A stretch of DNA of 44,468 nucleotides from a virus. Its lineage: Duplodnaviria; Heunggongvirae; Uroviricota; Caudoviricetes. The notes below the pieces were generated by a model. That model was not told the origin of the DNA and made no database searches. It saw nothing but the letters and a program-made list of their open reading frames with translations. Position 1 is the first letter of the stretch; each line of letters begins with the position of its first letter. The translations under genes were made by a program, and so were the position numbers. The stretch covers positions 1 through 44,468 of the IMG/VR virus record IMGVR_UViG_2778261246_000004; one strand, 5' to 3'. Below, one piece after another: positions 1 through 44,468 of this stretch.

Positions 1-576
1 TTATTGGCCAATACCAAACGCTCGGATTGAACCCAAATCCTCCAGGTTATTCAGCTCTTGCTTCATCTCCCGCTGACGCTGATAAATCTCGTCATTGCGA
101 TCGACCTGTGCCTGCGCCATTGCTGTCGCCAGTTCTTCCAGTTCCGGCATTGACAGTTTCACCTGTTGATTATCGGCATCACCCCACGCAAGGGTGGTTC
201 GTGCCGTATCGGATTTCGCCGCCATTACTACCGGATAAAGACGTGCCATTGAGTCGGGGCCAGCGTTCCAGGTGCGACCGTTCCATTCGAACGTGAACGG
301 CAGTGCTTCCTGTTCTGTACGCCACACCTCGATTTCCCGCTTTTTGGCATCTTTTGCCGCTGCGATAAGTTCCGGCGTGATGGTGAACGGGGCGATTTCG
401 CCCCATTTTCCGCTCTGCAACTCTTCCCAGATGCGCTGGCCTGTCGGTGCGGTATCGTCCTGCATGGCGGTATACGGGACGAATTCCGTTTCACCTTCAA
501 ATAACACCTCGCAGTCAACCGCGCCATTTTCAAGGTAATGCGCGTTTCTGATGCCTTTTACCGCTCTGATTTTCAT
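1..576 (-). CDS. Tail fibre assembly protein (Tfa-type chaperone) for the adjacent side tail fibre
   Basis: 191-aa ORF, ATG at 576, stop at 1-3; immediately 3' of the long fibre gene; Tfa-like composition (from memory, no search). Confidence 0.6.
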   Translation of the reverse strand: MKIRAVKGIRNAHYLENGAVDCEVLFEGETEFVPYTAMQDDTAPTGQRIWEELQSGKWGEIAPFTITPELIAAAKDAKKREIEVWRTEQEALPFTFEWNGRTWNAGPDSMARLYPVVMAAKSDTARTTLAWGDADNQQVKLSMPELEELATAMAQAQVDRNDEIYQRQREMKQELNNLEDLGSIRAFGIGQ

Positions 577-590
577 GTCTTATTTCCTCG

Positions 591-3500
591 TTACTCGATG
601 CGCACGAACAGGCAAAGGAATCCTCTATCACCATATGTAACACGCGTACCAGACAAAGCCTGATAACGCCCCGGGAAATTGTATGCACCGGCTCCGCCAA
701 CATTAACCTGGGGAGATGAAACATACGACCCGGCATCATTGATTGTGCAACTCATCGAGACTGGCCCCAGCCGCGAACCCGGTACGATATCCCCCAGACC
801 AATTTTGATTGCCTTATCGCCTGCTGCTGTTCCCTGATAGACTGCGAGAATAAGAGAGCCAACTGCCGGATATTTGTAATATGAGTACGGGCCGTTGCCT
901 GCCGTCCGGGACAGCAGGAAGGCCAGCGAATCGCCGTCGTAAATGACGGGACTTACTGTTGCATTCCAGTTATTTCCACTCCAGCGGTAAGTCAGGCGAT
1001 GAATACTGTGCTCACCTTCGTAATACTGGTTAAAACACAGCAGCGTTTTGAATTTACGCGTTGTGTCCGACTCATCGTTATCAAAGGGCGACCACATTAC
1101 ATCAATGATGCCGTTAAATTTTGTGGTTCCTGCCAGTAGTGTGGAAGAATCCGCAATACTGACCGCATAACGCCCCGGGGTGACCTCTTTCAGCCACTCA
1201 GCAAAATCAGCCTGCCCATCAAATGCCAGTGCATCGGTGCTGGTAAATGCCTGACCGAATCCATACATGCCGGACAGCGCCAGCCTGCTTGGTGTACGGT
1301 CGCGGATATCGCTCTGGGGGTCCATTGTTGCGGCAGCTTTTAATTCCAGCAACGCACGCATCTTCTCATATGTTCCCAGACCAAGAAGCGACTTCGCTCG
1401 CCCTGTCAGGTCCGTCAGTGTCAGATTCCCGCTTTCGTTGTAATACAAAAGTGAATTTTTTCTCGGCGTAATCTGACCGACTGCTGTTAACACGTCATTA
1501 AGCGGCTGTTTACCTGCCAGTGCTTTAGTGACGGTTGTCGCAAAGTTCGGGTCATTACCCAGCGCCGCTGCCAGCTCGTTCAGCGTGTCGAGGGCTTCCG
1601 GTGATGAGCCAACCAGCGCGGCAAGCAGTTTGCGGACAAACTCCGCATTGGCTATTTCATTACCTGCTGCATCATCTGGTGGTGTTGGCGTGGACGGCGT
1701 TCCGGTCAGTGCCGGGCTGTTCAGTGGCGCGCGGGTTTCAATCAGTGCCCGGAGTGAAGCCTCGTTGACTTTCAGGTTTTCCCAGCCAACCAGATAACCA
1801 TCTCCGGTAGTCCAGTAGCGATTGTAATAAATATGGCCGTTAATACCGTAAAAAATAATGATTTTGGCCACATATGCCGGATTGGGGTTGGTTTGAGGTT
1901 CCGGCCAGATAATTTCAACGGTGCCGCTGAACAGGACTCCGGGAATCACTTTATCTGCGCCATAAACGACATAACGACCCGGTTTTGCTGTTTTTACCCA
2001 GCGGAGAAAATCTGCCTCTGTTTTAAACTCGGTCCTGTCGCCGCTGGAAAATACTTTCCCGAATCCAAACATGCCGGGAATCGCCAGACGGCCTTCGGTG
2101 CGGTCGTAAATATTCTCCTGCGCATCCTTTTGTGCTGCATTGCCCAGTTGTGGCGTCAGATTCGTCCAGGTGACCGGGGCGGAGATATTATCGCCACGAA
2201 CGGTCATGAGTATCCGTCCGTCTTTTCCAAAAAACAGAACCAGCTTTGTTGCTGTCTGGCTGGTTTTGTCGTCCCAGCCATTATCCAGCCAGATAATTTC
2301 TGTTATTCCGGTCGTCTCTTCCGTTTGTGTGGAAAAGGTGTAATACCGTCCCGGGTGCAGGTTATGCGCGCTTTTGGCTATGGTCGCCATATCGCGGGCA
2401 ATAATTGAACTTGCTCCGGCGTCCGTCATTCCGTAACCAAATGCACCTGGCAGCGCAACACGGCCTTCCGTGCTGTCGTAAAGGTCTGTCTGAATGTCCC
2501 TTACCGCTGCGCTTTTCAGCTCAAGCTCATTGCGCATGGTTTCCACTGTGGCCTGTGCCAGCAGTGACCGGGCTTTTTCTGACAGCGGAGACAGTGAAGC
2601 ATTCCCGTCCTGATTAAAGCACAGAAGATTATCCGCCCGTTCTTCCAGATTACTGATTGCGGTTAACACGTCACTGAGTGGTTGTTTACCCGCCAGCGCG
2701 TTCATGATTGTTGTCGCAAACTCCGGGTCATTGCCCAGCGCCGCTGCCAGCTCGTTCAGCGTGTCCAGGGTTTCCGGTGACGAGTCAACCAGTGCAGCAA
2801 GCAGCTTACGGACAAAAGCCGCGTTCGCCATCTCCAGCCCGGTCGCATCGTCCGGTGGAGTTGGTGTGGTTGGCGTGCCGGTGAACGCCGGGCTGTCCAG
2901 CGGCGCTTTTGTTTTCGTCTCGTCCATGACGGTTTTGACGGCCTTCGGTGTGGCTGCCAGTTCTTCGCTGTCGTTATCCGTATCACTACAGAGTTGCACC
3001 AGGCCTTTTTCTGTCGTGGAGGCATTGCTTCCCTTCAGGTCATCAACTATCCGTTGCGCCTCGTCCCTGTGCTGTTTCGCGTTCTGCTCGCTTTTTGCTG
3101 CCGCTTCGGCGCTGGCTTTTGCCTCGCCGGTCAGCGTTGCGGCTTCATCGAGTTTATCGACCGCTTTCTGGACTATCTTATCGGCATCTTTGACCGCCTG
3201 TTCTGCACGGGCGGCATCCTGTTTGGCAGATGACGCCAGTAACGCCACCTGCTTTTTATCTTCGGCAACGTCTTCTGCGTTCTGCTGTACGTTATCTGCC
3301 AGCGTCTGACAGTCTGCCTTTATCTTCTGCGCATCAGCGACATGTTGCCCGGCCTGTTGTTCGCTTTCCGCTGCCGCTTCCGCGCTCTGCTGCGCCTGCG
3401 CCACCATTTCCTCAAAGCGTTTCACTACATCCGGCTTTAAATCGCCTTCATCAAGGGCGGTCAGAAAGTCGTTCAGCGTGCCGGGCTTTGAATCGTCGTA

Positions 3501-3731
3501 AACCGAAATATCACCGACACAATATTCTCTTTCAATACACGACCGAAAATAAACATCATATCTTCCAGTCTGAGCCTCAAATGCATATTCTCCTGCCGGC
3601 CCTGTCACCACTGTTGCCACCGTTCTCATGACCACTGCAGATGTATTCTGTCGGGCTTTCAGAATAATATGGTATCCGGACATGGGAAGCCCCGCCCCAT
3701 CAGTCAGCACACCAGAAATTAATACAGACAT
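591..3731 (-). CDS. stf: Side tail fibre protein, lambda Stf-like N-terminus with repeated C-terminal modules
   Basis: 1046-aa ORF; N-terminal 100 aa align by eye with lambda Stf (ISGVL..G.G.P...I.LKAR.N...V....V, YDDS/EDSQPGTLNDFL); coiled Ala/Gln-rich stalk; conserved block APLDSPA.TGTP..P; internal duplication. Confidence 0.8.
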   Translation of the reverse strand: MSVLISGVLTDGAGLPMSGYHIILKARQNTSAVVMRTVATVVTGPAGEYAFEAQTGRYDVYFRSCIEREYCVGDISVYDDSKPGTLNDFLTALDEGDLKPDVVKRFEEMVAQAQQSAEAAAESEQQAGQHVADAQKIKADCQTLADNVQQNAEDVAEDKKQVALLASSAKQDAARAEQAVKDADKIVQKAVDKLDEAATLTGEAKASAEAAAKSEQNAKQHRDEAQRIVDDLKGSNASTTEKGLVQLCSDTDNDSEELAATPKAVKTVMDETKTKAPLDSPAFTGTPTTPTPPDDATGLEMANAAFVRKLLAALVDSSPETLDTLNELAAALGNDPEFATTIMNALAGKQPLSDVLTAISNLEERADNLLCFNQDGNASLSPLSEKARSLLAQATVETMRNELELKSAAVRDIQTDLYDSTEGRVALPGAFGYGMTDAGASSIIARDMATIAKSAHNLHPGRYYTFSTQTEETTGITEIIWLDNGWDDKTSQTATKLVLFFGKDGRILMTVRGDNISAPVTWTNLTPQLGNAAQKDAQENIYDRTEGRLAIPGMFGFGKVFSSGDRTEFKTEADFLRWVKTAKPGRYVVYGADKVIPGVLFSGTVEIIWPEPQTNPNPAYVAKIIIFYGINGHIYYNRYWTTGDGYLVGWENLKVNEASLRALIETRAPLNSPALTGTPSTPTPPDDAAGNEIANAEFVRKLLAALVGSSPEALDTLNELAAALGNDPNFATTVTKALAGKQPLNDVLTAVGQITPRKNSLLYYNESGNLTLTDLTGRAKSLLGLGTYEKMRALLELKAAATMDPQSDIRDRTPSRLALSGMYGFGQAFTSTDALAFDGQADFAEWLKEVTPGRYAVSIADSSTLLAGTTKFNGIIDVMWSPFDNDESDTTRKFKTLLCFNQYYEGEHSIHRLTYRWSGNNWNATVSPVIYDGDSLAFLLSRTAGNGPYSYYKYPAVGSLILAVYQGTAAGDKAIKIGLGDIVPGSRLGPVSMSCTINDAGSYVSSPQVNVGGAGAYNFPGRYQALSGTRVTYGDRGFLCLFVRIE

Positions 3732-3756
3732 TTTTATTTCCTGATTCAGAAAACCA

Positions 3757-4857
3757 TTAACCGTAATAATTCACGCCTTTTTTATCGGCTTTTTTCTTCC
3801 CTGATGCTTTCCCTTTCACGGAGATATCGGTGGCCAGCGACAGATTCAGCGTAAATCCCTGCCCCGGTGCCAGTGAAAACTCCACCGACTCAGCCTGCCA
3901 GTTATGATCCTCGCGTACCCCAAAACCCTGCGTGATAAAACGCATCTCCGCTCCTGCTTTCAGCAGTTCCGGCCTGCAGGGCAACGTTATCGTCATCTGG
4001 CGTCCGGCTTTCTGCACACGTTTAACCTTCGACTCTGCACAGTGTTTTGCGGTATCCTGGTCAGGTTGGGTAAACGGATGCCGCTTGTCTGTTGACTCCA
4101 CGTCAACTTTAACTTCACGTGTGCGTCCGTCACGGGCATCAAAATACCGGACACCCACTTTCCCTTTTTTTGTTGTTCCTTTTCCGCCTCCGGATGCTCC
4201 CTGCCGCTCCCCCTCCCGGTAATCCCAGTCTGACACCATATCCGGTGTGATGGTCATTACAGGGGCATCCCTGCCACCTGTGCTCTGTGATGCACCATAC
4301 TCCAGAAATAACCAGTAACCGTTCGTCGGTTTACTGGTGGCACCATACATACCAGCAAGCCGGGAAAGCAGGGACGCATCCGATTCAGATGACTGCATCG
4401 CCCACGGAATACGAATTTTTGCCAGCGCCGGTGATACCTGCGCCACCAGATTATTTTCAGTGGCGATGGTTTTCACCAGGTCGCCCAGTGTGATATCGCT
4501 GAAAGCCCGGGTTTTCAGTGCGGTCACGTCTGCGCCATGTTTTGACGCATTCATGGGGGCTGCGGTGGCATAAATGGTGATCCGGCGGGGAGGACCGCCG
4601 CTTGCCACCTGACAGACTGTAAAGCTGCCTTTATTGACCAGGTTTCCGTTGAATCCCAGTCCCAGCATTAACACCGCGCCTTTTGGTGGCAGCGCCATCG
4701 TCTCACTGAACAGGGTTATCATCAGTTCATCAGAGCGCTTTGTGGCAGCACCATTATCGGTATAACGCAGTTCAGCCAGCCCCCGCTTTATGGCCTTCGT
4801 GATATCCTCACCCTCTGCTGTCAGGCTGAAATCCGGCTGATACTCATTCAGTCCCAT
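3757..4857 (-). CDS. Tail protein D (P2 gpD / late control D family)
   Basis: 366-aa ORF at the distal end of the sheath-tube-E-T-U-X-D block, matching P2 gene order; size and Gly/Lys-rich C-terminus typical. Confidence 0.7.
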   Translation of the reverse strand: MGLNEYQPDFSLTAEGEDITKAIKRGLAELRYTDNGAATKRSDELMITLFSETMALPPKGAVLMLGLGFNGNLVNKGSFTVCQVASGGPPRRITIYATAAPMNASKHGADVTALKTRAFSDITLGDLVKTIATENNLVAQVSPALAKIRIPWAMQSSESDASLLSRLAGMYGATSKPTNGYWLFLEYGASQSTGGRDAPVMTITPDMVSDWDYREGERQGASGGGKGTTKKGKVGVRYFDARDGRTREVKVDVESTDKRHPFTQPDQDTAKHCAESKVKRVQKAGRQMTITLPCRPELLKAGAEMRFITQGFGVREDHNWQAESVEFSLAPGQGFTLNLSLATDISVKGKASGKKKADKKGVNYYG

Positions 4858-5066
4858 AACTGAAACGTCTCCTTCACTTCCGGTTCATATACCCAGTCCG
4901 GCAACACGATTTCCACTCCCGCCGGATAGACCGGACCAAGGTCAGCCAGTCCGGGATTGGCTTCCAGTACCGCCGCCAGTGACTGGTTAAGCCCGGTACT
5001 GCCATAGTGTCTCTGGCAGATGTCATCCAGCATATCGCCGTCAGTAGTCCGCCAGTTTTTCGCCAT
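4848..5066 (-). CDS. Tail protein X-like (P2 gpX family, LysM-like)
   Basis: 72-aa ORF overlapping neighbours; size and position consistent with gpX. Confidence 0.5.
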   Translation of the reverse strand: MAKNWRTTDGDMLDDICQRHYGSTGLNQSLAAVLEANPGLADLGPVYPAGVEIVLPDWVYEPEVKETFQLWD

Positions 5067-5535
5067 AGTATTTCAGCTCCAGTGTGAACGTTTTGTTCTT
5101 CGGCGCACCGCCGGGAAGAAAGGACGTGGTGTTATCTGAATAGGCAGTTGCCACGAAATACCCCATCACATCACCTGTGCTCGAGACCAGAAGATGCGGG
5201 GCCGGATTGTCATCCACCATCTGAACCAGTGTATCAAGAGCGTCCATTCCCACACCGTCACGAAATCCTGCATGCGCCATACCTTCAAGGGTTATTGTTC
5301 TGGCCCCCTTGCCGGTATACTGCAGCAGGTCGTTTTTTCCGATAAGCTGTTGTTCATCCCATCGCCATTCCATCGTGCGCTTCATGGCGTTATAAGCAGC
5401 AGTATCAATACTGAATTCAAACTCACCAAACGACAGCATGACGCGGGAGGCGACATCCGTTAATGATCCCACCGCGTCCCATGCTTCACGCTCAAGCCGG
5501 TTTACGCCCCAGCCCAGCAAATCCACCATATTCAC
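5041..5535 (-). CDS. Tail protein U-like (P2 gpU family)
   Basis: 164-aa ORF directly after the tape measure gene with ATGA overlap; matches P2 T-U-D order. Confidence 0.55.
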   Translation of the reverse strand: MNMVDLLGWGVNRLEREAWDAVGSLTDVASRVMLSFGEFEFSIDTAAYNAMKRTMEWRWDEQQLIGKNDLLQYTGKGARTITLEGMAHAGFRDGVGMDALDTLVQMVDDNPAPHLLVSSTGDVMGYFVATAYSDNTTSFLPGGAPKNKTFTLELKYYGEKLADY

Positions 5536-7193
5536 CCCCAGAATGCATCACCATCAGTCATGCGGGAACGCTGACCAAAATTAATATCTCCCAGATTTTT
5601 CGTTACCCTGTCTGCCAGTTGTCCGGCATCCTCGCCGGGCTTCTGAGTGATGTTAAATTCCGCCCGTATCTGATATGTGGGTTTTACTTCCACCTGGCTG
5701 ATACTGCCAGAGGTATCTTTCAGTGCCGAGAGGCGATCCTGGTTTTCCGGCTCCTGCCCTGCAGCAGGGAGTACGCCATACTCTGACAGACCATTGCGGA
5801 TTGCCTCTTCCCATCCCTTAAAGTCGGGAGTATCTTCTGGCCCCAGCAAAGGGTCGAGAAATGCATCAAACTTTTTATTGTCGTGATTCCAGGGGAGATA
5901 ACCGCGGGTGTCTTTATAGGCCTGTACAACCTGTTTCGTCAGGTCCGGATTTTTCCTGATAAGTTCATCAAACCATTCACCCTGACCGTTTTTCTGCGCC
6001 ACCGCTCTTGCCAGCTCCGGCGACCCCATTTTTGCCAGATATTCCAGCACCTCTCGCCGGTCCTCTCGCGGATCATCCGCCAGCCCCCACTCAATGGCTT
6101 TTTGTGTAATTCCGCCCAATACTTTTCCGAAATTCCACATCCAGGCAGCCATCCTGATCAACGTCGGCAAAGCGACGTCATTTATAAATTTCTGAATTTT
6201 TTCCAGTCCACCATACTTAAACCAGGCCGCAAGGTCATCCGTCACTCGTTGAATATGGGGGGAAAGCTGCTTACCCAGCTTTCCACTGATATCATCAATG
6301 GAAGAATTCAGAACATTGCGGAGATTCGACAGCGCCGCATGTCCCTGTACTGCGCCATCTACCCCTTCTTTTGTTACCAGGTTATAACGTTTCTGCTCAC
6401 TGATAAGCTCACCGAAGGTTTTTCCTGACAGACGCATCCAGGTCAGAATTTTATTGGCCTCACCACCAAACAATGCATCTGCCATCCCGGCAGCCACCTG
6501 TTCATCTTTCACCTCCAGCAACCGATCAAAAATAAATTCAACCTGCTCCTGGTTGTTTTTTCCGGCCATCACCCCGGCTTTCAGTCCCAGTTTGCCAAAA
6601 ACCTCCTGAATGGCCCCTTTATCAGTGGCACCATTATCATCGTCAAAAACCTTGTTCCGGTACTCCTCAAACAGATCACCGATGTTTTCACCGTTCAGCC
6701 CCATCAGTCGGGCCAGAGAATCCCATGCCGCATAGGTTTCATAATCCACCCCATAACTGCGGGCTATCCCTGCCCGCTCTGCCGTCTCCGTATTCCGGTT
6801 AAGCACAGCAGTAGTGCCCGCCGCCAGCGTCAGGCCCGCCCCCGCAGAAAGCCCAAAACCGGTTTTAAGGACCGTCCCCGCCCGCCCTTTCCAGCGTTCC
6901 AGGCGTTCCGCACGAGCCAGTTTACGGTTAAATTTGTCCTGCTCTCCGGTGGCATCATGAATTTTTTTACCCAGCTTTTCATACTGCTTTCGCAGATCAG
7001 TAATATCCTGTCCAGCCAGTACGCCAGCCTGAATTTTTCGTTTCAGTACATCCTGCTGGCGTGTCAGGCGAGCCACTTCCTGCGTTGCTCCTGATAATCC
7101 GTGCTTCAGTCCATCTACCGATTTTTTCCACGACGGATCTATCGAGCCGCCGATCCTGATATTCGCTTTAAGGTTATCGCCAACCGTTGCCAT
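5532..7193 (-). CDS. Tail tape measure protein
   Basis: 553-aa ORF downstream of the tail chaperone frameshift gene; Ala/Gly/Leu-rich with predicted coiled segments; overlapped by the E' extension. Confidence 0.7.
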   Translation of the reverse strand: MATVGDNLKANIRIGGSIDPSWKKSVDGLKHGLSGATQEVARLTRQQDVLKRKIQAGVLAGQDITDLRKQYEKLGKKIHDATGEQDKFNRKLARAERLERWKGRAGTVLKTGFGLSAGAGLTLAAGTTAVLNRNTETAERAGIARSYGVDYETYAAWDSLARLMGLNGENIGDLFEEYRNKVFDDDNGATDKGAIQEVFGKLGLKAGVMAGKNNQEQVEFIFDRLLEVKDEQVAAGMADALFGGEANKILTWMRLSGKTFGELISEQKRYNLVTKEGVDGAVQGHAALSNLRNVLNSSIDDISGKLGKQLSPHIQRVTDDLAAWFKYGGLEKIQKFINDVALPTLIRMAAWMWNFGKVLGGITQKAIEWGLADDPREDRREVLEYLAKMGSPELARAVAQKNGQGEWFDELIRKNPDLTKQVVQAYKDTRGYLPWNHDNKKFDAFLDPLLGPEDTPDFKGWEEAIRNGLSEYGVLPAAGQEPENQDRLSALKDTSGSISQVEVKPTYQIRAEFNITQKPGEDAGQLADRVTKNLGDINFGQRSRMTDGDAFWG

Positions 7194-7310
7194 AACGTCG
7201 CTTCCTCTCTTCCGACTCCGCCAGCATCATTGACACAAAATCCGTATACGGCAGCGCCATCACATCTCCGGGAGACCACCCGAACCAGGCACCGGCACGC
7301 CGTATCGCCG

Positions 7311-7619
7311 TCAGGATGCTTTCTTCTTCCGCCGGACCGGCGGCAGCAAAAAAACATTAAACTGCCGCTCCAGAGCCAGGTAATCACACGCTTCCATGTT
7401 CATCATGTCTGCCGCGTCCATCCCGCACAGACCGGCAATCATATCCAGATCAGCCTCGGCTTCCGGTTTGGTACTCCTGCGATGTAACAGACGATCGCGG
7501 ACAGTGGGCGCACGCATGGTGACGTGCGTGATCGTCTGTCCTGATGCGGTGACATACGGCACGGATAACACAATTTCCACGCTGCTGGCAGGCACACTGT
7601 TTTTTTCCGACATAAGCAT
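7311..7619 (-). CDS. Tail assembly chaperone (P2 gpE-like); E+E' fusion made by -1 frameshift, extension ending at stop 7174-7176
   Basis: 102-aa ORF between tube and tape measure genes; slippery T TTT TTG near its 3' end; -1 frame stays open for 57 codons (AAAGPAEEESILTAIRRAGAWFGW...GNGWR) and overlaps the tape measure start. Confidence 0.7.
   Translation of the reverse strand: MLMSEKNSVPASSVEIVLSVPYVTASGQTITHVTMRAPTVRDRLLHRRSTKPEAEADLDMIAGLCGMDAADMMNMEACDYLALERQFNVFLLPPVRRKKKAS
7346..7356 (-). promoter_or_regulatory. Programmed -1 ribosomal frameshift slippery site (G TTT TTT TG, T-run at plus 7348-7354)
   Basis: Heptamer T TTT TTG in the zero frame of the chaperone gene; same motif and position as the P2 E/E' and lambda G/GT systems. 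Confidence 0.6.
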
Positions 7620-7673
7620 CTCCTTTAAAAAAGAAAAGGCGGCCTGAGCCGCCTGAATAACCGGATACCCGGA

Positions 7674-8192
7674 TTAAACCCGGATGATTTTTTTCAGATC
7701 AGACAGAACATTAACGCCGTTAATACGGCGCACAAATTCCTCCGGAATAATGCAGATGGTTTCCACACCGTCGACAGCCTGACGGTAATAACTCAGTGAC
7801 ATTTCCACCGTCACCGAAGCCTCTGCCTGTGATGTCGCCGGGCGCGCATCCGGCGTGATACTGGTGATCATCCCCTGCAGTGTCTCCACCTGCCCGCTGG
7901 TCGCATTTCCCACCTGGTAAGCCTGGCGGACAACAATCTCCGGCGAATAAAGCCCGGCCTGCAATCCCAGCAGCGTAAGCATGGCAACATCATAACCATA
8001 AATCTTAAACGAACAGGTCAGCGCTTCCATGCCGTCATCCACTGCCACCGGTGCATCCATTGCGCCGGTTTTGATATCCACTGTCGTGATATTAATGGCA
8101 GGCGGCGTGTATTCATGCGCACCCTGAAGGCGGATCCCGCCAGGAAGAAATAACGCCCATGCGCGCAACAGTTTTTTTTCACCCGTCATCAT
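7674..8192 (-). CDS. Tail tube protein (P2 FII-like)
   Basis: 172-aa ORF directly downstream of sheath with ATGA overlap; same length as P2 FII. Confidence 0.75.
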   Translation of the reverse strand: MMTGEKKLLRAWALFLPGGIRLQGAHEYTPPAINITTVDIKTGAMDAPVAVDDGMEALTCSFKIYGYDVAMLTLLGLQAGLYSPEIVVRQAYQVGNATSGQVETLQGMITSITPDARPATSQAEASVTVEMSLSYYRQAVDGVETICIIPEEFVRRINGVNVLSDLKKIIRV

Positions 8193-9664
8193 ACCGTCAG
8201 TTCCTCCAGCGCCAGTTTATTGTTAATCATTGCCCGCAGTGTCAGGCGCTCCAGTGGTGACTTCGGCCCAAAGTCATAATCGATATACAACTGCCCTGCC
8301 GCCAGGGTTTCTGCTGTATTCAGTTCATCATTCAGCCAGGCGCTGCCACCGTGGATCGCACCCAGATTTTTAAGCTGACGCATATAGGCATTAATGCTGC
8401 CAAGAATGTCGTCTGCCACATCCCGATCAAGCGGGCGATCGACATAAGGCAACATGGCCTCCTGGATACTGTCCTCAATCACATCTGCAGTGCGACGTAC
8501 CGGTTCAAAGCGCCACTGACTGTGGGATGTGCACAGACGGTTACCCCAGTGTTTAAAACCGTCATGGCGAATAATGGTGGAGATATTTTCCATGTTCAGC
8601 AGGTTTGCCGTGCAGTTCTGCTCCCCGAGAATAAACGTATCCACCTGCTCCAGACCGGTGATATTCATCACGTCCTGGTTTGATTTGGACCACCACCACC
8701 CTTTTTCGTAATCAATACGGGCACGCAGCCCGGCAGCACGAGCCGAATATGGACGAAATATCGTTTGCCCGCTGTCATCCGTCACTGACACGCGCGGACG
8801 CAGCAGCTCCACACGCCCACCAAATGACGCGCGCCGCTGAACCACATCCTGCGGCGTTGCCATTGAAGGCGAGTCAATATAGGCCACAGCCCGCAGCTTC
8901 ACGGCATACGTTTCCAGCGCCTTTGCCACGCCATCATCCTCACTGTACCCCGTGGCAATGAGGATGCGCGGTTGATAGCCTGTGACGCCCTTACTTTCTG
9001 TCAGCGCCTCCATGGCCTGAATCACCGCCGCACGCTGTTCGGCCTCTTTCGCCTTTGTTTTACTTTCTGCGCGCACCACAATCACCAGCGCACCAGTCTG
9101 GTCAAAAATATCACGCAGGGCCGGGTATAATGTTCCGGCTGTGCCCAGTTTCCCCGCCTGAGTAATGGCCCCTGCCACCACCACCGGTGTGTTGACCGGG
9201 AACGCCTCATCTTCCCCGCCGGATAACGTCAGGCTGAATGGCGACACCACTTTATTTTCAGCGCCTCCTGCATTCAGGGTGCTGGCAGCCGCCGTCACAG
9301 GCGAATCCCCCAGCGCATTCACCACTTCAGTCACACGATCCACCGTGGCGTTAACCTGGCTGTGTTCGTCCGTCCCCAGTGTTATCGTCAGGGTCGTACC
9401 TTTCAGCGAGGCCACTGTCTGCGCGTTTTGTTCCGTGGCAGCCACGGCAACAACCGAAATCTTATTACCGACCCGACCTTCCTGTTTCGCCGTGAAATCC
9501 AGCGCCGTTCCCAGCAGCCATGAGCCGGCAGTGCCGGAAGCGCACACACCACCAGAGGCGTCCGGCGCTGTCCCCACCAGGCCAATCACTGCCGTGGAGA
9601 TGGTCTGCACGGCAACCGTGCCTGTCGTCAGTTCAATGGTTTCAACACCATGTAATCCGGACAT
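8189..9664 (-). CDS. Contractile tail sheath protein (P2 FI-like)
   Basis: 491-aa ORF; size, position upstream of tube gene and overall sequence character match myovirus sheath proteins. Confidence 0.8.
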   Translation of the reverse strand: MSGLHGVETIELTTGTVAVQTISTAVIGLVGTAPDASGGVCASGTAGSWLLGTALDFTAKQEGRVGNKISVVAVAATEQNAQTVASLKGTTLTITLGTDEHSQVNATVDRVTEVVNALGDSPVTAAASTLNAGGAENKVVSPFSLTLSGGEDEAFPVNTPVVVAGAITQAGKLGTAGTLYPALRDIFDQTGALVIVVRAESKTKAKEAEQRAAVIQAMEALTESKGVTGYQPRILIATGYSEDDGVAKALETYAVKLRAVAYIDSPSMATPQDVVQRRASFGGRVELLRPRVSVTDDSGQTIFRPYSARAAGLRARIDYEKGWWWSKSNQDVMNITGLEQVDTFILGEQNCTANLLNMENISTIIRHDGFKHWGNRLCTSHSQWRFEPVRRTADVIEDSIQEAMLPYVDRPLDRDVADDILGSINAYMRQLKNLGAIHGGSAWLNDELNTAETLAAGQLYIDYDFGPKSPLERLTLRAMINNKLALEELTV

Positions 9665-9676
9665 ACATTTCTCCCA

Positions 9677-9700
9677 TAAAAAAACCGCCCTCAGGCGGTC
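9677..9700 (-). terminator. Rho-independent terminator-like hairpin between the fibre chaperone gene and the sheath gene
   Basis: Minus-strand RNA GACCGCC-UGAG-GGCGGUC followed by U8, just upstream of the sheath RBS. Confidence 0.5.
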
Positions 9701-9718
9701 AGATGATTAACTTCTTTT

Positions 9719-10264
9719 TCAGGTATTTTGTGGCTGCTCAGGCCAGCTAATATTGTTGTAAGTGGTCTTATCCGTAATAGCGCTGAAATCCATCGCCTGC
9801 AGCGATTTCGCGTAAATGCGGTACGCTTTGAGCTTTTCCCTGTCTTCGTCGCTGATTAAACCCAGCAGCAGGTCTTTTTCCCATTCGCTGGTCATGATAC
9901 TGACCTGTTTTAACAGTGCGTCACACTCATCTTCCGCTTTAAGTTTGTAGTCAAAAACAAATTCATCATTGCGGTAGAACCAGTAACCCGACGCCTCAAT
10001 GCGACGATTGGCGGTAATATCCGGTAGCTCAATCACGCTTTTATTTTCCGGGCAGATTGAGGTGATGTCTTTTCCGACCCAGACCACTTCGCCAGTTTCA
10101 ACATAAATAACTTTCAGAGTGTCTGGCTGAAATTTTTCCTGGGCTTCGTGCCATTCCTGACCATCATCGGAGAACAGCCACAATAAAAATTTATGCTGTC
10201 GCGCCAGCTGGTATTGCTCAATTGTTTTGGGGTTTTGTACCGTAAGATTTTTTAAGTGCATCAT
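9719..10264 (-). CDS. Tail fibre assembly protein (P2 gpG / Tfa-like)
   Basis: 181-aa ORF; N-terminus MMHLKN...NPKT.EQYQL and motif LPDITANRR typical of enterobacterial Tfa proteins; directly 3' of fibre gene. Confidence 0.75.
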   Translation of the reverse strand: MMHLKNLTVQNPKTIEQYQLARQHKFLLWLFSDDGQEWHEAQEKFQPDTLKVIYVETGEVVWVGKDITSICPENKSVIELPDITANRRIEASGYWFYRNDEFVFDYKLKAEDECDALLKQVSIMTSEWEKDLLLGLISDEDREKLKAYRIYAKSLQAMDFSAITDKTTYNNISWPEQPQNT

Positions 10265-10266
10265 AA

Positions 10267-11652
10267 TTACAAACTCGCTACATTCCGCCAGACGCCATTA
10301 ATCAGAACCTGCACCGGGCGGGCATTGGCCCAGTCCATACTTTCACCACCATCAAGACCGCTGATAAGGTGACCTGATGGTGCATTCCCGCCACGCCCAA
10401 TACCAATGGCACCGCCCAGACGCACATCCTGTACACCGCCTGTTTTGGTCTGATAGCGGGCATCAAAGTTTCCGTAGTTTGATGGAACCATCTGCCCGTT
10501 TACAGCGAACGTTATACTGTTATCCGTATTCCTCTGACTGTAAAAATGCCAGCCGGAATCATCGCCAAGCTCTGCAACTACAGGTCGGGATGAATTACCC
10601 CATAAATTAAACGTTGCGTTTTTCGTGGAGTTGTTGGCGCTGGATAACGTGAATTTTTTAGCATTTCCGGCCTGAATATTTTTTAACGCTATCGCCACAC
10701 CATTCTGGAAACGAAATACATGCTGTCCATTCGCATAAACATCCAGAATGCCGTCGCCGTTTTGTTTTATACCTGTATCGTTATCCCCGAAAGCAATTGA
10801 GTTTCCGCCCAGCGCGTTCTGAACGCCGATACCCAGCGTACCATTGACCTGAGAACCGCCGCCAACAGACACTTTATGCGACATGGATATTTCACCCGTC
10901 CGCAGATTAATAGTGAACGGTCGAAGTGGACCAATATCGCCATTCTCGCCCTGACCTTCACTGGTAGGGATAAGGTGCAGGCACTCTTCCGAACGACGAA
11001 AAATCAGACCAAAGGCTTCGTTGAAAATCCTCAGCGCATTAACACCACGGATTTTCAGTTCCCCGGTCATGGTGTCACCATCACGCTGAACGGCATTTTT
11101 TGCCTTGTCCACCGTGGGTTTTAATCCGAGGTTTTCAACAGCCTCATCCTTGTCTTCCACATCCGAAAGATTCTTTTTTCGTTGCAGATAGCGTCTGTCT
11201 CCGATTTCCTGAGTAATAATGGCCCTGTCCGGATCAACTTCCAGCACCACGTTTTGTGCGTGCGTCAGCCCAAGAACCAGCGTCAGAATAACTTCCTTGA
11301 TAACGGAGTCCGTCTGGTCTGGTAAAAAGGTGTCGGGATAACGTCCGTACGCGATAAGCGTACCTCTGTCGCTGATCATCCCCAGTTCACGAAGGGTTTT
11401 ACCGGGGTATGATTTACAGTCAATCACAATATCCCCGCTGATGAAGCCCTCCTCCACCGCACCGTCGGAAAAGGGTTCCTGCCCGAATTCGCCGTACAAC
11501 GATGTCATTGCTGCCATTTCATCCGGCGTGGAGGGCAATGCCCGCCCGCCCCCGTCACCAAGCAGAACATGCCGGACGGTCACGGTTTGCCCGTTCTGAT
11601 ATGCTGCTTCAATTTCTGCAGCGCCGGACGTTGTCAGAATCAGTCCATTCAT
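10267..11652 (-). CDS. Tail fibre protein (P2 gpH-like N-terminal domain)
   Basis: 461-aa ORF between gpI-like and Tfa genes; Gly/Asn-rich C-terminal half typical of fibre tips. Confidence 0.75.
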   Translation of the reverse strand: MNGLILTTSGAAEIEAAYQNGQTVTVRHVLLGDGGGRALPSTPDEMAAMTSLYGEFGQEPFSDGAVEEGFISGDIVIDCKSYPGKTLRELGMISDRGTLIAYGRYPDTFLPDQTDSVIKEVILTLVLGLTHAQNVVLEVDPDRAIITQEIGDRRYLQRKKNLSDVEDKDEAVENLGLKPTVDKAKNAVQRDGDTMTGELKIRGVNALRIFNEAFGLIFRRSEECLHLIPTSEGQGENGDIGPLRPFTINLRTGEISMSHKVSVGGGSQVNGTLGIGVQNALGGNSIAFGDNDTGIKQNGDGILDVYANGQHVFRFQNGVAIALKNIQAGNAKKFTLSSANNSTKNATFNLWGNSSRPVVAELGDDSGWHFYSQRNTDNSITFAVNGQMVPSNYGNFDARYQTKTGGVQDVRLGGAIGIGRGGNAPSGHLISGLDGGESMDWANARPVQVLINGVWRNVASL

Positions 11653-12239
11653 ACACCTGCCTCACTCTGCCCGCCTGTGGGCACTGTCTTTGTTGTCACA
11701 CCGGTACTTCTGATTTTTTCTGTCGCCATCACATAGCCGTAACCAAATCCACGCCCTGTGCTGTTCCCGTAAACGTGAATACTGAACCAGCTGCGCAGAT
11801 TTTTGGCACGGAGCACCGCATGCTTCAGATCCTGATGATCATTCATCAGCACCGGTAAATCCTTCTGCTCCACGTTCAGACGAAAGGTATACGGCTCCCC
11901 GGGTGGGGTCTGCTCATACCACTCAACAATCTGCGACCGGAAGGGACTGTCAGCCAGCGATGCCATCAGCGCCGCTTTAGTCCCTCTGTGGCGGTGGATG
12001 TAAGCAGCACGTTTTATCGCAGACCGTTTTTCCGCCTCCGTCCAGTGTTCATTCCAGGTGTCCACCGCCATTTCCCAGGCCAGCCATGGCAGCAATTCAG
12101 CAGGACATAAATCGGGATTTTTCACATAGCGGATCAGGCAGACCGCTATGTCTGACAGCATATCTCCGGCGACACAGTCCACCACCCGCTCTGCCCGGCT
12201 GGCACTGACCGGCAGTATGCTCCTGATATCGTCATTCAT
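11649..12239 (-). CDS. Baseplate protein gpI-like
   Basis: 196-aa ORF; motif PA.LLPWLAWE/A...D.W matches P2 gpI by memory; position after gpJ. Confidence 0.75.
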   Translation of the reverse strand: MNDDIRSILPVSASRAERVVDCVAGDMLSDIAVCLIRYVKNPDLCPAELLPWLAWEMAVDTWNEHWTEAEKRSAIKRAAYIHRHRGTKAALMASLADSPFRSQIVEWYEQTPPGEPYTFRLNVEQKDLPVLMNDHQDLKHAVLRAKNLRSWFSIHVYGNSTGRGFGYGYVMATEKIRSTGVTTKTVPTGGQSEAGV

Positions 12240-13146
12240 CAGTTGTCTCCACCTTATTCAGCGTTACCTTACGGCACCACGGTGCCTGCCCCATCGCAGG
12301 AACGATATCACTGCCCGGAGAAGTCAGATTCACCGTAATCACCCCGGTCTGGTGAAGGGCACCATCCATGCCAGAACGGGATGCCACCGAGCCAATCCGG
12401 TGGACACTGTCAGTGTATGACTGCAGCGCCTTGTGGGCATTTGCCATAACCAGTTCACCATCCAGTCCGTAGGGAATATGAATATCCGCCACCACATCGT
12501 AGGGAATAATTTCTGCCGCCCGGACACTGACAAAATCCGTCAGGGGACGGGTTTCATCATCACAGACTGATGCTGCCACCTTATCCAGCAGAGGTTGTGA
12601 TGCAGTGCCATTTCCGGACCGGGATAACACATAAAGAAAAACCCGGCCTTCCTGCGAATGTGTTTCCGGCCCGTAAGCCTTCACATCCAGCACGTCAGGA
12701 TCAGCACTTTGTGCAAAATAGTGATACGCATTTTTCGCGCCGGCGGTGCTGAGCCGTGCCCATGACAACTGGATACGTTCGCGAAAAGCGTCATCATCTT
12801 CATACACCGCCGGCGTGGGCGGAACGGTGCTGTCGTCTGCCGGGGTAATCACCAGACGCTGTACCTGAAAATTCGCACCAATCTGATCCAGGTCGTTCCT
12901 TCGGGCGCTCGCAAGCAGTACACCCCGGACAGCATCATTGACCTGCTGGCGCATCAGCGCCACCCGGAAAGCCAGCGCCTCTGCCCATTTATACGCGGGA
13001 TCAGATTCCACCAGAGCCGAAAACAACGTATCCAGCTCCTGATACTTCGCCACTATCTGAGTGACCAGCACAGCGGTGTCCGGCACCTCCACCGCATCCG
13101 GTACCGGTATCGCGGACAGATCAATAATTGCCTGAGACGTTGCCAA
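12232..13146 (-). CDS. Baseplate assembly protein J (P2 gpJ-like)
   Basis: 304-aa ORF (P2 gpJ is about 302 aa); V-W-J-I order. Confidence 0.8.
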   Translation of the reverse strand: MATSQAIIDLSAIPVPDAVEVPDTAVLVTQIVAKYQELDTLFSALVESDPAYKWAEALAFRVALMRQQVNDAVRGVLLASARRNDLDQIGANFQVQRLVITPADDSTVPPTPAVYEDDDAFRERIQLSWARLSTAGAKNAYHYFAQSADPDVLDVKAYGPETHSQEGRVFLYVLSRSGNGTASQPLLDKVAASVCDDETRPLTDFVSVRAAEIIPYDVVADIHIPYGLDGELVMANAHKALQSYTDSVHRIGSVASRSGMDGALHQTGVITVNLTSPGSDIVPAMGQAPWCRKVTLNKVETTDE

Positions 13147-13477
13147 TTTTTATCTCCTCGAGTCGAATCGTTTCCTGAGTTTCGTTGTTCACCCCGACAA
13201 GCGTCAGCCACGCGCTTCCTTCTCCTGTCCACGTCACTTCCACCCGCCGGAGAGTCAGACGGGGTTCCCAGCGTTCAAGGGCGGTTACCGTTTCACGAAC
13301 AATTCTCACCCGCGTGAAATCATCCTGTGGGTTATCAAGCAGACTGAAAAGTCTGCTGCCGTATTCCCTGAGCAGGACCCGGCTGCCGACCGGTGTTGAC
13401 AAAATATCAGTGACGGACTGGCGCAGATGTTCGTTACCGTGCAGATATCTGCCGGTGGCTGAATCAATACCAATCAT
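13121..13477 (-). CDS. Baseplate protein W (gpW / GP25-like)
   Basis: 118-aa ORF; block D.L.TPVGSRV.RR.YGS resembles P2 gpW. Confidence 0.8.
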   Translation of the reverse strand: MIGIDSATGRYLHGNEHLRQSVTDILSTPVGSRVLLREYGSRLFSLLDNPQDDFTRVRIVRETVTALERWEPRLTLRRVEVTWTGEGSAWLTLVGVNNETQETIRLEEIKIGNVSGNY

Positions 13478-13510
13478 GTTGTTTATTCCGGAAAAAGAAC
13501 TGAAAGGAGA

Positions 13511-14134
13511 TTACATTTGCTGACCAGGCTGTCCGGTGCTGCCACCACTGTCGCCCCGGTGATTGTGACCGTTATAGACAATTCTGATTTGACTCATCGT
13601 TCCGTGATAATCAGAAACCTCACCACCGACCATCAGATCCGCCTTAACCACCGCCTCAGCATTCATGGTTGCTTTACCCTGTACGGTCAGGGTATCTGTG
13701 ATTTCTACCGGACCGTCCAGGGTTCCCCTGCCTGTAATTTTATAGCTGCCGCCTTCAGCCAGCGTGATGGACAGGACATTAGCCTGACGGTCGTAACGGA
13801 TTTCCGTTCCGGTATCAAACAAAATAACATGTTCGTATTCACTGCCCTCAGGGACAGGAATGGCGTCAATATTGGCCCCCGGATACACCCGACCGTTACG
13901 CAAATCGCCCGCCTCCGATATCACTGTAACGGCATCTCCGGGAGCCGGGTAATTACTGACCTGCATGTAGCGCCCGGACTGTACCTGAATCCAGGGCAAC
14001 GGAGGCGAAAGCACATCCCCGATATCCACCCGAACCATCACCGGGCTACCCGGGATCACCTCGTCCACCACGCCGCGACGGACCATGTCCGCCACCCTGC
14101 GGCGTAACTCTGCCACTTCATCCGCCAGACTCAT
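13511..14134 (-). CDS. Baseplate spike protein V (P2 gpV-like)
   Basis: Start taken at internal ATG 14134 (GGAGGG RBS 8 nt upstream; longer ORF overlaps the upstream gene); C-terminal Gly-rich needle motif with His residues. Confidence 0.75.
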   Translation of the reverse strand: MSLADEVAELRRRVADMVRRGVVDEVIPGSPVMVRVDIGDVLSPPLPWIQVQSGRYMQVSNYPAPGDAVTVISEAGDLRNGRVYPGANIDAIPVPEGSEYEHVILFDTGTEIRYDRQANVLSITLAEGGSYKITGRGTLDGPVEITDTLTVQGKATMNAEAVVKADLMVGGEVSDYHGTMSQIRIVYNGHNHRGDSGGSTGQPGQQM

Positions 14135-14684
14135 CACCGGTGCCCTCCGATTTCCAGATAAGACGATAATCCCGCTCATGTTTCTTGCCGGTTTCCGGAG
14201 CTTTCCCCAGCCAGACTTCCTGTAACGGCGCACCAGCCGGAACCTCGAACGGATCTTCTCCGACAGGAATATCCTGTTCAAAAGAAACGCGGAAAACGAT
14301 GTAGTCATCCAGAAGCCGGTCGAAGGTATCCACCTCAGCATCAATAAAAACAGCCGGATCAACGTTATCCAGCCCGAACGTGGCCCCCTCAATCCAGTCA
14401 GATAAATCCATCGCCAGACAACGGGCAAAAATCTGCGGTTTTGGCACGTTTTCCGTCTTCCCGGCCCGGTCTGTCACCACAAACAGATCACATTTCAGCG
14501 TGACCCGCGTCTGCCCGTCGGCAAACTGAGCCTTGTCCCAGCCCGGTACATCCACAAACACGGCAGGCGTCACCAGTTGTGTCACTTTTTCCGGATACTC
14601 ATCGGCATCTTCCACCCAGGGAATTTGTTTCAGACTGTCAATCACCGCCTGATGCCAGGCGCCCATCATCAATGGCTCCATCAC
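14118..14684 (-). CDS. Hypothetical tail completion / neck protein (position of P2 R/S)
   Basis: 188-aa ORF between head-joining genes and gpV; function assigned by position only. Confidence 0.4.
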   Translation of the reverse strand: MMEPLMMGAWHQAVIDSLKQIPWVEDADEYPEKVTQLVTPAVFVDVPGWDKAQFADGQTRVTLKCDLFVVTDRAGKTENVPKPQIFARCLAMDLSDWIEGATFGLDNVDPAVFIDAEVDTFDRLLDDYIVFRVSFEQDIPVGEDPFEVPAGAPLQEVWLGKAPETGKKHERDYRLIWKSEGTGDESGG

Positions 14685-15403
14685 TCCAGCCCCTTAAATA
14701 CCCGGAATTTCAGTTCATGCTCAAAATTTTTCAGGATCAGTGCTTCCGCATCCGGAAAAACAAAATCCTCTATACGGTTCAGCATGGCTTCATAAATATC
14801 AATTTCCGCTTCACGCACCCTCCGTCGTCCGGATGCCTGTCGGATCAGTATCGTTTTCCTTTTTGATATACGTCCGTTACGATTTTCCGCTTCGAACTGG
14901 TTGATAAAGGCATCATCCGTTGACCAGGTGGTGACAGGCAGGGATTCCCCGGCAGGTTTAAAACGGATCTCCCGTGCCTTCCTCCGGTGGGAAGCTGGTG
15001 CAAAACGCCCCCGCTCATCGCGCAACTGATGGCGTTCGCCGCGTCGTCCCCCACTGATGCGTCCGCGCAGATCGCGTACTTTGATGGCGTTCAGACCGAA
15101 CCATACCTTCGCCTCATCAAACTCATCACCGTTACGACGAATGATAAAATTATGCAGAACACGCTTTTTGATCATTTTCTGACTGCGTGGGGCAACCTGT
15201 TTTTTAAACTCTGCCATAGCCTTCATCCGCAGTGCAGACGCGGCTCTTTTCAGCGCCACGCCCCAGGCTTTACGGATCTGACTTTTTGACCCACCCAGTT
15301 TAGCGATAATTTTCAGCACCTCATCTTCATCAATATCGACAACGAGGTTTCGTGCCAGCCGTCGCTGCCGGGCACTGCTTCGTTCATGCTCTCTGACTGC
15401 CAT
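14681..15403 (-). CDS. Hypothetical virion protein (possible tail completion or head-tail connector)
   Basis: ORF 14681-15463; start likely ATG at 15403 (MAVREHER), overlapping the FII-like gene end; basic protein. Confidence 0.4.
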   Translation of the reverse strand: MAVREHERSSARQRRLARNLVVDIDEDEVLKIIAKLGGSKSQIRKAWGVALKRAASALRMKAMAEFKKQVAPRSQKMIKKRVLHNFIIRRNGDEFDEAKVWFGLNAIKVRDLRGRISGGRRGERHQLRDERGRFAPASHRRKAREIRFKPAGESLPVTTWSTDDAFINQFEAENRNGRISKRKTILIRQASGRRRVREAEIDIYEAMLNRIEDFVFPDAEALILKNFEHELKFRVFKGLE

Positions 15404-15791
15404 AACGTTTACTCGGTCGTTCCGGTGCAGCAGGTGTATTTCTCCCGGGCTCTCCACGCGCAAGGGTGATGGTAATCACCCCCTGACCCGCAGCGCCTGA
15501 CTCATCCCAGCCGGGATCGACTACCTGATAGGGTTCGCCGTGGATCATGACCCTGTCATATTTTTTCAGACCGGCGGCCCATGCGCTCCGGGTAAATAAC
15601 ACGGGCGCAGTATCACGAATTTCGCCGCTGCCAGTGTTCATCCCGGTGTTATCTGCCGGGGCATCAAAAACGGCACGGATTTTTCTTTCCGTGCCGCCCG
15701 GATATATGCTGATTTCCGTCCCCATCGTATCCAGGATGATGTCATCCGCATCACTCATGGCCTGATCGAACAGATTATCGAACATCATCAC
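15384..15791 (-). CDS. Head-tail joining protein, lambda FII-like
   Basis: 135-aa ORF; N-terminus M..FDNLFD.A...AD..I...MGT matches lambda FII by memory. Confidence 0.7.
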   Translation of the reverse strand: MMMFDNLFDQAMSDADDIILDTMGTEISIYPGGTERKIRAVFDAPADNTGMNTGSGEIRDTAPVLFTRSAWAAGLKKYDRVMIHGEPYQVVDPGWDESGAAGQGVITITLARGEPGRNTPAAPERPSKRYGSQRA

Positions 15792-16153
15792 TCCCGGATT
15801 TTTTCTGCCAGACCGTCTGCCAGCAACGCGGGAACTGTGGCTTCATTAACCAGCACAACACTGGAGGCCCGGGCAAACATCAACATTTTTCCCGTCACAG
15901 CATCACAGGCTGGCATATGCGCCGTTTTCAGCATACGCACCCGGGCGAGTCCCTGCTCAGAATGCATTCCGTCGCCGGATGCATCGTTGCCCACCTCTTC
16001 CTTCCCCGTCTCCTCCCCATCGAATCCGGCGGCCTCCTCCTCCCATTCCGCCAGACGCTGCTCAAGATCGGCTTTTGAACCTGAAATATCTGCTTCACGC
16101 CCCAGAATCACTGCCAGTTCCTGCAAACGTTCAGTCATCTGCTCTTTTGTCAT
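15788..16153 (-). CDS. DNA packaging protein, lambda FI-like
   Basis: Start at internal ATG 16153 (MTKEQ, RBS GGGAGAG); position between E and FII as in lambda. Confidence 0.55.
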   Translation of the reverse strand: MTKEQMTERLQELAVILGREADISGSKADLEQRLAEWEEEAAGFDGEETGKEEVGNDASGDGMHSEQGLARVRMLKTAHMPACDAVTGKMLMFARASSVVLVNEATVPALLADGLAEKIRE

Positions 16154-16203
16154 CACATCTCTCCCGTGCGCTAAAGAAAAAGGCGGGAATATCCCGCCCT
16201 GTC

Positions 16204-17232
16204 TTATTTCACCTGAACCACCACAAACGCATCCGGATCCGGCAGCACCATCAACGGCGCAGACTGCGTCATGGTATATTCGCAACCAGGATCCCCCACT
16301 TCCTCCCAGTGTTTCGGATAACGAATCGCAGAGGTGATCCCTTCACTCAGCGCCTGATTATCCTGGATTGCGCCATAGCAACGGACGCCCTCCGCCTGAG
16401 TGTTTCCCAGAATCAGTGTGCCTTCCGGCAGATAACGCTGTTCATCGCCGTTTTCATCAACATACGTTGTCTTCGCCACCACAATGGCCAGATCGCCGTA
16501 ATGGCCTTTAAAGGAAACCACGGAGCCCAGGTCTTTCAGTGCCGTTTCCAGCTCAGATTTGGAGCCACGGCGGGTATCCAGTTTTTCACGGAACAGTTTA
16601 AAACCGTTCAGCATACGCCAGACCGTACCGTCCATAATCGCGATATTGATGGTACCGGAAGCAAAATCGCAGTACGCATCAAGATCATGCGTCGGATCAA
16701 AGGTGTCAGCATTCTGCTTTGACCATTCGCGTCCGCCAGCCTGCGTAATGTTATTGGCGGCAGAACGCCCAAAATCCACTTCCACCGTCTCAAACTGCTC
16801 GCCGCTCATGGTGTATTTACCCTGCAGAACGGCACTGACTGCCTGCATTTCTTCCACCTGCACAATCGCCTGCTCTTCCTGTTTCAGGTTGTCCGTCAGA
16901 ATACGCAGACGGCGGTAAGCCGGGTCATTAAGGCGGGCCGGATCTTCCCCCGGAAGACGTTCTACAGCCTGCTGATAATCAAAGCGGTGTTTTGGTTTTA
17001 CATAACCGGGACGTAACACGCGGGTTTCACCACCACGGCTGCGCAGCACTTTGCCTGACACCACCGGAGACACATACGCCGCAACCGGTGTTTTGCCGGT
17101 AATTTTATCCAGCATGACTTCCTGAGTATGGAAAGTGATCGTGCGACGAAAGAACAGCTCAAGAAACAGCGCACGAAATTTCACTTTCTGCTCGGTGTAC
17201 CCGAGTAACTGACGCGTGGTAAATAACCCCAT
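16204..17232 (-). CDS. Major capsid protein, lambda gpE-like
   Basis: 342-aa ORF (lambda E is 341 aa); long runs align with lambda E (YVSPV.SG.V.RSRGG, PGYVKPKH, EEMQAVSAVL.GKYTM.GE.F, NITQ.GG.EWSK, LDTRRGS.SELETA.KDLG). Confidence 0.9.
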   Translation of the reverse strand: MGLFTTRQLLGYTEQKVKFRALFLELFFRRTITFHTQEVMLDKITGKTPVAAYVSPVVSGKVLRSRGGETRVLRPGYVKPKHRFDYQQAVERLPGEDPARLNDPAYRRLRILTDNLKQEEQAIVQVEEMQAVSAVLQGKYTMSGEQFETVEVDFGRSAANNITQAGGREWSKQNADTFDPTHDLDAYCDFASGTINIAIMDGTVWRMLNGFKLFREKLDTRRGSKSELETALKDLGSVVSFKGHYGDLAIVVAKTTYVDENGDEQRYLPEGTLILGNTQAEGVRCYGAIQDNQALSEGITSAIRYPKHWEEVGDPGCEYTMTQSAPLMVLPDPDAFVVVQVK

Positions 17233-17301
17233 AATTTATTTTCCTTCAGAAACACAAACGGGCCGCATCGCGACCCGTTTTTTCAGTTAATCACTTCACC
17301 A

Positions 17302-17637
17302 TCAGGCGTGGCTGATGGCACTTCCCACAAATGCGTTGGCTTTTTTCACCGCATCCACCGAACCAGGCCAGGCCAGCGACTCAGTGGCAAACGTACCGCT
17401 TTTGTAGTACGTCAGCATGGGCTCGGTCCCGGCAAGCGCCAGAGCCAGCACACCCACAGCCGTTCCGGCTTTCTGACCATCCCAGACAACCAGTTTTCCG
17501 GTGGCGTCATCCAGCATCAGTGGCGTCAGTGCAGGTGTGGCAGCACTGATACCACTGGTGGCTGTTGCGGTATGCGCCGGATCGCTTCCGGCAAAAATGC
17601 GCACATCTGCACGCTTTTCCGTGGTGGTTTTAATCAT
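17302..17637 (-). CDS. Head decoration protein, lambda gpD-like
   Basis: 111-aa ORF; SDPAHTATA..G.SA..PA.TPLMLD...KLV.WDG, YKSGTF and FVG.AIS match lambda D. Confidence 0.85.
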   Translation of the reverse strand: MIKTTTEKRADVRIFAGSDPAHTATATSGISAATPALTPLMLDDATGKLVVWDGQKAGTAVGVLALALAGTEPMLTYYKSGTFATESLAWPGSVDAVKKANAFVGSAISHA

Positions 17638-17675
17638 TTTTCAGCCTCCTGATTTATCTGAATTCCGGATATCGC

Positions 17676-19292
17676 TTACGGCATACTCATCAGCAGGTCT
17701 TCCTCCCCGCGCCCGGCAGTTCCGCCACCGGAAACCGCACTGGCAGCATGCTGTGCCATAAAGCGATCAAAAAGTGTTTCCTGTGACGGTTGCGATGCCG
17801 CCGGCGCGGCTGCCAGCAGCGTTTTCGCCTGCACCACCGTCATTCCTGGCTGTTCTGTCAGTGCCTGTGCAAGTTGCTCGCGCCCTTTTGCCTCCGGCAG
17901 CGCCATAATCTGATCGCCGACACTTGCAGAACCCGCAACCGGTGCCGCCGCCAGTAACGTTTTGGCCTGGTCAACGGTCATTCCCGGCTGTTCAGCCAGC
18001 GCCTGCGCGAGTTGTTCACGCCCTTTTGCTTCCGGTAACGCCATAATCTGATCGCCTGTGCCTGCAGCACCGGCAGCAGGGGCTGCCGCCAGAAACGCTT
18101 TCGCCTGCTCCACCGTCATCCCCGGTTGACCTGCCAGCATCTGTGCCAGTTGCTCACGCCCCTTTGCTTCCGGCAGCCCCATAATCTGATCACCTGTATT
18201 TGCCACACTGGCAGCAGGCACAGCAGCCAGGAACGCTTTCGCCTGCTCTACCGTCATTCCAGGCTGACCTGCCAGCATTTGCGCCAGTTGCTCGCGCCCT
18301 TTCGCCTCCTGACAATTCAGGATCCCCATCACGCGCTGATTTTCCTGGGCCACCGCTTCAGCAACGGTGAGATTTTTAACAGTCATTGCATTCTCCTTCG
18401 TAACAGAGTCATTCAGTGCAGAAACCATCACTTCAACGGCATCTGCAGCATTAATCAGTTGATCAGCCAGACCTGCATCAATGCCTGCCTGACCGTCATA
18501 AACGGCAGCCTCGGTATTCATCACCGCCTCTGAACTCAGCCCCGTATAAAGCGCCACCTTGTCGACAAACATCCGGCGGGCCTCATCAATACGGCGCTGA
18601 AAATCTGCACGCACACCTGCCGGCAATGCCTGAATACTGTTGCCATCAACCTTGTGCTGCCCGGAGTAAATCAGCGTGATGTCCACCCCTTCCTGTGCCA
18701 GTTGTTTCTCGTAACTGGCGTGCGCCATCATCACGCCAATCGAACCAATTTTTGCCGTCTGCGTGACCAGCCGACGGGTACAGGCTGCCGCCAGCAACAT
18801 GGCGGCTGAACAGGCCATGTCATTACACAGCGCCCACACGGGCTTCTGTTCCCGCAGACGGTAAATCATGTCAGCGCAGTCAAACGCCCCGGCAGCCTGA
18901 CCGCCCGGGCTGTCGATATCCAGCAAAATGCCGCTCACATCCGGATCATTCACCGCCATCTGAAGACGGGCAGTCAGGCCGTCATAGCCAGTCATGCCGG
19001 AGTAAGGCCGCAGGGTACCCAGTTTATGCACCAGCGTGCCGCTCACCGGCAGAATGGCGATGCCATTCTTCACCTGGTAACTCTTTGCCGGACGCTGACC
19101 GCCCGCCATATAGTCAGTCACAGCCAGTTGCATACCATCAGCATCAAGCTGAACAGCCTGCTGAGGAACGGCAAGGCTGCCGGCCCCCATCTCTTTACCC
19201 AGCGCGCAAAAGAAAACCCGCGCATAGGCGGGCTCCAGTAAAAGCGGTTCATTAAATGCCATGGCGGCAATATGCGATAAATTACGACGCAT
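17676..19292 (-). CDS. Prohead protease / scaffold protein, lambda gpC-like (S49 peptidase family) with expanded C-terminal repeats
   Basis: Start ATG 19292 (MRRNLSHIAAMAFNEPLLLEPAYARVFF matches lambda C N-terminus); C-terminus has four tandem 46-aa repeats. Confidence 0.8.
   Translation of the reverse strand: MRRNLSHIAAMAFNEPLLLEPAYARVFFCALGKEMGAGSLAVPQQAVQLDADGMQLAVTDYMAGGQRPAKSYQVKNGIAILPVSGTLVHKLGTLRPYSGMTGYDGLTARLQMAVNDPDVSGILLDIDSPGGQAAGAFDCADMIYRLREQKPVWALCNDMACSAAMLLAAACTRRLVTQTAKIGSIGVMMAHASYEKQLAQEGVDITLIYSGQHKVDGNSIQALPAGVRADFQRRIDEARRMFVDKVALYTGLSSEAVMNTEAAVYDGQAGIDAGLADQLINAADAVEVMVSALNDSVTKENAMTVKNLTVAEAVAQENQRVMGILNCQEAKGREQLAQMLAGQPGMTVEQAKAFLAAVPAASVANTGDQIMGLPEAKGREQLAQMLAGQPGMTVEQAKAFLAAAPAAGAAGTGDQIMALPEAKGREQLAQALAEQPGMTVDQAKTLLAAAPVAGSASVGDQIMALPEAKGREQLAQALTEQPGMTVVQAKTLLAAAPAASQPSQETLFDRFMAQHAASAVSGGGTAGRGEEDLLMSMP
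17780..18335. repeat. Four tandem imperfect 138-bp direct repeats inside the protease/scaffold gene
   Basis: Protein repeat LPEAKGREQLAQ(M/A)LA(G/E)QPGMTV.QAK..LAAAP...; lambda C carries a single copy of the related segment. Confidence 0.7.
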
Positions 19293-20853
19293 CGCCTTTT
19301 CCTCCCGTTGTCTGTCGGATCTGCTGCACAAACGTGTCCTTTATCCAGATGGGGCGGGGAAGACCCGCTGCCTGTCGCTCCTGGCTTTCACGCAGTTGCT
19401 GGCGGAAAATCTCCTGATAGTCATCGCCCATCAGGGCCAGCTCTTTCTCGTACGTGCTTAAACCACCTTCAATACGCATCACCGCTTCCTGCACTTCCTT
19501 AAGGCCATCAATCGCCATGCGACCGGCACCAATCCACTCGGCACGACACCATCCGGAACGGGCCTCCCAGAATGAAAAACGGGATTTCGGCGGACGGATC
19601 ACACCGCGAATAAGAGCTTCCTCCAGCCAGCAGGCAAACATCTGTGATGCCAGCCGGCTGGCCACAAATTTTCGTTTGCCCATAAAATACCGCCACGACT
19701 CATTGGCGGATGCCCTGGCACTGGAATAACTGACCTGTGAATAATCACGGGAAAGCTGTTCATAGGACACCCCCAGTCCGGCAGCGATGTAACGTAACAG
19801 CGCCTTTTCCAGTTCAGAGAAACCATTATCTGCATTCTGCGCTGTCTGCAGATTCAGTGAATCCCCCGGATAAAGATGCGGAATACGGACCCCGCCCAGC
19901 TTTACCGTATTGGTGGCGTAATAACGCGCGTAGCCTTTCATGATGGTGTTCAGGGGATTTTTACCGCCATCTCCCACCCCGGCGATATATTCAAATGCTT
20001 TTTCCGAATCCAGCGTGGATTCAATCGTCGCGGCATACATCGCCCGCACCACCGCCGACTGCAGTTGCGTGGCCTGCAGCGTGTCGAGCATCTTGAGACG
20101 CTCCATGACAGAATAAAACTGGTTGGCCCCGCGCGTCTGCCCGTCCTCCTGCGGCTGAAACACATGGATCATTCCCGGTCGCCCGGAGGGCAGCGTCGCC
20201 GCAATCCGCGTCCAGTTGCTGACACCGTAACCGGGCCAGTCATCTTCCTGAACATGGTAGGCCAGTGCTTTTCCGTACCGGTTGATTTCCACCCCGGCAC
20301 GCATAAAACGATCGCCGGTACCATAACCGGGTGTACTGACACGTTTCGGGCTGATGGTCTTGAATTTCGTCCGGAATAATGACGTGGATTCCGTATCCCA
20401 TACGGGCTGGACAAAAATTTCACCGTTAAACGTATGAACGCCCACCCCTTCACGAATAAATTCGGTAAACGAGCGACGCCCCTCCACATCCATCGAACCA
20501 AACACAGGATCGCAATATTCCATCCACGCCGCCTCCACATCTTCAATAAAGGCATGCGAATCGGCTTCCGACATCCCCAGCCAGCGCCAGTTGGGCCGGT
20601 AGCTCAGACGAAACATGTGCCCGACGATATGGTCTTTATGAATTTCCACTGCATTTGCGGCAATACCGTTGTTACGGACCAGATCATCCGCACGGGCGTT
20701 ACCCAGCTGAATGGAAGGTAAGAGCGCCACGTCGGCACTTTCCGGTGCAGGCAACCATTCCGCAAGCTGCCCGCCAAATCCGGTACCCCCTCCGGAATAC
20801 CCCATACTCTGCCGCAATGGCTGCCCGTGAAGATCCACCAGTTCCCTGTTCAC
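19282..20853 (-). CDS. Portal protein, lambda gpB-like
   Basis: 523-aa ORF between W and C as in lambda. Confidence 0.85.
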   Translation of the reverse strand: MNRELVDLHGQPLRQSMGYSGGGTGFGGQLAEWLPAPESADVALLPSIQLGNARADDLVRNNGIAANAVEIHKDHIVGHMFRLSYRPNWRWLGMSEADSHAFIEDVEAAWMEYCDPVFGSMDVEGRRSFTEFIREGVGVHTFNGEIFVQPVWDTESTSLFRTKFKTISPKRVSTPGYGTGDRFMRAGVEINRYGKALAYHVQEDDWPGYGVSNWTRIAATLPSGRPGMIHVFQPQEDGQTRGANQFYSVMERLKMLDTLQATQLQSAVVRAMYAATIESTLDSEKAFEYIAGVGDGGKNPLNTIMKGYARYYATNTVKLGGVRIPHLYPGDSLNLQTAQNADNGFSELEKALLRYIAAGLGVSYEQLSRDYSQVSYSSARASANESWRYFMGKRKFVASRLASQMFACWLEEALIRGVIRPPKSRFSFWEARSGWCRAEWIGAGRMAIDGLKEVQEAVMRIEGGLSTYEKELALMGDDYQEIFRQQLRESQERQAAGLPRPIWIKDTFVQQIRQTTGGKGDAS

Positions 20854-21059
20854 AGCCCCACTCCTGCCGGGCCACGACGCCGTCCGGATACGCCCAGCGC
20901 ACTTTCCAGCTCTTCAATATACTGGCGTAGTTCACCAATCGTCGCCCGCGAATACTGAACCTGACGCCCGTCCTTACTGACGGAAACCACAGCACGTCCG
21001 ATCATCAGTTCATGTAATGCCCGGCGGGCATCACAAAGCATTTCATGCGTATAAACCAT
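20850..21059 (-). CDS. Head-tail joining protein, lambda gpW-like
   Basis: 69-aa ORF; AR.ALH.LM.G..V..V.KDGR.V....A....L..YI.ELE and C-terminal RRRGPAG match lambda W. Confidence 0.8.
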   Translation of the reverse strand: MVYTHEMLCDARRALHELMIGRAVVSVSKDGRQVQYSRATIGELRQYIEELESALGVSGRRRGPAGVGL

Positions 21060-21062
21060 TCT

Positions 21063-23021
21063 TTATCCTCCACTCAGTGCAGCCGCGATTTCTTCCAGAC
21101 TCATCTCATCGTCGTCCTGCTCATCTCTTCTGGCACGGGCCAGTGCTTCAAGATCCAGCTGCCACCGCTGAACTGAAATACGCAGGGCAGCATAGGCATA
21201 TACCAGGCAGTCGAGGGCTTCGTTGCGTCGCCCTTTTTTATCCCACAGCAGTTTCACCCTGCCATTAACCACCTTCTCCACCAACTCTTCCGCCACGATC
21301 TGACGCGCCTCTTCTTCCGAAAAAATGTCGGGGTTATCCGGAAAACGGAAGGTATACGGGGCGGCTTCACTGGCAGAGACCACCGGCAGGGCAAAACGGG
21401 CGTACAGCATTTCCTTGACGGTATCGGAGCCCACCTCACACAAAAACACACCACGCTGGTTGCGCTTTTTGGGCATGGTGATCACCGGCTTGCCGTACAC
21501 CGATGCCCCTTTTATGGGAAGCACAAAAAAAGTGCCGTGTTTCCTGGAACGCTGATACACAATGTCCTGGTCGATACCACCGGTATCCCAGCAGACACGG
21601 GAAATGGAAATTTCAGTACCGTCAGCATGACGATATTTTTTCCGGATCACCGTATCAACACGTTTAAGGGTGTCCTCGTCTTCCGGTCGCCCCATGATAA
21701 TTTGCTTATCAATCAGAAAGGCTTCTTCGCCGGGAGCCCAGCCCCAGACATAAATTTCATAGCGATCTTTCTGGGAGTCGATCCCTGCGGTCAGGTAAAC
21801 CACCCGCAGGGGAACCTGCGCGCCATAGTGGCAGACTTTTTCCAGCAACAACTCAAAGCTCAGTTTTTCTGCCACGGCCTCTTCATAGGGCTCCCCGAGC
21901 GTGGTGTTAATAAACGTCTTAACACCGTTCGGATCCTTCAGCGCATCCAGCCAGTCATAAACAATCTGTACCCAGGTGGTGAACGGACTGTACGCCGTCC
22001 AGATGTGGAAAGTGACGGAGCGCGGCGGTGGCATCTCCTCATCGCCGGCGCTGTAAAATGCCAGGCCGTCGCGCGTCCACATCCCGGTATTGTCACAAAT
22101 CCAGCGCCCGTCGGTCTGGTCAAGTTCCGACTGCCGGATCACACAGCCATTATGTTCACACAGGTAATACACCGTTTCCGGTTTACCCTTCTCCCATTTC
22201 AGGCCAAATGGCGTCGCATCATCACCAAACTTCAGATACTGGGCCTCCCCGCAATGAGGGCAAGGGACATAAAACCGCATGAAATGCGCTGATTCATTTG
22301 CGGCTTTCTCAATCTGGCAGGAGCCTTTAATTTTTGGCGTTGAGCCACGTATGGATTTAGGCCATACCGAGCCTTCGATACGCTTATCGCCAAGCAGCGT
22401 CGGCGAACCTTCTTTTTCCACATCCGGTTCAAACGAGGAGAGTTCGTCATAGCAGACCACATCCACAGATTTTTCACGGTAGTTTTTAGCAGCCGCGCCG
22501 CCAAGGCACCAGAAACCCACACCGGAGGAAAAACGCTTCAGGGTGAGTGTATTATCGCGGTGCTTTCTTCCGAACCATGGAGCCAGCTCCAGCAATGCAG
22601 GGACATCCCTTATCGTGGGCTCAACATGAGATTTCATGAAATCTTCTGCAGCAGAATCTGTTGGCTGAAAAAGCAGACTGTTACGGGATTTATGCTCAAT
22701 AAAATAAGCCTCCACCCCCAACAGCATTTTGGTGTAACCAACGCGCGCCGATTTAATCAGATTAACGGTGCGGATCCGGTCATTTCCCATGCTGTTCATA
22801 ATAGCAACCTGAAACGGCAGGGTTTCCCATTGCCCGGGGGTATATGAAGATTCTTTCGGCAGATAATAATGTTTATCAGCCCACTGAACTGTCGTCAGTG
22901 GAACCGGAATATTGAGAGATAAAAGCCCTGTAGCTATCGCACCGGCTGCATTAGCTGCCTTCTGTGCGTCTGAAATCATCAATCCACCTGCCCACGTTTT
23001 CACCGGCTTTAGCTGCAACAT
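21063..23021 (-). CDS. Terminase large subunit, lambda gpA-like
   Basis: 652-aa ORF; extended identity to lambda A by eye ([67 protein letters not shown]). Confidence 0.9.
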
Positions 23022-23499
23022 TGGAGGCTTTCGCGATTTCAGTTTTCACCACATCAAGGTGTGACGGTGAAATATCCGGATATTTACGCTGTAATGTCAG
23101 CGGCACACGTACAAGTATCCCCGAAATCTCCTGTGCCACACGTTGCAGAATGAAGGTAAACAATTCCGTTTCCAGCACCAGCCCTTCTTCACGGGCATTT
23201 TTCAGCTCCTGTGCGTCAGCCTGTGCTTTGGTTAGCCGGTAGCGTTCATAGTCAATGGTGCCGGGTTGTAAATCTGATTCTGCAGCCGCACGCAAATCTT
23301 CCAGTTCTTTGCGGAGCTTTTCGTTTTCGATATCAGTTTCTCTCTGCGCGTACCACTGAATTGCCATCGCGGTATCAAACACAGATTCAACACCCTTGCT
23401 ACCTCCGGAGACGCAAGATAGCCCCTGAGACTGCCAGCGTTCAATCGTTCGCGGATCCACGTTGAAAATTTCGGCAAGTTTCTTTTTGTTAACTTTCAT
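22951..23499 (-). CDS. Terminase small subunit, lambda Nu1-like
   Basis: Start at ATG 23499 ([12 protein letters not shown], cf. lambda MEVNKKQLADIF); TIERWQ.QGL, IENEKLR.E.E.LR and [24 protein letters not shown] conserved. Confidence 0.85.
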
Positions 23500-23523
23500 A
23501 ATACATTTCTCTATCAAATACAG

Positions 23524-23578
23524 GGTCCGACATGAAAACGCTTAAAATGTCCTTTTTCTGGTGTTTTCATGTCGGACC
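23524..23578. promoter_or_regulatory. 16-bp perfect inverted repeat (GGTCCGACATGAAAAC ... GTTTTCATGTCGGACC) just upstream of the small terminase gene; candidate cosB / terminase binding element
   Basis: Seen directly; lies 25-80 bp upstream of the Nu1 start, where lambda carries cosB R sites. Confidence 0.35.
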
Positions 23579-24083
23579 TTTTACTGATGTGATGTCAGAA
23601 AAAACAAATAGTTATGCGCGAGAAGTACCGACATGCTTTTTCCTGAAAAATTTTCATAAATAGCGCGTTTTTGCGCGTGCTATGACCCCCGGTGTTTCAA
23701 CTCCCGGAAAGGACCCGCACAAATGGGAGCGTTTATCATTAACATTTACAGATAAGATGACGTACATCATTGAAACGCCATTCAGCCATATACCGGCAGC
23801 ATTCGTAGTTGCACTCCGTAACTCTGCGACTAAGGTTAAAAACATGGCCCTCTTTTGCCACCGGCAAATCTTCAATGGATTTCCCCTGCCGGTTTTTTAT
23901 TTTCGTCGATGCATAACATTGCATTTACATCAATAGCGGCTATTGTCATTAGTATGTTGCATCAATGCATGGGTGGTATTGGCGGTCTTCGCTGGCCGGT
24001 TCTGTGTAGCTGCTCCCTGTGACCGGTTTTTTATTTCTCACATTACAGCAGTCCCTTAGAGTGAAGGGCTGCTGTAATGCCTG

Positions 24084-24482
24084 TTACTCACGAATCAGGC
24101 GAGCACTCTTATCATTCATTTCAATACGCGAATACTGCGGTTTACCATCAATGATGTCTGTCATTACGAACATCTCACCCGGCTGCAGCTCAACCACTGC
24201 GCCTTCCGGTAATTTCATACCGGCAAATACCGGACAACCTGGATGACGATCATCTTCTGTTGCTTCCAGCATTGACTCACCAAACCACTCCGTCGTGGCG
24301 CGACCGTCAGCTGCCTTGTAGTGGATCAAGTACTGGTTTTCGCCATCCGCATACTGCGCACGGGCTTTAACCTCACCCCATTCGTCACTGATGCGCATCT
24401 CCACCAGTTGAGACAACTCAAACTTAAACGGAGCAGCATCAGCACCAATTACAATCGGTTTGTTTTCTGTTTTTTCCATCAT
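24084..24482 (-). CDS. Hypothetical protein
   Basis: Start at MMEK with AGGAGA RBS; acidic soluble protein; no family recognised. Confidence 0.4.
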   Translation of the reverse strand: MMEKTENKPIVIGADAAPFKFELSQLVEMRISDEWGEVKARAQYADGENQYLIHYKAADGRATTEWFGESMLEATEDDRHPGCPVFAGMKLPEGAVVELQPGEMFVMTDIIDGKPQYSRIEMNDKSARLIRE

Positions 24483-24653
24483 CGTCTCCTGATATCGAAG
24501 CCCGTCGCCGCACCGGGCACTGATCAACATTTGAGTATTCGCGGCGACAGAAAGAATTTATTTTATTGAATAGCCACTAACACAGAATTTCATGCTATCC
24601 GAACGCTGACGCACCCTTCATTTTTCAGCAAAATATTCTACTATTACAGGTGA

Positions 24654-24836
24654 TCAGTTCTGCAGACACTGCCGAACGCCATCGATAAGCTGGCAGACCT
24701 GAGAAGCCGTATCGAAAAGCTGGCGCGCCTTATCCAGGCTGACGCATCCCACCAGGAAAAAAGGCACCAGTATCGCTACCAGTGCCCATTTCGCCGCCGT
24801 TCGCGGCATTCTGTGTGTCCAGTGTTTTTGCTTCAT
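24654..24836 (-). CDS. Small predicted lipoprotein (60 aa; signal peptide with lipobox LVGC)
   Basis: MKQKHWTHRMPRTAAKWALVAILVPFFLVGC...; ATG 4 nt after the stop of the upstream small ORF. Confidence 0.5.
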   Translation of the reverse strand: MKQKHWTHRMPRTAAKWALVAILVPFFLVGCVSLDKARQLFDTASQVCQLIDGVRQCLQN

Positions 24837-24840
24837 CTCA

Positions 24841-24981
24841 CTATCCACCAATCAATCCGGATAAGCTCAATACTCGCCAGGCGGTGGAAATGAAAATGGC
24901 AACCAACATTGCTGAAAATGAAAGACCAACAACCACACAAAGAATCCGCGCCAGTTTTATGATGCTATCTGACATACTCAT
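24841..24981 (-). CDS. Small membrane protein (46 aa, one TM helix)
   Basis: MSMSDSIIKLARILCVVVGLSFSAMLVAIFISTAW...; translationally coupled to flanking small ORFs. Confidence 0.35.
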   Translation of the reverse strand: MSMSDSIIKLARILCVVVGLSFSAMLVAIFISTAWRVLSLSGLIGG

Positions 24982-24992
24982 CCCCGCACCAC

Positions 24993-25175
24993 TTACGATT
25001 TCACAGCAATGATCAATTTTGCCATCCCATACAGAATCGGAGACACAGCGATACCGACAGCCACCCACTTAATGGCAAAAGCCACCGCTCTGCTGATGTC
25101 ATCAGTTACAGGCGCTTTCAATTCAAGGCCGTTTTTCATAGTCAACCTAAACAGAATTCGTTTATACTTCTCCAT
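24993..25175 (-). CDS. Small membrane protein (60 aa, C-terminal TM helix)
   Basis: AGGGAGA RBS before ATG; hydrophobic segment AFAIKWVAVGIAVSPILYGMAKLIIAV. Confidence 0.45.
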   Translation of the reverse strand: MEKYKRILFRLTMKNGLELKAPVTDDISRAVAFAIKWVAVGIAVSPILYGMAKLIIAVKS

Positions 25176-25246
25176 GTTCTCCCTTGCTTACTCAAGGTCA
25201 GAAACAGAAAACCCCGAACTGTTCCCGCAGCCGGGGTTTTTGCTTT

Positions 25247-25528
25247 TTATTTATCTGTATGGGCGCGACATCTTGCTATTTCATTCCGGGCTTCACTGTC
25301 GCCACGACAGATACAACGCGCCGTGTCACCGTTCAGTGTGATGATGTAGGCTTCATCCTCTTTTTCTACAGGAATGCACGGAATATTCCCGTCCCGGCAA
25401 TACTCAATCTTCGCTGCAAGATGAGTGTTACGCGGATAGAACTCCAGGCGGTACATATCCCCCAGGACATGCACTTCCTCAACATGACGACCGTCTTCTG
25501 TTACCGTGATTTTCTTGAGTGCGTACAT
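25247..25528 (-). CDS. Hypothetical Cys-containing small protein
   Basis: 93-aa ORF with GGAGGT RBS; Cys pairs (C..DG..PC, C.C, RCR). Confidence 0.45.
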   Translation of the reverse strand: MYALKKITVTEDGRHVEEVHVLGDMYRLEFYPRNTHLAAKIEYCRDGNIPCIPVEKEDEAYIITLNGDTARCICRGDSEARNEIARCRAHTDK

Positions 25529-25562
25529 ACGTACCTCCGTTCTTTCGTTTTTGAGTAATAAA

Positions 25563-25590
25563 AAAGGCCGCCGAAGCGACCTTTGTCAGA
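25563..25590 (-). terminator. Rho-independent terminator-like hairpin
   Basis: Minus-strand RNA GGUCGC-UUCG-GCGGCC followed by U6, downstream of the 25608-25814 gene. Confidence 0.45.
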
Positions 25591-25607
25591 ATTATTCACA
25601 CCTTATG

Positions 25608-25814
25608 TCAGGATGTATGGCAATCTCTGCAGCACCAGTAACATCCATTCACCCTCGTGTAACCCAGATTTTTTGCGGCCTTCACTGCCGGCTCACATGA
25701 GCTAAACTCTCCAAGCTCTTTACGATTGTTTGCATCAGGAAGTCGAAAACATGTTTCTGTATGAACCTCATGATCGTTCTGATTATCTGTAAGAGTATGA
25801 ACATAGTACTTCAT
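25608..25814 (-). CDS. Hypothetical Cys-rich small protein
   Basis: Start at internal ATG 25814 with strong RBS AAAAGGAGAAA; C-terminal GCYWCCRDCH. Confidence 0.45.
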   Translation of the reverse strand: MKYYVHTLTDNQNDHEVHTETCFRLPDANNRKELGEFSSCEPAVKAAKNLGYTRVNGCYWCCRDCHTS

Positions 25815-25903
25815 ACGTATTTCTCCTTTTGGTTGCGTACGCCCAGGAGAAATTAAACGCAAAATACACTTAACTCATTGATAATGATCATTTTTAAATG
25901 CTA

Positions 25904-26449
25904 TCACACAGCCACGCGCTCTTTCATCCAGCCGTAGACAAACGACTCGTTGGCCTCACGTTTTTCTGCCAGTTCCAGATAGCGGTCGCCCTGCGTGCAG
26001 TTCAGCGCTTTCACCAGTACCAATTCGCCGTCTTTGCCTCGTTTTTGCAGATATGCGCGTAGTGCATTAATAGTGCGTGGACCGATACGCCCGTCTGTGT
26101 CCATATCCGGGTACAACTTGCCTTGTTGATTGAACACGTTCAGCCAGCGTTGAAGCATTCTGGACGCCACGGTTGGTCCCATGTTCACGCCCGTATCGCA
26201 CAGTTCTGCGGCAATATCCGGCGACAGAGTTGCCACCTGGTCAAAACGTGGTCCGAACCAGTAATCCGCCTCGAGTATTTCCAGCGCCTGCCCGCGCGTC
26301 AGGTCACGCATATCGCCGCGATATCCGTGAGCGCGGGCGACTTTTTCTGTAATACCCCATTTTGTCGGCCCACCTTTATCGTCCGGATGATTGACGTAGC
26401 CACCCTCTTTTCCGAGGATTTCATCAAAAATGACGTCCTTTGATTTCAT
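25904..26449 (-). CDS. Endolysin, glycoside hydrolase family 108 N-terminal domain with C-terminal peptidoglycan-binding domain
   Basis: 181 aa; N-terminal EGGYVNHPDDKGGPTKWGIT motif characteristic of GH108 lysozymes; directly follows holin-like genes. Confidence 0.75.
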   Translation of the reverse strand: MKSKDVIFDEILGKEGGYVNHPDDKGGPTKWGITEKVARAHGYRGDMRDLTRGQALEILEADYWFGPRFDQVATLSPDIAAELCDTGVNMGPTVASRMLQRWLNVFNQQGKLYPDMDTDGRIGPRTINALRAYLQKRGKDGELVLVKALNCTQGDRYLELAEKREANESFVYGWMKERVAV

Positions 26450-26450
26450 C

Positions 26451-26729
26451 TCAGTGCCTCAACAATGGAAAGATTCTTGTGACATTCCCGCGCGCACGTA
26501 TCACCAGCACGCAAAACAGCAGGTTAAAAAACACTTCCAGCCAGCCCGTTGCTAACGGGCGACCACACAGATAGCTGAGGGGCGCAAAGGCATACAGCAG
26601 CATCAGCAGCCAGGCCAGCCATGACATCAGTGGTTTATGTCTGGAATCACGGCGACGATAAAAAAAGAGCGTCAGCACGATAACCGTGCATAACGCCACA
26701 TTCAGTAATCCGGGAAGGTTACTTAACAT
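26451..26729 (-). CDS. Membrane protein of lysis cassette (holin or antiholin-like, 92 aa)
   Basis: Start ATG 26729 with GGAGGAGG RBS, overlapping the upstream holin stop; 2-3 hydrophobic helices. Confidence 0.45.
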   Translation of the reverse strand: MLSNLPGLLNVALCTVIVLTLFFYRRRDSRHKPLMSWLAWLLMLLYAFAPLSYLCGRPLATGWLEVFFNLLFCVLVIRARGNVTRIFPLLRH

Positions 26730-27111
26730 TGCCGCCTCCTCCGCCCCGCAGGCGCGAGAACAGGCCGGACACCAGTGATGCAATATCCTGCTGGTGGATG
26801 AACGAGAGAATCTTCACCGACACCACCGCCACCAGCACCGCACACAGTGCATCCGCAGATGTACCGTCATAACCTGTTTTTGATGCAATCCAGGCTGACA
26901 GTACACGCGCCCCCAGCACACCAACAATGAACGACACCAGAAAATGTGCCGCCACACGCCAGGCTGAAATCTTCTGCGGCATCGTTGCCACAAATAACGC
27001 CCCGGCGAACGCACCAAACACAATCCCGAAATCCGTTCCGGTAAACAGCCCGAATACCGTCGCCCCGCCGAGCGCCACAGCCGTGCCGGAACCGGATAAG
27101 GGTTCAGACAT
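26719..27111 (-). CDS. Putative holin
   Basis: 130-aa ORF with AGGAGA RBS; Gly/Ala-rich hydrophobic helices; first gene of lysis cassette. Confidence 0.55.
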   Translation of the reverse strand: MSEPLSGSGTAVALGGATVFGLFTGTDFGIVFGAFAGALFVATMPQKISAWRVAAHFLVSFIVGVLGARVLSAWIASKTGYDGTSADALCAVLVAVVSVKILSFIHQQDIASLVSGLFSRLRGGGGGNVK

Positions 27112-27201
27112 ACTTTTTTCTCCTGTAAATAAAAAAGGGCCACCAGCGGCCCGTAAAAAAACACCCCATCAAAGGCACCCGCAGATGCCTTTTGTGTGGT
27201 G

Positions 27202-27354
27202 TTATTCAGATTTACGCAGTAAAGGCCGGAGCACGACCAGCGCCATCGCCACCAGCACACCATCTGCCAGCACCGACATCAGCCGTCCGGTGAAATCCAC
27301 CACCACTACCAGAAACAGCAGGATGGCAGCCAGCACAAGGTGCGCACTTTTCAC
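27202..27354 (-). CDS. Small hydrophobic ORF (50 aa, GTG start overlapping the upstream stop)
   Basis: cctGTGAaa overlap with the TerB-like gene stop, GGAG 8 nt upstream; VKSAHLVLAAILLFLVVVVDFTG...; not in ORF track (short). Confidence 0.3.
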   Translation of the reverse strand: MKSAHLVLAAILLFLVVVVDFTGRLMSVLADGVLVAMALVVLRPLLRKSE

Positions 27355-27776
27355 AGGTACTGCTCCAGCGGCAACTGCAGCGCCTGAGCAATTTTCTTGA
27401 GCTGTGCTTCTTCATCCGGACCAATGCCATCCTGGTCAGCAATATCAAGACACAGGCACAGCACATCAACCGCTTCGGCGGTTCCTGCCACATCAGCCAG
27501 TTCACGCAAAGCCTGAGCATTCGCACTACGAGGTGACGCTTCATAACGGGCGCGGATATTTGCACTCATTTGTGCAATCTCACCCGAGAACGGCGCAAAA
27601 GCAGGAAGTGCTGCAATGGTTTTCTCCAGCACAGCGATTTCTTTCGCATCACAGGTGCCGTCGGCGAATGCTATGGAATACGCGCCCCAGACGGTCGCCT
27701 CCACTGCGTCGCGGTTCTCCATCTTCTTCACTTCGGTAATGGCCTTGCGGGTTTTCTTTTTGAAAATACCAAACAT
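27351..27776 (-). CDS. TerB-like / DUF533-like protein
   Basis: 141-aa ORF with AAGGAA RBS; resemblance to TerB-family proteins is from memory only. Confidence 0.4.
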   Translation of the reverse strand: MFGIFKKKTRKAITEVKKMENRDAVEATVWGAYSIAFADGTCDAKEIAVLEKTIAALPAFAPFSGEIAQMSANIRARYEASPRSANAQALRELADVAGTAEAVDVLCLCLDIADQDGIGPDEEAQLKKIAQALQLPLEQYL

Positions 27777-28098
27777 CGTGACGTTTCCTTTTAGTGGGTG
27801 AGCCTCCGCCCTGGGGTGACCAGCCCACAGAGAAAGTCACACTGACCATCCCGTAAGCTCACCCCTGAAAGGCTCTGTGGTTTTTGATGTGCGCCGGGCG
27901 TGACGCAAAGAAATGAAATAAGAATTACCTGAAATTAAGGTTAATCTGAGGATTTAAACCATTTTTAATGCTTAGTAATATAAATACGTCTCTCTGGAGG
28001 AGAGAGATGCTTATTCTTCTTCATGGACTTTGTCCCGCGGCTTTAATCCGACAGCCGCGCCCTTTTTTCGCCAATATAAACCGGGTTGAACTCATACA

Positions 28099-28122
28099 AA
28101 AAGCTCGCCGAAGCGAGCCTGT
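28099..28122 (-). terminator. Rho-independent terminator-like hairpin downstream of tRNA-like element A
   Basis: Minus-strand RNA GCUCGC-UUCG-GCGAGC followed by U5. Confidence 0.45.
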
Positions 28123-28146
28123 TAAAAGTATATTTACCGTTACAAA

Positions 28147-28228
28147 TGGACCGTCACCGGGGACTCGAACCCCGCACCACAAAACAACAATACGTGTTAT
28201 GCACTCTTACCCGATGAGTTAGTGACGG
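28147..28228 (-). tRNA. tRNA-like element A (atypical; anticodon not assignable by eye)
   Basis: 7-bp acceptor stem CCGTCAC/GTGACGG, U8, A14, G18G19, canonical T-arm CGGGG-TTCGAGT-CCCCG and 3' CCA, but no clean anticodon arm; 82 nt. Confidence 0.35.
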
Positions 28229-28282
28229 TTTTTTGTTCTGTGGGAATCCAGCCTGACGACAGAATTACTGGAACACCTTGCA

Positions 28283-28318
28283 AAAAAAGCCAGCCACCAG
28301 AGACTGGCTGGCAAATTA
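28283..28318 (-). terminator. Rho-independent terminator-like hairpin
   Basis: Minus-strand RNA GCCAGCCA-loop-UGGCUGGC followed by U7. Confidence 0.45.
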
Positions 28319-28487
28319 CAAAGTTTAAATGATTCATCATACAATCGTCGTTACAGGGGAATCCTGCGGTGCAGCAAGATACAGAAATGTAAGCAAGCTA
28401 ACAATAAGCAAGAACAGCATCTTCGGAATTAGTTATATTTTTAACGATACAATGCTTATTTAGCGTACAACTCTGCCATTTACCGAA

Positions 28488-28513
28488 AAAAAACCGCCTG
28501 TTAAGGCGGTGGT
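28488..28513 (-). terminator. Rho-independent terminator-like hairpin
   Basis: Minus-strand RNA CCGCC-UUAACA-GGCGG followed by U8. Confidence 0.45.
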
Positions 28514-28881
28514 CAAATCAGTAAGTGCTGAAGAGTATTATTATAATATAGGTGAGGTGTCGGGTGCCTCCCGAAATACCTGACATTCCATCAGATACTG
28601 TAGTTTCCCCGCTAAACAACCACTTAAACCACCCCCGCACATGGAGCCCACCTCATTTTGTGATGTTAACAACATCGGGATAGTGCATAATCAGCCCCTG
28701 CATGGAAATATCAAAAAAAATCCCACCAATAATGCACTATTCCGATAGCATCAAAAAACACAGCACCGAAATCATAACTGGTCTCCGTTATAATTCGGGA
28801 GCGCGATAAGGGATATACGAGACCTTTTCCCGCGAGAAAAAAAACGCCAGTGCTGAAAAACCTGTACCTCATTTGTTTTGC

Positions 28882-28956
<75 letters not shown>

Positions 28957-28959
28957 ATA

Positions 28960-29035
<76 letters not shown>

Positions 29036-29037
29036 AC

Positions 29038-29114
29038 TGGACCGCCACCGGGGACTCGAACCTCGCACACTCAACTTAAAGGGTTGACGCTCTTTCCTGA
29101 TGAGCTAGTGGCGG
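29038..29114 (-). tRNA. tRNA-like element B (divergent; anticodon loop CCUUUAA, possibly UUU)
   Basis: Acceptor CCGCCAC/GTGGCGG, U8, A14, GG in D-loop, perfect 5-bp anticodon stem TCAAC/GTTGA, T-loop TTCGAGT, CCA; position 33 is C not U. Confidence 0.45.
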
Positions 29115-29115
29115 T

Positions 29116-29191
29116 TGGTGGCCCTTGCTGGATTTGAACCAGCGACCTGGCGATTATGAGTCGCTCGCTCTCACCACTGAGCTAAAGGGCC
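29116..29191 (-). tRNA. tRNA with anticodon CAU, closest to tRNA-Ile2 (lysidine type, ileX/ileZ-like)
   Basis: GGCCCTTTAGCTCAGTGGT.AGAGC...GACTCATAATCGC...GGTTCAAATCCAGCAAGGGCCACCA; near-identical to E. coli ileX by memory. Confidence 0.8.
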
Positions 29192-29311
29192 GAGCGCAGG
29201 ATAATAACGTTACAAAATCAATGTTGCAAGCACTCAAAAATCACCTGGTTAAAAATCACCCTGACCTCCTCCACCAGCGCATTCACCATGTCTATCCGAG
29301 ATAAGTGGCAC

Positions 29312-29336
29312 AAAAAAACCCGCTTGATGCGGGTTT
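29312..29336 (-). terminator. Strong rho-independent terminator on the minus strand (candidate late-operon tR')
   Basis: Minus-strand RNA ACCCGC-AUCAA-GCGGGU followed by U7. Confidence 0.5.
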
Positions 29337-29381
29337 AAGTTGTGTGGCGAAGCGACCACTCTTAACAGATTAAGATAGTTT

Positions 29382-29411
29382 TTGCGTACGCGTTAGTGAT
29401 TTTTTCATAAT
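29382..29411 (+). promoter_or_regulatory. Candidate sigma70 promoter for the plus-strand three-gene cassette
   Basis: TTGCGT - 18 nt - CATAAT about 45 nt upstream of the first ATG. Confidence 0.35.
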
Positions 29412-29456
29412 TATCTGTATCCTGTGACTATTTCTCTTGCGCAAAGGATGCTTTTG

Positions 29457-30335
29457 ATGACGCAGCAACTCGAAAACATGCCAATAACAGAAATCGAAAT
29501 TGCCTACGGTGGAGAGGCATACGCAGACAATCAGATCGACGCGAAAACATTAGGCGAAGCCTTAACCTCTCTTAGTGCCCTGATTGAACATGCCGAAAAA
29601 ATAATTAATGGCGAAACAGCAGAGCCGAAAGTCAACATCAAGGCAACAAAAGAAGGTTCATTTACTTTGCTTGTTGCTGTGATGGGGAGCATAAAAACTA
29701 TTAACGCCCTTGGCCTCGTTGCAGGTGGTGGAGTTGCCGCAGGTGGCGTACTCGGGATAATCGAATGGCTCAAAGGGCGTAAAATCAGCTCCATTGTCGT
29801 CGATGAACAAAAAGATACAGCAGAAATCGAAGTGGATGGTGAGAAGGTTAAATGCAGTAACGACATTCAAAAATTAATAACCAGTCCAATCATCCGAAAA
29901 GAACTGGATAAATTAATCTATAAACCCCTGCAGACTGAAAAACCATCCACGTTCTCAGTTTCACAGCAGAAGCATAAGGTAGTCAGGGTGACGCAAGCTG
30001 AAGCAGTAAGTTTTAAAACTGCAAAATCCACCTTTGTCGAGAAAACGCACGTAACGACACGCCAAGCTAATGTACATTTTGCTAATGTTCGATTCAAGCA
30101 AGGCAAAAGCTGGGATATCATCCTGCCAAATGGCGAAGAAGTTAGCGCATCTATGAAAGATGAGGCTTTTCTTGAACGGGTTGAACACAACCAAGCAGCA
30201 TTCTGTAAGGGCGATCTTTTTGTTGTAGAACTGACAGAAACAACAAAAGAAACAAATGGCGCGCTGTCTAAACCACGCTATAGTATTACTAAGGTTATAC
30301 GCCACAGAGCGGCGGCAGATAGGAAACTACTTTAA
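29457..30335 (+). CDS. Hypothetical protein, cassette gene 1 (292 aa, central Gly/Ala-rich hydrophobic segment)
   Basis: ORF from 29424 (GTG); preferred start ATG 29457 with AAAGGA RBS; A/T-rich codon usage; no family recognised. Confidence 0.5.
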   Translation: MTQQLENMPITEIEIAYGGEAYADNQIDAKTLGEALTSLSALIEHAEKIINGETAEPKVNIKATKEGSFTLLVAVMGSIKTINALGLVAGGGVAAGGVLGIIEWLKGRKISSIVVDEQKDTAEIEVDGEKVKCSNDIQKLITSPIIRKELDKLIYKPLQTEKPSTFSVSQQKHKVVRVTQAEAVSFKTAKSTFVEKTHVTTRQANVHFANVRFKQGKSWDIILPNGEEVSASMKDEAFLERVEHNQAAFCKGDLFVVELTETTKETNGALSKPRYSITKVIRHRAAADRKLL

Positions 30336-30338
30336 ATC

Positions 30339-30584
30339 ATGTCAATCCTAAGCATTATGCTTTACATCACTGTATTCATGGCTGTCGCAGCGACGGTCAG
30401 ATATGCTGTGCTTAGGTTCTTGGTTTGGGTAAAGCCGAATGCGTATATTGAACTAACCTACACCGATCCTGAAGGCAGAACAGCTAAAAGGAAAGTCAGC
30501 GTTAGAAACGAAAATGACGCAGAAGAGTTGGCGCTACTGCTACGCGAACTCAAAACTCGCAACGAAGCAAGTGCAGGAAGGTGA
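30339..30584 (+). CDS. Hypothetical small membrane protein, cassette gene 2 (81 aa, N-terminal TM helix)
   Basis: ATG 4 nt after gene 1 stop; N-terminus MSILSIMLYITVFMAVAATVRYAVLRFLVWV. Confidence 0.5.
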   Translation: MSILSIMLYITVFMAVAATVRYAVLRFLVWVKPNAYIELTYTDPEGRTAKRKVSVRNENDAEELALLLRELKTRNEASAGR

Positions 30585-30971
30585 ATGGCTAACACTAAAT
30601 CCTACCTGGCAATGCAGGCATGGTTTACCACCCTTATCACTGCGGGATTGAATTTCCTTTTTGACTGGCTTCCTCAATTAGCCTTCTTCAAATCATTGGC
30701 GCCTGGAGCTGCTGTCGGCTTATCTCATGTGGTAATTCTTCTTATCGCTTACATAGGTTTGCCTACGCTTAATGATGTAAGAATGAAAAGAGAAATAAAA
30801 ACGGCCAGAAAATTCATCACGAACTGCCTGGCCAACCCTAACCTAACACCAGACCAAATTGCGCACTACAACCAATGTCTTATCGATCTAGACAATAAGC
30901 TATTAAAAAACATAAATATTCGTATTGATGCTTTATCTGACGCCGAATCGAAAGCTCAAGCAAACGAGTAG
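30585..30971 (+). CDS. Hypothetical membrane protein, cassette gene 3 (128 aa, two TM helices)
   Basis: TGAATG stop-start junction with gene 2; hydrophobic helices WFTTLITAGLNFLFDWL and AAVGLSHVVILLIAYIGL. Confidence 0.5.
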   Translation: MANTKSYLAMQAWFTTLITAGLNFLFDWLPQLAFFKSLAPGAAVGLSHVVILLIAYIGLPTLNDVRMKREIKTARKFITNCLANPNLTPDQIAHYNQCLIDLDNKLLKNINIRIDALSDAESKAQANE

Positions 30972-30984
30972 TAACAGTCATAAC

Positions 30985-31335
30985 TTATGATAGAATCAAG
31001 CATATACATCCATCAATAAAGCCTAATGCAGTTTGCAGCTCCTTTCTTATAGTTCCATCTGAGCACCTGCGTTTCTTCGCGATTGAGCGTAGAGAAACAC
31101 CAATAACAAAGTGAGCTATGATCAGCTCATATTCCTCTGGTTTATACTTTCGCAACCGAGCCACACAACCGTCTATCATGATGCCTTCATCATCATCACA
31201 CTGGAGACGTGACTTTTTACCATGTGGCAAAAGCCCCTTGAAGCCCGCTGCTATCGGTTGCCAATCGACACCGCTATTTTCTGCTGCAGCCCATGCCCCC
31301 CAGCGATCTAAAACCTCATACATATCACGCCCCAT
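30985..31335 (-). CDS. Late-gene antiterminator Q (QuuD-like)
   Basis: 116-119 aa; LDRWGAWAA...W..IAAGFKGLL resembles DLP12 QuuD by memory; sits between rusA and the late region. Confidence 0.55.
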   Translation of the reverse strand: MGRDMYEVLDRWGAWAAAENSGVDWQPIAAGFKGLLPHGKKSRLQCDDDEGIMIDGCVARLRKYKPEEYELIIAHFVIGVSLRSIAKKRRCSDGTIRKELQTALGFIDGCICLILS

Positions 31336-31701
31336 TACCATCACCTCTGATTTCGCAAATCTTCACGCCCAGTCGCCCACCAGGAACGAGCTGACCGCGC
31401 ACAATATTGATTTCATCAAACTGCTCGTCGTCTATGAGAAGCCCCGCATGCGTCAGTGCATCCAGCGGTGCTTTCAGGATATTGTCCAGGTCGCGGCGGC
31501 GCTTATCCGGTGGCTCCGCAATAATCTTTATCGCCAGCCTTCCGGACAGGTTTAATTTCAACCGCTGCTGGCGAACAATTAGCGCCACATCATGGCGATA
31601 ACGCTTTCCGGCCTCCGAGATGAAATACGTATTCCATGACGTCGCCAGTAGGTATTCACCGTCGGCGGGTAAGGTAAAACAAATTCTATGCGTTCAGTCA
31701 T
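31325..31701 (-). pseudogene. rusA: rusA Holliday-junction resolvase disrupted by a 1-nt frameshift
   Basis: N-terminal frame from ATG 31701 gives MTERIEFVLPYPPTVNTYWRRHG then stops at 31580-31582; C-terminal frame (ORF 31325-31588) gives ...YFISEAGKRYRHDVALIV...PDKRRRDLDN...; both halves match RusA; join at GGAATACG (about 31628-31636) implies loss of one A. Confidence 0.65.
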
Positions 31702-32757
31702 TCATGCTTTCCACTTCAGGACACCCGAATTTCTCGCGTGCATTAAAAAACGAATCAGCAACAACAGCTGGCTGCCATGTTTTTCTTCAAAATCTTTTAC
31801 CCCGGCGTGCAGTTCGTTATGACATTTACGGCACAGCGGAATAACAAACAAATCGTCAGCCTTTGTTCCCATCCCTCCCAGTCCATGACCAATGATGTGA
31901 TGCGGATCATCTGCCTGATTACCGCACGTCATGCATTTCTGCGTTTTTACCCAGCGCGTGTATACAGGCATCTCTTCCCGTTGTGGTTTCTGGCGCTGGA
32001 GATACTGAGCCGGTGACTCCGGATCAACGGCAATGCTGACCACCGTCTTTTCCTGTGGCGGGTTTTGCTGGTGGGCGTGAGGCAGCGGCGCAAGATTTTT
32101 TGTGCGCTGTTTCAGTATGCTGGTGGTGGTCTGCTCTCCCGGTACGATGTCGCTTTCGCGGTACACCGAGTGGATTTTTTCCGCACGTAACCCCAGAGAA
32201 CGACGTAGTACTGCCTCCGGTAGCGCGTCTGCCACCTGATTGCAGACCGCCCACCAGGATAATTCAGCCAGCGATAATTCCCGCTCCTGTGTGCCATTCA
32301 TTGCGTGACCGATGACGTCAATCATCCATGCTGACAGGTTTTGATGAGCAAGTTGCTCGAGTGATTCGGATGTCTGGTCACGCAGCTGGTTGTCGCAGTG
32401 CCAGCACAACACCATTGCGCCGGTACCATAACGGTGAATGACGGTTTCGCTGTGATGATAATCGCCGTGTGGCCACTGGCAGGATTTAATATGGCGCAAC
32501 AGCCAGTCAGACAATGCACCGGCACCACCAGCAGCACGAATCACCCGTGCGTTACTGAAAAACGGTAGCAATGTTTTGTCTTCCACCAGCTGCTGGCGAA
32601 CGGCAGGAACGATGCCGGACGGCAGACCGCGCATGCTTTTCGGTTCCGGCTCCACCAGCACTCGAGGGTTATGGAATACCTGCATGGATTCACGACCTGG
32701 TTTAAGGAGCACCAGCCCGAGTTCCGGTATCAGAACAGGTCGAAGTAATACCCGCAC
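31702..32757 (-). CDS. DUF968 / YdfU-like phage protein with C-terminal HNH-like zinc-binding motif
   Basis: 351-aa ORF; C-terminal CMTCGN...DPHHI...CRKCHNELH; resemblance to Qin YdfU from memory; start codon uncertain (GTG in track). Confidence 0.6.
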   Translation of the reverse strand: MRVLLRPVLIPELGLVLLKPGRESMQVFHNPRVLVEPEPKSMRGLPSGIVPAVRQQLVEDKTLLPFFSNARVIRAAGGAGALSDWLLRHIKSCQWPHGDYHHSETVIHRYGTGAMVLCWHCDNQLRDQTSESLEQLAHQNLSAWMIDVIGHAMNGTQERELSLAELSWWAVCNQVADALPEAVLRRSLGLRAEKIHSVYRESDIVPGEQTTTSILKQRTKNLAPLPHAHQQNPPQEKTVVSIAVDPESPAQYLQRQKPQREEMPVYTRWVKTQKCMTCGNQADDPHHIIGHGLGGMGTKADDLFVIPLCRKCHNELHAGVKDFEEKHGSQLLLLIRFLMHARNSGVLKWKA

Positions 32758-32758
32758 G

Positions 32759-33031
32759 TTACCTCCAGATGCGTTGCTGGAATATGCGGGACGGACGCGG
32801 TGGGCGTTCGGAATAAGGGAGTCTGACGTAGATTATCCAGTGACGATAATCGAGGGTGAGGGCTTTCCTAAACTCATACCCACGTCTGCGGTAGTTCTGA
32901 ATCAGCCATTCGGCCTGTTCTTCAGTGCAGGGATCGTGCTGATACCAGTCATATTTGAATGCGTGCGAACGCCGCCCGTGCCTGCTGGCACGAACGGTAT
33001 CAGAATTGTGTAATTTGGTCTTGTGCGCCAT
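32759..33031 (-). CDS. Hypothetical nin-region protein
   Basis: ORF 32759-33085 (TTG); likely ATG start at 33031 (MAHKTKLHN). Confidence 0.4.
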   Translation of the reverse strand: MAHKTKLHNSDTVRASRHGRRSHAFKYDWYQHDPCTEEQAEWLIQNYRRRGYEFRKALTLDYRHWIIYVRLPYSERPPRPSRIFQQRIWR

Positions 33032-33099
33032 CTGTTTTCTCTGCTGGCGCAGCAGGTGCCAGTTGTTCAGGCTGGCGTGCAGCAATATTGTCTCTGATT

Positions 33100-33135
33100 T
33101 CTGTTGTCGTCAACAGGCAACGTGCTATCATCGAA
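33100..33135 (+). promoter_or_regulatory. Candidate parDE promoter with overlapping palindromic operator
   Basis: TTGTCG - 16 nt - TATCAT upstream of parD; inverted repeat CTGTTG-TCGT-CAACAG overlaps the -35. Confidence 0.4.
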
Positions 33136-33166
33136 TGGTGTTCTATCCTACTCCGTGAGGTTTACC

Positions 33167-33424
33167 ATGCGTACAACCCAACAATTCAGCATTACATTAA
33201 CTAACGAAATGGCTGACATGGTGCGCGCCCGTGTGGCTTCCGGTGCCTATGCTTCAGAAAGCGAGGTCATTCGTGAAGGACTTCGCGCACTGAATGAGCG
33301 CGATAAAGCAATCGAAGCGTGGTTAACGCATTCAGCCGCTCCCTCTCTTGATTCTATCCGCGAAAATCCAAACAACGGACGCTCCATTTCACAGGTTCGC
33401 GCCGCGATTCGATCCGGGAAGTAA
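33167..33424 (+). CDS. parD: Type II antitoxin, ParD family (ribbon-helix-helix)
   Basis: 85-aa product from ATG 33167 (GAGG RBS); FSITL..EMA..V...V.SG.Y.S.SEVIREGLR.L motif; 6-nt spacing to toxin gene. Confidence 0.7.
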   Translation: MRTTQQFSITLTNEMADMVRARVASGAYASESEVIREGLRALNERDKAIEAWLTHSAAPSLDSIRENPNNGRSISQVRAAIRSGK

Positions 33425-33429
33425 TCTGC

Positions 33430-33729
33430 ATGACATATGAAGTCATCATTACTCCTGAGGCCGAACAACAAATAATCAACCTGCACAGATATATAACGGA
33501 GAAAGCAGGGAACGTCATTGCTGACAATTATGCCAATGCGCTTCTTGATTATCTTGATGGGTTTTCTACATTCCCGCATCGGGGCAATAAACGCGATGAT
33601 ATTCGCCAGGGGATGCGGGTAACTCATTTCCGCCACAGAACGATTATTGCTTTTGCCGTTGATGGCAGAAAAGTCTTTATTGTCGGTATCTATCATGGTG
33701 GGCAAAGTTATGAAACCGATTTCTTATAA
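33430..33729 (+). CDS. parE: Type II toxin, ParE/RelE family
   Basis: 99-aa ORF directly downstream of parD; typical size and pairing. Confidence 0.7.
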   Translation: MTYEVIITPEAEQQIINLHRYITEKAGNVIADNYANALLDYLDGFSTFPHRGNKRDDIRQGMRVTHFRHRTIIAFAVDGRKVFIVGIYHGGQSYETDFL

Positions 33730-33934
33730 ACTTTTACCCACATCATTCCGGTGTTAGAATAAACCGTCCGCCTCCTCTCTTACTGGCGGATTCGTAGGCT
33801 ATATAAATCAAAGATCCCGGCTCATGTTTGTGTCGGGATCTTTTTTTCGGCGATTTATCCCCAGCGGCAAATCGAATACACCACCAGCGCCACCGCCATC
33901 GCAATTCCTACCGTGGTGAATGCCTCAGGCCAGG

Positions 33935-34330
33935 TCATCGATTCACCTCCTGCTCAATATTTTTAAGGTCATTTTCCGCATACAGTATTGCTGTTCTGGC
34001 TGCTCGTAACCGGGCTTTGGCGTTTTTCTCTTCACGTTCAAGTTTTGCCACAGCTTCACGAAGAGCATCCCGCTTTGCATAGAGTGATTTAATCTCAGAC
34101 ACTATGTTTTCACCGTTTCTCGCACGGTCGAGAACAAGCTCGAACGGATCTAAAGCCAATCCGCATCGGTTACAGGTAATCGTACGATTCACTTCTGAAA
34201 TTGTTGTACGGATATGCTGACAGCATTTTTGCTCGCCGCTTTTTCTGTCGGCTATCACAACGTTGAGGAGTCCTTCCTCCTCTGATTTTGGCTGTACCAG
34301 AGTGATAACATTGTCGACTTCATTTTTCAT
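33935..34330 (-). CDS. Zinc-finger plus coiled-coil protein (paralog A)
   Basis: 131 aa; C..H...C..C motif then coiled-coil tail ...EREEKNAKARLRAARTA; paralogous to the 34943-35299 product. Confidence 0.5.
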   Translation of the reverse strand: MKNEVDNVITLVQPKSEEEGLLNVVIADRKSGEQKCCQHIRTTISEVNRTITCNRCGLALDPFELVLDRARNGENIVSEIKSLYAKRDALREAVAKLEREEKNAKARLRAARTAILYAENDLKNIEQEVNR

Positions 34331-34845
34331 CAGCTCACCTCCTGCGGCGGTTCCGGTAGCGGCATCCAGTCTGTTACATTGCGGCTCTGTGTTTCAAAAA
34401 ATTCATCACCATTGCGGACAATATCGAAAAACTCACCGTCTCGATATTGCGCATAAAGAACGAATGCGCCATCACATAAAATAATTACGTGCTGACCGTC
34501 CACTGGCATCCGCTCACTACAGCTTATCCAACCATCCGGAATTACCGGCGCTGATGGCGCTGCGTAAAGTGGTGTTATTTCTGCCCGAAAGTCACCTATT
34601 TCATGCAGCCGCACCCACTGTTCAGCTTCTGCTTTGTCAGAATACATAGCGGTGAACGTATTATATTCATGGTCAATTTGCGTGAAGGTTGCCTTCCAGG
34701 CCACCGGCTCTGCTTCCAGCGATGCCAGTGCAATTTTGAATAACTCACCATCTACCTGTGCCATCCCTGAATTTGGGTGGCATTTCACAATTGCTATTTT
34801 TAATTTAGCTTCTTCGATTAATTGCTCTTTGGTTAATTCAGTCAT
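34330..34845 (-). CDS. DUF551-like phage protein
   Basis: 171 aa; C-terminal W.S..E..P...........W.PLPEPP motif typical of DUF551 (from memory). Confidence 0.55.
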   Translation of the reverse strand: MTELTKEQLIEEAKLKIAIVKCHPNSGMAQVDGELFKIALASLEAEPVAWKATFTQIDHEYNTFTAMYSDKAEAEQWVRLHEIGDFRAEITPLYAAPSAPVIPDGWISCSERMPVDGQHVIILCDGAFVLYAQYRDGEFFDIVRNGDEFFETQSRNVTDWMPLPEPPQEVS

Positions 34846-34942
34846 TTTTCATTACCGCCATTTCAGACGGTCTCCCGATGTTCTGAGGGGGCAGAAATCC
34901 CTCCGGTTAAGGATTAAATTTTATTTACAGCGCTAAATTTAT

Positions 34943-35299
34943 TTATTCAGTTCTGGATTTTGTCGCCCTGCGTATCCGCGCTTTCGCGTTACGCTCAATC
35001 TGAATTAACTTTTCTATATTTTTCCGTCTTTCCTGTTCCTCCTGGCGCAATAGCCTTACATCATCTGCCAGTCTGGTTTCTCTTTTCGCCACTGAGAGCA
35101 TCCAGTCAAACGGCTCCACAACTGCACCGCAGATTTTACAGCGGACCTGACGCTCTTTTTCGTCAACCCGGACAGAAGCGTGATGGCAGTATGGTCTTTC
35201 CGATGGCTCATAAAGAAAATTAACTTGATTACGTGGGTCATCCTCTTTTGCCGGAAATAAAACAATATTACTTAACTCATCTTCTGGTTTTATTTCCAT
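34943..35299 (-). CDS. Zinc-finger plus coiled-coil protein (paralog B)
   Basis: Start at ATG 35299 (MEIKPEDE, RBS AAAGGAGAGGAG); C.H...C..C motif and C-terminal ...IERNAKARIRRATKS parallel to paralog A. Confidence 0.5.
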   Translation of the reverse strand: MEIKPEDELSNIVLFPAKEDDPRNQVNFLYEPSERPYCHHASVRVDEKERQVRCKICGAVVEPFDWMLSVAKRETRLADDVRLLRQEEQERRKNIEKLIQIERNAKARIRRATKSRTE

Positions 35300-35356
35300 A
35301 CTCCTCTCCTTTGATGCGAATGCCAGCGGCAATTGAAGCCTGATAGTTAATTTCAC

Positions 35357-35779
35357 TCACAGCACCACCTCCTGAAATTTCCCCTGATAAAACGACAATA
35401 TGCGCTGCATAACTTCACTCTTCCGGCACTCGCGACAGATTATGTTCTGACGCCTGTCGTAGCGACGTATTTCTCCGTCAGGTAATGACCAGATAAGGTC
35501 CGGATCAACCGCAGATGGTTTCTTCAGCTTTGCCCTTGAGAGCTTTTTACGGGCATTTTGCCAGTCCTTACGCGCCTGTTCAGACGGGAATAACCCGTAA
35601 CCAGAGTTGTATACATCGCCGCTGGCAACCAGCTCTCTTGCGAGAACGCTCATCAGATATCTTGTCGCACCTGTCTTGACTTCCAGTTGCCGTAACGTCT
35701 CACGCCCACTCTGGCGTACGAGTTCAACAACCTGTCCTTTAATTTTTTCCCGCTCTTCTTGTGTAAAAACTTTTGCCAC
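35357..35779 (-). CDS. Hypothetical phage early protein
   Basis: 140-aa ORF in an operon with replication and nin genes; basic, with Cys pair C.EC. Confidence 0.4.
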   Translation of the reverse strand: MAKVFTQEEREKIKGQVVELVRQSGRETLRQLEVKTGATRYLMSVLARELVASGDVYNSGYGLFPSEQARKDWQNARKKLSRAKLKKPSAVDPDLIWSLPDGEIRRYDRRQNIICRECRKSEVMQRILSFYQGKFQEVVL

Positions 35780-35819
35780 AAGCCCTCCTGAAAATTACCT
35801 CATGACCAGAAATTAACAC

Positions 35820-36896
35820 TTACCCCCTGAAGCCCGGCGGAATTTCGTTATCCGGTTCAGAAATATGATTCACACAACGCTGGTTGTTCGTGCCGCTTAC
35901 CGGGAGCAACCAGGGGTTCTCAAAATTCCGGTCCGGTCCAAAAAACGTCGTCGCTCGCTGAACAAATTCCGTTCCCGTTTTCCCGGTAGCCGCCAGGTAT
36001 CTTGCGTAACGCCTCACGCCATCCAGCATGGCCTCTGGTGGCACCCCCTCGCGTAATCTGGCCTTCCAGGCACTGAAAGCTGATTTCTTCGGGTTTGCTC
36101 CGGCACGCAACGGGTACTCCCGCCAGACCTGTTCGAACACATCCGGATAATCCACTCGTCCCACAGACTGCCCGGTGTTTTCCGGGACTACCCGATCGGC
36201 TTCCCGCTGAATGGCGGAATCGGCTTCGGGCTGCTGCAGTTGGTGTGATTGCTCCAGCCTTGCGGTCATCACCTGCTGCACAGCGCCCGAATCGGCTTTC
36301 AGCGCATACGCTGAATCGGCTTCCGGTGTCGTGCCTGCTGGCTGACCAAGATTGACGGTCTGAACATCCCCTGCCTGGTTCGTGGCGTTTTTTACGCCAT
36401 GGACCATAGTGTTTTGATCTTCTTGATCTGTATCTTTATCTGTATCTTTATCTGTCGTGACTCGTCGTGACATGTGCGTGACATTTCGTGACGCGCCGTG
36501 ACAATCGCCATTTTGTTCCCGCTTTCTTTCCCTCTCTCGCTGCGCCCTCTTGCGCTCTGCAGGAGATTTTGCGGTTTGCGAAATATTGCCGTTGTCCTCT
36601 TTAAGCACCTGGCGTTTTTCCCATCCAGTGATTAAATCACCATCAAGTACCCGCCCCTGCATCGTCTGCAAAATTGAATCAATTACCTCTTCTGTCACGT
36701 CGAGCGCACTTGCCAAATCTTCTGTCGTGACATCAATGTGACCTCGCGTGACATTTCGTGACGCGCTCACCAGGAGGTGGATATACACTGCCATCACTGT
36801 TGCAATTGGCTGCCCTGACACCCTGGCAATTGTTCGCCACTTAGGGTCATTTGGCATGTCATGCCATAATCTGAGCCAGGCGTTAGCCATACTCAC
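35820..36896 (-). CDS. Replication initiation protein (replisome-organizer type) containing the putative origin iterons
   Basis: 358 aa; N-terminus MANAWLRLWHDMPNDPKW...IA..VY.HLL typical of phage replisome organizers (memory); two clusters of CGTGAC repeats inside the gene. Confidence 0.6.
   Translation of the reverse strand: MSMANAWLRLWHDMPNDPKWRTIARVSGQPIATVMAVYIHLLVSASRNVTRGHIDVTTEDLASALDVTEEVIDSILQTMQGRVLDGDLITGWEKRQVLKEDNGNISQTAKSPAERKRAQRERERKREQNGDCHGASRNVTHMSRRVTTDKDTDKDTDQEDQNTMVHGVKNATNQAGDVQTVNLGQPAGTTPEADSAYALKADSGAVQQVMTARLEQSHQLQQPEADSAIQREADRVVPENTGQSVGRVDYPDVFEQVWREYPLRAGANPKKSAFSAWKARLREGVPPEAMLDGVRRYARYLAATGKTGTEFVQRATTFFGPDRNFENPWLLPVSGTNNQRCVNHISEPDNEIPPGFRG
36434..36515. 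repeat. Iteron cluster 1: 2.5 copies of ATCTGTATCTTT then five CGTGAC repeats at 10-11 bp spacing
   Basis: Seen directly; 22-bp element GCGTGACATTTCGTGACGCGC shared with cluster 2. Confidence 0.6.
36690..36765. repeat. Iteron cluster 2: four to five GTCACG/CGTGAC repeats including second copy of GCGTGACATTTCGTGACGCGC
   Basis: Seen directly, about 260 bp from cluster 1 inside the same gene. Confidence 0.6.
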
Positions 36897-36961
36897 CTCT
36901 TCTGATACCGAATCTTTTTACTCACGAGTTGCCGGAAGCGATTCGATATGGCTATTGTCAG

Positions 36962-37387
36962 TCAATGTACTGCCACAGCATTTCCTGCCGGGCCACCACG
37001 GTTCATCTGATTGAAACCGGCGATTGCCACTGCGACAAAATCATCAGCGTCTCTCACCAGTCGCTCCCGCGTCTCCACCAGCTCCCGAAAATAAGCTGAA
37101 CTGTGGCTGCGCATTCTGGCCACCAGCAAAGGTGGCATTGCCTTTTCGATCGCTGGTAACAACGCCTGAATTTTTTCAACTGCATCAGGGGTGTCTTTCT
37201 CTACCCAGCGGAAAATTTTCTGGGTATTGCGAGCCAGGGCTTCCGGATGGCTGTCGTCATACAGTTCTGGGAACGTCATACCCAGTTCAAAATAAGCCCT
37301 GGTTATTTCAGCTGCCGGAACTTTTTCACCGTCCGGATGCGCCCAGGCATTCATCGCCATGCGGATGTGTTCATGCTTGATTTTCAT
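36962..37387 (-). CDS. CII-like / YdaT-like early regulator
   Basis: 141-aa ORF immediately downstream of the Cro-like gene; resemblance to Rac YdaT from memory. Confidence 0.45.
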   Translation of the reverse strand: MKIKHEHIRMAMNAWAHPDGEKVPAAEITRAYFELGMTFPELYDDSHPEALARNTQKIFRWVEKDTPDAVEKIQALLPAIEKAMPPLLVARMRSHSSAYFRELVETRERLVRDADDFVAVAIAGFNQMNRGGPAGNAVAVH

Positions 37388-37652
37388 GAATCAAGCTCCT
37401 AGAAAGTGGTTGTGTTAACGTTTTGGTATCTTCCAGCTCGGGCCAAATATTCATCCAATCAAAAGGCCTTAGTTGCTGACGTGTAACTTCACCATTACTG
37501 GCTCGCTCAATAAGGACACATAACGATGCCCCTAACACTTGACCTTTACTCAATGCCTTTCTTAGATAACCGATGCTGGTACCACACTCGCATGCAAACA
37601 TACGCTGTTCATCTGACGAAAGAGAATTGAGAAATATTCTTAATTCTTCCAT
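37371..37652 (-). CDS. Cro-like HTH regulator (YdaS/DicC analogue)
   Basis: 93-aa ORF divergent from the repressor gene; HTH-like segment EQRMFACECGTSIGYLRKAL. Confidence 0.55.
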   Translation of the reverse strand: MEELRIFLNSLSSDEQRMFACECGTSIGYLRKALSKGQVLGASLCVLIERASNGEVTRQQLRPFDWMNIWPELEDTKTLTQPLSRSLIHENQA

Positions 37653-37679
37653 AGCTACTCCTTAGTAAACACAGTAAAG

Positions 37680-37735
37680 AATACCCACAGGTAAACAAAA
37701 GTCAATACCCACAGGTTGTTTACCTTGCGGTAATC
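37680..37735. promoter_or_regulatory. Immunity-region operators: three copies of a TACC-N4-5-GGTA half-palindrome between divergent Cro-like and repressor genes
   Basis: ATACCCACAGGTA (x2) and TTACCTTGCGGTAA seen directly. Confidence 0.5.
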
Positions 37736-37752
37736 GCATCTATTATTTACCT

Positions 37753-38172
37753 ATGGACAAATATGAATTTAGACGACAGCAACTCATCAAAATTCGTGAT
37801 GAGAAATGCGATGGTAAAGCGGTTAACGTGGCCAGAAAGATCGGGCGCGAGCCTTCTTATGTATCAAGAATGTTGTACCCAGAGGGGAAAAAGGGAAAAA
37901 AACGGATCGCTGATGATATGGTGGAGATTATCGAAGAGTCCTTTGGGTTACCCCGGGGATGGATGGATGGTATCGTTTCATCATCAACGAACACAGCCTC
38001 CAGTTATGAAACAAGGGTTCTAACGCCACGACAACGTATTTTTTTAGATCTCTTAGACGAACTGCCAGAAAGTGAAGCGGATAACTTATTAAAAACTCTT
38101 GAAGAGAAAAAACAGTATTACAATATGATCTACGAAGAAATCCGTAAAAAGAAAGCACAAAACGCATCATAG
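37753..38172 (+). CDS. Prophage repressor, DicA/RacR-like HTH protein
   Basis: 139 aa; HTH VNVARKIGREPSYVSRML; C-terminus L.P...FLDLLDELPESEAD resembles DicA (memory). Confidence 0.65.
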   Translation: MDKYEFRRQQLIKIRDEKCDGKAVNVARKIGREPSYVSRMLYPEGKKGKKRIADDMVEIIEESFGLPRGWMDGIVSSSTNTASSYETRVLTPRQRIFLDLLDELPESEADNLLKTLEEKKQYYNMIYEEIRKKKAQNAS

Positions 38173-38212
38173 CTCACCAAACAACTAGTCACCAGTTAAG
38201 ACACCGCAAAAA

Positions 38213-38253
38213 GTTACCCACGGGTATTTACTTTTTAAATACCTATGGGTATC
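38213..38253. promoter_or_regulatory. Two further palindromic operators (TTACCCACGGGTA, ATACCTATGGGTAT) between the repressor gene and ydfA, overlapping a candidate promoter
   Basis: Seen directly; same TACC...GGTA motif as the upstream set. Confidence 0.5.
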
Positions 38254-38437
38254 CTTCTTTTCATACCAACCCACCCCGCCCCACAGAATGCAGGGCAATA
38301 CTTCGAGTTACCAGGCAGTGGTCAGGGGTTAAGTAGCCAGCCCGAGGCGTAAGAACATGACGGCAGGGTTCAACTTTAATAACTATGCAGCAGGTTTTTG
38401 TTCCGCTACCCCGGCGTTAAGGGGAAATGAGGTCAGC

Positions 38438-38593
38438 ATGGATACTATCGATCTTGGCAACAACGAATCTCTGGTGTACGGCGTGTTTCCCAACCAGGAC
38501 GGCACATTCACCGCGATGACGTATACCAAAAGCAAAACGTTTAAAACCGAAAATGGTGCCCGTCGCTGGCTGGAAAGAAACTCAGGTGAGTGA
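38438..38593 (+). CDS. ydfA: YdfA-like small protein (51 aa)
   Basis: ATG 38438 with GAGG RBS; same size and position as Qin ydfA. Confidence 0.5.
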   Translation: MDTIDLGNNESLVYGVFPNQDGTFTAMTYTKSKTFKTENGARRWLERNSGE

Positions 38594-38594
38594 T

Positions 38595-38723
38595 ATGGAT
38601 TTCGACACAATCATGGAAAAGGCTTACGAAGAATACTTCGAAGGTCTTGCCGAAGGCGAAGAAGCTCTCAGCTTCAACGAATTTAAACAGGCGCTTTCCA
38701 GTTCGGCAAAATCTAACGGCTGA
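38595..38723 (+). CDS. ydfB: YdfB-like small protein (42 aa)
   Basis: ATG 1 nt after ydfA stop; MDFDTIMEKAYEEYFEGLAEGEEALSFNEFKQALSSSAKSNG; not in ORF track (short). Confidence 0.5.
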   Translation: MDFDTIMEKAYEEYFEGLAEGEEALSFNEFKQALSSSAKSNG

Positions 38724-38752
38724 TAAGCGAAGCAGCACCGCGAGGAATCAGT

Positions 38753-38971
38753 ATGCAGAAACGAGAACCCGTCATCATCGCGCCAGACTATACCGATGAT
38801 GAACTTTATGAGTGGATGCGCCAGAAAATTAATGCAGCGCAGGATCTGAAATGGGCCAATGAAGCCAGGGCTAAGCAGGCTGAAAATCTGTCCGCTCTGG
38901 AGCAGGATATCACCAGGCTGGAAAAAGCAGCGGCATTAAGCATTGCCAGAATGATTACATACCCGCGTTAA
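38753..38971 (+). CDS. ydfC: YdfC-like small protein (72 aa)
   Basis: 72-aa ORF with GAGGAA RBS, preceding DicF. Confidence 0.5.
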   Translation: MQKREPVIIAPDYTDDELYEWMRQKINAAQDLKWANEARAKQAENLSALEQDITRLEKAAALSIARMITYPR

Positions 38972-39311
38972 TAGCTAACCAACGAAGCTAAGGTTGGTAA
39001 TTAAGGAGTTCTCCACGGGTGAGGTGGAGTGCGTGCGCCGGACACGGGTGAGCATCCGGCACTGACAGTTTACTGAAAGGATATTTCCATGAAAAGTCAG
39101 ACCATAACGCGAAAGCGCACGGCGAGGTAGCTGGTTCATAGATAGCCTGTCGTTAAATTTTCGTCGACCGTGCGCTTCCGGTTGTGGCACTCCGCGAAAT
39201 GGCGCGGCGGTAAGTATGGCGGGGTTATTCCTTCCCCGTTGAGGACACCGGGTTGTCAGGTTGACCATACGCTTAAGTGACAACCCCGCTGCAACGCCCT
39301 CTGTTATCAAT

Positions 39312-39364
39312 TTTCTGGTGACGTTTGGCGGTATCAGTTTTACTCCGTGACTGCTCTGCCGCCC
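39312..39364 (+). ncRNA. dicF: DicF small regulatory RNA
   Basis: UUUCUGGUGACGUUUGGCGGUAUCAGUUUUACUCCGUGACUGCUCUGCCGCCC plus U5 matches remembered E. coli DicF; lies between ydfC-like and dicB as in Qin. Confidence 0.8.
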
Positions 39365-39538
39365 TTTTTAAAGTGAATTTTGTGATGCGGTGAATGCGGC
39401 TAAGCGCACGCGGAACAGTTAAAACCAAAAACAGTGTTATGGGTGGATTCTCTGTATCCGGCGTTAATTGTTAACTGGTTAACGTCACCTGGAGGCACCA
39501 GGCACCGCATCACAAAATTCATTGTTGAGGACGCGATA

Positions 39539-39727
39539 ATGGAAACGTTATTACCAAACGTTAATACGTCTGAAGGTTGTTTTGAAATTGGTGTCACTAT
39601 CAGTAACCCTGTATTTACTGAAGATGCCATTAACAAGAGAAAACACGAACGGGAGTTACTAAATAAAATATGCATTCTTTCAATGCTGGCCCGTTTACGT
39701 CCGATACAAAAAGGATGCTGGCAATGA
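39539..39727 (+). CDS. dicB: Cell division inhibitor DicB
   Basis: 62-aa product M.TLLPNVNTSEGCFEIGVTISNPVFTEDAINKRK.ERELLNKICI.SMLARLR matches DicB; RBS GAGG. Confidence 0.85.
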   Translation: METLLPNVNTSEGCFEIGVTISNPVFTEDAINKRKHERELLNKICILSMLARLRPIQKGCWQ

Positions 39728-39915
39728 ATACAGCATTTGCACTTGTTCTGACAGTTTTTCTTGTTTCCGGAGAGCCAGTTGATATTGCAGTCAGTGTTCA
39801 CAGAACAATGCAGGAATGTATGGCAGCAGCAACCGAACAGAAAATTCCCGGTAACTGTTACCCGGTCGATAAAGTTATTCACCAGGATAGTAACGAAATC
39901 CCGGCAGGTCTTTAA
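39724..39915 (+). CDS. ydfD: YdfD-like small membrane protein
   Basis: ATGA overlap with dicB stop; MNTAFALVLTVFLVSGEPVDIAVSVHRTMQECM.AATEQKIPGNCYPVDKVIHQD..EIPAGL matches Qin YdfD. Confidence 0.7.
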   Translation: MNTAFALVLTVFLVSGEPVDIAVSVHRTMQECMAAATEQKIPGNCYPVDKVIHQDSNEIPAGL

Positions 39916-40007
39916 AACAGTTCCGTAATAAACATCCGATTTCATTCTTATATGCCAGCAATGGCAGGGATTTGTTCACCATTAAATCTGTAATGAGGTA
40001 AAACAAA

Positions 40008-42479
40008 ATGAGTAAAGTCTTTATTTGCGCCGCCATTCCGGACGAACAGGCAATAAAGGAAGAAGGTGCAGTCGCTGTAGCTACTGCCATTGAAGCCGGT
40101 GATGAACGTCGCGCCCGCGCAAAATTTCACTGGCAATTCCTGGAACATTATCCGGCTGCTCAGGACTGCGCTTATAAATTTCTTGTCTGCGAGGATAAAC
40201 CCGGTATACCCCGCCCTGCCCTCGATTCCTGGGATGCTGAATATATGCAGGAAAACCGCTGGGATGAGGAGTCTGCTTCCTTTGTCCCGGTTGAGACTGA
40301 ATCAGATCCGATGAACGTCACTTTTGACAAGCTGGCCCCTGAAGTACAGAACGCTGTCATGGTTAAGTTCGACACATGTGAAAACATCACTGTTGATATG
40401 GTGATTAGCGCACAGGAATTGTTGCAGGAAGACATGGCAACATTCGACGGCCATATCGTTGAAGCGTTGATGAAAATGCCAGAAGTAAACGCCATGTATC
40501 CGGAGCTTAAGCTGCATGCCATCGGGTGGGTTAAGCATAAATGTAAGCCTGGTGCCAAATGGCCCGAAATTCAGGCAGAGATGTGCATCTGGAAAAAACG
40601 TCGCGAAGGTGAACGCAAGGAAACCGGAAAATACACGTCTGTTGTTGATCTCGCCCGCGCCAGACCCAATCAACAGAACACTGAAAATTCAACAGGAAAA
40701 ATCAACCCGGTCATTGCTGCCACTCATCGCGAATACAAGCAGACATGGAAAACACTGGATGACGAACTGGCCTACGCTCTCTGGCCTGGTGATGTGGATG
40801 CCGGAAACATTGACGGCAGCATCCATCGCTGGGCAAAAAATGAAGTTATCGACAACGACCGCGAAGACTGGAAGCGTATCTCGGCATCAATGCGCAAACA
40901 GCCTGATGCCCTTCGCTACGACCGCCAGACTATTTTTGGCCTTGTCCGTGAACGTCCGATCGACATTCACAAAGACCCTGTGGCACTGAACAAATACATT
41001 ACTGAATACCTGACTACAAAGGGCGTGTTTGAAGATGAAGGAAGAAATCAGAGCGCAACTGATACTCTCTCGTCGCCAGTACCAGAAACTGATGCAGTGG
41101 AAACGGCAATTCCGGACAACGAAAAAACCGAATGCAAAGTGGAAGTCGAACCATCTGTAGAGCGTGAGGGGCCGTTCTACTTCCTCTTCACCGACAAGAA
41201 TGGCGAAAAATACGGTCGCGCAAACAAACTTTCTGGTCTGGATAAGGCGCTGGCTGCCGGGGCTACTGAAATCACGAAAGAAGAATATTTCGCCCGCAAA
41301 AACGGTACATACTCAGGTTCACAACAAAATACTGGTGCATCTGACACGACCGCACAACCAGAGCCGGTAAAAGTTACCGCTGACGAAGTAAACAAAATTA
41401 TGCAGGCAGCCAATATCAGCCAGCCTGACGCCGATGAACTGCTTGCAGTATCACGTGGTGAATTTGTTGCAGGGATTAGCGATCCGAATGATCCGAAATG
41501 GGTGAAGGGGATTGAAACCCGCGATTCTGTGAACCAGAACCAGCAAGAAACGGAACAGAACGACCAGAAAGCGGAACAAAACAGCCCAAATGCGTTACAA
41601 AACGAGCCAGAAACGAAACAATCCGAACCAGTAGCGCAACAGGAACCGGAAAAAGTCTGCACCGCCTGCGGTCAGAGCGGTGGCGGCAACTGCCCTGATT
41701 GTGGCGCGGTGATGGGCGACGCAACATACCAGGAAACATTCGATGAAGAGAATCAGGTTGAAGTTCAGGAAAATGATCCGGAGGAAATGGAAGGCGCTGA
41801 ACATCCACACAAGGAGAACCCTGGCGGCAATCAGCATCACGCCAGCGATAATAAAACTGGCGAGGCGACAGATCCCTTAATTAAGGTGAATGGTCATTAT
41901 AAGCTCACATCCACCAGCAGAGCGGGGATTCATCTGATGATCGACCTTGAAACAATGGGAAAAAATCCCGATGCCCCGATTATCTCAATAGGCGCAATAT
42001 TTTTCGATCCACAAACCGGAGAGATGGGGCCGGAATTTAGCAAGACCATCGATCTGGATACTGCTGGCGGAGTCATTGATCGTGACGTCATTAAATGGTG
42101 GCTGAAGCAATCACGTGAAGCGCAGTCTGCCATTATGACCGATGAAATCCCGTTAGATGATGCACTACTGCAATTGCGGGAATTTATCGACGAAAACTCC
42201 GGTGAATTTTTTGTTCAGGTCTGGGGTAATGGGGCCAACTTCGACAACGTGATTTTACGCCGTTCATACGAACGACAGGGTATCCCCTGCCCGTGGCGCT
42301 ACTGCAACGATCGCGATGTACGCACAATCGTTGAGCTGGGGAAAGCCATAGACTTCGATGCCAGAACTGCTATCCCATTCGAAGGTGAGCGCCATAATGC
42401 ACTTGATGACGCTCGTTACCAGGCAAAATACGTTTCAGCTATCTGGCAAAAACTGATCCCGAGTCAGGCTGATTTTTAA
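40008..42479 (+). CDS. Large early-region protein with C-terminal DEDDh 3'-5' exonuclease domain, zinc-ribbon and acidic low-complexity linker
   Basis: 823 aa; C-terminal motifs IDLETMG, WGNGANFD, HNALDDARYQ (DnaQ-like); CTACG...CPDCG zinc ribbon; Gln/Glu-rich linker. Confidence 0.55.
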   Translation: MSKVFICAAIPDEQAIKEEGAVAVATAIEAGDERRARAKFHWQFLEHYPAAQDCAYKFLVCEDKPGIPRPALDSWDAEYMQENRWDEESASFVPVETESDPMNVTFDKLAPEVQNAVMVKFDTCENITVDMVISAQELLQEDMATFDGHIVEALMKMPEVNAMYPELKLHAIGWVKHKCKPGAKWPEIQAEMCIWKKRREGERKETGKYTSVVDLARARPNQQNTENSTGKINPVIAATHREYKQTWKTLDDELAYALWPGDVDAGNIDGSIHRWAKNEVIDNDREDWKRISASMRKQPDALRYDRQTIFGLVRERPIDIHKDPVALNKYITEYLTTKGVFEDEGRNQSATDTLSSPVPETDAVETAIPDNEKTECKVEVEPSVEREGPFYFLFTDKNGEKYGRANKLSGLDKALAAGATEITKEEYFARKNGTYSGSQQNTGASDTTAQPEPVKVTADEVNKIMQAANISQPDADELLAVSRGEFVAGISDPNDPKWVKGIETRDSVNQNQQETEQNDQKAEQNSPNALQNEPETKQSEPVAQQEPEKVCTACGQSGGGNCPDCGAVMGDATYQETFDEENQVEVQENDPEEMEGAEHPHKENPGGNQHHASDNKTGEATDPLIKVNGHYKLTSTSRAGIHLMIDLETMGKNPDAPIISIGAIFFDPQTGEMGPEFSKTIDLDTAGGVIDRDVIKWWLKQSREAQSAIMTDEIPLDDALLQLREFIDENSGEFFVQVWGNGANFDNVILRRSYERQGIPCPWRYCNDRDVRTIVELGKAIDFDARTAIPFEGERHNALDDARYQAKYVSAIWQKLIPSQADF

Positions 42480-42540
42480 TGTTCAACTGTCGCCAGTTGT
42501 CGTTGGTATTCTGCAACTGGCGCGTTCCGGAGTGATAGCC

Positions 42541-42810
42541 ATGAGCGAACAGTACCTGATAACGCTCGATGAGTGGAAGCCAAAACGGTTCAGTCTCCCA
42601 ATAACAAACACTACCCTGGTGAAATACGGAAAACTAGGATACATCGTTCCAAGACCACAAAAAATTCGTGGGCGTTGGCTGATAGATCGCCGGGCAGTAT
42701 TTGTTGGACCTGGTGAAACGGGAATTGCGCCGGAAATTCATACTGGCGATGATGATGCACTGAAGGAGATTTTAACTCATGTCACCGAGGCCACGAAAAA
42801 ACAGCACTGA
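42541..42810 (+). CDS. xis: Excisionase (lambda Xis-like)
   Basis: YLITLDEW..KR........V.....G..VP.P.K..GRWLIDRRAV parallels lambda Xis; directly upstream of and overlapping int. Confidence 0.6.
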   Translation: MSEQYLITLDEWKPKRFSLPITNTTLVKYGKLGYIVPRPQKIRGRWLIDRRAVFVGPGETGIAPEIHTGDDDALKEILTHVTEATKKQH

Positions 42811-43897
42811 CGTAACCGGTCTTTACGAAAAGTTTGATCGCAGAACTGGCAGGGTTTACTACCAGTATAAAAATCCTGTGACTGGAAAATTTCACGGACT
42901 CGGAACAGACAAAGGTAAGGCAGAAAAAATCGCTTCCACAGCCAATCAGCGAATAGCTGCAGCAGAAGCTGAATATTTCATGCGCAAAATTGATGAAAGT
43001 CCGTCAGCAACAAAACGTCGGGGTATCAGATTAAAGGCATGGGTTGATCGATATCTGAAAATACAGGACGCGCGACTGAAAAATGGAGATATTGCAGCTA
43101 CAACTCACAAAGAAAAAGCCCGAATGGCTGCATACCTGGTTTCCCGTCTGGGAAACCACCCATTGAAAGAACTGGAAGTAAGAGACTTTGCATTAATACT
43201 GGATGAGTGGCTGGATAAAGACATGGTCAGCACAGCGAGAGTAAATCGTGGATTATGGGTTGATATTTATAAAGAAGCACAGCATGCAGGGGAAGTTCCT
43301 CCTGGATGGAATCCTCCGGAGGCTACCCGTAAACCGATCCCTAAAGTAACCAGAGCCAGACTCACCCTGGAGGACTGGCAAAAAATTTACAATTCAACAC
43401 CAGAAAAACACTTTATCCGTAACGCAATGCTTCTTGCGATTGTTACTGGTCAGCGCCGTGATGACATTTGCCACATGCGTTTTTCAGATGTGTGGAACGA
43501 ACACTTGCATATCACCCAGGGAAAAACCGGAATGCGTCTGGCGTTACCGCTTACGCTACGCTGTGATGCCATTGGAATATCGCTAAAAGAAGTGATTGAT
43601 GGATGCAAGGACAGAATATTGAGTCCATACCTGATTCATAGTCGGCACCAGAAACAACCAAAACCAATGAGTAAAGATAACCTGAGCGACTACTTTGCTA
43701 AAGCGCGGGATCTGGCAGGAATAACTCCACCAGCAGGAAAAACACCACCAACATTTCATGAACAACGCTCCCTGTCAGAACGACTGTACCGCGCACAGGG
43801 TATCGATACAAAAACATTACTGGGACATAAAGTCCAAGCAACCACCGATCGTTATAACGATACTCGTGGTCAGGAATGGGTTAAATTGGTTGTTTGA
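42779..43897 (+). CDS. int: Tyrosine site-specific integrase (lambda Int family)
   Basis: 372 aa; C-terminal catalytic box TFHEQRSLS.RLY...LLGHK...TTDRYNDTRG (H-x-x-R and Tyr) parallels lambda Int. Confidence 0.85.
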   Translation: MSPRPRKNSTDVTGLYEKFDRRTGRVYYQYKNPVTGKFHGLGTDKGKAEKIASTANQRIAAAEAEYFMRKIDESPSATKRRGIRLKAWVDRYLKIQDARLKNGDIAATTHKEKARMAAYLVSRLGNHPLKELEVRDFALILDEWLDKDMVSTARVNRGLWVDIYKEAQHAGEVPPGWNPPEATRKPIPKVTRARLTLEDWQKIYNSTPEKHFIRNAMLLAIVTGQRRDDICHMRFSDVWNEHLHITQGKTGMRLALPLTLRCDAIGISLKEVIDGCKDRILSPYLIHSRHQKQPKPMSKDNLSDYFAKARDLAGITPPAGKTPPTFHEQRSLSERLYRAQGIDTKTLLGHKVQATTDRYNDTRGQEWVKLVV

Positions 43898-43970
43898 CGA
43901 AATAAATACAGCTGTAACGTTGCCAGTAATTAACAACCGATAAAAATGTTGATATTGCTTTACTGATGTA

Positions 43971-43996
43971 AAAACCCCGGCTGATGCCGGGGTTTT
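43971..43996. terminator. Bidirectional rho-independent terminator between int and the convergent downstream gene
   Basis: AAAACCCCGGC-TGAT-GCCGGGGTTTT, perfect 7-bp GC stem with A/T tracts on both sides. Confidence 0.7.
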
Positions 43997-44000
43997 GAGA

Positions 44001-44468
44001 CTAATCTTGATCAGGTTCCTGCTTAGAATAATGTTTTCCAACAATAAATGCCGTAACCAATGCAACAAGATCTATTGAAACGAGAGCTCCAGCAAGAACA
44101 GTCTCCCCCATGACACCAAAGACAGCAGCAACGAAGATAATCAATATCGCCAGCCAAAAAGCCTTTGTTTGACCATCTCTGGCAATATCAATGGTATCAG
44201 CCACCGTTTTGTGGCGATGAGCCTGCTCCTTTTCAGTCAACTCAACAAGCCTATTTGCAAGCCCTGGCATCAGTTGATCATACTTTTTAAGCATTGATGG
44301 CGGAGGAACCGGCCCCTGAAAATGCTGGCAAACAATAGCTCGCACCTGCGGGCTCTCCAAAACCCTGTTTAAGACTTCTGGATTTTCGATTACTCGAGAA
44401 ACCAGTTCATTGTCCTTTTGTTCTTCACAAGTGAGTTTGGTGTTCTCACTTTCTTTTTGATCTGGCAT
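44001..44468 (-). CDS. Membrane protein (likely host or prophage-flanking gene); 5' end may extend beyond window
   Basis: ORF runs to the window edge; C-terminal hydrophobic helices AFWLAILIIFVAAVFGVMG and LVALVTAFIVG. Confidence 0.4.
   Translation of the reverse strand: MPDQKESENTKLTCEEQKDNELVSRVIENPEVLNRVLESPQVRAIVCQHFQGPVPPPSMLKKYDQLMPGLANRLVELTEKEQAHRHKTVADTIDIARDGQTKAFWLAILIIFVAAVFGVMGETVLAGALVSIDLVALVTAFIVGKHYSKQEPDQD

Follow-up and report, generated by a model that had tools for sequence, protein, structure and literature searches.

A lambda-type head connected by FII, Neck1 and a PA0615-like terminator to a contractile tail encoded in the order V-W-J-I-H and sheath-tube-E-T-U-X-D is found in Vibrio phage Vb_VaM_Valp1 (Valp1, OR500391), in the Hapunavirus VP882 and in the E. 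coli element vB_EcoM-569R10 (569R10, ON470596). The full order in Valp1 and the Hapunavirus members VP882, phiHAP-1 and VHML is terS-terL-W-portal-(protease, D, E)-FI-FII(Hc1)-Neck1-phrog_1072-V-...-W-J-I-fibre-sheath-tube-E-T-U-X-D. What HAP1-like viruses are described as having in common with P2 is chiefly its V and F operons for the tail (PMC2771037). In the lambdoid prophages phiP27 (an Stx2e phage, NC_003356) and Rac-SA53 (an Escherichia phage, KU052037), which both have contractile tails, a baseplate fibre and a Caudo_TAP protein are followed by a PF08400 fibre and a DUF4376 protein. DUF4376 proteins of Alteromonas phages V22 and A5 have been called tail-fibre chaperones (PMC10579305). 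Residues 1-94 of lambda Stf form a 12-mer collar around the bare tube at the gpV/gpM junction (PMC12617516), and gp40 of myophage XM1 contacts the hexameric head-completion and terminator rings at the neck (PMC10457771).

Here we describe a window of 44,468 nucleotides, the whole stretch of viral DNA analysed. Its first 23.5 kb very probably represent the virion (late) operon of an intact Rac-type lambdoid E. coli prophage that builds a myovirus; the contractile-tailed morphology is predicted from the genes.

Gene content of the virion module

The genes named in an earlier sequence-only reading were present on the minus strand in the order it had given, according to Pfam, PHROG and BLAST identities (Table 1). 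The head set, which had been placed within positions 1-15403, was found at 23.5-15.4 kb in the order Nu1-A-W-B-C-D-E-FI-FII, and is followed by two neck/terminator genes, V-W-J-I-H-Tfa, sheath-tube-E/E'-T-U-X-D, the Stf-like fibre gene and the DUF4376 chaperone gene. The late genes have a lambdoid layout, unlike P2, and the rest of the window is also lambdoid (integrase, YdaS/YdaT, DUF968, holin and endolysin).

The module is mosaic, its head, tail and fibre parts each being nearest to different phages. Amino acid identity to siphovirus phage 21 was 60-93% for the head; for the tail, values of 41-63% were obtained with Hafnia phage yong2 (MZ516527) and Citrobacter phage Chris1 (ON041214), and the fibre parts had 77-96% nucleotide identity with phiP27 and Rac-SA53. 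The protein comparisons gave no single-lineage grouping (head: phage 21 and lambda; tail: yong2 and Chris1; fibre parts: phiP27 and Rac-SA53), in line with the mosaicism first proposed.

Table 1. Predicted virion genes of the window, in order of transcription, with the principal matches of each product (percentages are amino acid identities).
Product	Position	Strand	Evidence
Terminase small subunit, Nu1-like	22951..23499	-	phage 21 gp1 93%, lambda Nu1 52%
Terminase large subunit, A-like	21063..22979	-	phage 21 83%, lambda A 66%
Head-tail adaptor W (Ad1)	20850..21059	-	only 47-50% to W of lambda, phage 21 and 569R10
Portal, B-like	19282..20805	-	phage 21 74%, lambda B 63%
Prohead protease/scaffold, C/Nu3-like	17676..19292	-	phage 21 60%, lambda C 54%
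Head decoration protein, D-like	17302..17637	-	phage 21 77%, lambda D 52%
Major capsid protein, E-like	16204..17232	-	Pfam Phage_cap_E E 5.7e-66; phage 21 82%, lambda E 59%
DNA-packaging protein FI	15788..16153	-	Pfam Packaging_FI E 5e-13; phrog_92; phage 21 FI 38%
Head completion protein FII (Hc1)	15384..15788	-	Pfam Phage_attach E 6e-13; phrog_82 Hc1 E 9e-30
Neck1/tail-completion protein, lineage-specific connector	14681..15403	-	phrog_27 E 1.5e-28
Tail terminator/collar protein, R2-pyocin PA0615-like	14118..14681	-	phrog_1072; profile match to PA0615
Baseplate spike gpV	13511..14134	-	phrog_9992 baseplate assembly protein; yong2/Chris1 V 52-55%, P2 V 25%
Baseplate wedge/sheath initiator gpW, gp25-like	13121..13477	-	Pfam GPW_gp25 E 3e-15; P2 W 39%
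Baseplate wedge gpJ	12232..13146	-	Pfam Baseplate_J E 8e-22; P2 J 40%
Baseplate wedge gpI	11649..12239	-	Pfam Tail_P2_I E 1.6e-35
Baseplate tail fibre gpH, fibre 1	10267..11652	-	Pfam tail-collar fibre N-terminal domain E 1.6e-14
Fibre assembly protein Tfa1, Caudo_TAP	9719..10264	-	Pfam Caudo_TAP E 1.3e-21; phiP27 L55 92%, P2 G 36%
Tail sheath	8189..9664	-	Pfam sheath domains; yong2 63%, Chris1 61%, P2 FI 35%
Tail tube (FII)	7674..8192	-	Pfam Phage_tube E 1.3e-23
Tape-measure chaperones: gpE (7311-7619) and frameshift product E+E'	7174..7619	-	Pfam Phage_TAC_7 (gpE)
Tape measure protein, 553 aa	5532..7193	-	phrog_3654 and weak tape-measure families; same-position yong2/Chris1 protein 36-38%
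gpU-like tail protein	5041..5535	-	Pfam Phage_P2_GpU E 3.4e-27
gpX-like tail protein	4848..5066	-	Pfam Phage_tail_X E 1.2e-19
Baseplate hub gpD	3757..4857	-	phrog_52 E 4e-95; P2 D N-terminal half 38%, E 4e-28
Stf-like second fibre (fibre 2), 1046 aa	591..3731	-	PF08400 'prophage tail fibre N-terminal', residues 1-134, E 2.5e-54
DUF4376 protein, probable fibre 2 chaperone	1..576	-	Pfam DUF4376 E 2.4e-16; phiP27 L57 79%

Head, neck and contractile tail

From Nu1 to E the amino acid identities were 50-66% with lambda and 60-93% with phage 21, which agrees with the lambda-like character earlier assigned to the head. The W gene sits in a gap separating the phage-21 nucleotide matches. Upstream of the Nu1-like gene there are cosB repeats of the phage-21-like type; a search for the 12-nt cosN sequence of lambda/phage-21 did not find it. 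The C/Nu3-like gene contains a 46-aa tandem repeat in 3.7 copies (17803-18309, TRF), and its product is annotated as an S49 peptidase in the strain 52F4 copy. FII matched lambda gpFII in the PDB (1k0h, E 6e-8) and was 33% identical to the lambda protein and 34% to that of yong2.

FII and V are separated by two genes that the earlier reading had not named, Neck1 and the PA0615-like terminator, the latter immediately preceding the gpV gene. The profile of the terminator family matched PDB 6u5f 'Collar PA0615' over its full length (E 2.1e-11). Neck1 had no PDB or Pfam match, and its homologues were confined to 7 of the 50,697 phage records (yong2, Chris1, Valp1 and four 569R10-type elements). The capsid would be made by Nu1, A, W, B, C/Nu3, D, E and FI, which form a packaging and head set of the lambda/phage-21 type, and would be joined to the contractile tail via FII (Hc1), the lineage-specific Neck1 and the pyocin-PA0615-like terminator.

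The tail genes are remote homologues of those of P2 (Peduoviridae), with identities of 25-52% for V, W, J, I, H, G, FI, U, X and D. Like the window, P2 has an E/E' -1 frameshift and a V operon followed by an F operon. In the window the slippery heptamer T_TTT_TTG lies in phase at 7353-7347, giving a 148-aa E+E' product that ends where the tape-measure gene starts. The tube, gpE and tape measure had no BLAST match in P2, and neither the P2 head genes Q, P, O, N, M and L nor P2 R and S were found in the window. The gpV and tape measure calls were based on PHROG matches and yong2/Chris1 homology, not on Pfam, and the Pfam GPD match of gpD was below threshold. The P2 order attributed to this tail holds for V-W-J-I-H and then sheath-tube-E-T, but not for X, which lies near the lysis genes in P2 and between U and D in the window, as in VP882, Valp1 and yong2.

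Among the 50,697 phage records, yong2 and Chris1 had the tails nearest to that of the window (sheath 61-63%, J 52-56%, V 52-55%, Neck1 42-43%, terminator 48-51%), and they likewise have lambdoid early genes. Unlike the window, both place the wedge/fibre block after D (V-sheath-tube-E-T-U-X-D-W-J-I-H-Tfa), encode a fused ClpP-capsid protein where the window has lambda C/D/E, and have no Stf-like second fibre. The architecture of 569R10 is identical (lambda-type A, W, B, C, D, E, FI and FII with a P2-order tail) and its proteins are far more diverged (head 40-63%, tail 27-48%); the record is truncated at 19.9 kb beside yecA, its gpD is split and it lacks a second fibre. Valp1 proteins were 28-51% identical to those of the window, head and tail alike. 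VP882 differs in its fused protease-capsid gene, and neither it nor Valp1 has the PF08400 fibre. Marine bacteria carry Valp1 and Hapunavirus as telomere (protelomerase/ParA) plasmid prophages; the window element instead encodes a lambda-type integrase, and its early region is Rac-like.

Two fibre/chaperone pairs

As the sequence-only reading held, a contractile tail and two fibre/chaperone pairs are encoded, and both pairs are under purifying selection (dN/dS 0.06-0.22). Over its C-terminal 290 aa, gpH shared 52% identity with P2 H and 77% with phiP27 L54, and nucleotide identity to phiP27 was 95% at 10700-11179; together with its Caudo_TAP chaperone, gpH would serve as the baseplate fibre.

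The fibre encoded after gpD does have the lambda Stf N-terminus reported for it. A collar domain (1-94) is followed by a coiled coil (~100-235), duplicated shaft segments, three related domains and a unique tip, and positions 1476-3738 had 88% nucleotide identity with Rac-SA53 tail3. Its PDB matches were the lambda Stf collar (9e7m, E 2.6e-17) and the XM1 collar spike (7kjk, E 2.3e-8). Lambda Stf (Ur-lambda side fibre; PDB 9E7M/9MGH) and XM1 gp40 (PDB 7KJK) share with it an N-terminal beta-sandwich 'collar' domain and then a trimeric coiled coil; its distal parts and chaperone are unlike both. The second Tfa is indeed a chaperone-like partner gene, which follows the Stf-like gene in 11 of 11 related loci, but it is a DUF4376 gene and not of the lambda/P2 Caudo_TAP type. 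Fibre 2, with this probable chaperone, would be an accessory fibre co-transcribed at the operon end.

The same pairs occur in phiP27 and Rac-SA53 (fibre-2 N-domain, first 100 aa, 76-78%; Tfa1 92%; Tfa2 79%). There they are adjacent, whereas in the window the sheath-to-gpD block lies between them. The HK97-type head and Mu-like tail of phiP27 are unrelated to those of the window, as are the head and the third tail type (sheath phrog_205) of Rac-SA53. Two fibre pairs on a lambdoid myovirus were already present in these two phages.

Proposed docking of the second fibre

Stf N-domains encoded beside contractile-tail genes formed a clade of their own (66-96% mutual identity, 43-48% to siphovirus-context copies), found beside three kinds of contractile tail. 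Where lambda has the contact loop 'EYGQ', the window copy and those of phiP27, Rac-SA53 and Salmonella read QTG[K/R], and the other two QVGK and RTGK. With an AF2 model, Foldseek matched only two PDB folds at E <= 1e-3, lambda's collar and the neck collar spike of XM1. Because the N-domains belong to the myovirus-context clade and the XM1 neck spike is the sole other clear fold match, and because lambda's tube site would be inaccessible inside a sheathed tail, we tentatively propose that fibre 2 is a neck fibre, whose collar domains would ring the exposed neck (FII/terminator) as the XM1 gp40 domain rings the myovirus neck. The window has no homologue of lambda gpV or gpM, at whose junction the Stf domain rings the bare tube. 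Against neck docking, the N-domain is nearer in sequence to the lambda tube collar (45% identity, TM 0.85) than to XM1 gp40 (25% over 129 columns), and an N-domain-only profile matched XM1 marginally (E 0.009). Versions of fibre 2 of ~300-490 aa in phiP27 and Shigella also count against it, since they could not reach the cell surface from the neck.

These short variants would fit better near the baseplate, and it is possible, if slightly less likely, that fibre 2 is a true side fibre on or just above it, for example in an enlarged collar around the sheath/baseplate junction or docked on wedge proteins or fibre 1. In the phiP27, Rac-SA53, Yersinia, Shigella and Salmonella loci, the gene lies immediately after those for the baseplate fibre and its Tfa. 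However, no fibre 1 segment is common to all carriers, BLAST showed no relationship among the baseplates of the three tail types, and a lambda-size 12-mer ring would suit a bare tube rather than a sheath (as deduced from PMC12617516). The myophage structures among the Foldseek matches, XM1 (strong) and A-1(L) (weak), both bear the domain at the neck.

The three tail types carrying the clade have no neck or baseplate protein detectably in common, and so the search for a shared docking partner gave none, which also speaks against the neck site. This would fit a fibre that is expressed but stays outside the virion or serves another element, kept solely as a recombination reservoir of receptor-binding modules. 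The same-tail relatives yong2, Chris1, Valp1, VP882 and 569R10 lack such a fibre; therefore the tail does not require it. Such a passenger is nevertheless unlikely: the 1046-aa ORF is intact and accompanied by its chaperone gene (dN/dS 0.22 and 0.12, respectively), the N-domain is conserved as a myovirus-context clade, no terminator-like hairpin was found in the gap between gpD and Stf, and these two genes are contiguous in 74 genomes.

Integrity of the module

Defective prophages are common in E. coli, the related 569R10-type element is truncated with gpD split at yecA, and cosN went unrecognised in the window. It is still very unlikely that the locus is a defective remnant, or a tailocin beside an unrelated head cluster, rather than a single working phage. 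All 26 virion ORFs are intact and closely packed on one strand, with dN/dS of 0-0.24 against the strain 52F4 copy, indicating purifying selection throughout; the window has full lambdoid early, lysis and integrase regions, and no IS element or att scar was found within the module.

Distribution and mosaic boundaries

In a survey of 5426 complete E. coli genomes, matches of at least 90% identity kept head, neck and tail contiguous in every case (77 genomes; E-FII-neck-V region), and no head at least 90% identical was attached to a different tail. Head, neck, tail and second fibre were contiguous in about 75 complete E. coli genomes, and 63 genomes matched at least 80% of positions 1-24000 at ~95% identity. 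Lambdoid-head matches (n = 1315) were just 60-80% identical, and those sampled ended at or near the gene E stop codon. Because the closer matches stay contiguous and the lambdoid-head matches stop at gene E, the nucleotide boundary with phage-21-type heads is placed at 16.0-16.2 kb (E/FI), not at the 15.4 kb suggested before. The other suggested junction, at about 3.7 kb, agrees with a boundary at ~3.74 kb, where the nucleotide similarity to Rac-SA53 (88%) ends 7 nt upstream of the Stf start codon.

That a lambda-type siphovirus prophage lately gained a P2-type tail, with breakpoints at ~15.4 and 3.7 kb and the Stf/Tfa pair left from the old tail, is very unlikely, for although the head is far nearer to phage 21 (60-93% aa, 72-83% nt) than to 569R10 (40-63%) or Valp1 (34-48%) and Stf occupies lambda's stf place at the att-proximal end of the late operon, no surveyed genome joins such a head to another tail, FII, Neck1 and the terminator belong with the tail lineage, the architecture recurs among Vibrio, Hafnia and Citrobacter phages, and the Stf N-domain is not of the siphovirus type.

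The claim of a new lambda x P2 recombinant is thus not borne out, the same architecture being found in Valp1, VP882 and 569R10 and the tail being at most 52% identical to P2. From the sequence comparisons, the head-neck-tail combination appears to be an inherited, conserved architecture and no recent fusion, in which the Nu1-to-E block has probably been swapped at some time with phage-21-like siphoviruses. The design, including the two fibre/chaperone pairs, is already present in known phages, and the receptor-binding parts are probably exchanged cassettes common to phiP27 and Rac-SA53. With both fibres mounted on the virion, as we would predict, the two systems plausibly confer a putative dual receptor specificity.

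Gene content and order of the virion region

All virion genes were on the minus strand, with transcription running from 23.5 kb to position 1. The sequence-only reading had listed these genes, and Pfam, PHROGs and homologues bore out both the list and its order with four corrections. The head genes fall outside the span of 1-15403 that it had given the virion module; U-X-D, which it had offered as P2 order, is not the order in the P2 annotation; the genes it named are present, but two neck genes (14681-15403 and 14118-14681) had been overlooked; and the second fibre does have a partner gene downstream, which encodes a DUF4376 protein and not a Caudo_TAP-type Tfa.

Coordinates and supporting evidence for features of the window
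Feature	Position	Strand	Evidence or remark
Integrase	42779-43897		Lambda-type (Pfam Arm-DNA-bind_1 and Phage_integrase)
AT-rich island	29424-31555	+	GC 42-46%; transcribed against the phage genes
Five tRNA genes	28147-29191	-	Val(aac, 82 nt, unusual), Gly(tcc), Thr(tgt), Lys(ttt), Met(cat)
cosB repeats	23520-23700		catgtcggtac / gtccgacatg / catgtcggac
Nu1	22951-23499	-	Followed by A, W, B, C/Nu3, D
W (head-tail adaptor)	20850-21059	-	
Tandem repeat in C/Nu3 gene	17803-18309	-	138 bp (46 aa), 3.7 copies, 79% matches
E (capsid)	16204-17232	-	Pfam capsid E; FI next (Packaging_FI)
Hairpin after E	16200-16180	-	Terminator-like, with T-run
FII	15384-15788	-	Pfam lambda FII; PDB lambda gpFII, E 6e-8
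Neck1, 240 aa	14681-15403	-	phrog_27 "tail completion or Neck1", E 1.5e-28
Tail terminator, ~187 aa	14118-14681	-	phrog_1072; PA0615 profile match
V, W, J, I	Between terminator and H	-	Pfam GPW_gp25, Baseplate_J, Tail_P2_I; gpV via PHROGs and homologues
H (fibre 1)	10267-11652	-	Tail-collar fibre N-terminal domain PF12571
Tfa1	9719-10264	-	Pfam Caudo_TAP
Hairpin after Tfa1	9700-9683	-	Terminator-like, with T-run
Sheath	8189-9664	-	Pfam sheath; then tube (Pfam tube) and E/E' (Pfam TAC_7)
Hairpin after tube gene	7654-7637	-	Terminator-like, with T-run
E/E' slippery site	7353-7347	-	In-phase T_TTT_TTG heptamer
Tape measure	5532-7193	-	PHROGs and homologues
U, X	Between tape measure and D	-	Pfam P2 GpU, tail X
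D	3757-4857	-	Pfam GPD (weak)
Fibre 2, 1046 aa	591-3731	-	PF08400
DUF4376 protein, 191 aa	1-576	-	Pfam DUF4376

The E/E' heptamer yields a 148-aa -1 frameshift product ending at the tape-measure start, the same arrangement as the annotated E/E' frameshift of P2. Of the three strong terminator-like hairpins, the one after Tfa1 takes the position of the P2 V-operon terminator; unlike the 3' sides of E, Tfa1 and the tube gene, the gpD-Stf interval had no such hairpin. In a Q-antiterminated operon, the three hairpins would probably tune expression or mRNA stability.

Head and packaging genes

Collinear homologues of Nu1-A-W-B-C/Nu3-D-E-FI-FII form a lambda-type head module. By tblastn, Nu1, A, W, B, C, D and E were 50-66% identical to lambda and FII 33%, while FI was identified in the window through Pfam and PHROG only.

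Amino acid identity of head proteins to their counterparts in other elements
Protein	Phage 21	Lambda	Others
Nu1	93%	52%	
A	83%	66%	
B	74%	63%	
C	60%	54%	
D	77%	52%	
E	82%	59%	
Nu1, A, B, C, D, E			569R10 40-63%; Valp1 34-48%
W	47%	50%	569R10 48%
FI	38%	No match	None among references
FII	No match	33%	yong2 34%

Nucleotide similarity to phage 21 was 67-83% over 16035-17631, 17883-18175, 18223-20794 and 21139-23663, skipping the W gene, which forms a break in an otherwise continuous similarity of 72-83%. The comparisons fit a W that co-varies with the lineage-specific FII and not with the remaining head block. A junction had been proposed at about 15.4 kb; by nucleotide alignment the boundary with phage-21-type heads lies instead at E/FI, 16.0-16.2 kb. 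Ordinary lambdoid heads matched in 1315 of 5426 complete E. coli genomes at only 60-80% identity, and in the rows sampled these matches mainly covered 16204-17631, with a few starting ~120 nt earlier, inside FI.

Upstream of Nu1, cosB has phage-21-like Nu1-binding repeats. The 12-nt cosN of lambda and phage 21, GGGCGGCGACCT, was not found even with 2 mismatches, and unrelated sequence stands in its place. The tandem repeat of the C/Nu3 gene lies inside the scaffold part (unit "...LPEAKGREQLAQ.LA.QPGMTV.QAK..LAAAP..."), and the alignments of lambda and phage 21 cover it in part or not at all.

Tail genes and the head-to-tail connection

Sheath and tube genes stand where a siphovirus tail would be, and no virion protein of the window matched the lambda tail genes Z-U-V-G-T-H-M-L-K-I-J. 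The P2 tail operons (V-W-J-I-H-G and FI-FII-E-E'-T-U-D) were recognized from Pfam, identities and the E/E' slippery site; V, W, J, I, H, G, FI, U, X and D were 25-52% identical to P2, and the tube, E and T were assigned by Pfam, PHROG or position only. Among the window's virion proteins there was no match to P2 Q, P, O, N, M, L, R or S, the head being of lambda type. With the exception of gpH and Tfa1, which had no match in yong2, the tail proteins were 41-63% identical to those of Hafnia phage yong2 and Citrobacter phage Chris1. The closest sheath of any isolated phage was at most 63% identical, and megablast of 1-23600 against phages returned head and fibre matches only, with no phage record matching the tail at the nucleotide level. 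From the tape measure of 553 aa, a tail of about 85-90 nm is predicted.

A profile of six members of the ~187-aa protein's family matched the R2-pyocin "collar" protein PA0615 over its full length (E 2.1e-11), and the protein was therefore identified as the tail terminator. Neck1 had no relative in Pfam, NCBIfam or the PDB, and a profile of its family matched no solved structure. Since FII matches lambda gpFII, these identities together define the connection as W, FII, Neck1 and terminator; the P2 R and S positions are occupied here by the phrog_27 and PA0615-like proteins. Only 7 of 50,697 phage records had a Neck1 homologue, which marks the lineage as rare among isolates.

Age and distribution of the architecture

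The window had been read as a recombinant myovirus with a lambda-like head and a P2-like tail. The same architecture is already annotated in Vibrio phage Valp1, in VP882 (Hapunavirus) and in the E. coli element vB_EcoM-569R10, where lambda-type terminase, W, portal and head genes are followed by Hc1-Neck1-phrog_1072-V-W-J-I-fibre-sheath-tube-E-T-U-X-D. The proteins of Valp1 are 28-51% identical to those of the window; Valp1 and Hapunavirus are linear plasmid prophages with protelomerase and ParA, whereas the window carries its lambda-type integrase. These neck and tail proteins also recur in phages yong2 and Chris1, where their order differs and the head is of another kind. What HAP1-like viruses have in common with P2 is essentially limited to the V and F tail operons (Lavigne et al. 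2009; PMC2771037). Literature searches yielded no useful account of a lambda-like head with a P2-like tail, of yong2 or of Rac-SA53.

Among 5426 complete E. coli genomes, 63 carried at least 80% of 1-24000 at ~95% identity, region 14000-18000 was contiguous in 77, and gpD was joined to Stf in 74. Strain ETEC1738, one of the carriers, was 99% identical over 14-18 kb. All 26 genes had dN/dS of 0-0.24 against the related copy in E. coli strain 52F4. Because relatives share the architecture and it is contiguous in E. coli, this is not a new hybrid; the combination of head and tail is old and stable, inherited and not improvised. The proposed mosaicism nevertheless held, as protein and nucleotide comparison did not place all proteins in one lineage. 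A tailocin was rejected on the complete head and packaging set, and two adjacent prophages on the single uninterrupted operon, contiguous in ~75 genomes. On its gene content, the window is a well-preserved lambdoid myovirus prophage of known architecture whose fibre-pair arrangement has precedents.

Other prophage genes and integration context

Outside the virion region, the window is a lambdoid genome of the Rac type, with a lambda-type integrase, YdaS/YdaT and DUF968 genes in the early region, an 823-aa exonuclease, DUF977, a holin and a GH108 endolysin. The 52F4 copy is 94.5% identical; its chromosomal site is beside a truncated ompW and adjoins the trp operon. The tRNA genes lie between the Q-side region and the lysis genes; only Gly and Thr tRNAs are annotated at that position in 52F4. 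In the AT-rich island, one 303-aa product is classed by NCBIfam as a "LAPAL motif-containing putative phage structural protein" (E 1e-66), and three small ORFs matched no family; the island may be moron or defence cargo.

Structure and mosaicism of the fibre pairs

Fibre 1 (gpH) has a P2-type baseplate-binding N-terminus and, in its distal part, 52% identity to P2 H. Its C-terminal two-thirds and Tfa1 were 95-96% identical to phiP27 at the nucleotide level. The gene for fibre 2, the Stf-like fibre, was 88% identical to Rac-SA53 tail3 over 1476-3738, a match whose upstream limit lies 7 nt before the Stf start codon; no reference phage matched the C-terminal ~295 aa of the protein.

Besides PF08400 (residues 1-134), fibre 2 contains a coiled coil rich in Ala and Gln, two copies of a shaft segment (273-400 and 665-792) that are 67% identical, a set of three related domains of ~100 aa, and a unique tip; the repeats were found by BLAST self-comparison of the protein cut into segments. 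The related domains (404-507, 531-634 and 796-900) are 30-44% identical, and each opens with a "D..D.T.GR.A.PG.FG.G" motif. Lambda Stf has a gp37-like distal tip folded by a Caudo_TAP Tfa, which fibre 2 does not share. Its DUF4376 partner had no PDB relative; in Alteromonas phages V22 and A5, proteins of this family are called tail-fibre chaperones (PMC10579305).

Two fibre systems had been proposed, and both pairs are indeed encoded, with precedents in phiP27, whose tail is Mu-like, and in Rac-SA53, whose tail is of a third type (sheath phrog_205); each of these carries both pairs in tandem. Relatives with the window's own tail type lack fibre 2, which is therefore accessory.

In loci of Yersinia similis (L012) and Salmonella enterica (L018), a gap of ~1.4 kb (~8.6-10.0 kb) lies between the Tfa of the first fibre and the Stf-like gene, and could hold an invertible segment or alternative tip; in E. 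coli and Shigella loci the two adjoin. An assembly labelled E. coli DH5alpha (NZ_CM135829.1, 783176-795657) had a Rac-SA53-like contractile-tail prophage at ompN/uspF (the Rac locus), whose PF08400 fibre is 1046 aa long and which also has a DUF4376 gene. Such a prophage was unexpected in a K-12 derivative, and the strain may be mislabelled or contaminated; the idea that K-12 stfR carries the myovirus-type domain, which this match had raised, was dropped, the locus being a Rac-SA53-like prophage of that assembly.

Attachment of the second fibre

As the sequence-only reading had noticed, the N-terminus of fibre 2 resembles lambda Stf (PF08400, E 2.5e-54; lambda Stf collar 9e7m, E 2.6e-17). The lambda collar, formed by Stf residues 1-94, makes its contacts through the beta4-beta5 loop (PMC12617516). 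Sixteen N-domains were scored by genomic context. The copies from the window, phiP27, Rac-SA53 and loci of Yersinia, Shigella/E. coli and Salmonella, which follow contractile-tail baseplate genes or, in L015-L017, only a Tfa1-type gene, were 66-96% identical to one another; against copies that follow lambda M-L-K-I-J-lom, the figure was only 43-48%. Where lambda has the contact loop "EYGQ", four of the six aligned copies from myovirus contexts have QTG[K/R] and the other two QVGK or RTGK. Docking of the lambda type, on an exposed gpV/gpM tube junction, would not be available here, because no homologue of these tube proteins was found in the window, the N-domains form a separate clade and the contact loop is substituted.

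The AF2 model of fibre 2 residues 1-131 (pLDDT 80) had just two PDB matches at E ≤ 1e-3 in Foldseek: the lambda collar (TM 0.85, 45% identity) and gp40, the neck collar spike of Vibrio myophage XM1 (129 aligned columns, 25% identity, E 2e-6). A weaker match was the neck fibre of myophage A-1(L). With phmmer, residues 1-198 matched residues 1-189 of gp40 (7kjk) at E 2.3e-8 with the coiled coil included, and a profile of the N-domain only gave E 0.009. Fibre 2 shares the gp40 layout, in which an Ig-like N-domain of ~100 residues leads into a trimeric coiled coil of ~100 residues. At the neck of XM1, gp40 binds as six trimers to the hexameric head-completion ring and to the terminator ring (PMC10457771). 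The window does encode an Hc1 (FII) and a terminator. The Ur-lambda paper (PMC12617516) does not mention XM1.

We tentatively propose that fibre 2 is a neck fibre, because a sheathed tail would offer no lambda-type tube site, the N-domain clade is distinct and gp40 is matched; the N-domain would be mounted on the FII/terminator rings, as gp40 is in XM1. Against this, the N-domain is nearer to lambda's than to XM1's, short fibre variants exist, and the three tail types that carry fibre 2 have no partner in common, their neck proteins being phrog_879 in phiP27, unnamed PHROGs in Rac-SA53 and phrog_27 in the window. Docking of fibre 2 on fibre 1 was not supported as a general mechanism, since the six upstream fibres are mosaic and no segment is common to all. 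Beyond the neck proposal, and slightly less likely, a distinct myovirus-tied PF08400 domain might mount a long accessory fibre on the neck of lambdoid contractile-tail phages in a cassette that fits at least three unrelated contractile tails.

Implications

The window belongs to a coherent prophage lineage with no characterized phage isolate. Some 75-100 genomes of the 5426 complete E. coli set carry it, and many of these carriers are ETEC or STEC strains from livestock. Its exchanged parts are mapped to the Nu1-to-E block, to distal gpH together with Tfa1, and to Stf together with the DUF4376 protein, its probable chaperone. The Stf-type N-domain is in use as a portable anchor on siphovirus-derived delivery particles; for host-range engineering, a contractile-tail version, possibly neck-mounted, would widen the usable chassis. 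If the proposal is true, one fibre cassette could plug onto at least three unrelated enterobacterial contractile-tail lineages without a matching baseplate adaptor, and the lambda tube collar and myophage neck fibres would be a single attachment module for any bare hexameric ring. An N-domain that mounts on contractile tails would explain the transfer of receptor-binding cassettes between unrelated tails.

What the first reader, a model, noticed from the sequence alone, without database searches (positions are those of the whole stretch)
7174..7356. Programmed -1 frameshift (T TTT TTG) producing an extended tail chaperone E+E' that overlaps the tape measure gene
Seen: slippery heptamer in the zero frame of the 102-aa chaperone gene 12 codons before its stop; the -1 frame stays open for 57 codons to a TAA at 7174-7176, overlapping the tape measure start (7193). 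Established: P2 E/E' and lambda G/GT use this mechanism and a TTTTTTG site is conserved in P2-like phages. Note the ATG-initiated ORF 7139-7387 in the track is the +1 frame and looks non-coding.
Basis: partly seen in the sequence, partly recalled or inferred. Interest (0 to 1): 0.45.

Follow-up and report, generated by a model that had tools for sequence, protein, structure and literature searches.

The report
Tail chaperone -1 frameshift site, P2-type
A prophage tail-assembly chaperone gene carries the classic T TTT TTG slippery site that lets a fraction of ribosomes shift back one base and make a longer second protein, as in phages P2 and lambda; it is real and well conserved, but ordinary.

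Summary

- **Layout (minus strand).** A PF10109 tail-assembly-chaperone gene (7619/7613..7311) lies between the tail tube gene and the tape measure gene. It contains an in-frame T TTT TTG at 7353..7347. The -1 frame runs 57 codons to a TAA at 7176..7174 and overlaps the tape measure start (7193) by 20 nt.
- **No start of its own.** The -1 ORF is closed by a TAA two codons 5' of the heptamer. It has no start codon before its codon 29.
- **Conservation.** All 34 related loci checked (E 56-100% identical) keep the heptamer and the -1 ORF.
- **Selection.** dN/dS of the extension is 0.21 in the -1 frame (0.095 upstream of the internal start) and about 2 in the other two frames.
- **Wider relatives.** In more distant Enterobacterales prophages and in P2, the first T of the heptamer is the wobble base of five different codons.
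- **Comparison with P2.** The fusion aligns colinearly with P2 E+E', with the junction F-L aligned. The extension itself does not reach Pfam PF06528.

Verdict: a new, unannotated member of a known kind, of low interest. Frameshifting was not shown experimentally here.

The parts
7311..7619 (-). Tail assembly chaperone gene (E-like). It is 102 aa from the ATG at 7619; the more likely start is the ATG at 7613 (100 aa). The stop TGA is at 7313..7311.
   Evidence: ORF list. Pfam PF10109 Phage_TAC_7, 45.9 bits against a cut-off of 25. phrog_166 'tail protein', E=1e-23. PGAP start and the 100-aa product in homologues.
7347..7353 (-). Slippery heptamer T TTT TTG in the zero frame (GT-T TTT TTG; P-site Phe UUU, A-site Leu UUG).
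   Evidence: Sequence and pattern search. In frame in all 34 related loci checked, 33 close ones plus L035. Identical heptamer and frame in P2. First T kept as the wobble base of GTT, GCT, AAT, CGT and GGT codons in different lineages.
7174..7347 (-). -1 frame extension (E'-like): 57 codons, AAAGPAEEESILTAIRRAGAWFGWSPGDVMALPYTDFVSMMLAESEERKRRYGNGWR, then TAA at 7176..7174. The predicted fusion is 146 aa (148 aa from the first ATG).
   Evidence: Translation. Variable sites by -1-frame codon position are 7/8/25. dN/dS is 0.21 in the -1 frame, against 2.3 and 1.9 in the other frames. Conserved at protein level in distant relatives.
7357..7359 (-). TAA that closes the -1 frame two codons 5' of the heptamer, so the -1 ORF cannot be entered from upstream.
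   Evidence: the -1 frame is open only 43 nt upstream of the E stop. The first ATG/GTG/TTG in the -1 ORF is GTG 7263..7261 / ATG 7260..7258, extension codons 29-30.
7329..7343 (-). Small G+C hairpin CCGCCG-GUC-CGGCGG starting 3 nt after the heptamer. It is a possible but unproven stimulator.
   Evidence: -11.4 kcal/mol, z = -2.0, 11 of 200 shuffles fold as well. The stem is kept in all close relatives and, with a different loop, in L035. No covariation is seen, and the hairpin is absent in Hafnia phage yong2.
5532..7193 (-). Tape measure protein gene (553 aa). Its ATG at 7193 lies 20 nt inside the end of the extension, in the same frame as E.
   Evidence: ORF list. phrog_3654 E=1e-206, plus weaker matches to several tape measure PHROGs. 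Named 'phage tail tape measure protein' by PGAP in some E. coli genomes. Frame relation.
7674..8192 (-). Tail tube gene (FII-like), directly upstream of the chaperone gene.
   Evidence: Pfam PF04985 Phage_tube, E=1e-23.
8189..9664 (-). Tail sheath gene, which places the module in a contractile tail.
   Evidence: Pfam PF04984, PF17482 and PF22671.

Best explanation
This is a programmed -1 ribosomal frameshift in the tail assembly chaperone gene of a contractile-tailed E. coli-type prophage.

- **Main product.** Most ribosomes read the gene (7613/7619..7311) to its TGA and make the roughly 100-aa chaperone.
- **The shift (inferred).** A minority, with tRNA-Phe on UUU in the P site and tRNA-Leu on UUG in the A site, slip back one base on U UUU UUG (7353..7347).
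- **Second product.** Those ribosomes continue in the -1 frame for 57 codons to the TAA at 7176..7174. The result is a roughly 146-aa fusion with the same N-terminal chaperone domain plus an E'-like C-terminal domain.
- **Function (by analogy, not shown here).** In lambda G/GT and P2 E/E+E', the common domain coats the tape measure protein and the extension recruits the tail tube subunit. The fixed ratio set by frameshift efficiency is needed for correct tail assembly.

Shown here: the sequence anatomy, the conservation, and coding selection in the -1 frame. Inferred: that slippage is ribosomal, its efficiency, and the protein functions.
For: - **Anatomy.** The heptamer is in frame. The -1 ORF is closed just upstream and has no start codon before its codon 29.
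- **Gene identity and position.** PF10109 chaperone between the tube (PF04985) and the tape measure gene, followed by gpU, tail protein X and gpD homologues.
- **Close relatives.** All 34 related loci checked, 33 close ones plus L035 (E 56% identical), keep the in-frame TTTTTTG and a -1 ORF of the same extent. One of them (L031) has moved the zero-frame stop without affecting the -1 ORF.
- **Substitution pattern.** Third-position bias in the -1 frame is 7/8/25. dN/dS is 0.21 in the -1 frame, and 0.095 for the part that no internal start could express, against 2.3 and 1.9 in the other frames. dS equals that of the chaperone body.
- **Distant relatives.** Prophages of Trabulsiella, Serratia, Scandinavium and Citrobacter keep T TTT TTG after GCT, AAT or CGT codons, with T runs of 6 or 7. 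Their extensions are recognisably homologous.
- **P2.** The same heptamer, in the same frame, is annotated as a -1 frameshift. P2 E is 91 aa and E+E' is 142 aa, and E+E' overlaps the start of T (PMC3091744).
- **Alignment with P2.** The fusion profile aligns colinearly with P2 E+E', residues 12-130 against 5-130, with the junction F-L matched, E=1.1e-4.
- **Precedent for T7G.** A T7G site is already described in the P2-like phage Smp131 (PMC3931495).
- **Uniqueness in the window.** No other real gene has a comparable site.
Against: - No experimental evidence exists for this element.
- The extension does not match Pfam PF06528 (P2 GpE) at any listed E-value.
- The profile-profile link to P2 E' is weak (probability 35-56%).
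- The downstream hairpin is small, starts only 3 nt after the heptamer and shows no covariation. No stimulator is established.
- A sister clade keeps the -1 extension with a non-canonical site (GTT TTT ATG), so the exact slippage rules in this family are not fully understood.
- The fusion is not annotated in any of the matching E. coli RefSeq records examined.
Confidence: 0.88

Rival explanations
1. Transcriptional slippage. RNA polymerase adds one extra U on the run of 7 T's, so a fraction of mRNAs carry the extension in frame. The same fusion protein would be made without ribosomal slippage.
For: The run here is 7 T's. Homopolymer instability at this run is visible in databases: protein P0002 (25 member sequences) reads as if one T were missing. 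An insertion of one U would give the same -1 frame product.
Against: Lineages with the same design have runs of only 6 T's (L035/L070, L079, L081, P2), or 4-5 T's in the sister clade. From general knowledge, efficient bacterial RNA polymerase slippage needs runs of about 9 or more. What is conserved is the frame-specific heptamer, with its first T at the wobble position of five different codons. That conservation is expected for tandem tRNA slippage, not for a polymerase signal. The literature treats the P2 site as a translational frameshift (PMC3091744, PMC3931495).
Confidence: 0.06
2. The downstream ORF is a separate small gene started internally at GTG 7263 or ATG 7260 (a GGAG lies 5 nt upstream). 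It would give a 28-29-aa peptide, and no recoding would be involved.
For: GGAGATGTGATG gives a plausible Shine-Dalgarno spacing. Annotators of Hafnia phage yong2 called a 39-aa ORF in the equivalent place.
Against: The 28 extension codons upstream of that start are conserved as protein. dN/dS is 0.095 in the -1 frame. Motifs such as ILxAIRxxG..F.. are shared down to 37% E identity. These codons contain no ATG, GTG or TTG and are preceded by a TAA. Only a shift from the chaperone frame can express them.
Confidence: 0.03
3. There is no function: either a chance open -1 frame next to a chance T run, or an assembly error that splits one gene in two.
For: TTTTTTG is not enriched in the window, 18 found against 13.6 expected. 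From composition alone, a 57-codon open frame is not very rare.
Against: The same arrangement appears in 74 E. coli genomes, 32 IMG/VR contigs and 21 other species' genomes. Selection is frame-specific and purifying. The arrangement is identical in P2.
Confidence: 0.01

Closest known systems
Bacteriophage P2 E / E+E' (FETUD operon; Christie et al. 2002, as cited in PMC3091744 and PMC3931495; record NC_001895)
   Same: - Identical heptamer T TTT TTG in the same frame position near the 3' end of a PF10109 chaperone gene.
- -1 extension of 57 codons in both.
- The end of the extension overlaps the tape measure start (20 nt here, 8 nt in P2).
- Product sizes are similar: 100 and 146 aa here, 91 and 142 aa in P2.
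- Same gene order: sheath, tube, chaperone, tape measure, gpU..., gpD.
- The fusion aligns colinearly, with the junction F-L matched.
   Different: - Only about 23% identity.
- The extension does not reach Pfam PF06528.
- T7G here against T6G in P2.
- 11 zero-frame codons follow the site here, against 5 in P2.
- A tail protein X gene lies between gpU and gpD.
- The head module is lambda/phage 21-like, so the phage as a whole is not P2-like.
- A small GC hairpin follows the site, whereas none is reported for P2 (PMC3091744).
Phage lambda G / GT tail assembly chaperones (Levin et al. 1993; Xu et al. 2004, 2013, 2014, as summarised in PMC5009743)
   Same: - Same logic: a chaperone gene between the major tail gene and the tape measure gene.
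- A low-level -1 shift near the 3' end gives a C-terminally extended second product.
- The presumed roles are the same: the common domain binds the tape measure protein and the extension binds the tube protein.
   Different: - No detectable sequence similarity.
- From my own knowledge, lambda uses G GGA AAG.
- Lambda has a non-contractile tail.
Phage Mu / BcepMu-type chaperone pair, with access to the +1 frame by -2 frameshifting (PMC5009743)
   Same: PF10109 chaperone with a homologous extension. The PhiKM and KP12 extensions align with this one and give the best sub-threshold PF06528 hit, 0.0066.
   Different: In those relatives the extension lies in the +1 frame relative to the chaperone. 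A -2 or +1 shift is therefore needed, not a -1 shift at T TTT TTG.
Stenotrophomonas phage Smp131 orf27/27.1 (PMC3931495)
   Same: [quoted passage not shown]
   Different: It is a true P2-like phage of a different host. Sequence similarity to this element was not tested here.

Membership tests
Frameshifted tail assembly chaperone pair (lambda G/GT, P2 E/E+E' class; Xu, Hendrix & Duda 2004) | The gene pair lies between the major tail/tube gene and the tape measure gene. | tested here: met
   Tube 8192..7674 (PF04985), chaperone 7619..7311 (PF10109), tape measure 7193..5532 (phrog_3654 plus tape measure PHROGs).
Frameshifted tail assembly chaperone pair (lambda G/GT, P2 E/E+E' class; Xu, Hendrix & Duda 2004) | The second ORF overlaps the 3' end of the first in another frame and has no start codon of its own for the conserved part. 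| tested here: met
   The -1 ORF is closed by TAA 7359..7357. The first possible start is at extension codon 29.
Frameshifted tail assembly chaperone pair (lambda G/GT, P2 E/E+E' class; Xu, Hendrix & Duda 2004) | A slippery sequence lies in the zero frame inside the overlap. | tested here: met
   T TTT TTG at 7353..7347, in frame. It is the only canonical heptamer in the 15-codon overlap.
Frameshifted tail assembly chaperone pair (lambda G/GT, P2 E/E+E' class; Xu, Hendrix & Duda 2004) | The second-frame ORF is conserved as coding sequence in relatives. | tested here: met
   (dN/dS 0.21 in the -1 frame, about 2 in the other frames).
Frameshifted tail assembly chaperone pair (lambda G/GT, P2 E/E+E' class; Xu, Hendrix & Duda 2004) | Both products are made in a fixed ratio, and both are needed for tail assembly. 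| not testable with these tools
   Needs protein analysis and genetics.
Pfam PF10109 Phage_TAC_7 (E, gp41, gp14 chaperones) | Score above the curated gathering threshold. | tested here: met
   45.9 bits (fusion 49.6) against a cut-off of 25, covering model positions 2-78 of 79.
Pfam PF06528 Phage_P2_GpE (the E' part of P2 E+E') | Score above the curated gathering threshold (23 bits). | tested here: not met
   The window extension gives no hit up to E=10. L035's extension scores 13.4 bits, PhiKM's 16.4 bits and P2's own 78.6 bits. Profile comparison is only weakly positive and colinear.
P2-like phages (Peduoviridae) | P2-type virion modules throughout (heads as well as tails) and DNA or protein similarity to P2. 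| tested here: not met
   The head genes are about 77% identical to lambda/phage 21. The tail region has no DNA match in 50,697 phage records. E is about 23% identical to P2 E.
Transcriptional slippage sites | A long homopolymer run (about 9 or more, from general knowledge) that is conserved irrespective of reading frame. | tested here: not met
   The run is 7 here, 6 in L035, L070, L079, L081 and P2, and 4-5 in the sister clade. What is conserved is the frame-specific heptamer.

The most novel reading that the evidence does not exclude
Three modestly novel readings remain possible.

1. In this lineage, recoding may depend on features that P2 lacks. The invariant GC hairpin that starts only 3 nt after a T7G site may act as a stimulator.
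2. Part of the fusion may come from RNA polymerase slippage on the T7 run.
3. The extension may be a distinct E' family outside PF06528.

The sister clade is related to this. It keeps the same -1 extension behind a non-canonical T TTT ATG site, which would imply P-site-only slippage as a regular expression signal in tail chaperone genes.
Probability: 0.12. Interest if true: 0.3.

Novelty: new member of a known kind. Interest (0 to 1): 0.15.

Why it matters
- **Annotation.** This prophage type occurs in 74 of 5,426 complete E. coli genomes. The record examined in detail has a 117-nt unannotated gap where the extension lies, and none of the listed records names a fusion product. A tail assembly protein that is probably essential is therefore missing from their proteomes.
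- **A recipe for calling such sites.** The case gives a clean comparative procedure: an in-frame heptamer, a closed upstream -1 frame and frame-specific dN/dS.
- **Biology.** It adds no new principle.

Tried and rejected
- **DNA search against phage records.** The 800-bp region gave no match among 50,697 phage records.
- **NCBIfam.** No family matched the chaperone, the fusion, the extension or the tape measure protein.
- **Solved structures.** No relative was found by sequence; all hits had E>0.4.
- **Rfam.** No family matched around the site; the best E-value was 0.64, for an unrelated sRNA.
- **IMG/VR scan with P2 E.** It returned only near-identical P2 copies, so it could not be used to build a diverse E' profile.
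- **Christie et al. 2002.** The paper (PMC135442) is not held, so P2 facts are taken from the P2 record and from papers that cite it.
- **Long hairpin pairing the U run with AAGAAGAAAGCA.** The wider region folds no better than shuffles, z = -0.65, so this was rejected as evidence.
- **+1-frame ORF 7387..7139.** Rejected as a gene.
- **Upstream GGAG as a Shine-Dalgarno-like stimulator.** It lies 13 nt 5' of the heptamer. I did not pursue it, because its position is not consistent across relatives and it sits in conserved codons.
- **Structure prediction of the fusion.** Not attempted.
Full report
**What is in the sequence**

All features lie on the minus strand. The ORF 7619..7311 (102 aa from the first ATG) ends ...CAG TTT AAT GTT TTT TTG CTG CCG CCG GTC CGG CGG AAG AAG AAA GCA TCC TGA.

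- The heptamer T TTT TTG occupies 7353..7347. It is in the X XXY YYZ register of the zero frame, and TTG is the 12th codon before the stop.
- From the G of TTG, the -1 frame reads 57 codons: AAAGPAEEESILTAIRRAGAWFGWSPGDVMALPYTDFVSMMLAESEERKRRYGNGWR. It ends at a TAA at 7176..7174.
- The next gene starts at the ATG at 7193, preceded by GAGAGGAAG, so the overlap is 20 nt. That gene is in the same frame as the chaperone gene.
- The -1 frame is closed by a TAA (7359..7357) two codons 5' of the heptamer. It has no ATG, GTG or TTG until GTG 7263 / ATG 7260, which are extension codons 29-30.

There are three small corrections:
1. The +1-frame ORF 7387..7139 starts with GTG.
2. The chaperone probably starts at the second ATG (7613, 100 aa). 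That start has proper spacing from GGAG and is the one PGAP calls in E. coli homologues.
3. The T run has seven T's.

**What the genes are**

- The ORF is a Pfam PF10109 tail assembly chaperone ('E, or 41 or 14'), 45.9 bits against a cut-off of 25.
- Upstream lie a tail tube gene (PF04985) and a tail sheath gene.
- Downstream lie a 553-aa protein, then gpU, tail protein X and gpD homologues. The 553-aa protein matches phrog_3654 and, more weakly, several tape measure PHROGs. PGAP names it a tape measure protein in some E. coli genomes.
- This is the canonical position of the frameshifted chaperone pair of long-tailed phages.
- The head module of the same element is about 77% identical to lambda/phage 21 heads. 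The tail region has no DNA match in 50,697 phage records. The element is thus a mosaic prophage, not a P2-like phage.

**Is it more than chance?**

- The bare motif is not enriched: 18 found against 13.6 expected.
- I listed all 72 in-frame X XXY YYZ heptamers in ORFs of at least 100 aa. This is the only one in a real gene, close to its stop, whose -1 frame runs far beyond that stop. The other flagged cases are antisense shadow ORFs or extensions of 2-8 nt.

**Comparative evidence**

- The region is 90-97% identical in 74 of 5,426 complete E. coli genomes.
- It is also present in 32 IMG/VR contigs with E 56-100% identical.
- All 34 related loci checked keep the in-frame TTTTTTG and a -1 ORF of the same extent. 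These are L001, 31 IMG/VR contigs and L035, whose E is 56% identical.
- In L031 the zero-frame stop has moved by four codons while the -1 ORF is untouched.
- The +1 ORF is cut at varying points.
- In the 117 nt between the chaperone stop and the tape measure ATG, variable sites fall 7/8/25 on -1-frame codon positions 1/2/3.

Mean pairwise dN/dS among 23 distinct close sequences:

| Segment and frame | dN/dS |
|---|---|
| Chaperone body, zero frame | 0.056 |
| Extension, -1 frame | 0.21 |
| Extension upstream of the internal GTG/ATG, -1 frame | 0.095 |
| Same DNA, zero frame | 2.3 |
| Same DNA, +1 frame | 1.9 |

dS of the extension (0.28) equals that of the chaperone body. The extension is therefore translated in the -1 frame. 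This includes a part that only a shift from the chaperone frame can reach.

**More distant relatives**

A scan of one genome per species found 21 further loci in Enterobacterales, with E 37-56% identical.

- T TTT TTG is in frame in Trabulsiella (GCT TTT TTG), Serratia (AAT TTT TTG), Scandinavium (GCT) and a Citrobacter (CGT). P2 has GGT TTT TTG.
- The first T of the heptamer is thus kept as the wobble base of five different codons, while the T run varies between 6 and 7. This is the signature of selection on a tandem-slippage heptamer rather than on a homopolymer.
- The extensions align over their whole length: ILxAIRxLGxxLxF...DYLxLPxxxF...E.E.

- P2's record annotates E (91 aa), E+E' (142 aa, a -1 frameshift at the same heptamer) and an overlap with T. 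PMC3091744 and PMC3931495 describe the same arrangement, and the latter describes a T7G variant in Smp131.
- BLASTP of the two fusions gives a colinear 23% alignment across the junction, E=0.065.
- A 13-sequence fusion profile aligns with P2 E+E' over residues 12-130 against 5-130, with the junction F-L matched, E=1.1e-4, probability 56%.
- The extension profile alone aligns AGAWFGWSPGDVMALPYTDF with VAVIFHWPPSELYPMSLTEL, E=4e-4, probability 35%.
- Pfam PF06528, which covers P2 E' (78.6 bits), does not hit the window's extension at all. It gives only sub-threshold hits in relatives (L035 0.056; PhiKM 0.0066).
- The extension therefore works like P2 E' and is probably a distant homologue. It fails the curated family threshold.

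**Mechanism**

The best-supported mechanism is tandem -1 slippage of tRNA-Phe and tRNA-Leu on U UUU UUG. It would give a minority fusion product of about 146 aa.

By analogy with lambda G/GT (PMC5009743), the common domain would bind the tape measure protein and the extension would recruit tube subunits. These functional steps are inferred, not shown.

A 6-bp GC hairpin (7343..7329) starts 3 nt after the heptamer.
- It folds at -11.4 kcal/mol with z = -2.0.
- The stem is kept in all close relatives and, with a different loop, in L035.
- It never varies, so there is no covariation. It encodes conserved residues in both frames, and it is absent in Hafnia phage yong2.
- The literature reports no such structure for P2 (PMC3091744).
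- I treat it as a possible stimulator only.

**Rivals**

- *Transcriptional slippage on T7.* It is not excluded for this particular sequence. It is disfavoured because relatives with the same design have T6, or even T4-T5.
- *Internal initiation at ATG 7260.* A GGAG lies 5 nt upstream. This cannot explain the conserved upstream half of the extension.
- *Chance or assembly error.* Excluded by the comparative data.

**Verdict**

The finding is real and correctly interpreted. It is a new, unannotated member of a well-known kind of recoding.

The RefSeq record examined in detail has a 117-nt gap there, and none of the listed records names a fusion product. No protein in the 5.8-billion-sequence collection covers more than 61% of the fusion.

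Interest is low. The somewhat more curious observations are in the relatives: a non-canonical site in the sister clade, and +1-frame extensions in the BcepMu-like group. They are listed as things noticed in passing.

Noticed in passing
L068 1750-1940, L069 1750-1940, L071-L090 (about 250 nt after position 1501): A sister clade keeps a clearly homologous -1 frame extension, but its site is GTT TTT ATG, and CGT TTT ATG with only four T's in L075. The clade comprises 16 Enterobacterales genomes plus Hafnia phage yong2 and Citrobacter phage Chris1. The site is not a canonical X XXY YYZ heptamer, because only the P-site tRNA-Phe could re-pair. The same TAA closes the -1 frame just upstream. This suggests P-site-only slippage on U UUU, or some other signal.
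   Followed up: partly
L002 2680-2890, L003 2680-2890, L036-L065 (about 3150-3400): In BcepMu-like phages (PhiKM, KP12) and about 30 high-GC IMG/VR relatives (E 28-36% identical), the homologous extension lies in the +1 frame of the chaperone gene. G-rich runs lie near the junction, for example ATG GGG GCG in L037. This fits the -2/+1 frameshifting reported for Mu-type phages (PMC5009743).
   Followed up: partly
window 7347-7354 (T run); protein P0002: A database protein cluster (P0002, 122 aa, 25 member sequences) continues after ...QFNVF into the +1-frame reading CCRRSGGRRKHPDG.... This is as if one T of the T7 run were missing. It is either a real homopolymer indel that would disable the chaperone, or a sequencing error.
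   Followed up: no
window 7637-7654 (-) and 9683-9700 (-): Two terminator-like hairpins followed by T runs bracket the sheath-tube gene pair. One lies between the tail fibre assembly gene and the sheath gene. The other lies between the tube gene and the chaperone gene. They could attenuate transcription into the chaperone and tape measure genes and so lower their dosage relative to sheath and tube.
   Followed up: no
L001 4390-4506 and the other E. coli RefSeq hits: PGAP annotates the chaperone (100 aa) and the tape measure gene but leaves the 117-nt extension region unannotated in L001. None of the listed records names a fusion CDS. In many records the tape measure protein is called 'hypothetical protein'.
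   Followed up: partly
window 28147-29191 (-): A cluster of five tRNA genes (Val-AAC, Gly-TCC, Thr-TGT, Lys-TTT, Met-CAT) lies inside the prophage.
   Followed up: no
window 12500-23500 versus 3700-12300: The prophage is a mosaic. The terminase, portal, protease/scaffold and capsid genes are about 77% identical in DNA to lambda/phage 21. They are joined to a contractile P2/Mu-type tail module that has no DNA match among sequenced phages.
   Followed up: partly
window 591-3731 (-): The 1046-aa tail fibre-like protein downstream of gpD contains an internal duplication. An approximately 85-aa segment, PL(D/N)SPA(F/L)TGTP(T/S)TPTPPDDA...LNELAAALGNDP(E/N)FATT...ALAGKQPL(S/N)DVLTA, occurs twice. The modules that follow each copy are also similar.
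   Followed up: no

Follow-up and report, generated by a model that had tools for sequence, protein, structure and literature searches.

Why should a head gene of an Escherichia coli prophage carry, near its 3' end, four in-frame copies of a module that phage lambda carries once, and what might the additional copies do? The question arises from a 44,468-nucleotide stretch of viral DNA (Caudoviricetes; IMG/VR record IMGVR_UViG_2778261246_000004, positions 1 to 44,468), here called the window. An earlier note, made from the letters alone, had described four tandem copies at the C-terminus of a head protease/scaffold protein, and had raised the possibilities of an expanded docking or scaffold domain and of copy-number change. 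The best overall explanation, to which a probability of about 0.6 is attached, is a C/Nu3-type protease with a nested scaffold, in which the module would serve as a docking or assembly element and its four copies would confer multivalency.

The array lies inside a minus-strand open reading frame (17676-19331), with the protease read from ATG 19292, in the following surroundings:

19282-20853, minus strand: portal gene, neighbour in the head module
17676-19292, minus strand: gene for the gpC-type prohead (head maturation) protease, 538 codons plus stop
18423-18857, minus strand: S49 serine peptidase domain, aa 146-290 (Pfam PF01343, Peptidase_S49)
17302-17637, minus strand: gpD-like decoration protein, neighbour in the head module
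16204-17232, minus strand: gpE-like major capsid protein, neighbour in the head module

The probable protease start, ATG 19292 (MRRNLSHIAAMAFNEPLL...), aligns with the N-terminus of lambda gpC, and the start of the gene overlaps the end of the portal gene. The terminase lies upstream of the head genes and homologues of FI and FII downstream, and the gene order is that of lambda B-C/Nu3-D-E. The peptidase domain matches PF01343 with E=2.9e-33 (115.5 bits, against a cutoff of 24.9), accompanied by a similarity to NCBIfam SppA_dom under the cutoff of that model, and is 61.8% identical to lambda C (aa 11-294) and 74.4% to phage 21 gp5. The best PHROG for the protease is phrog_53, head maturation protease (E=5e-223), while the PHROGs ‘head scaffolding protein’ (phrog_8399, four stretches) and ‘capsid assembly protein’ match the C-terminal region, in four or five stretches. 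The assignment to a head protease/scaffold protein made in the earlier note is thus borne out, with the repeats falling in the nested-scaffold part, and the identification of the locus as a head protease-scaffold gene of lambda C/Nu3 type, carried by an E. coli prophage, and of the module as a member of this family is near certain.

Tandem Repeats Finder reports the array at 17803-18309 (period 138 bp, 3.7 copies, 79% matches, no indels, score 566), as the only strong tandem repeat across the 44.5-kb window. The register of the protein extends this to four in-frame units of 46 codons (138 bp) on the minus strand, spanning 17784-18335, in agreement with the four copies of about 138 bp first seen at 17780-18335. 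A period divisible by three and a frame open throughout show that the repeat is a coding one, and exclude chance as its cause. The units, followed by the end of the protein, are:

18198-18335, minus strand: repeat unit 1, aa 320-365, RVMGILNCQEAKGREQLAQMLAGQPGMTVEQAKAFLAAVPAASVAN
18060-18197, minus strand: repeat unit 2, aa 366-411
17922-18059, minus strand: repeat unit 3, aa 412-457
17784-17921, minus strand: repeat unit 4, aa 458-503
17679-17783, minus strand: conserved C-terminal tail, aa 504-538, QETLFDRFMAQH...EEDLLMSMP, with a predicted helix and a short terminal helix

Unit 1 opens with RVMGILNCQ (RVMGILNCQEAKGRE...) where the other three have TGDQIMALP, so that the motif given in the earlier note, LPEAKGREQLAQ.LA.QPGMTV.QAK..LAAAP, describes units 2-4 but not the opening of unit 1. 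The single unit of lambda also departs from TGDQIMALP, and unit 1 is the nearest to it of the four (57% amino acid identity). The module comprises about 40 residues, with an amphipathic helix, a short loop (QPGMT) and a second helix, and successive copies are joined by flexible linkers rich in Ala, Gly, Ser and Pro.

AlphaFold2 predictions bear on this module at the level of secondary structure only. For the 236-residue scaffold (17-sequence alignment) the pLDDT was 46 and the pTM 0.17, and for unit 4 with the tail (81 aa, 65-sequence alignment) the pLDDT was 58, too low for a tertiary model. Both runs nevertheless agree on a predicted helix-loop-helix for each unit, consisting of a helix of 12-16 residues, the QPGMT loop, a helix of nine residues and about 16 disordered residues. 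In the tail a helix (ETLFDRFMAQHA) and a short terminal helix are predicted (residues 47-58 and 71-77 of the 81-residue model), and the best pLDDT of that model, about 75, falls in the tail helix. The low confidence is consistent with the disorder reported for lambda gpNu3, to which Medina et al. (2011, J Mol Biol 412:723; cited in PMC9295703 and PMC8069851) refer in their title as ‘intrinsically disordered and biologically functional’. A search of the scaffold part against PDB sequences gave no match at E<=10 except one chance hit, and Pfam and NCBIfam yielded no significant model over the repeat region; sub-threshold matches of the repeats to DUF732, the HU N-terminus and T2SSK were taken as noise, or as a generic resemblance among helix-loop-helix segments.

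Two further features suggest that the repeats may be translated in more than one context:

18393-18398, minus strand: Shine-Dalgarno sequence AAGGAG, 6 nt upstream of an in-frame ATG at 18386
17676-18386, minus strand: predicted nested Nu3-like scaffold ORF, 236 aa (MTVKNL...), co-terminal with the protease

The predicted scaffold contains all four units and the tail. A motif of AGGAG/GGAGG type with an ATG is present at the homologous site in E. coli STEC308 (a five-unit allele), SE11, phage 21 and lambda, and in the phage 21 record (GenBank M81255) a ribosome-binding site and the start of gene 6, the Nu3 homologue, are annotated at the homologous position. All but one of 112 homologues bearing the anchor motif have a Met no more than 25 residues ahead of unit 1. 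Very probably, then, the locus specifies both the 538-aa protease and the nested 236-aa scaffold, the separate expression of the latter being suggested by these start signals. The nested gene carries no annotation in the E. coli genome records examined.

The closest parallels are found in lambda and phage 21. In lambda, as the earlier note had stated, one related segment is present, the annotated C protein (426 aa) bearing it at aa 348-391 (unit profile E=1.2e-18, one match), and every sequence feature of lambda C/Nu3 that was looked for is found at the locus: the S49 domain, the gene position, the internal start, the unit (…EAxGRE…PGMTV…LAAAP) and the tail. The two systems share their architecture, their genomic position, a nested in-frame scaffold, one homologous unit and a C-terminal tail, and relative to lambda the array is, as had been proposed, an expansion from one unit to four. 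By contrast, the single lambda unit is preceded by a segment of about 50 residues rich in Ser, Thr, Ala and acidic residues, and Nu3 is 131 aa long if counted from the ATG with a strong Shine-Dalgarno sequence. Phage 21 genes 5 and 6 are closer still, with an S49 protease, a nested scaffold starting from the homologous ATG after the annotated ribosome-binding site, and in-frame tandem units of the same family followed by a related tail. The differences lie in number and length: phage 21 has three units, more diverged from one another than the four of the window (61-85% identical in protein), and a scaffold of 200 rather than 236 aa. The GenBank entry of phage 21 marks three repeat_regions inside gene 6, named ‘Tri1 box’, ‘Tri box’ and ‘Tri3 box’ and described as ‘function unknown; putative’, and these coincide with the three units found by the profile derived from the window, so the repeat family had already been noticed in the early 1990s. 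The array of the window is a four-copy variant of the ‘Tri box’ array of phage 21. Proteins with nothing material to distinguish them from that of the window are widespread among prophages of E. coli, Citrobacter, Salmonella and E. marmotae (four copies, 538 aa, 89-98% identity, e.g. cluster P0004 with 826 members), and in the source records are called only S49 family peptidase.

Copy number among close homologues was counted with a profile built from the four units of the window, which returned one unit for lambda when this was added to the same run. Among the best 120 database homologues, three units were found in 74 and four in 42, with rarer cases of five (two proteins), two (two proteins) and six (one protein, with a duplicated three-unit block). 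Of the clusters at 89% identity or above, only two singleton proteins, each with five units, depart from a copy number of four; the four-unit clusters include ones of 826, 470 and 153 members, from E. coli, E. marmotae, E. albertii, Citrobacter and Salmonella. Three units are found in most Salmonella and E. coli relatives, and also in a cluster of 196 members (P0038) and a Cronobacter one (P0040). The lineage of the window occurs in 108 of 5426 complete E. coli genomes, and in 99 of the 108 a 1501-bp query spanning the array is covered by a single collinear match of 89-99.6% identity; among the matches listed, the collinear rows span 1492-1503 bp of the target record, and the best DNA match, at 99.6%, is E. 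coli U90 from swine. Thus four units are the standard allele of this prophage lineage, and the collinearity of the array in many independent complete genomes excludes the assembly artefact against which the earlier note had advised a check.

Among 60 matches listed, four STEC genomes stop at the edge of the array. A mosaic breakpoint was considered and rejected for STEC308, the one genome of the four that was examined, in which an extra unit breaks the megablast alignment. In its complete genome the gene codes for 584 aa and five full units, and identity to the window is 99.4% in the capsid protein, 99.6% in the portal and 98% in the protease domain. The extra unit sits between the counterparts of units 2 and 3, and two adjacent units are 96% identical in DNA, with an exact run of 79 bp. 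Two other five-copy alleles (P0001 and P0002) contain an exact duplicate of unit 2, and a two-unit allele (P0108) contains one hybrid unit, which suggests an in-register deletion.

Among more distant relatives, the unit profile recovered 435 proteins at E<=1e-3 among 1.84 billion cluster representatives. In the best 150 of these 435, one unit was found in 128, two in 17 and three in five, and a broader iterated profile gave a similar distribution of copy number. The iterated profile also ruled out degenerate hidden copies in the linkers of single-unit relatives, which are acidic and of low complexity, and extend for about 50-150 residues where the clade of the window has units. Carriers of the module are of two sorts, fusions to the protease (about 400-550 aa) and short proteins (about 80-230 aa), and across the family the last unit ends about 45 residues before the C-terminus (median 44.5). 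The consensus unit of these distant relatives, AILALPEAKGREALAQKLAATPGMTVEQAKAILAAAPKA, is strikingly conserved: over 65 diverse homologues, residues E10, G13, A18, M27, A32 and L36 are invariant, and all four units of the window retain them. In phage isolates, one unit was matched in lambda, 434, N15, phi80 and HK225, and three in phage 21 and its relatives; no four-unit match was found in the phage-isolate collection by protein search, isolates reaching three at most, and by nucleotide search the repeat part was covered by no phage-isolate record, so that within the collection searched four units are known from prophages only. A single unit is thus the widespread state, with multi-unit arrays characterizing an enterobacterial clade and four-unit arrays one lineage within it.

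The four-copy array is therefore nothing special, and the pattern among homologues that the earlier note had named as counting against its reading is largely what is seen: multiple copies are the norm in enterobacterial homologues, the array is shared collinearly by 99 complete genomes, and the phage 21 record already carries an annotated three-copy array. The feature is ordinary for its family and in essence previously noticed, and the exact protein is abundant in public databases, so that its value as a discovery is small and specialists will find it unsurprising. Three points are mildly new, namely the explicit series from one to five copies of one conserved module, the fixation of four units in a widespread prophage lineage and their absence from the phage-isolate collection searched, and the lack of a domain model for the module in the libraries scanned. 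The value for annotation is more concrete, as a module without a matching Pfam or NCBIfam model and a nested scaffold gene left uncalled in the E. coli records examined could both be added, and the natural series of one, two, three, four and five units, some with identical capsid proteins, could be put to use in the study of the poorly understood lambda scaffold.

As to function, one reading frame would, in the preferred explanation, give rise both to the S49 prohead protease and to an internally initiated scaffold identical to the C-terminal part of the protease, and the module together with the tail would recruit both into the assembling procapsid, by contacts with the major capsid protein and/or other scaffold molecules, although the partner of the module itself may be the capsid protein, the portal, the protease or the scaffold. 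The four copies would make a largely disordered scaffold multivalent, acting as weak binding elements joined by flexible linkers, with the extra units taking the place of the long acidic linker of distant single-copy relatives; the co-packaged protease would then degrade the scaffold after assembly. In lambda, the scaffold is Nu3, which is needed for portal incorporation, interacts with C, with itself and, by two-hybrid, with E, and is possibly degraded by C ahead of DNA packaging (PMC3224144). The region shared by C and Nu3 is an obvious means of bringing both into the procapsid. The unit and the tail are the best candidate for the docking element, because the unit is conserved across the family and holds a fixed position ahead of the tail in fusions and short proteins alike.

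A functional analogy, and no more than that, is offered by P22, where the helix-turn-helix domain of the scaffold is essential for coat binding (bioRxiv 10.1101/2022.12.13.520362). P22 gp8 likewise has a small two-helix element near the C-terminus of an otherwise flexible protein, which recruits the coat, but it shows no detectable sequence similarity to the module, possesses a single such domain, is not fused to a protease and, instead of being degraded, is recycled; the module is thus no homologue of the P22 domain, and the AlphaFold2 models are too low in confidence for a meaningful comparison of folds. The exact number of units is not critical, given that four or five occur with capsid and portal proteins more than 99% identical and that lambda makes do with one, and the extra copies could be nearly neutral. 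The mechanism of docking and multivalency, including the presumed binding partner and the presumed benefit of several copies, is put at roughly even odds.

The strongest competitor, although rather unlikely, holds that the units are self-association ‘stickers’, mediating scaffold-scaffold and scaffold-protease contacts while the tail contacts the capsid, so that more units would yield a more cross-linked core. Many scaffolds, including that of P22, use the extreme C-terminus to bind the coat. The tail, itself conserved, follows the last unit at a fixed distance and is modelled with the best pLDDT, and both Nu3-Nu3 and C-Nu3 interactions have been reported in lambda (PMC3224144). Against this division of labour, it is the units rather than the tail that are the better conserved across distant phages; the tail gave no BLASTP match to lambda, and is 39-43% identical to those of SE11 and phage 21. 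A more specific version, which we regard as a long shot, treats the module as the ‘sticker’ of a sticker-and-spacer disordered scaffold, whose valency (one in lambda, three in phage 21, four or five in the lineage of the window) would set self-association and the nucleation of capsid protein around the portal, amounting to a condensate-like core. If it were true, the four- and five-unit alleles with identical capsid proteins would be a ready series for relating valency to the kinetics and fidelity of assembly.

Docking by multivalent units has also to be weighed against an improbable proposal, that the extra units are a spacer or filler, the protein needing mainly a certain length or volume of flexible region from its protease domain to its last unit and tail, for which duplicated units happen to be the material of this clade as the acidic low-complexity linker is of others. 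This would fit the linkers of about 50-150 aa that distant single-unit relatives carry in place of units, and the tolerance of three, four or five copies with the same capsid proteins. A spacer should drift, yet all of the units keep the invariant residues, and selection is evident on each. The units of the window are 63-79% identical to one another in DNA and 61-85% in protein, and between units dS is about 0.9-1.7, near saturation, while dN/dS is 0.09-0.39 and, in the two-helix core, dN is 0.04-0.19. A dS of around 1 combined with a low dN/dS indicates that the duplications are old and that each copy has been kept as protein, and this purifying selection argues against both a mere spacer and a function at the DNA or RNA level.

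The same divergence makes it very unlikely that the array is a hypervariable, slippage-prone locus with frequent switching of copy number, or an artefact of assembly. Alleles of three, four and five units do exist within the lineage, those of three and five being rare, adjacent units are near-identical in the five-unit alleles of STEC308, P0001 and P0002, and the hybrid unit of the two-unit P0108 allele points the same way. These observations uphold the earlier expectation of copy-number change over evolutionary time, but not for the diverged four-unit allele itself, which is collinear in 99 of the 108 matching complete genomes across 89-99.6% identity. Efficient RecA recombination in E. coli requires roughly 20-30 bp of identity, and no exact in-register match between units of the window is longer than 18 bp, leaving little substrate for unequal exchange. 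Nor does the array resemble a contingency-type locus, as its units are not near-identical and close relatives seldom differ in copy number. By these measures the four-unit array is comparatively stable and diverged rather than hypervariable, and it serves as a caution that coding tandem repeats with diverged synonymous sites are to be read as stable.

That the repeat acts as DNA or RNA, whether as an array of binding sites, a structured RNA or an antisense gene, is scarcely credible. The period equals exactly 46 codons of the reading frame, the protein is strongly conserved, and synonymous positions have diverged almost to saturation where the amino acids have been kept, the reverse of what a nucleotide element would lead one to expect. 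Long opposite-strand ORFs across the array (18126-18533 and 17790-17957) might seem to favour such a role, but a GC-rich coding repeat is expected to produce them as a by-product.

The 46-aa (138-bp) unit, present in four tandem copies in the gpC-type protease/Nu3-like scaffold gene of the window, occurs in five copies in the same gene of E. coli STEC308 (NZ_CP091020.1, L003 3878-5632, where L003 denotes the STEC308 locus), which encodes a protein of 584 aa. The head module of this strain is closely related to that of the window, with 99.4% identity for the capsid protein and 99.6% for the portal protein. At the DNA level, units 2 and 3 of the five-unit allele share 96% identity, indicating that they were duplicated recently.

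In the distant, single-unit homologues P0144-P0155, the position occupied by the additional units in the window is filled by linkers of roughly 50-150 aa with a high content of Asp, Glu and Ala. The linker of P0149 contains a short tandem repeat of its own (DDAESNEDE, six copies). Two homologues are unusually long: P0044 (657 aa), in which a three-unit block is present twice, and P0052 (743 aa), which contains about 300 aa between units. Both may result from more extensive duplication or from faulty assembly.

The window amounts to an essentially complete mosaic prophage. In the part at window 591-23517, a contractile P2/Mu-like tail is joined to lambda-type packaging and head genes. The prophage has the following features:

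Window 591-3731, first of two tail-fibre genes
Window 8189-9664, tail sheath
Window 10267-11652, second of two tail-fibre genes
Window 11649-14428, baseplate genes
Window 15788-16285, FI-like ORF
Window 42779-43897, integrase
Lambda-type packaging and head genes: terminase, portal, C/Nu3, D, E, FI and FII homologues

In P0041 (E. coli, 610 aa), the gpC-like protein is broken off inside unit 3, and runs into sequence named 'phage baseplate assembly protein V' by NCBI. This protein looks like the product of a deletion derivative of the window's prophage type, from which the D, E, FI and FII region has been lost.

The FI-like ORF matches both the FI chaperone family and phrog_2353, the PHROG profile named 'major head protein', the latter at profile positions 317-481. 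This suggests that the members of phrog_2353 include E-FI fusions or merged gene calls. Translation of the ORF in the window probably begins at an internal Met (MTKEQMTERL). As for the scaffold start in lambda (OR974322.1), the annotated nu3 (L002 1177-1782, where L002 denotes the lambda locus) encodes 201 aa from an ATG without an evident Shine-Dalgarno sequence. A strong AGGAGG is located upstream of the ATG at MTKETQ. This ATG would give a 131-aa product; window 18386, the predicted start of the nested Nu3-like scaffold, and the start of gene 6 in phage 21 lie at the homologous position.

Tandem repeats are also present in two other genes of the window. The replication-initiator gene (window 35820-36896) contains a 12-bp repeat, TCTTTATCTGTA, at 36421-36455 (2.9 copies, 95% matches). 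It recalls the iterons seen where the replication origin lies within the initiator gene itself, as with lambda O. The 823-aa exonuclease gene (window 40008-42479) contains an imperfect 21-bp repeat at 41531-41621 (4.3 copies), a period corresponding to a 7-aa coding repeat.

Follow-up and report, generated by a model that had tools for sequence, protein, structure and literature searches.

To our knowledge, there are three known solutions by which phages breach the outer membrane, namely two-component spanins, unimolecular spanins (u-spanins) and disruptins. Colicin lysis proteins, or BRPs, are very small lipoproteins with precursors of ~45–52 aa and mature forms of ~28–35 aa. The lipoprotein Bor of phage lambda adjoins the lysis genes, yet is no lysis protein. 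Spanins are missing from approximately 15% of phages that infect Gram-negative hosts.

Kongari et al. (2018, BMC Bioinformatics 19:326) list phage phiP27 as having a 'separated' two-component spanin, with an i-spanin of 64 aa and an o-spanin of 51 aa (NC_003356, 20706–20861) that forms a singleton o-spanin family. They also list 31 phages that have a lipoprotein and no linked i-spanin. Neither a lone o-spanin nor lysis by phiP27 is the subject of any paper that our literature search found.

The window that we analysed is the whole 44,468-nt stretch of a Caudoviricetes virus (IMG/VR record IMGVR_UViG_2778261246_000004). Its lysis region contains three consecutive small genes, here called g1, g2 and g3 (Table 1), and the last of these encodes a direct homologue of the phiP27 o-spanin. 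The two proteins are ~90% identical and have the same lipobox, a 30-residue mature part (predicted to be 83% helical) and the same place after the cassette endolysin. The 2018 assignment was made by bioinformatics only, and the real start of the phiP27 protein is probably nine codons upstream, giving 60 aa.

We propose, with a probability of about 0.55, that the late lysis operon of this phiP27-type cassette holds two separable modules, in which g3 would take on the outer-membrane step without a dedicated partner and g1–g2 would stand apart. The initial annotation had treated the trio as one coupled unit, either a spanin equivalent or a moron. The former function fits g3, but the trio splits into two units.

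Table 1 Features of the lysis region of the window, from high to low coordinates
Feature	Position	Strand	Description
Holin 1	26719..27111	-	130 aa, ~3 TM, opens the lysis cassette; PF16931 Phage_holin_8, E=1.4e-23; phrog_198 holin
Holin 2	26451..26729	-	92 aa, 3 TM; PF05449 Phage_holin_3_7, E=9.5e-22; phrog_217 holin
Endolysin	25904..26449	-	181 aa, soluble, without SAR or TM; Pfam Glyco_hydro_108 + PG_binding_3
84-aa ORF	25608..25862	-	Cys-rich, soluble, likely start Met17; phrog_4298 match over residues 17–83
Hairpin	25584–25563		terminator-like, after the 84-aa ORF
93-aa ORF	25247..25528	-	soluble, mobile insert; phrog_33497, E=3e-49
GC-rich inverted repeat	25208..25240	-	AAAACCCCG...CGGGGTTTT; terminator-like on both strands, plus-strand version called by scan
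g1	24993..25175	-	60-aa tail-anchored small membrane protein; phrog_1115, E=9.5e-41
g2	24841..24975	-	44-aa single-pass small membrane protein; phrog_4906, E=1.7e-19
g3	24654..24836	-	60-aa prolipoprotein, lipobox LVGC; phrog_7528, E=3.9e-36
RNA hairpin + U-run	24762..24787	-	inside the g3 signal-peptide codons; terminator-like scan match
Soluble ORF	24084..24530	-	131–148 aa, often next after g3; phrog_1935, E=2e-70

The three small ORFs exist on the minus strand where they had first been placed, and each matches a PHROG family of its own, all of “unknown function”. They are under purifying selection and are more than chance ORFs, with a pN/pS of 0.26 for g1 (35 distinct nucleotide sequences), 0.15 for g2 (11 sequences) and 0.24 for g3 (61 sequences). 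None of them has a match in Pfam, NCBIfam or PADLOC.

The good ribosome-binding sites that had been noted are present, as GGGAG 5 nt upstream of the g1 start ATG, GGGGA with a 5-nt spacer before g2, and GGTGGA upstream of the 60-aa start of g3. We accept this g3 start because of that upstream sequence, the conservation of its N-terminal MxRKHWTHRxPR as far as Yersinia, and a pN/pS of 0.26 in residues 1–17. The 46 aa originally given for g2 correspond to an ORF that is indeed open from an ATG at 24981, but the 44-aa start at 24975 has the stronger Shine-Dalgarno sequence and is the choice of PGAP and of most database entries. The reported 4-nt junction lies between the g2 stop and the g3 ATG. 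The reported overlaps are not found, since the g1 stop and the g2 start are 17 nt apart (11 nt for the 46-aa start). An overlap with a neighbour arises only for an implausible 75-aa GTG ORF. The trio is downstream of the endolysin gene, as had been said, but not immediately, with the 84-aa and 93-aa ORFs in between.

The hydrophobic segment of g1 spans approximately residues 30–57, and the conserved core of the protein in the alignment is APVTDDISxAVAFAIKWVAVGIAVSPxLYGxAKLIIAxKS.

Several of the neighbouring genes vary among related loci. In sister cassettes, Peptidase_M15_4 or a different ~205-aa endolysin occurs in place of the GH108 endolysin. The 84-aa ORF is a mobile insert that is found downstream of g3 in other loci, the 93-aa ORF is found in a minority of cassettes only, and each is followed by a terminator-like hairpin. 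The soluble ORF after g3 has no TM segment, is not a membrane protein, and is missing from Yersinia, Cronobacter and many other g3 loci. The ORF of holin 2 is open up to a TTG at 26783, with the PGAP start at 26729. The PGAP annotation is that of a prophage of E. coli PEC422, and applies to the window only at ~10.4–27.1 kb; the two differ elsewhere.

The RNA hairpin within g3 has a folding energy of -23.6 kcal/mol (z=-4.1), and its nucleotides are near-invariant from E. coli to Yersinia and Cronobacter. Synonymous divergence is lower at the hairpin (pS 0.119 versus 0.20–0.24).

The signal peptide of g3 (residues 1–30) has a positively charged n-region and a hydrophobic core of 13 residues. By sequence rule alone, the core is followed by the lipobox that the initial annotation had recognised, L-V-G-C at residues 28–31 with Cys31 as the lipidation site, and this motif is invariant across the family. 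The +2 residue is Val in g3 and V, A, T, S, G or E in the family, never D. The signal conforms to the outer-membrane lipoprotein pattern of o-spanins ([LVI][ASTVI][GAS]C without Asp at +2). The mature part of 30 residues is Pro-free and predicted to be amphipathic and helical, with a hydrophobic moment of 0.55, an a/d heptad pattern and a net charge of 0. Cys48 is invariant and Cys57 nearly so, a pattern that extends to the most distant relatives. Over its C-terminal 30 residues, g3 has a mean hydrophobicity of -0.07 and no TM window, and it ends in a polar ...RQCLQN. An AF2 model made from a 12-sequence alignment is a single long helix (pLDDT 68) and is informative on helical propensity only.

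An exhaustive HMM search of 1.84 billion representatives gave 23 clusters for the g3 family, all of them short lipoproteins of enterobacterial phages, and no link to any named family. A PDB profile search with the g3 alignment gave chance matches only (E>0.05).

The g3 protein has much in common with lambda Rz1 and other o-spanins: a ~60-aa precursor, an outer-membrane lipoprotein signal, conserved periplasmic cysteines and the same genomic slot, at the end of the lysis cassette. However, g3 has no cognate i-spanin, and its gene is neither embedded in nor overlapped with another gene. Its mature part is free of proline and helical, whereas that of Rz1 lacks secondary structure and contains 10 Pro among 40 residues. 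No homology of g3 to an o-spanin family was found with Pfam, NCBIfam, PHROG or hhalign; the hhalign probabilities for two sister-cassette o-spanins were 2.8% and 6.5%, and covered the signal peptide only. The u-spanin gp11 of phage T1 is also a single gene that ends the lysis cassette and begins with a lipoprotein signal. By contrast, u-spanins have a C-terminal TM and a β-rich, membrane-bridging periplasmic domain, and g3 has no second hydrophobic segment.

Two further types of protein resemble g3. Colicin lysis proteins (Lysis_col) are, like g3, very small lipoproteins, and g3 matches the BRP type in its size (mature ~30 aa) and in the absence of a partner. BRPs, which act through outer-membrane phospholipase A, are plasmid-borne and SOS-regulated, whereas g3 is in a holin–endolysin cassette. 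The g3 protein has no Pfam match at E<=0.1, Lysis_col included, and its sequence does not resemble those of colicin lysis proteins, entericidins or Rz1. The disruptin gp28 of phage phiKT is also small, amphipathic and helical, replaces spanins and is encoded with the lysis genes. However, gp28 is a cationic, non-lipidated, LL-37-like protein of 56 aa, so that g3, with its neutral mature part and predicted lipid anchor, does not belong with it. Speculatively, the nearest functional analogues of g3 could be the colicin lysis lipoproteins or a lipid-anchored phiKT disruptin.

The initial annotation had reported no recognisable Rz/Rz1 pair, and none emerged from lipobox and TM scans of the window. 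The only credible lipobox ORF in the whole 44 kb is g3, and no ORF with an N-terminal TM and a periplasmic domain is present in any frame on the late strand of the lysis region. The profile check that had been suggested, run on ten lysis-region proteins, gave no spanin match in Pfam, NCBIfam or PHROG, and the PGAP annotation of the near-identical E. coli PEC422 prophage likewise lacks a spanin. The cassette strand of eight minimal cassettes has no ORFs for membrane proteins or lipoproteins other than the holin(s) and g3, and in none of the frames of these cassettes did we find a type II membrane ORF that could be a hidden i-spanin. Thus, no cognate i-spanin was found in the lysis region of the window, on its late strand or in the minimal cassettes.

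Some individual candidates were rejected. Overlapping the 3′ end of distant g3 genes are 72- and 83-aa ORFs, but their products are acidic and soluble, with no TM. The gene of a 128-aa TM protein at 30585–30971 adjoins a PDC-S42 defence-candidate gene and lies on the opposite strand, outside the ~10.4–27.1 kb segment that is collinear with the PEC422 prophage. The holin as an obligate partner of g3 is weakened, in that relatives of g3 occur with an unrelated holin family.

These results bear on the idea that g3 is a conventional o-spanin whose partner went unrecognised, and that the complex fuses the membranes like Rz–Rz1. The partner could then be the 64-aa ORF of phiP27, a holin, g1 or g2, or a host protein. 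The published listing of phiP27 as a separated spanin agrees with this idea, as do the place of g3 in the spanin slot, its conserved periplasmic cysteines, which are typical of spanins, and a cysteine in the predicted periplasmic loop of holin 2. However, the phiP27 'i-spanin' is missing from the window and occurs in at most 6% of loci (5/88 of those anchored on g3 and 2/80 of those anchored on the holin). It has a TTG start and no PHROG match, and the 90-aa ORF to which it runs antisense has one (phrog_36812, E=5e-20). The minimal cassettes encode no type II membrane protein, and the occurrence of g3 relatives beside an unrelated holin family makes a specific holin partner unlikely. As for g1 and g2, they are missing from ~40% of g3 cassettes and are elsewhere found beside a complete Rz/Rz1. 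Finally, the mature g3 protein has 30 residues, and even with the phiP27 ORF the combined periplasmic length is at most 62 residues, which is the shortest of the 2018 survey and too short to connect the membranes. We therefore regard a conventional o-spanin as unlikely, and our survey of g3 corrects the published phiP27 spanin assignment. A distant or host-encoded partner of g3 may exist.

The genomic context of g3 is consistent. Wherever a g3 locus extends far enough to show it, Phage_holin_8, Phage_holin_3_7 and the endolysin come first and g3 closes the cassette. The gene is last in the 88 loci found via g3 and in 62 of the 80 found via the holin; these counts do not represent independent events, because most of the loci sampled belong to Enterobacteriaceae prophages that are closely related. 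A genome-contig scan with holin 1 gave five loci, two of them decisive. In ~40% of g3 loci, the endolysin gene directly adjoins g3, with a 4-nt overlap between them in Yersinia. Among 185 loci compared, 126 have g3 and 54 have Rz, but none has both. Moreover, true spanins occupy the slot in sister cassettes, either as embedded Rz/Rz1 (phrog_13 + phrog_3198, in L187, L199 and L100) or as overlapped pairs (phrog_1026 + phrog_1275 in L265 and phrog_214 + phrog_456 in L101). Given its invariant last place, its exclusivity with Rz and its replacement by spanins, the non-canonical spanin equivalent is the better supported of the two alternatives that had been offered for g3. The independent listing of the phiP27 homologue as an o-spanin points the same way. 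Both g3 and a spanin are missing from seven of the holin-anchored loci, where the prophages have decayed or can do without the function.

Elements around g3 also vary. The holin and the endolysin (GH108 or M15) are swappable, and one distant relative of g3 is preceded by an M15 endolysin and a Phage_holin_3_1 of the lambda S type. The gene is linked to three packaging/morphogenesis modules, namely lambda Nu1/A (in the window), P27 TerS + HNH, and Terminase_6, which presumably implies different receptors. The g3 cassette is common in prophages of E. coli, Salmonella, Citrobacter, Cronobacter and Yersinia, and occurs in Stx2e, Stx2k and LT-II toxin phages.

This context is difficult to reconcile with the second alternative, in which g3 is a moron lipoprotein that serves in exclusion or receptor masking (Cor/Llp type) or in fitness (Bor type), and in which nothing in the phages is dedicated to outer-membrane disruption. 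Morons classically sit between the lysis genes and cos/terminase, and the window has the 84-aa and 93-aa inserts there. Also, spanins are missing from the above-mentioned ~15% of phages, g3 is lacking in seven cassettes, and g3 is not homologous to any family of lysis proteins. However, a scan of the g3 strand between 23400 and 27400 gave no sigma-70-like promoter. Translation of g3 is coupled to that of the endolysin in Yersinia, and g3 lies 4 nt from g2 in the window. If g3 were a moron like bor, it should be found together with Rz, which is the case in 0/185 loci, and true spanins take the exact position of g3. The gene moves with the lysis cassette across the three virion modules, and PADLOC gave no match. 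In short, g3 does not behave as an autonomous unit that co-occurs with spanins, and a moron, exclusion or toxin function is quite improbable for it.

The g1–g2 pair has a different distribution. It lies between the lysozyme gene R and canonical Rz (phrog_13) in ~50 sampled lambdoid prophage loci, and precedes g3 in ~27 loci. In total, g1 is between the endolysin and either Rz or g3 in 80 loci. Usually g2 follows g1; it is undetected in some loci and was never seen without g1. The pair is present in ~15% of complete E. coli genomes. It occurs in cassettes of two sorts, those with a canonical holin and soluble endolysin and those with a class II holin and lysozyme. The GC-rich inverted repeat travels with this module. 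Nucleotide similarity to lambdoid prophages reaches position 25247 of the window, which includes the inverted repeat, and the sequence upstream of g1 in one lambdoid locus (L005) has a variant of the repeat that is partly conserved and still recognisable.

Since the pair lies beside a bona fide Rz/Rz1 in those ~50 loci, it is not a spanin substitute, and the suggestion of a spanin equivalent does not extend to g1 and g2. It is also very improbable that g1 and g2, as inner-membrane anchors, form one non-canonical three-part spanin with g3. The 17-nt and 4-nt gaps on one strand are tight, and the order g1–g2–g3 recurs in Cronobacter and in many E. coli loci. However, the two proteins have almost no periplasmic residues (the tail of g2 has ~11, and the TM of g1 ends 3 residues before the C-terminus). 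The coexistence with complete Rz/Rz1 in ~49 lambdoid loci and the ~40% of cassettes that have g3 alone also argue against such a complex.

Rather, the hairpin, g1 and g2 appear to constitute an independent, horizontally mobile module that encodes two single-pass inner-membrane proteins and would insert just upstream of the outer-membrane-disruption gene of a cassette, be it Rz/Rz1 or g3. Neither protein matches a holin family in Pfam, NCBIfam or PHROG, and the pair always accompanies one or more recognised cassette holins, so a role as holin or antiholin does not fit. By analogy, g1–g2 most likely modulate lysis as an accessory factor rather than execute it. The Mu releasin gp25 and Lcc6 of LambdaSo, which are lysis factors other than holins, endolysins or spanins, are also single-pass proteins of ~45–65 aa. 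However, g1 and g2 have no sequence relationship to them and no DUF2730 match, and the gene of Lcc6, unlike g1–g2, is at a great distance from the lysis genes. A moron, exclusion or toxin role may also apply to g1–g2.

To return to the two-module reading, g3 is most likely a lysis lipoprotein that disrupts the outer membrane with no dedicated partner in the inner membrane. To judge from its sequence, it would be made late, exported and lipidated at Cys31, and the lack of Asp at +2 suggests that Lol would sort it to the inner leaflet of the outer membrane. The amphipathic heptad helix and two conserved cysteines suggest disulfide-linked oligomers. Once the holins and endolysin have removed the wall, g3 could breach or permeabilise the outer membrane without a phage inner-membrane subunit. 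With only 30 residues, mature g3 cannot bridge the periplasm as spanins do.

Some observations run counter to a disruptor role for g3. Its net charge of 0 is unlike that of cationic membrane-active peptides, and a place in a cassette is circumstantial. The seven loci with neither g3 nor a spanin are a further counterpoint, as are the lack of similarity to known lysis lipoproteins, the example of Bor in lambda and the 31 phages with a lipoprotein and no linked i-spanin.

More tentatively, g3 might represent a fourth class of phage outer-membrane disruptor, a self-sufficient, lipid-anchored, amphipathic coiled-coil peptide of ~30 residues that acts from the inner leaflet. This is a possibility rather than our expectation. 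Its signal peptide, which is unusually long, conserved and highly basic and would stay behind in the inner membrane, could possibly act too. If g3 does form such a class, it would be the phage counterpart of the colicin lysis lipoproteins and would explain some of the 31 lipoprotein-only phages of Kongari et al.

The g1–g2 pair is an uncharacterised passenger of lysis cassettes with a fixed place just upstream of the outer-membrane gene. The g3 protein is a candidate for a further outer-membrane solution beyond those known, and is directly testable as such. If g3 is a lysis protein, it bears on the release of Shiga toxin from phiP27-type phages.

The window is a prophage whose lysis cassette lies on the same strand as a lambda-type Nu1/A terminase and upstream of it. 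In the spanin slot of this cassette, that is, the last position after the holins and endolysin, we found g3, the gene of a lipoprotein (phrog_7528). Two genes for small membrane proteins, g1 (phrog_1115) and g2 (phrog_4906), precede it, and the order 3′ of the endolysin is an 84-aa ORF, a 93-aa ORF, g1, g2 and g3.

Features of the lysis region and its surroundings, by position in the window
Feature	Coordinates	Strand	Properties
Nu1/A terminase	21063-23517	-	lambda type
AGAATATTTTGCTGAAAAATGA	24618-24639		22-nt string just 3′ of g3
g3	24836-24654	-	60 aa; basic n-region, hydrophobic core, lipobox LVGC
RNA hairpin in g3	24762-24787	-	codons 17-25; 11 pairs, -23.6 kcal/mol, z=-4.1
g2	24975-24841	-	44 aa (46 aa from ATG 24981); single-pass
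g1	25175-24993	-	60 aa; C-terminal hydrophobic segment
Terminator-like hairpin	25208-25240		trails 93-aa ORF
93-aa ORF	25247-25528		between endolysin and g1
Terminator-like hairpin	25563-25584		trails 84-aa ORF
84-aa ORF	25608-25862		Cys-rich; between endolysin and g1
Endolysin	26449-25904	-	GH108/PG_binding_3, family match
Holin	26729-26451	-	PF05449 (Phage_holin_3_7), family match
Holin	27111-26719	-	PF16931 (Phage_holin_8), family match
TerB-like ORF region	27202-27776	-	141 aa; PF05099; phrog_632 ‘tellurite resistance’
Two-gene insert	29424-30971	+	opposite to late genes; beside Q-like antiterminator

All three small ORFs are real genes. g1 (GGGAG) and g2 (GGGGA) have good Shine-Dalgarno sites and g3 (GGTGGA) an acceptable one, and pN/pS is 0.26 for g1 (35 distinct sequences), 0.15 for g2 (11) and 0.24 for g3 (61), with the N-terminal extension of g3 as constrained as its remainder. 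The ribosome-binding sites, the lipobox and the ORFs themselves, as described in the initial annotation, are thus borne out. Of the tight junctions it reported, the 4-nt gap between g2 and g3 exists, but g1 and g2 do not overlap, being 17 nt apart; the trio does lie downstream of the endolysin, although not immediately. The absence of a recognisable Rz/Rz1 pair (the two-component spanin of lambda) also holds: no lysis-region ORF of the window has a spanin layout, and none of the ten lysis-region proteins scanned matches a spanin family. g3 is the sole credible lipoprotein ORF across the 44-kb window.

Among 88 loci anchored on g3, this gene is always last after Phage_holin_8, Phage_holin_3_7 and an endolysin of the GH108 or Peptidase_M15_4 type. 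Nothing separates endolysin and g3 in ~39 of these loci, and in Yersinia the two genes share a 4-nt overlap. Elsewhere the intervening content varies (g1; g1-g2; the 93-aa ORF; the 84-aa ORF; a phiP27-specific insert). Eight minimal cassettes contain no membrane ORFs besides the holins and g3. Upstream of a distant g3 relative lie an M15 endolysin and a holin of the lambda-S type (PF05106), and the locus has no further membrane ORF, so g3 is not bound to one holin family.

In a second census of 80 loci, anchored on the holin, g3 is present in 62. Embedded Rz/Rz1 genes replace it in two (L187 and L199; holin 93-96% identical), and in one (L265) its place is taken by i- and o-spanin genes that overlap and belong to another family. 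Seven loci, several with IS elements or deletions, have neither g3 nor a spanin, and the rest are truncated. More distant cassettes carry Rz/Rz1 (Enterobacter, holin 47% identical) or a third spanin family (Leclercia, holin 37% identical) in the same slot, and all replacing spanins, near and distant, are confirmed as ‘Rz-like spanin’ PHROGs. Across 185 loci, g3 (126 loci) and Rz (54) never co-occur. g3 is therefore a conserved, selected lipoprotein gene in the outer-membrane-disruption slot, mutually exclusive with spanins and with no linked inner-membrane partner. What is new is that it stands alone in this slot and alternates with three true spanin families.

The initial annotation treated the three genes as one unit, possibly a spanin equivalent. 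Lambdoid prophages have a class II holin, then lysozyme R, g1, g2 and finally an Rz that is a genuine spanin (phrog_13, E ~1e-72). Among 80 g1-anchored IMG/VR loci, ~49 have the order S, R, g1, (g2), Rz, and ~27 have holin, holin, endolysin, g1, (g2), g3; a GC-rich inverted repeat lies upstream of g1-g2 in both contexts. Megablast matched the g1-g2 segment in ~800 of 5,426 complete E. coli genomes (~83% identity) and the g3 segment in another, partly overlapping set. The trio is thus two modules, and the g1-g2 pair beside g3 is newly seen as an independent module common to lambdoid SRRz cassettes. Since g1-g2 coexist with a complete spanin, they are no spanin substitute, and only g3 retains the role of possible equivalent. 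For the same reason, and because ~40% of g3 cassettes lack g1-g2, a three-part spanin made of all three proteins is very improbable. The g1 and g2 families are narrow (Escherichia, Salmonella, Citrobacter and Cronobacter only), and every database entry is ‘hypothetical’. Our best guess, held with low confidence and by analogy, is that the pair could be an accessory lysis modulator of the same sort as Mu releasin or LambdaSo Lcc6.

The g3 lipoprotein family has already been catalogued as a putative o-spanin, and the gene itself is not new: its homologue is the o-spanin of phiP27. Kongari et al. 2018 assigned phiP27 a ‘separated’ two-component spanin, both subunits being singleton families, with a 51-aa o-spanin (20706-20861; mature part 30 residues, predicted 83% helical) and a 64-aa i-spanin (20348-20542). 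The pair's 62 residues are the shortest periplasmic length in that survey. The i-spanin ORF has a TTG start and no PHROG family, is antisense to a 90-aa ORF matching phrog_36812, and occurs in 5 of 88 g3-anchored and 2 of 80 holin-anchored loci; the window lacks it. That the published partner is not conserved is a new finding, and its status as a general partner of g3 is doubtful. A rival reading, in which g3 would be an ordinary o-spanin whose partner has escaped recognition, we consider unlikely. Kongari et al. 2018 left open 31 phages that have a lipoprotein without a linked i-spanin, and we found no paper on a characterised lone lipoprotein of that sort. In the phiP27 GenBank record (NC_003356; L001, 2963-3492), the lipoprotein is unannotated because CDS L32 uses a different frame from the conserved ORF.

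The g3 family comprises 23 clusters at 50% identity (1.84 billion representatives searched), in which the lipobox, Cys48 and Cys57 are invariant or nearly so. The signal peptide is unusually long and conserved, with an n-region of 17 residues containing six Lys/Arg and two histidines. The mature peptide, CVSLDKARQLFDTASQVCQLIDGVRQCLQN, lacks proline and has net charge 0 and a hydrophobic moment of 0.55. Its hydrophobic residues are spaced 3-4 apart (L4, A7, F11, A14, C18, I21, R25, L28), a pattern like that of a short coiled coil in which the apolar face bears Cys18, and AlphaFold2 predicts one helix with modest confidence. g3 has no homology to the Rz1-type o-spanins of sister cassettes or to any PDB chain, and no match to colicin lysis proteins or any other family in Pfam.

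We favour, at a probability of about 0.55, the reading that g3 is an outer-membrane disruptor. It would be expressed late under Q, exported by Sec, lipidated and sorted by Lol to the outer membrane, where it could oligomerise through its amphipathic helix and cysteines. Once the wall is degraded, it might locally disrupt or permeabilise the outer membrane, either directly or via outer-membrane phospholipase A, the route of colicin lysis lipoproteins. Bridging or fusion like that of Rz-Rz1 is unlikely, because the mature part has 30 residues. The initial annotation also raised a membrane moron; that g3 is a moron lipoprotein seems improbable, and a receptor-related role is argued against by the joining of g3 cassettes to at least three unrelated packaging/morphogenesis modules.

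The strong hairpin within g3, followed by UUUUUUCC in the part coding for the signal peptide, is almost invariant in nucleotides among E. coli, Yersinia, Salmonella and Cronobacter. Synonymous divergence there is about half that in the rest of g3, and no compensatory changes were seen within it. The hairpin may act within the gene as a terminator or attenuator, making g3 dependent on Q antitermination or on translation.

Some neighbouring features also deserve mention. The 84-aa and 93-aa ORFs vary in position among other loci, the former often lying 3′ of g3, and behave like independent mobile inserts. AGAATATTTTGCTGAAAAATGA also occurs in a lambdoid prophage (L005, 3429-3450), where it lies just 3′ of lysozyme R, and may be a recombination joint for exchange of lysis-cassette modules. 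In a Salmonella enterica locus (L098), the GH108 endolysin and g3 are separated by an inserted 186-aa antirepressor-like ORF (5527-6087) whose stop overlaps the start of g3 (ATGA); this would parallel the antirepressor-like gene that lies between R and Rz in Stx phages such as 933W. Directly 5′ of the holins, the TerB-like ORF shares an overlap with the beginning of a 50-aa ORF that has two TM segments (phrog_1470, ‘TciB-like inhibition of cell division or resistance to colicin’; DUF3927 at related loci), and this pair also precedes phiP27-type and lambdoid S-R cassettes at other loci.

The closely related E. coli PEC422 prophage (L008), which has contractile (myovirus-type) tail genes, is collinear with the window only over ~10.4-27.1 kb. 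Its PGAP coordinates yield no intact ORFs in 1-10400 and 27100-44468, so the two are mosaics with a common head, packaging and lysis segment. There the TerB-like/two-TM pair lacks PGAP annotation, and two tRNA genes lie nearby. PEC422 also lacks the two-gene insert. One gene of this insert encodes a 303-aa match to PDC-S42, a candidate defence family in PADLOC (E=3e-53), and the other a 128-aa membrane protein whose C-terminal domain is helical. Toxin cargo repeatedly flanks the holin-holin-endolysin cassette: in phage SerU-LTIIb (L096) the g3 region gives way to LT-IIb genes, a pertussis-S1/scabin-like ADP-ribosyltransferase gene lies just 5′ of holin 1 in Cronobacter (L012), and stx2e and stx2k lie upstream in Stx phages (L006/L003/L001).

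For lysis by these phages, what is at stake in g3 is the possible existence of another class of outer-membrane disruptor.

Follow-up and report, generated by a model that had tools for sequence, protein, structure and literature searches.

A tciA-tciB gene pair related to that of phage P1 in the late region of a lambdoid prophage, with a conserved leader and a possible role as a two-subunit membrane module

The window analysed here, a single stretch of 44,468 nt, is a lambdoid prophage in which the antiterminator Q (PF06530) lies at 30985-31344, with a lambda-type terminase and portal further on. On its minus strand, two small genes are joined by a stop-start overlap. The first of them, tciA (27351..27776), begins with ATG and encodes a 141-aa TerB-fold protein predicted to be cytoplasmic; its Shine-Dalgarno sequence, AAGGA (27786..27790), stands 9 nt 5' of the ATG and is conserved in 33 leaders. 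The second, tciB (27202..27354), begins with GTG and encodes a hydrophobic 50-aa protein of the DUF3927 family, and a Shine-Dalgarno-like GGAG (27363..27366) is found within the last tciA codons, 8 nt 5' of the GTG. The tciB start and the tciA TGA overlap by 4 nt in the sequence GTGA (27351..27354, minus strand), which is predicted to be a translational-coupling junction. The coordinates, the ribosome-binding site and the GTGA overlap given in a preliminary description of this DNA are all found in the sequence, and so are the flanks named there, a tRNA cluster and a holin. Upstream of tciA, on the same strand, are a 5' leader in its lambdoid form (27777..27905, about 125 nt, delimited by alignments), a tRNA-like gene (28147-28228) and four tRNA genes (28882-29191). 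Downstream, and outside the module, the lysis cassette opens with a Phage_holin_8 holin (26719..27111, minus strand; PF16931, 83.7 bits), after which come a 3TM holin (26451-26783) and a GH108 endolysin (25904-26449).

TciA matches the Pfam TerB family (PF05099) at 29.9 bits, above the gathering cut-off of 24.4 (E 7.5e-7), and PHROG 632, 'tellurite resistance', with an E-value of 5.6e-65; in NCBIfam, only a sub-threshold match to DjlA was obtained (E 0.035). The protein has a basic/hydrophobic N-terminus, MFGIFKKKTRK, and two acidic motifs of the ADGxxxxxE type at residues 38-46 and 113-122, a pair that, following the description of the TerB family, may form a site for a ligand or a metal. HMMER, run against 1.84 billion representative proteins, returned 173 clusters of TciA-related sequences at E<=1e-3, mostly stand-alone proteins of 140-150 aa that are 27-43% identical, with the MFG..KK N-terminus and the two ADG.....E motifs in common. 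Pfam TerB was matched by 92 of 93 aligned homologues (best E 9e-21) and DUF533 additionally by 24 of the 93, and residues G40, E46, G117 and E122 of TciA are nearly invariant among relatives that are 27-89% identical. The pN/pS ratio of tciA is 0.12, compared with 0.8-3.2 in the other reading frames. AlphaFold2, run on the family alignment, gave a model of six helices (pLDDT 91, pTM 0.84), for which the sole probable PDB match returned by Foldseek was 2h5n (probability 1.0, TM 0.52-0.57), and the TciA profile, searched against PDB sequences, had no match below E 0.58. TciA shares its Pfam family and helical fold with the TerB of the terZABCDEF operon and with structures 2ou3 and 2h5n, although its similarity to the TerB structures is too low for a PDB sequence match. 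The preliminary description had named the TerB family and suggested an HMM comparison with TerB and DUF533; the family call holds, both by the above-threshold Pfam TerB match and by the modelled fold, and TciA is predicted to be a soluble six-helix TerB-fold protein.

TciB matches Pfam DUF3927 (PF13064) at 52 bits (cut-off 25) over residues 4-48 and PHROG 1470, 'TciB-like', with an E-value of 6.5e-23, and it had no match to a holin family in Pfam. With a GRAVY of +1.47, it is the very hydrophobic product that had been described for the 50-codon ORF, and its hydrophobic residues fall into two segments, at about 6-19 and about 25-42, split by D20-F-T-G-R24, with basic residues at both ends of the protein. 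The conserved core reads VDFTG..MSVLADGVLV...P, and D20, F21, T22, S27, D31, G32 and P44 do not vary across the DUF3927 alignment, so that a polar S..DG motif (S27, D31, G32) is placed within the second hydrophobic segment. The pN/pS ratio is 0.55 (0.8-3.2 in the other reading frames), a higher value than that of tciA which fits a peptide with interchangeable hydrophobic residues. Modelled alone by AlphaFold2, TciB forms one continuous helix from residue 2 to 48 (pLDDT 92), whereas the hydropathy dip and the basic ends favour a predicted hairpin whose two ends both lie on the cytoplasmic side.

The two genes occur together wherever their junction could be followed. A full tciA was collected from 96 loci, comprising the window, P1, E. 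coli genomes, 16 species genomes and 80 viral contigs, and in 95 of these the start of a DUF3927 ORF overlaps the tciA stop, the junction being GTGA in 91 and TGATG or TAATG in 4; the sole exception is a contig ending inside tciA. The conservation of the pair and of the small ORF, named in the preliminary description as points to be checked, is therefore evident from these 95 loci together with the DUF3927 and PHROG 1470 matches, and by this measure tciB is a real, conserved gene. In other genera the Shine-Dalgarno-like GGAG of tciB is replaced by the weaker GGAT or GGAC, and tciB expression there probably relies on coupling. More distant loci were retrieved by a metagenome scan with one distant protein as query, which yielded 15 metagenomic loci encoding TerB proteins 41% identical to TciA (the P0255 group) and one locus encoding a 59%-identical relative. 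All 16 have a small ORF of 46-60 codons that overlaps the TerB gene or lies at most 6 nt away, with junctions of TTGAATAA, ATGA or GTGA and, at one locus, a start 6 nt past the stop. The motif hF[TL]G..[AM]S.[FL][AS]DG[VI]L is present in most of these small ORFs, the exceptions being those of L113 and L115, and at these 16 loci the pairing extends past the range in which DUF3927 is detected. One database protein, P0181, is a natural fusion of TciA and TciB. Taken at the level of gene order and junctions, the coupling of TciA and TciB is apparently old and obligatory, and the start/stop overlap maintained across relatives suggests that a single mRNA yields both proteins, probably in a fixed proportion.

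Almost certainly, these genes are homologues of the tciA and tciB of phage P1, and the lambdoid prophage carries them as a 'moron', a piece of accessory cargo. The tciA of the window is 81% identical to that of P1 in nucleotides (megablast) and 87% in amino acids, and TciB is 46% identical to its P1 counterpart. TciA has 141 aa in both phages, the order tciA-tciB and the start/stop overlap are the same, phage tRNA genes flank the pair in both, and in both it is an accessory gene pair, scored as non-essential in P1, where a genome-wide CRISPRi study found tciA, tciB and tciC to be non-essential (PMC10695390). The two differ in the junction (TGATG in P1, GTGA here), in the slot occupied (the ban operon in P1, the lambdoid late operon here), in the leader of about 125 nt that the lambdoid form has and P1 does not, and in the 35-aa tciC that lies 3' of P1 tciB and is absent here: the 90-nt gap between tciB and the holin (27112-27201) holds no minus-strand ORF of >=30 aa, and among the other fetched loci tciC was present only in P1 and the P1-like locus L012.

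The gene pair is already known and annotated, and it is common in E. coli prophages. The labels that RefSeq gives to the products, in 165 genomes with copies 96-98% identical, are 'tellurite resistance TerB family protein' for TciA and 'DUF3927 family protein' for TciB, and IMG/VR contains copies whose TciA is 100% identical. Of 5,426 complete E. coli genomes, 1,281 contain the leader, which blastn located at 2,717 places in all, and from this the pair would be present in at least about 24% of the genomes; of the two places inspected, one lies 5' of tciAB (EDL933) and the other 5' of a degraded copy (O104:H4). Up to six copies are found per genome, with four in EDL933 O157:H7.

Three accessory slots are used by the pair. 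The first, between Q (often accompanied by tRNAs) and the holins, is that of the window, of STEC308 and CV839-06, of prophages of Citrobacter, Pseudescherichia and Enterobacter, and of the L011 prophage, and the neighbouring endolysin varies from one prophage to another (M15, GH108 or a third, unclassified type). The second is located 3' of a cI-type repressor with HTH and Peptidase_S24 domains, on the same strand (L009 and L014), and the third is the P1 ban operon (P1, L012 and L013). A functional link between the tRNAs and tciAB was considered and rejected, since tRNAs are missing from many loci.

The first slot lies between Q with its tRNAs and the lysis genes, the position that stx occupies in Stx phages. 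In phiP27, stxA2e and stxB2e stand between the tRNAs and the same holin pair as in the window, the flanking holins being 88-95% identical in amino acids, and in the alignment about 95 nt from the 3' end of tciB persist in phiP27, frameshifted by the loss of 1 nt, along with both hairpins downstream of them. This remnant and the two hairpins indicate that tciA and the 5' portion of tciB gave way to the stx2e cassette in the phiP27 lineage. The proposal that the pair is cargo at the position of stx is thus upheld by phiP27, with the difference that the cargo here is a predicted membrane module and in Stx phages a toxin. When the window is compared with phiP27 and STEC308, the pair is found to be present or absent at a module boundary of otherwise homologous genomes, like a moron in the sense of Juhala et al. 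(2000).

In EDL933 O157:H7 the order is Q-region, tRNA-Ile, tRNA-Arg, tciA, tciB, a sialate esterase gene and holin S, with STnc100 starting 5 nt past the tciB stop and the convergent anti-sRNA AgvB directly next to it. An insertion site downstream of pR' with the arrangement 'moron CDS plus convergent sRNAs' has been described in the Sakai prophages (PMC4104026), and from its position the tciAB of O157:H7 is the 'moron CDS' of this known site. In the window, Rfam searches found no sRNA of the AgvB or AsxR type after tciB, and no Rfam family in the spacer between tciB and the holin. In a 2026 preprint, the conserved neighbours reported for the prophage sRNAs PasA and PasC include TerB (PF05099).

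Two hairpins on the minus strand separate tciB from the holin. Hairpin 1, AAAAGGCAtctgcgggTGCCTTT (27171..27193), follows the tciB stop, has a T-rich tail on the plus strand and is nearly invariant among the window, STEC308 and phiP27. The second, recovered by the terminator scan, resembles an intrinsic terminator, GGGCCgctggtGGCCC followed by TTTTTTATTT (27127..27152); its terminator-like consensus at 27137-27152, followed by T6, lies 16 nt before the holin ATG and is conserved in phiP27 and STEC308. At the sequence level, the hairpin at 27137-27152 with its T-run provides the module with a terminator of its own, as is expected of a moron. The same scan placed another terminator-like hairpin upstream of the module, just past the tRNA-like gene (28101..28120, minus strand), and in the region 26600-29400 as a whole 14 terminator-like sites were found compared with 3.8 expected, an enrichment that fits a Q-antiterminated leader region. 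A consensus scan, which recognises consensus-type sites only, found no sigma-70 promoter on the minus strand in 27777-28100. The lack of a consensus promoter and the flanking terminators suggest that transcription of tciAB here probably depends, as that of stx2 does, mainly on Q-antiterminated read-through that starts at pR' following induction.

The leader of tciA is well conserved. Over 64 loci, its pairwise difference is 0.060 per site versus 0.296 at the 4-fold sites of tciA (0.028 at codon positions 1+2), making it about five-fold better conserved than the synonymous sites of the gene that it precedes; this difference indicates that the leader is under purifying selection. RNAalifold, applied to 33 distinct leaders, predicted a long helix between 27856-27872 and 27787-27804 that covers the ribosome-binding site of tciA, with arms CCUUUcA.GGGG.GAGCU and GGCUC.CCC.CU.AAAGG, respectively. 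In this helix 97.4% of the cells are paired, and 3 pairs (5 cells) are compensatory versus 0.6 expected, values reached by 2 of 500 shuffles for the pair count and by none of 500 for the cell count, in a set of closely related leaders. An alternative 'open' fold showed no covariation above controls. Thermodynamic folding gave closed and open forms in competition, the Shine-Dalgarno sequence being unpaired with a probability of 0.25-0.64 in all leaders but one, and folded as a single sequence the leader was not better than its shuffles (z -1.3). No Rfam 15 family matched 27777-27905 at the gathering threshold or at E<=10, and strings of the leader sequence were not found in the papers searched. 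A small ORF at 27649-27849, reaching into the leader, was rejected as a candidate gene, its start being lost in L007 and L008 and its frame shifted by indels. The leader may therefore pair with the ribosome-binding site and modulate the translation of tciA, and since the sequences compared are closely related, this regulation is presented as a lead and not as a demonstration.

Experiments on the function of TciA or TciB were not found in the searchable literature, and neither protein matched a PADLOC model, including those of Bunzi and Shango, at E<=1. TerB has been described as membrane-associated and as a component of the anti-phage systems Bunzi and Shango (bioRxiv 10.1101/2022.05.11.491447), and a role against superinfecting phages has been proposed for Ter components carried by phages (PMC7824862). 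Combining the cargo status, the anatomy of the pair, its mechanism and its expression, the best overall explanation, to which we assign a probability of about 0.45, is that tciAB is a late-expressed accessory module of two coupled subunits acting at the inner membrane. The mechanistic part, a two-subunit inner-membrane module for exclusion or stress protection, is put forward as plausible but tentative. TciB would be an inner-membrane peptide, in the simplest case a helical hairpin whose basic ends face the cytoplasm, and TciA would be recruited to the membrane through TciB and its own basic/hydrophobic N-terminus. Together they could correspond, split over two proteins, to the 'TM helix + TerB domain' layout of Bunzi and of DjlA, the latter consisting of a TM helix, a TerB-like domain and a J domain. 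As in DjlA, Bunzi and Shango, the inner membrane would have a TerB domain kept on its cytoplasmic side (a location that for TciA is proposed), but TciAB lacks a J domain and has its membrane element on a polypeptide of its own. The acidic TerB motifs might bind a divalent cation or another small ligand and thereby sense or buffer a membrane-associated signal, and the altered behaviour of the membrane would protect the infected or lysogenic cell from superinfecting phage or pore-forming colicins, while the module would be dispensable for phage growth. If expression from pR' is late only, protection of the lysogen becomes less plausible than a role in the lytic cycle.

The position of the pair could also point to an accessory of lysis timing, in which TciAB modulates holin triggering in an antiholin-like manner or stabilises the membrane potential until lysis. 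The pair is directly upstream of the Phage_holin_8/3TM holins in lambdoid prophages of Escherichia, Citrobacter, Pseudescherichia and Enterobacter, this position is kept even where the holins are only 46-48% identical, the lack of an apparent consensus promoter of its own would lead to co-expression with the lysis genes, and TciB is hydrophobic and holin-sized. However, the P1-type and cI-adjacent pairs are far from lysis genes, O157:H7 has two sRNA genes and an esterase gene between the pair and the holin, two hairpins (one of them terminator-like) intervene here, phiP27 is functional without tciA and the 5' part of tciB, and TciB does not match a holin family, all of which make a role in lysis timing unlikely.

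An abortive-infection system comparable to Rex, in which TciA would act as a sensor that activates TciB, the membrane would be depolarised, the cell killed or arrested and the invader excluded, is similarly improbable. Like lambda rexA-rexB, tciAB is a two-gene accessory unit with a soluble and a membrane component, in this case with a probably fixed stoichiometry, and in L009 and L014 it occupies the very position of rexA-rexB, 3' of a cI-type repressor and on the same strand; the invariant polar residues S27, D31 and G32 inside a hydrophobic helix and the presence of TerB domains in Bunzi and Shango would agree with such a role. RexB is a multi-pass membrane protein, whereas TciB is a 50-aa peptide with no evident channel architecture, and tciAB shows no similarity to RexA or RexB in sequence or in size. 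PADLOC gave no match, and the module of the window seems to be expressed late and not in the lysogen. An extended version, joining the leader as an undescribed RNA switch that occludes or opens the ribosome-binding site to a Rex-like exclusion, defence or counter-defence module made of a TerB sensor and a mini membrane subunit, is likewise doubtful as a joint reading.

That the pair is a true determinant of tellurite, oxyanion or metal resistance, as the database name implies, appears very unlikely. Membership of Pfam TerB, the TerB-like fold and the conserved acidic motifs, which are compatible with cation binding, would be in line with it, but the name derives from homology alone (P1 annotation), and a tciA phenotype was not found in the literature. 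Published work treats the multigene ter operon, and not terB alone, as the resistance determinant (PMC8123226, PMC8193136), and unlike the terB of that operon, tciA has no other ter genes nearby and is accompanied instead by its own small membrane partner. Neither the scanned ORFs of the window nor an annotated prophage 97.5% identical to it contain terC, terD, terE or terZ, and in both the neighbours of tciAB are all phage lysis, packaging and regulatory genes. A counter-defence decoy, by which the phage TerB domain would mimic or titrate the host sensors of Bunzi, Shango or Ter during lytic growth, is compatible with the apparently lytic expression here (read-through from pR') and in P1 (the C1-controlled ban operon) and with the TerB domains of defence systems, but it is purely speculative, leaves the obligatory membrane partner and the cI-adjacent (lysogenic) versions unexplained, and can hardly be credited.

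Beyond the database labels, the strict and deep coupling of the two genes, the tciB scar in phiP27, the three accessory slots and the conserved leader are the features added here to a gene pair that ranks among the commonest accessory cargoes of E. coli prophages and has carried a placeholder name since the annotation of P1. If tciAB is indeed a module for exclusion, defence or protection from membrane stress, this would explain its wide retention in these prophages, and the TerB domain, which is poorly understood, would gain a minimal model made of two proteins.

In O157:H7 strain EDL933, the STnc100 and AgvB sRNA genes (positions 4228-4482 of that locus) lie next to tciAB, the pair formed by the TerB-fold gene tciA and the DUF3927 hydrophobic peptide gene tciB. 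STnc100 is encoded on the same strand as tciAB and starts 5 nt 3' of the tciB stop codon, and the convergent AgvB, an anti-GcvB sRNA, is also found downstream. In O157:H7, tciAB is therefore what Tree et al. 2014, in describing this site, called the "moron CDS". Both AgvB and AsxR are absent from the window. In phage phiP27, a tciB remnant (about 3739-3828, minus strand) aligned with positions 27202-27300 of the window, and the frameshifted 3' end of tciB together with both downstream hairpins has been kept between stxB2e and the holin gene. In phiP27 the stx2e cassette therefore took the place of all of tciA and of the beginning of tciB.

Upstream of tciA lies a conserved leader of about 125 nt (27777-27905, minus strand), with 2,717 occurrences spread over 1,281 E. 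coli genomes. This leader is five-fold better conserved than the 4-fold degenerate sites of tciA, and a helix predicted within it, backed by a few compensatory changes, would mask the Shine-Dalgarno sequence of tciA; the leader had no match in Rfam. Across 64 lambdoid loci, differences at 4-fold degenerate sites were lower in tciB (0.130) than in tciA (0.296), a difference that could stem from mosaicism in the history of the pair or from additional constraint acting on tciB as DNA or RNA. The sequence of PP818812.1 is 91% identical to the window over tciA, tciB, and both holin genes; its label, "Actinobacillus phage vB_Apl-pPE4", names an unexpected host for a sequence that is of Escherichia type. 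MAFFT repeatedly aligned the LADGVLV stretch of TciB (residues 29-35) to the ADG motif of TciA, FADGTCD (residues 37-43), a likeness that may be coincidental or may mean that the peptide mimics or completes a TerB repeat. Three metagenome contigs with distant pairs (L103, L104, and L106) carry a second TerB-family ORF of 124-134 aa about 140 nt 3' of the small ORF, that of L103 matching Pfam TerB with an E-value of 2.8e-7; the distant TerB gene, the small peptide gene, and the second TerB ORF form a three-gene unit in these contigs.

Several RNA features were also identified in the window. ARAGORN called an 82-nt tRNA-Val(AAC) at 28147-28228 (minus strand), where the Rfam tRNA model scored below threshold, and made the same call at the corresponding position of a related annotated prophage, in which PGAP annotates none; this is probably a degenerate tRNA-like remnant. 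Between the tRNAs, positions 28279-28426 (minus strand) may contain an unannotated prophage sRNA gene, as judged from a strong intrinsic terminator at its end (28289-28312 plus a T-run) and sub-threshold matches to two models of Hfq-type sRNAs, VqmR (29 bits) and Qrr (23.5 bits). The minus strand of 26600-29400 is enriched in terminator-like hairpins (14, against 3.8 expected from shuffles), which is the pattern to be expected where a late leader is antiterminated by Q. A DicF antisense RNA gene (39313-39364, plus strand; Rfam, 76.7 bits) is part of the early region, whose counterpart in the alignment with the same related prophage is a region bearing dicB/ydfD.

The interval from the antiterminator gene Q (30985-31344, minus strand) to the tRNA cluster contains two ORFs on the plus strand, one of 303 aa (29424-30335), matching the PADLOC candidate defence family PDC-S42 (E-value 3e-53) and PHROG 3243, and one of 128 aa (30585-30971), for which PHROG 26468 was the only match; neither had a match in Pfam. 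Together they resemble another insertion of cargo, additional to tciAB, within the same Q-to-lysis interval. One prophage of E. coli STEC308 (9052-14510 of its locus) carries both an stx2 operon, in which IS2 separates stxA from stxB, and tciAB, located downstream of stx2 after a second set of tRNAs; this prophage therefore has two cargo slots in tandem.

Follow-up and report, generated by a model that had tools for sequence, protein, structure and literature searches.

We analyzed a 44,468-nucleotide stretch of viral DNA (IMG/VR record IMGVR_UViG_2778261246_000004), hereafter called the window. On its plus strand are two adjacent genes: parD (33167-33424, with an ATG at 33167 and a stop codon ending at 33424), which encodes an 85-aa ribbon-helix-helix (RHH) antitoxin, and parE (33430-33729, with an ATG at 33430 and a stop codon at 33727-33729), which encodes a 99-aa ParE-type toxin. 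The gap between the two genes is 5 nt (33425-33429), and not 6 nt as was given in a preliminary description of this DNA. Every flanking gene is on the minus strand, opposite to parD and parE. The genes to the left of the pair are a 90/108-aa ORF (phrog_1212), DUF968, RusA and Q, and those to the right are a 131-aa ORF (phrog_1621), DUF551, a 137-aa ORF, DUF977 and a replisome organizer.

Matching E. coli chromosomes are 100% identical over a 1-kb query, and the chromosome of CV839-06 is 99.9% identical over positions 32700-34400. According to the RefSeq annotation, the prophage is inserted next to potC and has the order int-xis-exo...dicB...cI-cro-ydaT-replication-nin-Q-tRNAs-lysis-terminase-head-tail. 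The parDE genes are found between the replication genes and DUF968-RusA-Q. Given the lambdoid layout in the RefSeq chromosomes, their position is therefore within the nin section of the early-right operon, to which they are oppositely oriented.

Identity of the two proteins

ParD belongs to the families PF03693 in Pfam (32.1 bits, with a cut-off of 21) and TIGR02606 in NCBIfam (53.8 bits, with a cut-off of 46.2). It matches phrog_6494 ('antitoxin') end to end with an E-value of 1.7e-56, and is identical to WP_001260977.1, which PGAP names a ParD family antitoxin. Residues 3-51 align to the RHH domains of 3KXE, 7YCV, 7B22, 6X0A, 8C24 and 5CEG (E-values of 4e-4 to 6e-3), and the PDB sequence matches of this protein consist of ParD antitoxins only. 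Its N-terminal DNA-reading strand (MRTTQQFSITLpNEMA) is nearly invariant from the window to Nostoc.

ParE, which begins with MTYEVIIT, scores 40.9 bits against Pfam family PF05016 (with a cut-off of 23) and covers 89 of the 89 profile positions. It matches phrog_5232 ('toxin') end to end with an E-value of 3.4e-43, did not match any NCBIfam model, and is identical to WP_000220600.1, which PGAP names a RelE/ParE family toxin. The preliminary description had proposed an HMM search as a check on its reading of the genes as an 85-aa RHH antitoxin and a 99-aa ParE/RelE-like toxin. Both proteins have family matches above the cut-offs, and the reading is borne out by PF03693, TIGR02606, PF05016 and the RefSeq names. 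The pair is already known, as it is named in RefSeq and in PHROGs.

When we searched the PDB with a profile of 16 ParE homologues, only ParE-type chains were matched, and every significant PDB sequence match is a ParE-type chain that is paired with a ParD. An AlphaFold2 model of ParE, built on a 16-sequence alignment, has a pLDDT of 82.8 and a pTM of 0.75. Its elements have the order beta-alpha-alpha-beta-beta-beta, with strands at residues 4-7, 61-67, 71-78 and 81-89, and helices at 9-26 and 28-46. In a Foldseek comparison of this model to the PDB, ranks 1-23 are all ParE-type toxins (TM 0.65-0.74), including those of P. aeruginosa and Mesorhizobium, PfiT, M. tuberculosis ParE1/2, PrpT, O157 ParE2, V. 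cholerae ParE2 and Caulobacter ParE1. The sequence identity of ParE to the solved structural matches is 12-24%. RNase-type toxins occur from rank 24 on, and entries of the RelE, YoeB, YafQ and HigB types have TM values of 0.37-0.59. The model shows a predicted fold that is ParE-like, not RelE-like. At the C-terminus of ParE, the sequence YHGGQSY includes a His and a Tyr, so that RelE catalytic residues are not evidently lacking.

Based on what is known of the family, we infer that the target of ParE is DNA gyrase. The toxin could instead be a RelE-like ribosome-dependent mRNA endonuclease, or it could combine the ParE fold with another target, as has been proposed for PrpT (7YCS) and PfiT (9W3A), whose main action may not be on gyrase. 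Both the structure and the sequence searches with ParE place these two proteins among the close matches, and PF05016 as well as the PGAP name span the whole RelE/ParE superfamily. However, the significant PDB sequence matches are without exception ParE-type chains with ParD partners, RNase-type toxins rank under all of the ParE matches with clearly lower TM values, and the partner of the toxin is a TIGR02606 ParD antitoxin. A toxin of either of these other kinds is therefore unlikely.

Signals for transcription and translation

A candidate promoter for parDE is located at 33104-33131 on the plus strand. It comprises the -35 hexamer TTGTCG (33104-33109), a 16-nt spacer and the extended -10 element TGcTATCAT (33123-33131), in which TATCAT (33126-33131) is preceded by TG. 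The hexamers match the sigma-70 consensus at 9 of 12 positions. The promoter was called by consensus match only, and promoter-like matches are not in excess in the region (3 found versus 1.8 ± 1.3 expected in shuffled sequences). An inverted repeat, CTGTTG-TCGT-CAACAG (33101-33116), overlaps the -35-like TTGTCG; its arms are at 33101-33106 and 33111-33116, separated by the spacer TCGT. A Shine-Dalgarno-like GTGAGG (33155-33160, plus strand) is positioned 6 nt 5′ of the parD ATG and is kept in enterobacterial variants.

Downstream of parE, we found a predicted intrinsic terminator on the plus strand (33813-33847), consisting of the stem GATCCCGGC / GTCGGGATC followed by seven T residues. Its predicted folding energy is -20.7 kcal/mol (z -4.7), and 0 of 200 shuffled sequences were as stable. 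A simple pattern scan overlooked this terminator because of its loop size and gave only a weak hairpin within parE; the terminator was found by folding. The folding energy of the minus strand is -17.3 kcal/mol (z -3.95). An AAA run lies 5′ of the plus-strand stem, so the terminator may also be active in the minus-strand direction. With one promoter match and one terminator, parD and parE are presumably co-transcribed.

A conserved upstream box as candidate operator

Homologous loci have a palindrome, TAGGATTnAATCCTA, upstream of parD. It was scored over 14 specified bases and compared to a background of random 80-nt segments from the same loci. In 16 of 17 distant loci, a box with at most 2 mismatches occurs 31-52 nt upstream of parD, and none of the random 80-nt segments contained a match to TAGGATTnAATCCTA at this level. 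The Nostoc box, TATGATTtAATCATA, has a symmetric double change (TATGATT/AATCATA) that is compensatory. The box TAGTGTTCAATCCTA is common to Sinorhizobium and Yersinia.

The window has a weakened homologue of this palindrome, TGGTGTTCTATCCTA, at 33136-33150, about 30 bases downstream of the inverted repeat. It has 4 mismatches in the 14 positions, a level that is reached by 0.8% of the background segments. The left half of the box, TGGTGTT, is poor; many other E. coli copies have TAGTGTT at this place. If the transcription start is set by the TATCAT -10 element, it would be near 33138, and the box would be at about -3 to +12. The footprinted operator of V. cholerae ParDE2 extends from -21 to +13 (PMC10776004).

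Given the conserved box and the near-invariant DNA-reading strand of ParD, it is likely that ParD has a binding site at 33136-33150. Phylogenetic footprinting marks this position as the most likely candidate for the site. The degenerate state of the box in the window could mean that repression is weak or that it involves other contacts.

The left half-site also serves as the -10 element in distant relatives, where a -35 element lies 17 nt upstream. We considered whether the left half of the box (TGGTGT) might likewise be the -10 element in the window, and rejected this idea: unlike the distant relatives, the enterobacterial clade has no -35 element at a distance of 16-18 nt upstream.

The control region also contains a direct repeat, CTATCAT / CTATCCT, that we considered as additional ParD half-sites. 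Its copies are 18 bp apart, and are out of helical phase.

The inverted repeat and a divergent promoter

The preliminary description had proposed that the inverted repeat CTGTTG-TCGT-CAACAG is the operator of the system. The repeat and its overlap with the -35 hexamer are real, but the proposed role in operator binding is not supported. In favor of this role, the repeat is a genuine palindrome when read as a 16-mer, in which 7 of 8 positions pair, and such palindromes are uncommon in the window (about 0.03 per 100 nt). Its half-site centers are 10 bp apart, a spacing that would suit two adjacent RHH dimers, as in Arc and CopG. Moreover, its core, TGTTGTCGTCAAC, is unchanged in 20 upstream variants from enterobacteria.

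However, repeats of this class are common when judged by arms and spacer. With arms of at least 6 and a spacer of at most 8, there are 132 in the window, or about 0.30 per 100 nt, and the chance of finding one in any 100 nt is roughly 26%. The arms CTGTTG/CAACAG do not resemble the TAGGATT/AATCCTA half-sites that are found upstream of homologues with the same DNA-reading strand. The outer pair of the repeat varies without compensation, giving GTGTTG..CAACAA in ArgO145 and CTGTTG..CAACTG in L074, and Yersinia has lost the left arm altogether, yet retains the TAGTGTTCAATCCTA box. Finally, in related phages the center and left arm of the repeat coincide with the -35 element and spacer of a second, divergent promoter, and the box at 33136-33150 is a better candidate.

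This second promoter is of the isrK type. In Salmonella, Yersinia, ArgO145 and E. coli L074, an isrK sRNA, a C4 antisense RNA and an antirepressor gene are encoded on the minus strand immediately to the left of the cassette that carries parDE. At these four parDE-linked loci, Rfam scores are 53-81 bits for isrK (RF01394) and 67-75 bits for the C4 antisense RNA (RF01695). All four have TTGACG at -36 and TATATT at -12 relative to the 5′ end of isrK, as given by the Rfam match. The hexamer TTGACG is the complement of the center and right arm of the palindrome. In Gifsy-1, isrK-orf45-anrP is transcribed from PisrK (PMC4825925). The arrangement TTGAC[AG]-18-TATATT also precedes isrK in Gifsy-1, PhiR12_5 and phage 2851, where parDE is absent at isrK. 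The Gifsy-1 promoter additionally has part of the spacer (CAAACAG versus ACAACAG); PhiR12_5 and phage 2851 lack this spacer motif, and have only the two hexamers, 18 nt apart, in common.

In the window, homology to the related cassettes stops at 33084, leaving a remnant of the isrK-type promoter (33084-33113, minus strand). The remnant is made up of the -35 element TTGACG (33113->33108), an 18-nt spacer and the -10 element AATATT (33089->33084), and it faces the 90-aa ORF. There is no Rfam match to isrK or C4 in the window.

It is more likely that the repeat at 33101-33116 largely corresponds to the overlapping -35 elements of two divergent promoters, TTGTCG rightward and TTGACG leftward. The core TGTTGTCGTCAAC would then be invariant because the two hexamers overlap there, although its invariance in close copies is compatible with a protein-binding role as well. 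We consider it quite unlikely that the repeat is an operator for ParD or ParD-ParE.

A more far-reaching idea is that the control region of about 80 bp is a switch shared by parDE and the isrK-C4-antirepressor genes, and not a plain toxin-antitoxin promoter. We regard this as highly unlikely. As part of the same idea, and with equally little probability, the ancestral form in Salmonella, Yersinia, ArgO145 and some E. coli prophages would fire divergently from the overlapping -35 elements. If this were true, a bound factor or competition for RNA polymerase would couple expression of the toxin-antitoxin genes to the antirepressor pathway of induction, and the leftward remnant in the window would feed the genes of the 90-aa ORF, DUF968, RusA and Q. 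Regardless, a palindrome over a -35 element should not be assumed to be a toxin-antitoxin operator when a divergent promoter is present.

Mobility, distribution and selection

A cassette of about 0.86 kb (33084-33940) comprises parD and parE along with their control region and terminator, as well as a small ORF on the minus strand. The Stx2a phage ArgO145 is 97.4% identical to the window over 33084-33940 only, and the flanks are unrelated. In ArgO145, the cassette occurs in the early-left region, between antirepressor and ea22-like genes, and is opposite to its neighbors. Comparison of the two phages thus shows that the cassette is mobile between phage contexts. The preliminary description had placed the pair on the strand opposite to the flanking early genes and had called it cargo, which agrees with the minus-strand flanks and with the different location of the same cassette in ArgO145. 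Among 79 loci in viral contigs, recurrent break points are found at 33940 and at the parE stop codon (33727-33729).

Both ORFs are intact and have the same spacing in 74 of these 79 copies. Both genes are under purifying selection, as measured against the allele that differs most: parD has a pN/pS of 0.07, and parE has one of 0.15. Given its own terminator, its mobility and this selection, the cassette has the anatomy of a moron.

The parE gene is present in 328 of 5,426 complete E. coli genomes (about 6%), always on the chromosome, and parD is present in 365. Many Stx2a phages have an orphan parD without parE. It is a remote possibility that this orphan is an anti-addiction or anti-toxin gene directed against the ParE of a resident prophage.

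A word-index search found 34 close relatives, and an exhaustive profile search revealed a large family, with 2,432 cluster representatives (E ≤ 1e-3), which carry no genomic context. In 16 of 17 genome loci, a ParD homologue is encoded directly upstream of the ParE homologue. Among the genera represented are Salmonella, Yersinia, Pantoea, Paraburkholderia, Polynucleobacter, Dyella and Desulfovibrio. IncP-1 (kluAB), Sinorhizobium and Nostoc plasmids share this gene order, giving 19 loci in other genera and on plasmids. The order is thus conserved across Proteobacteria and Cyanobacteria. Since the family HMMs, the synteny across phyla and the purifying selection agree, the gene pair is far beyond chance.

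We also asked whether the pair might be a decaying, non-functional remnant. In favor of decay, the window has a degenerate version of the operator-like box, and the orphan parD genes in Stx2a phages indicate that the module can be dismantled. By contrast, neither ORF is truncated compared to its homologues, the great majority of copies are intact and under the selection just noted, and the module has a promoter, a Shine-Dalgarno sequence and a terminator. Decay is therefore extremely unlikely.

Comparison to known systems

The closest non-prophage relatives that we found are KluA and KluB of IncP-1 plasmids, which are annotated as a ParD-family antitoxin and a RelE-ParE-family toxin. The KluAB toxin is about 46-47% identical to ParE over 97% of its length, and the antitoxins are about 56% identical. 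The gene order is the same, although the kluAB ORFs overlap by 4 nt, whereas the window genes are spaced, and the KluAB antitoxin is about 10 residues longer than ParD at its C-terminus. The box upstream of kluAB, ATAGGATTGAATCCTAT, is a perfect version of the family palindrome, in contrast to the degenerate box in the window, and the promoter in the window is about 10 bp further upstream than that of kluAB. KluAB is plasmid-borne, and beside it is a sequence that we take to be the KorB operator. We found no usable paper on the window's gene pair, on the ArgO145 toxin-antitoxin or on the function of KluA/KluB.

Structures have been solved for ParDE systems of Caulobacter (ParDE1; 3KXE), V. cholerae (ParDE2; 7R5A), P. 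aeruginosa (6XRW), Mesorhizobium (ParDE3; 5CEG, 6X0A) and M. tuberculosis (ParDE1/2; 8C24, 8C26). Like the window pair, these have an RHH antitoxin encoded upstream of a toxin with the ParE fold. Their toxins resemble our model with TM values of 0.65-0.74, but only 12-24% identity, and none of these systems is phage-borne, unlike the window pair. The V. cholerae ParDE2 operator is in the -10/+1 region, as is the candidate operator here, but its motif consists of GGTA repeats and not TAGGATT/AATCCTA.

The PaaR2-PaaA2-ParE2 system, from an E. coli O157:H7 prophage, has a toxin with the ParE fold, and its structures 5CW7 and 5CZF match our model with TM values of about 0.70-0.72. This system has three components, in which the non-RHH antitoxin PaaA2 is accompanied by the separate regulator PaaR2. 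In the window pair, the RHH protein ParD alone would be expected to serve as both antitoxin and regulator.

ParESO-CopASO is likewise prophage-borne. It occurs in the Shewanella oneidensis prophage CP4So, and consists of a ParE-family toxin and an RHH-type (CopG-like) antitoxin. This system is reported to maintain the excised CP4So prophage (PMC8706911), and it is the best functional analogy for the window pair. However, its antitoxin belongs to a different family, its toxin (7ETR) is a weak structural match (E-value of 0.06), and its host and phage type are unrelated.

ParDE-I (YacA/YacB), found on IncI/IncF plasmids, is an enterobacterial stabilization module of the ParDE type with an RHH antitoxin, for which toxicity and plasmid maintenance were demonstrated (PMC6614396). 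It represents a different subfamily, with an antitoxin in COG3905. We rejected an identity of the window pair with ParDE-I, because the plasmid matches are KluAB-like or come from rhizobial or other non-enteric plasmids, with less than 50% identity and no IncI/IncF match.

Proposed mechanism and role

Taken as a whole, the locus is probably a complete, self-contained type II ParD-ParE operon, a moron that an E. coli lambdoid prophage carries in its nin region and that serves as an autoregulated module for addiction or stabilization. The parDE genes would be transcribed from their own promoter, against the early-right direction, and transcription would end at their own intrinsic terminator. ParD dimers would bind DNA by their N-terminal ribbon and neutralize ParE by their C-terminal tail. 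ParD, alone or with ParE, would repress the operon, with the TAGGATTnAATCCTA-type box (33136-33150) near the transcription start as the probable site, and not the palindrome at the -35 element.

In the lysogen, the early-right promoter would be off, and parDE would be expressed from its own promoter, subject to repression by ParD with ParE at the box. If the cassette or prophage were lost, or if ParD synthesis stopped, labile ParD would no longer be made, and the resulting free ParE would be expected to poison DNA gyrase. Induction of the prophage could, speculatively, also lower the transcription of parDE, since early-right transcription converges on these genes.

The preliminary description had proposed an addiction or defense module, which is a plausible reading. 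By analogy to other systems, the module most likely acts in addiction, or in stabilization of the prophage or cassette. This is the best-supported role because ParDE-I stabilizes plasmids, because ParESO-CopASO is reported to maintain its prophage, and because the closest relatives occur in IncP-1 backbones.

A lysogen might instead use the pair mainly against other phages, by abortive infection or superinfection exclusion. Several type II toxin-antitoxin systems are known phage-defense systems, and the pair is a prophage moron that would be expressed independently of the lytic program and convergently to early-right transcription. On the other hand, we know of no ParDE system that defends against phage. 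A search of PADLOC-DB v2 with ParD and ParE matched no family at E ≤ 0.1, such that neither protein has a defense model even at this permissive value, and we rejected the identification of the pair as a listed defense system on this basis. Close plasmid relatives are located in IncP-1 backbones, where stabilization is expected. The closest characterized prophage ParE system, ParESO-CopASO, is reported to maintain its prophage after excision. Defense as the main role would have a small, but appreciable, chance of being correct, and we prefer addiction.

Significance

The window pair is one of many ParDE modules, and its significance extends little beyond correct annotation. Two points are mildly new. 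The KluAB-like subfamily has a clearly conserved candidate operator, TAGGATTnAATCCTA, and in related phages, the cassette is tightly linked to the isrK-C4-antirepressor promoter. Related Stx and Salmonella phages carry the cassette beside the isrK-C4-antirepressor induction switch, which may be relevant to the induction of Stx phages.

A small ORF and a terminator beside parE

Beyond parE, on the minus strand, lies an unannotated ORF (33855-33938) that encodes a hydrophobic peptide of 27 amino acids, MTWPEAFTTVGIAMAVALVVYSICRWG. Its start overlaps the stop codon of the preceding 131-aa ORF in a shared ATGA. The reading frame is open in all 19 of the sequence variants found at related loci, the changes among them are for the most part synonymous, and the ORF is kept even at loci with replaced DNA in the interval up to parE. 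It matched no PHROG family. It is probably a genuine gene for a small membrane protein.

Between this ORF and parE is the parDE terminator, a hairpin at 33813-33847. Because the stem is preceded by AAA and followed by T7, and its minus-strand fold is also good (-17.3 kcal/mol, z -3.95), the terminator may be bidirectional. On the minus strand, it may attenuate early-right read-through past the 27-aa ORF.

The 131-aa ORF and the 171-aa DUF551 ORF are both intact in the window (33935-34845, minus strand). In the RefSeq annotations of E. coli CV839-06 and RM10740, the same place holds a pseudogene with a frameshift and a DUF551 gene that is only partial. CV839-06 is 99.9% identical to the window over 32700-34400, a 1-nt indel apart.

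Neighbours of the cassette

In related phages, the parDE cassette stands back to back with the isrK sRNA, a C4 antisense RNA of the P1/P7 immI type and an antirepressor gene. This block is on the minus strand in four related loci: L083 from Salmonella enterica (1962-2148), L074 from E. coli (2462-2661), L094 (1958-2143) and L002 (4059-4241). The window has none of the three elements; only a promoter remnant (33113->33084) is left, which now faces the 90-aa ORF, DUF968, RusA and Q.

The Salmonella prophage (L083) also has a match to the sok antitoxin RNA roughly 1 kb from the cassette (1089-1239, minus strand; RF01794, 104.8 bits), which implies a predicted hok/sok type I toxin-antitoxin locus there. 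Sok is absent from the window.

Elsewhere in the window, the DicF antisense sRNA occurs at 39313-39364 on the plus strand (Rfam RF00039, 76.7 bits), in a prophage segment where the RefSeq annotation of a related genome has dicB and ydfD. Downstream of Q there are four tRNA genes in tandem (28885-29191, minus strand). Matching RefSeq genomes annotate them as Gly, Thr, Lys and Ile, and such a cluster is typical of lambdoid or Stx-phages.

parD without parE

Stx2a phage Stx2a_JNE122398 (L103, 1500-2600) carries an orphan parD encoding an 85-aa ParD. The DNA is ~86% identical, the control region is the same and isrK adjoins it, but parE is missing. Next come a 93-aa lipoprotein-like ORF and a 101-aa HTH protein, which by eye resembles HigA. 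Up to about 61 phage records, mainly of Stx2a phages, have an orphan parD. Among complete E. coli genomes, parD is present in 365 versus 328 for parE, and the number of E. coli genomes with the orphan gene is 37. An anti-addiction or anti-toxin function is possible for it.
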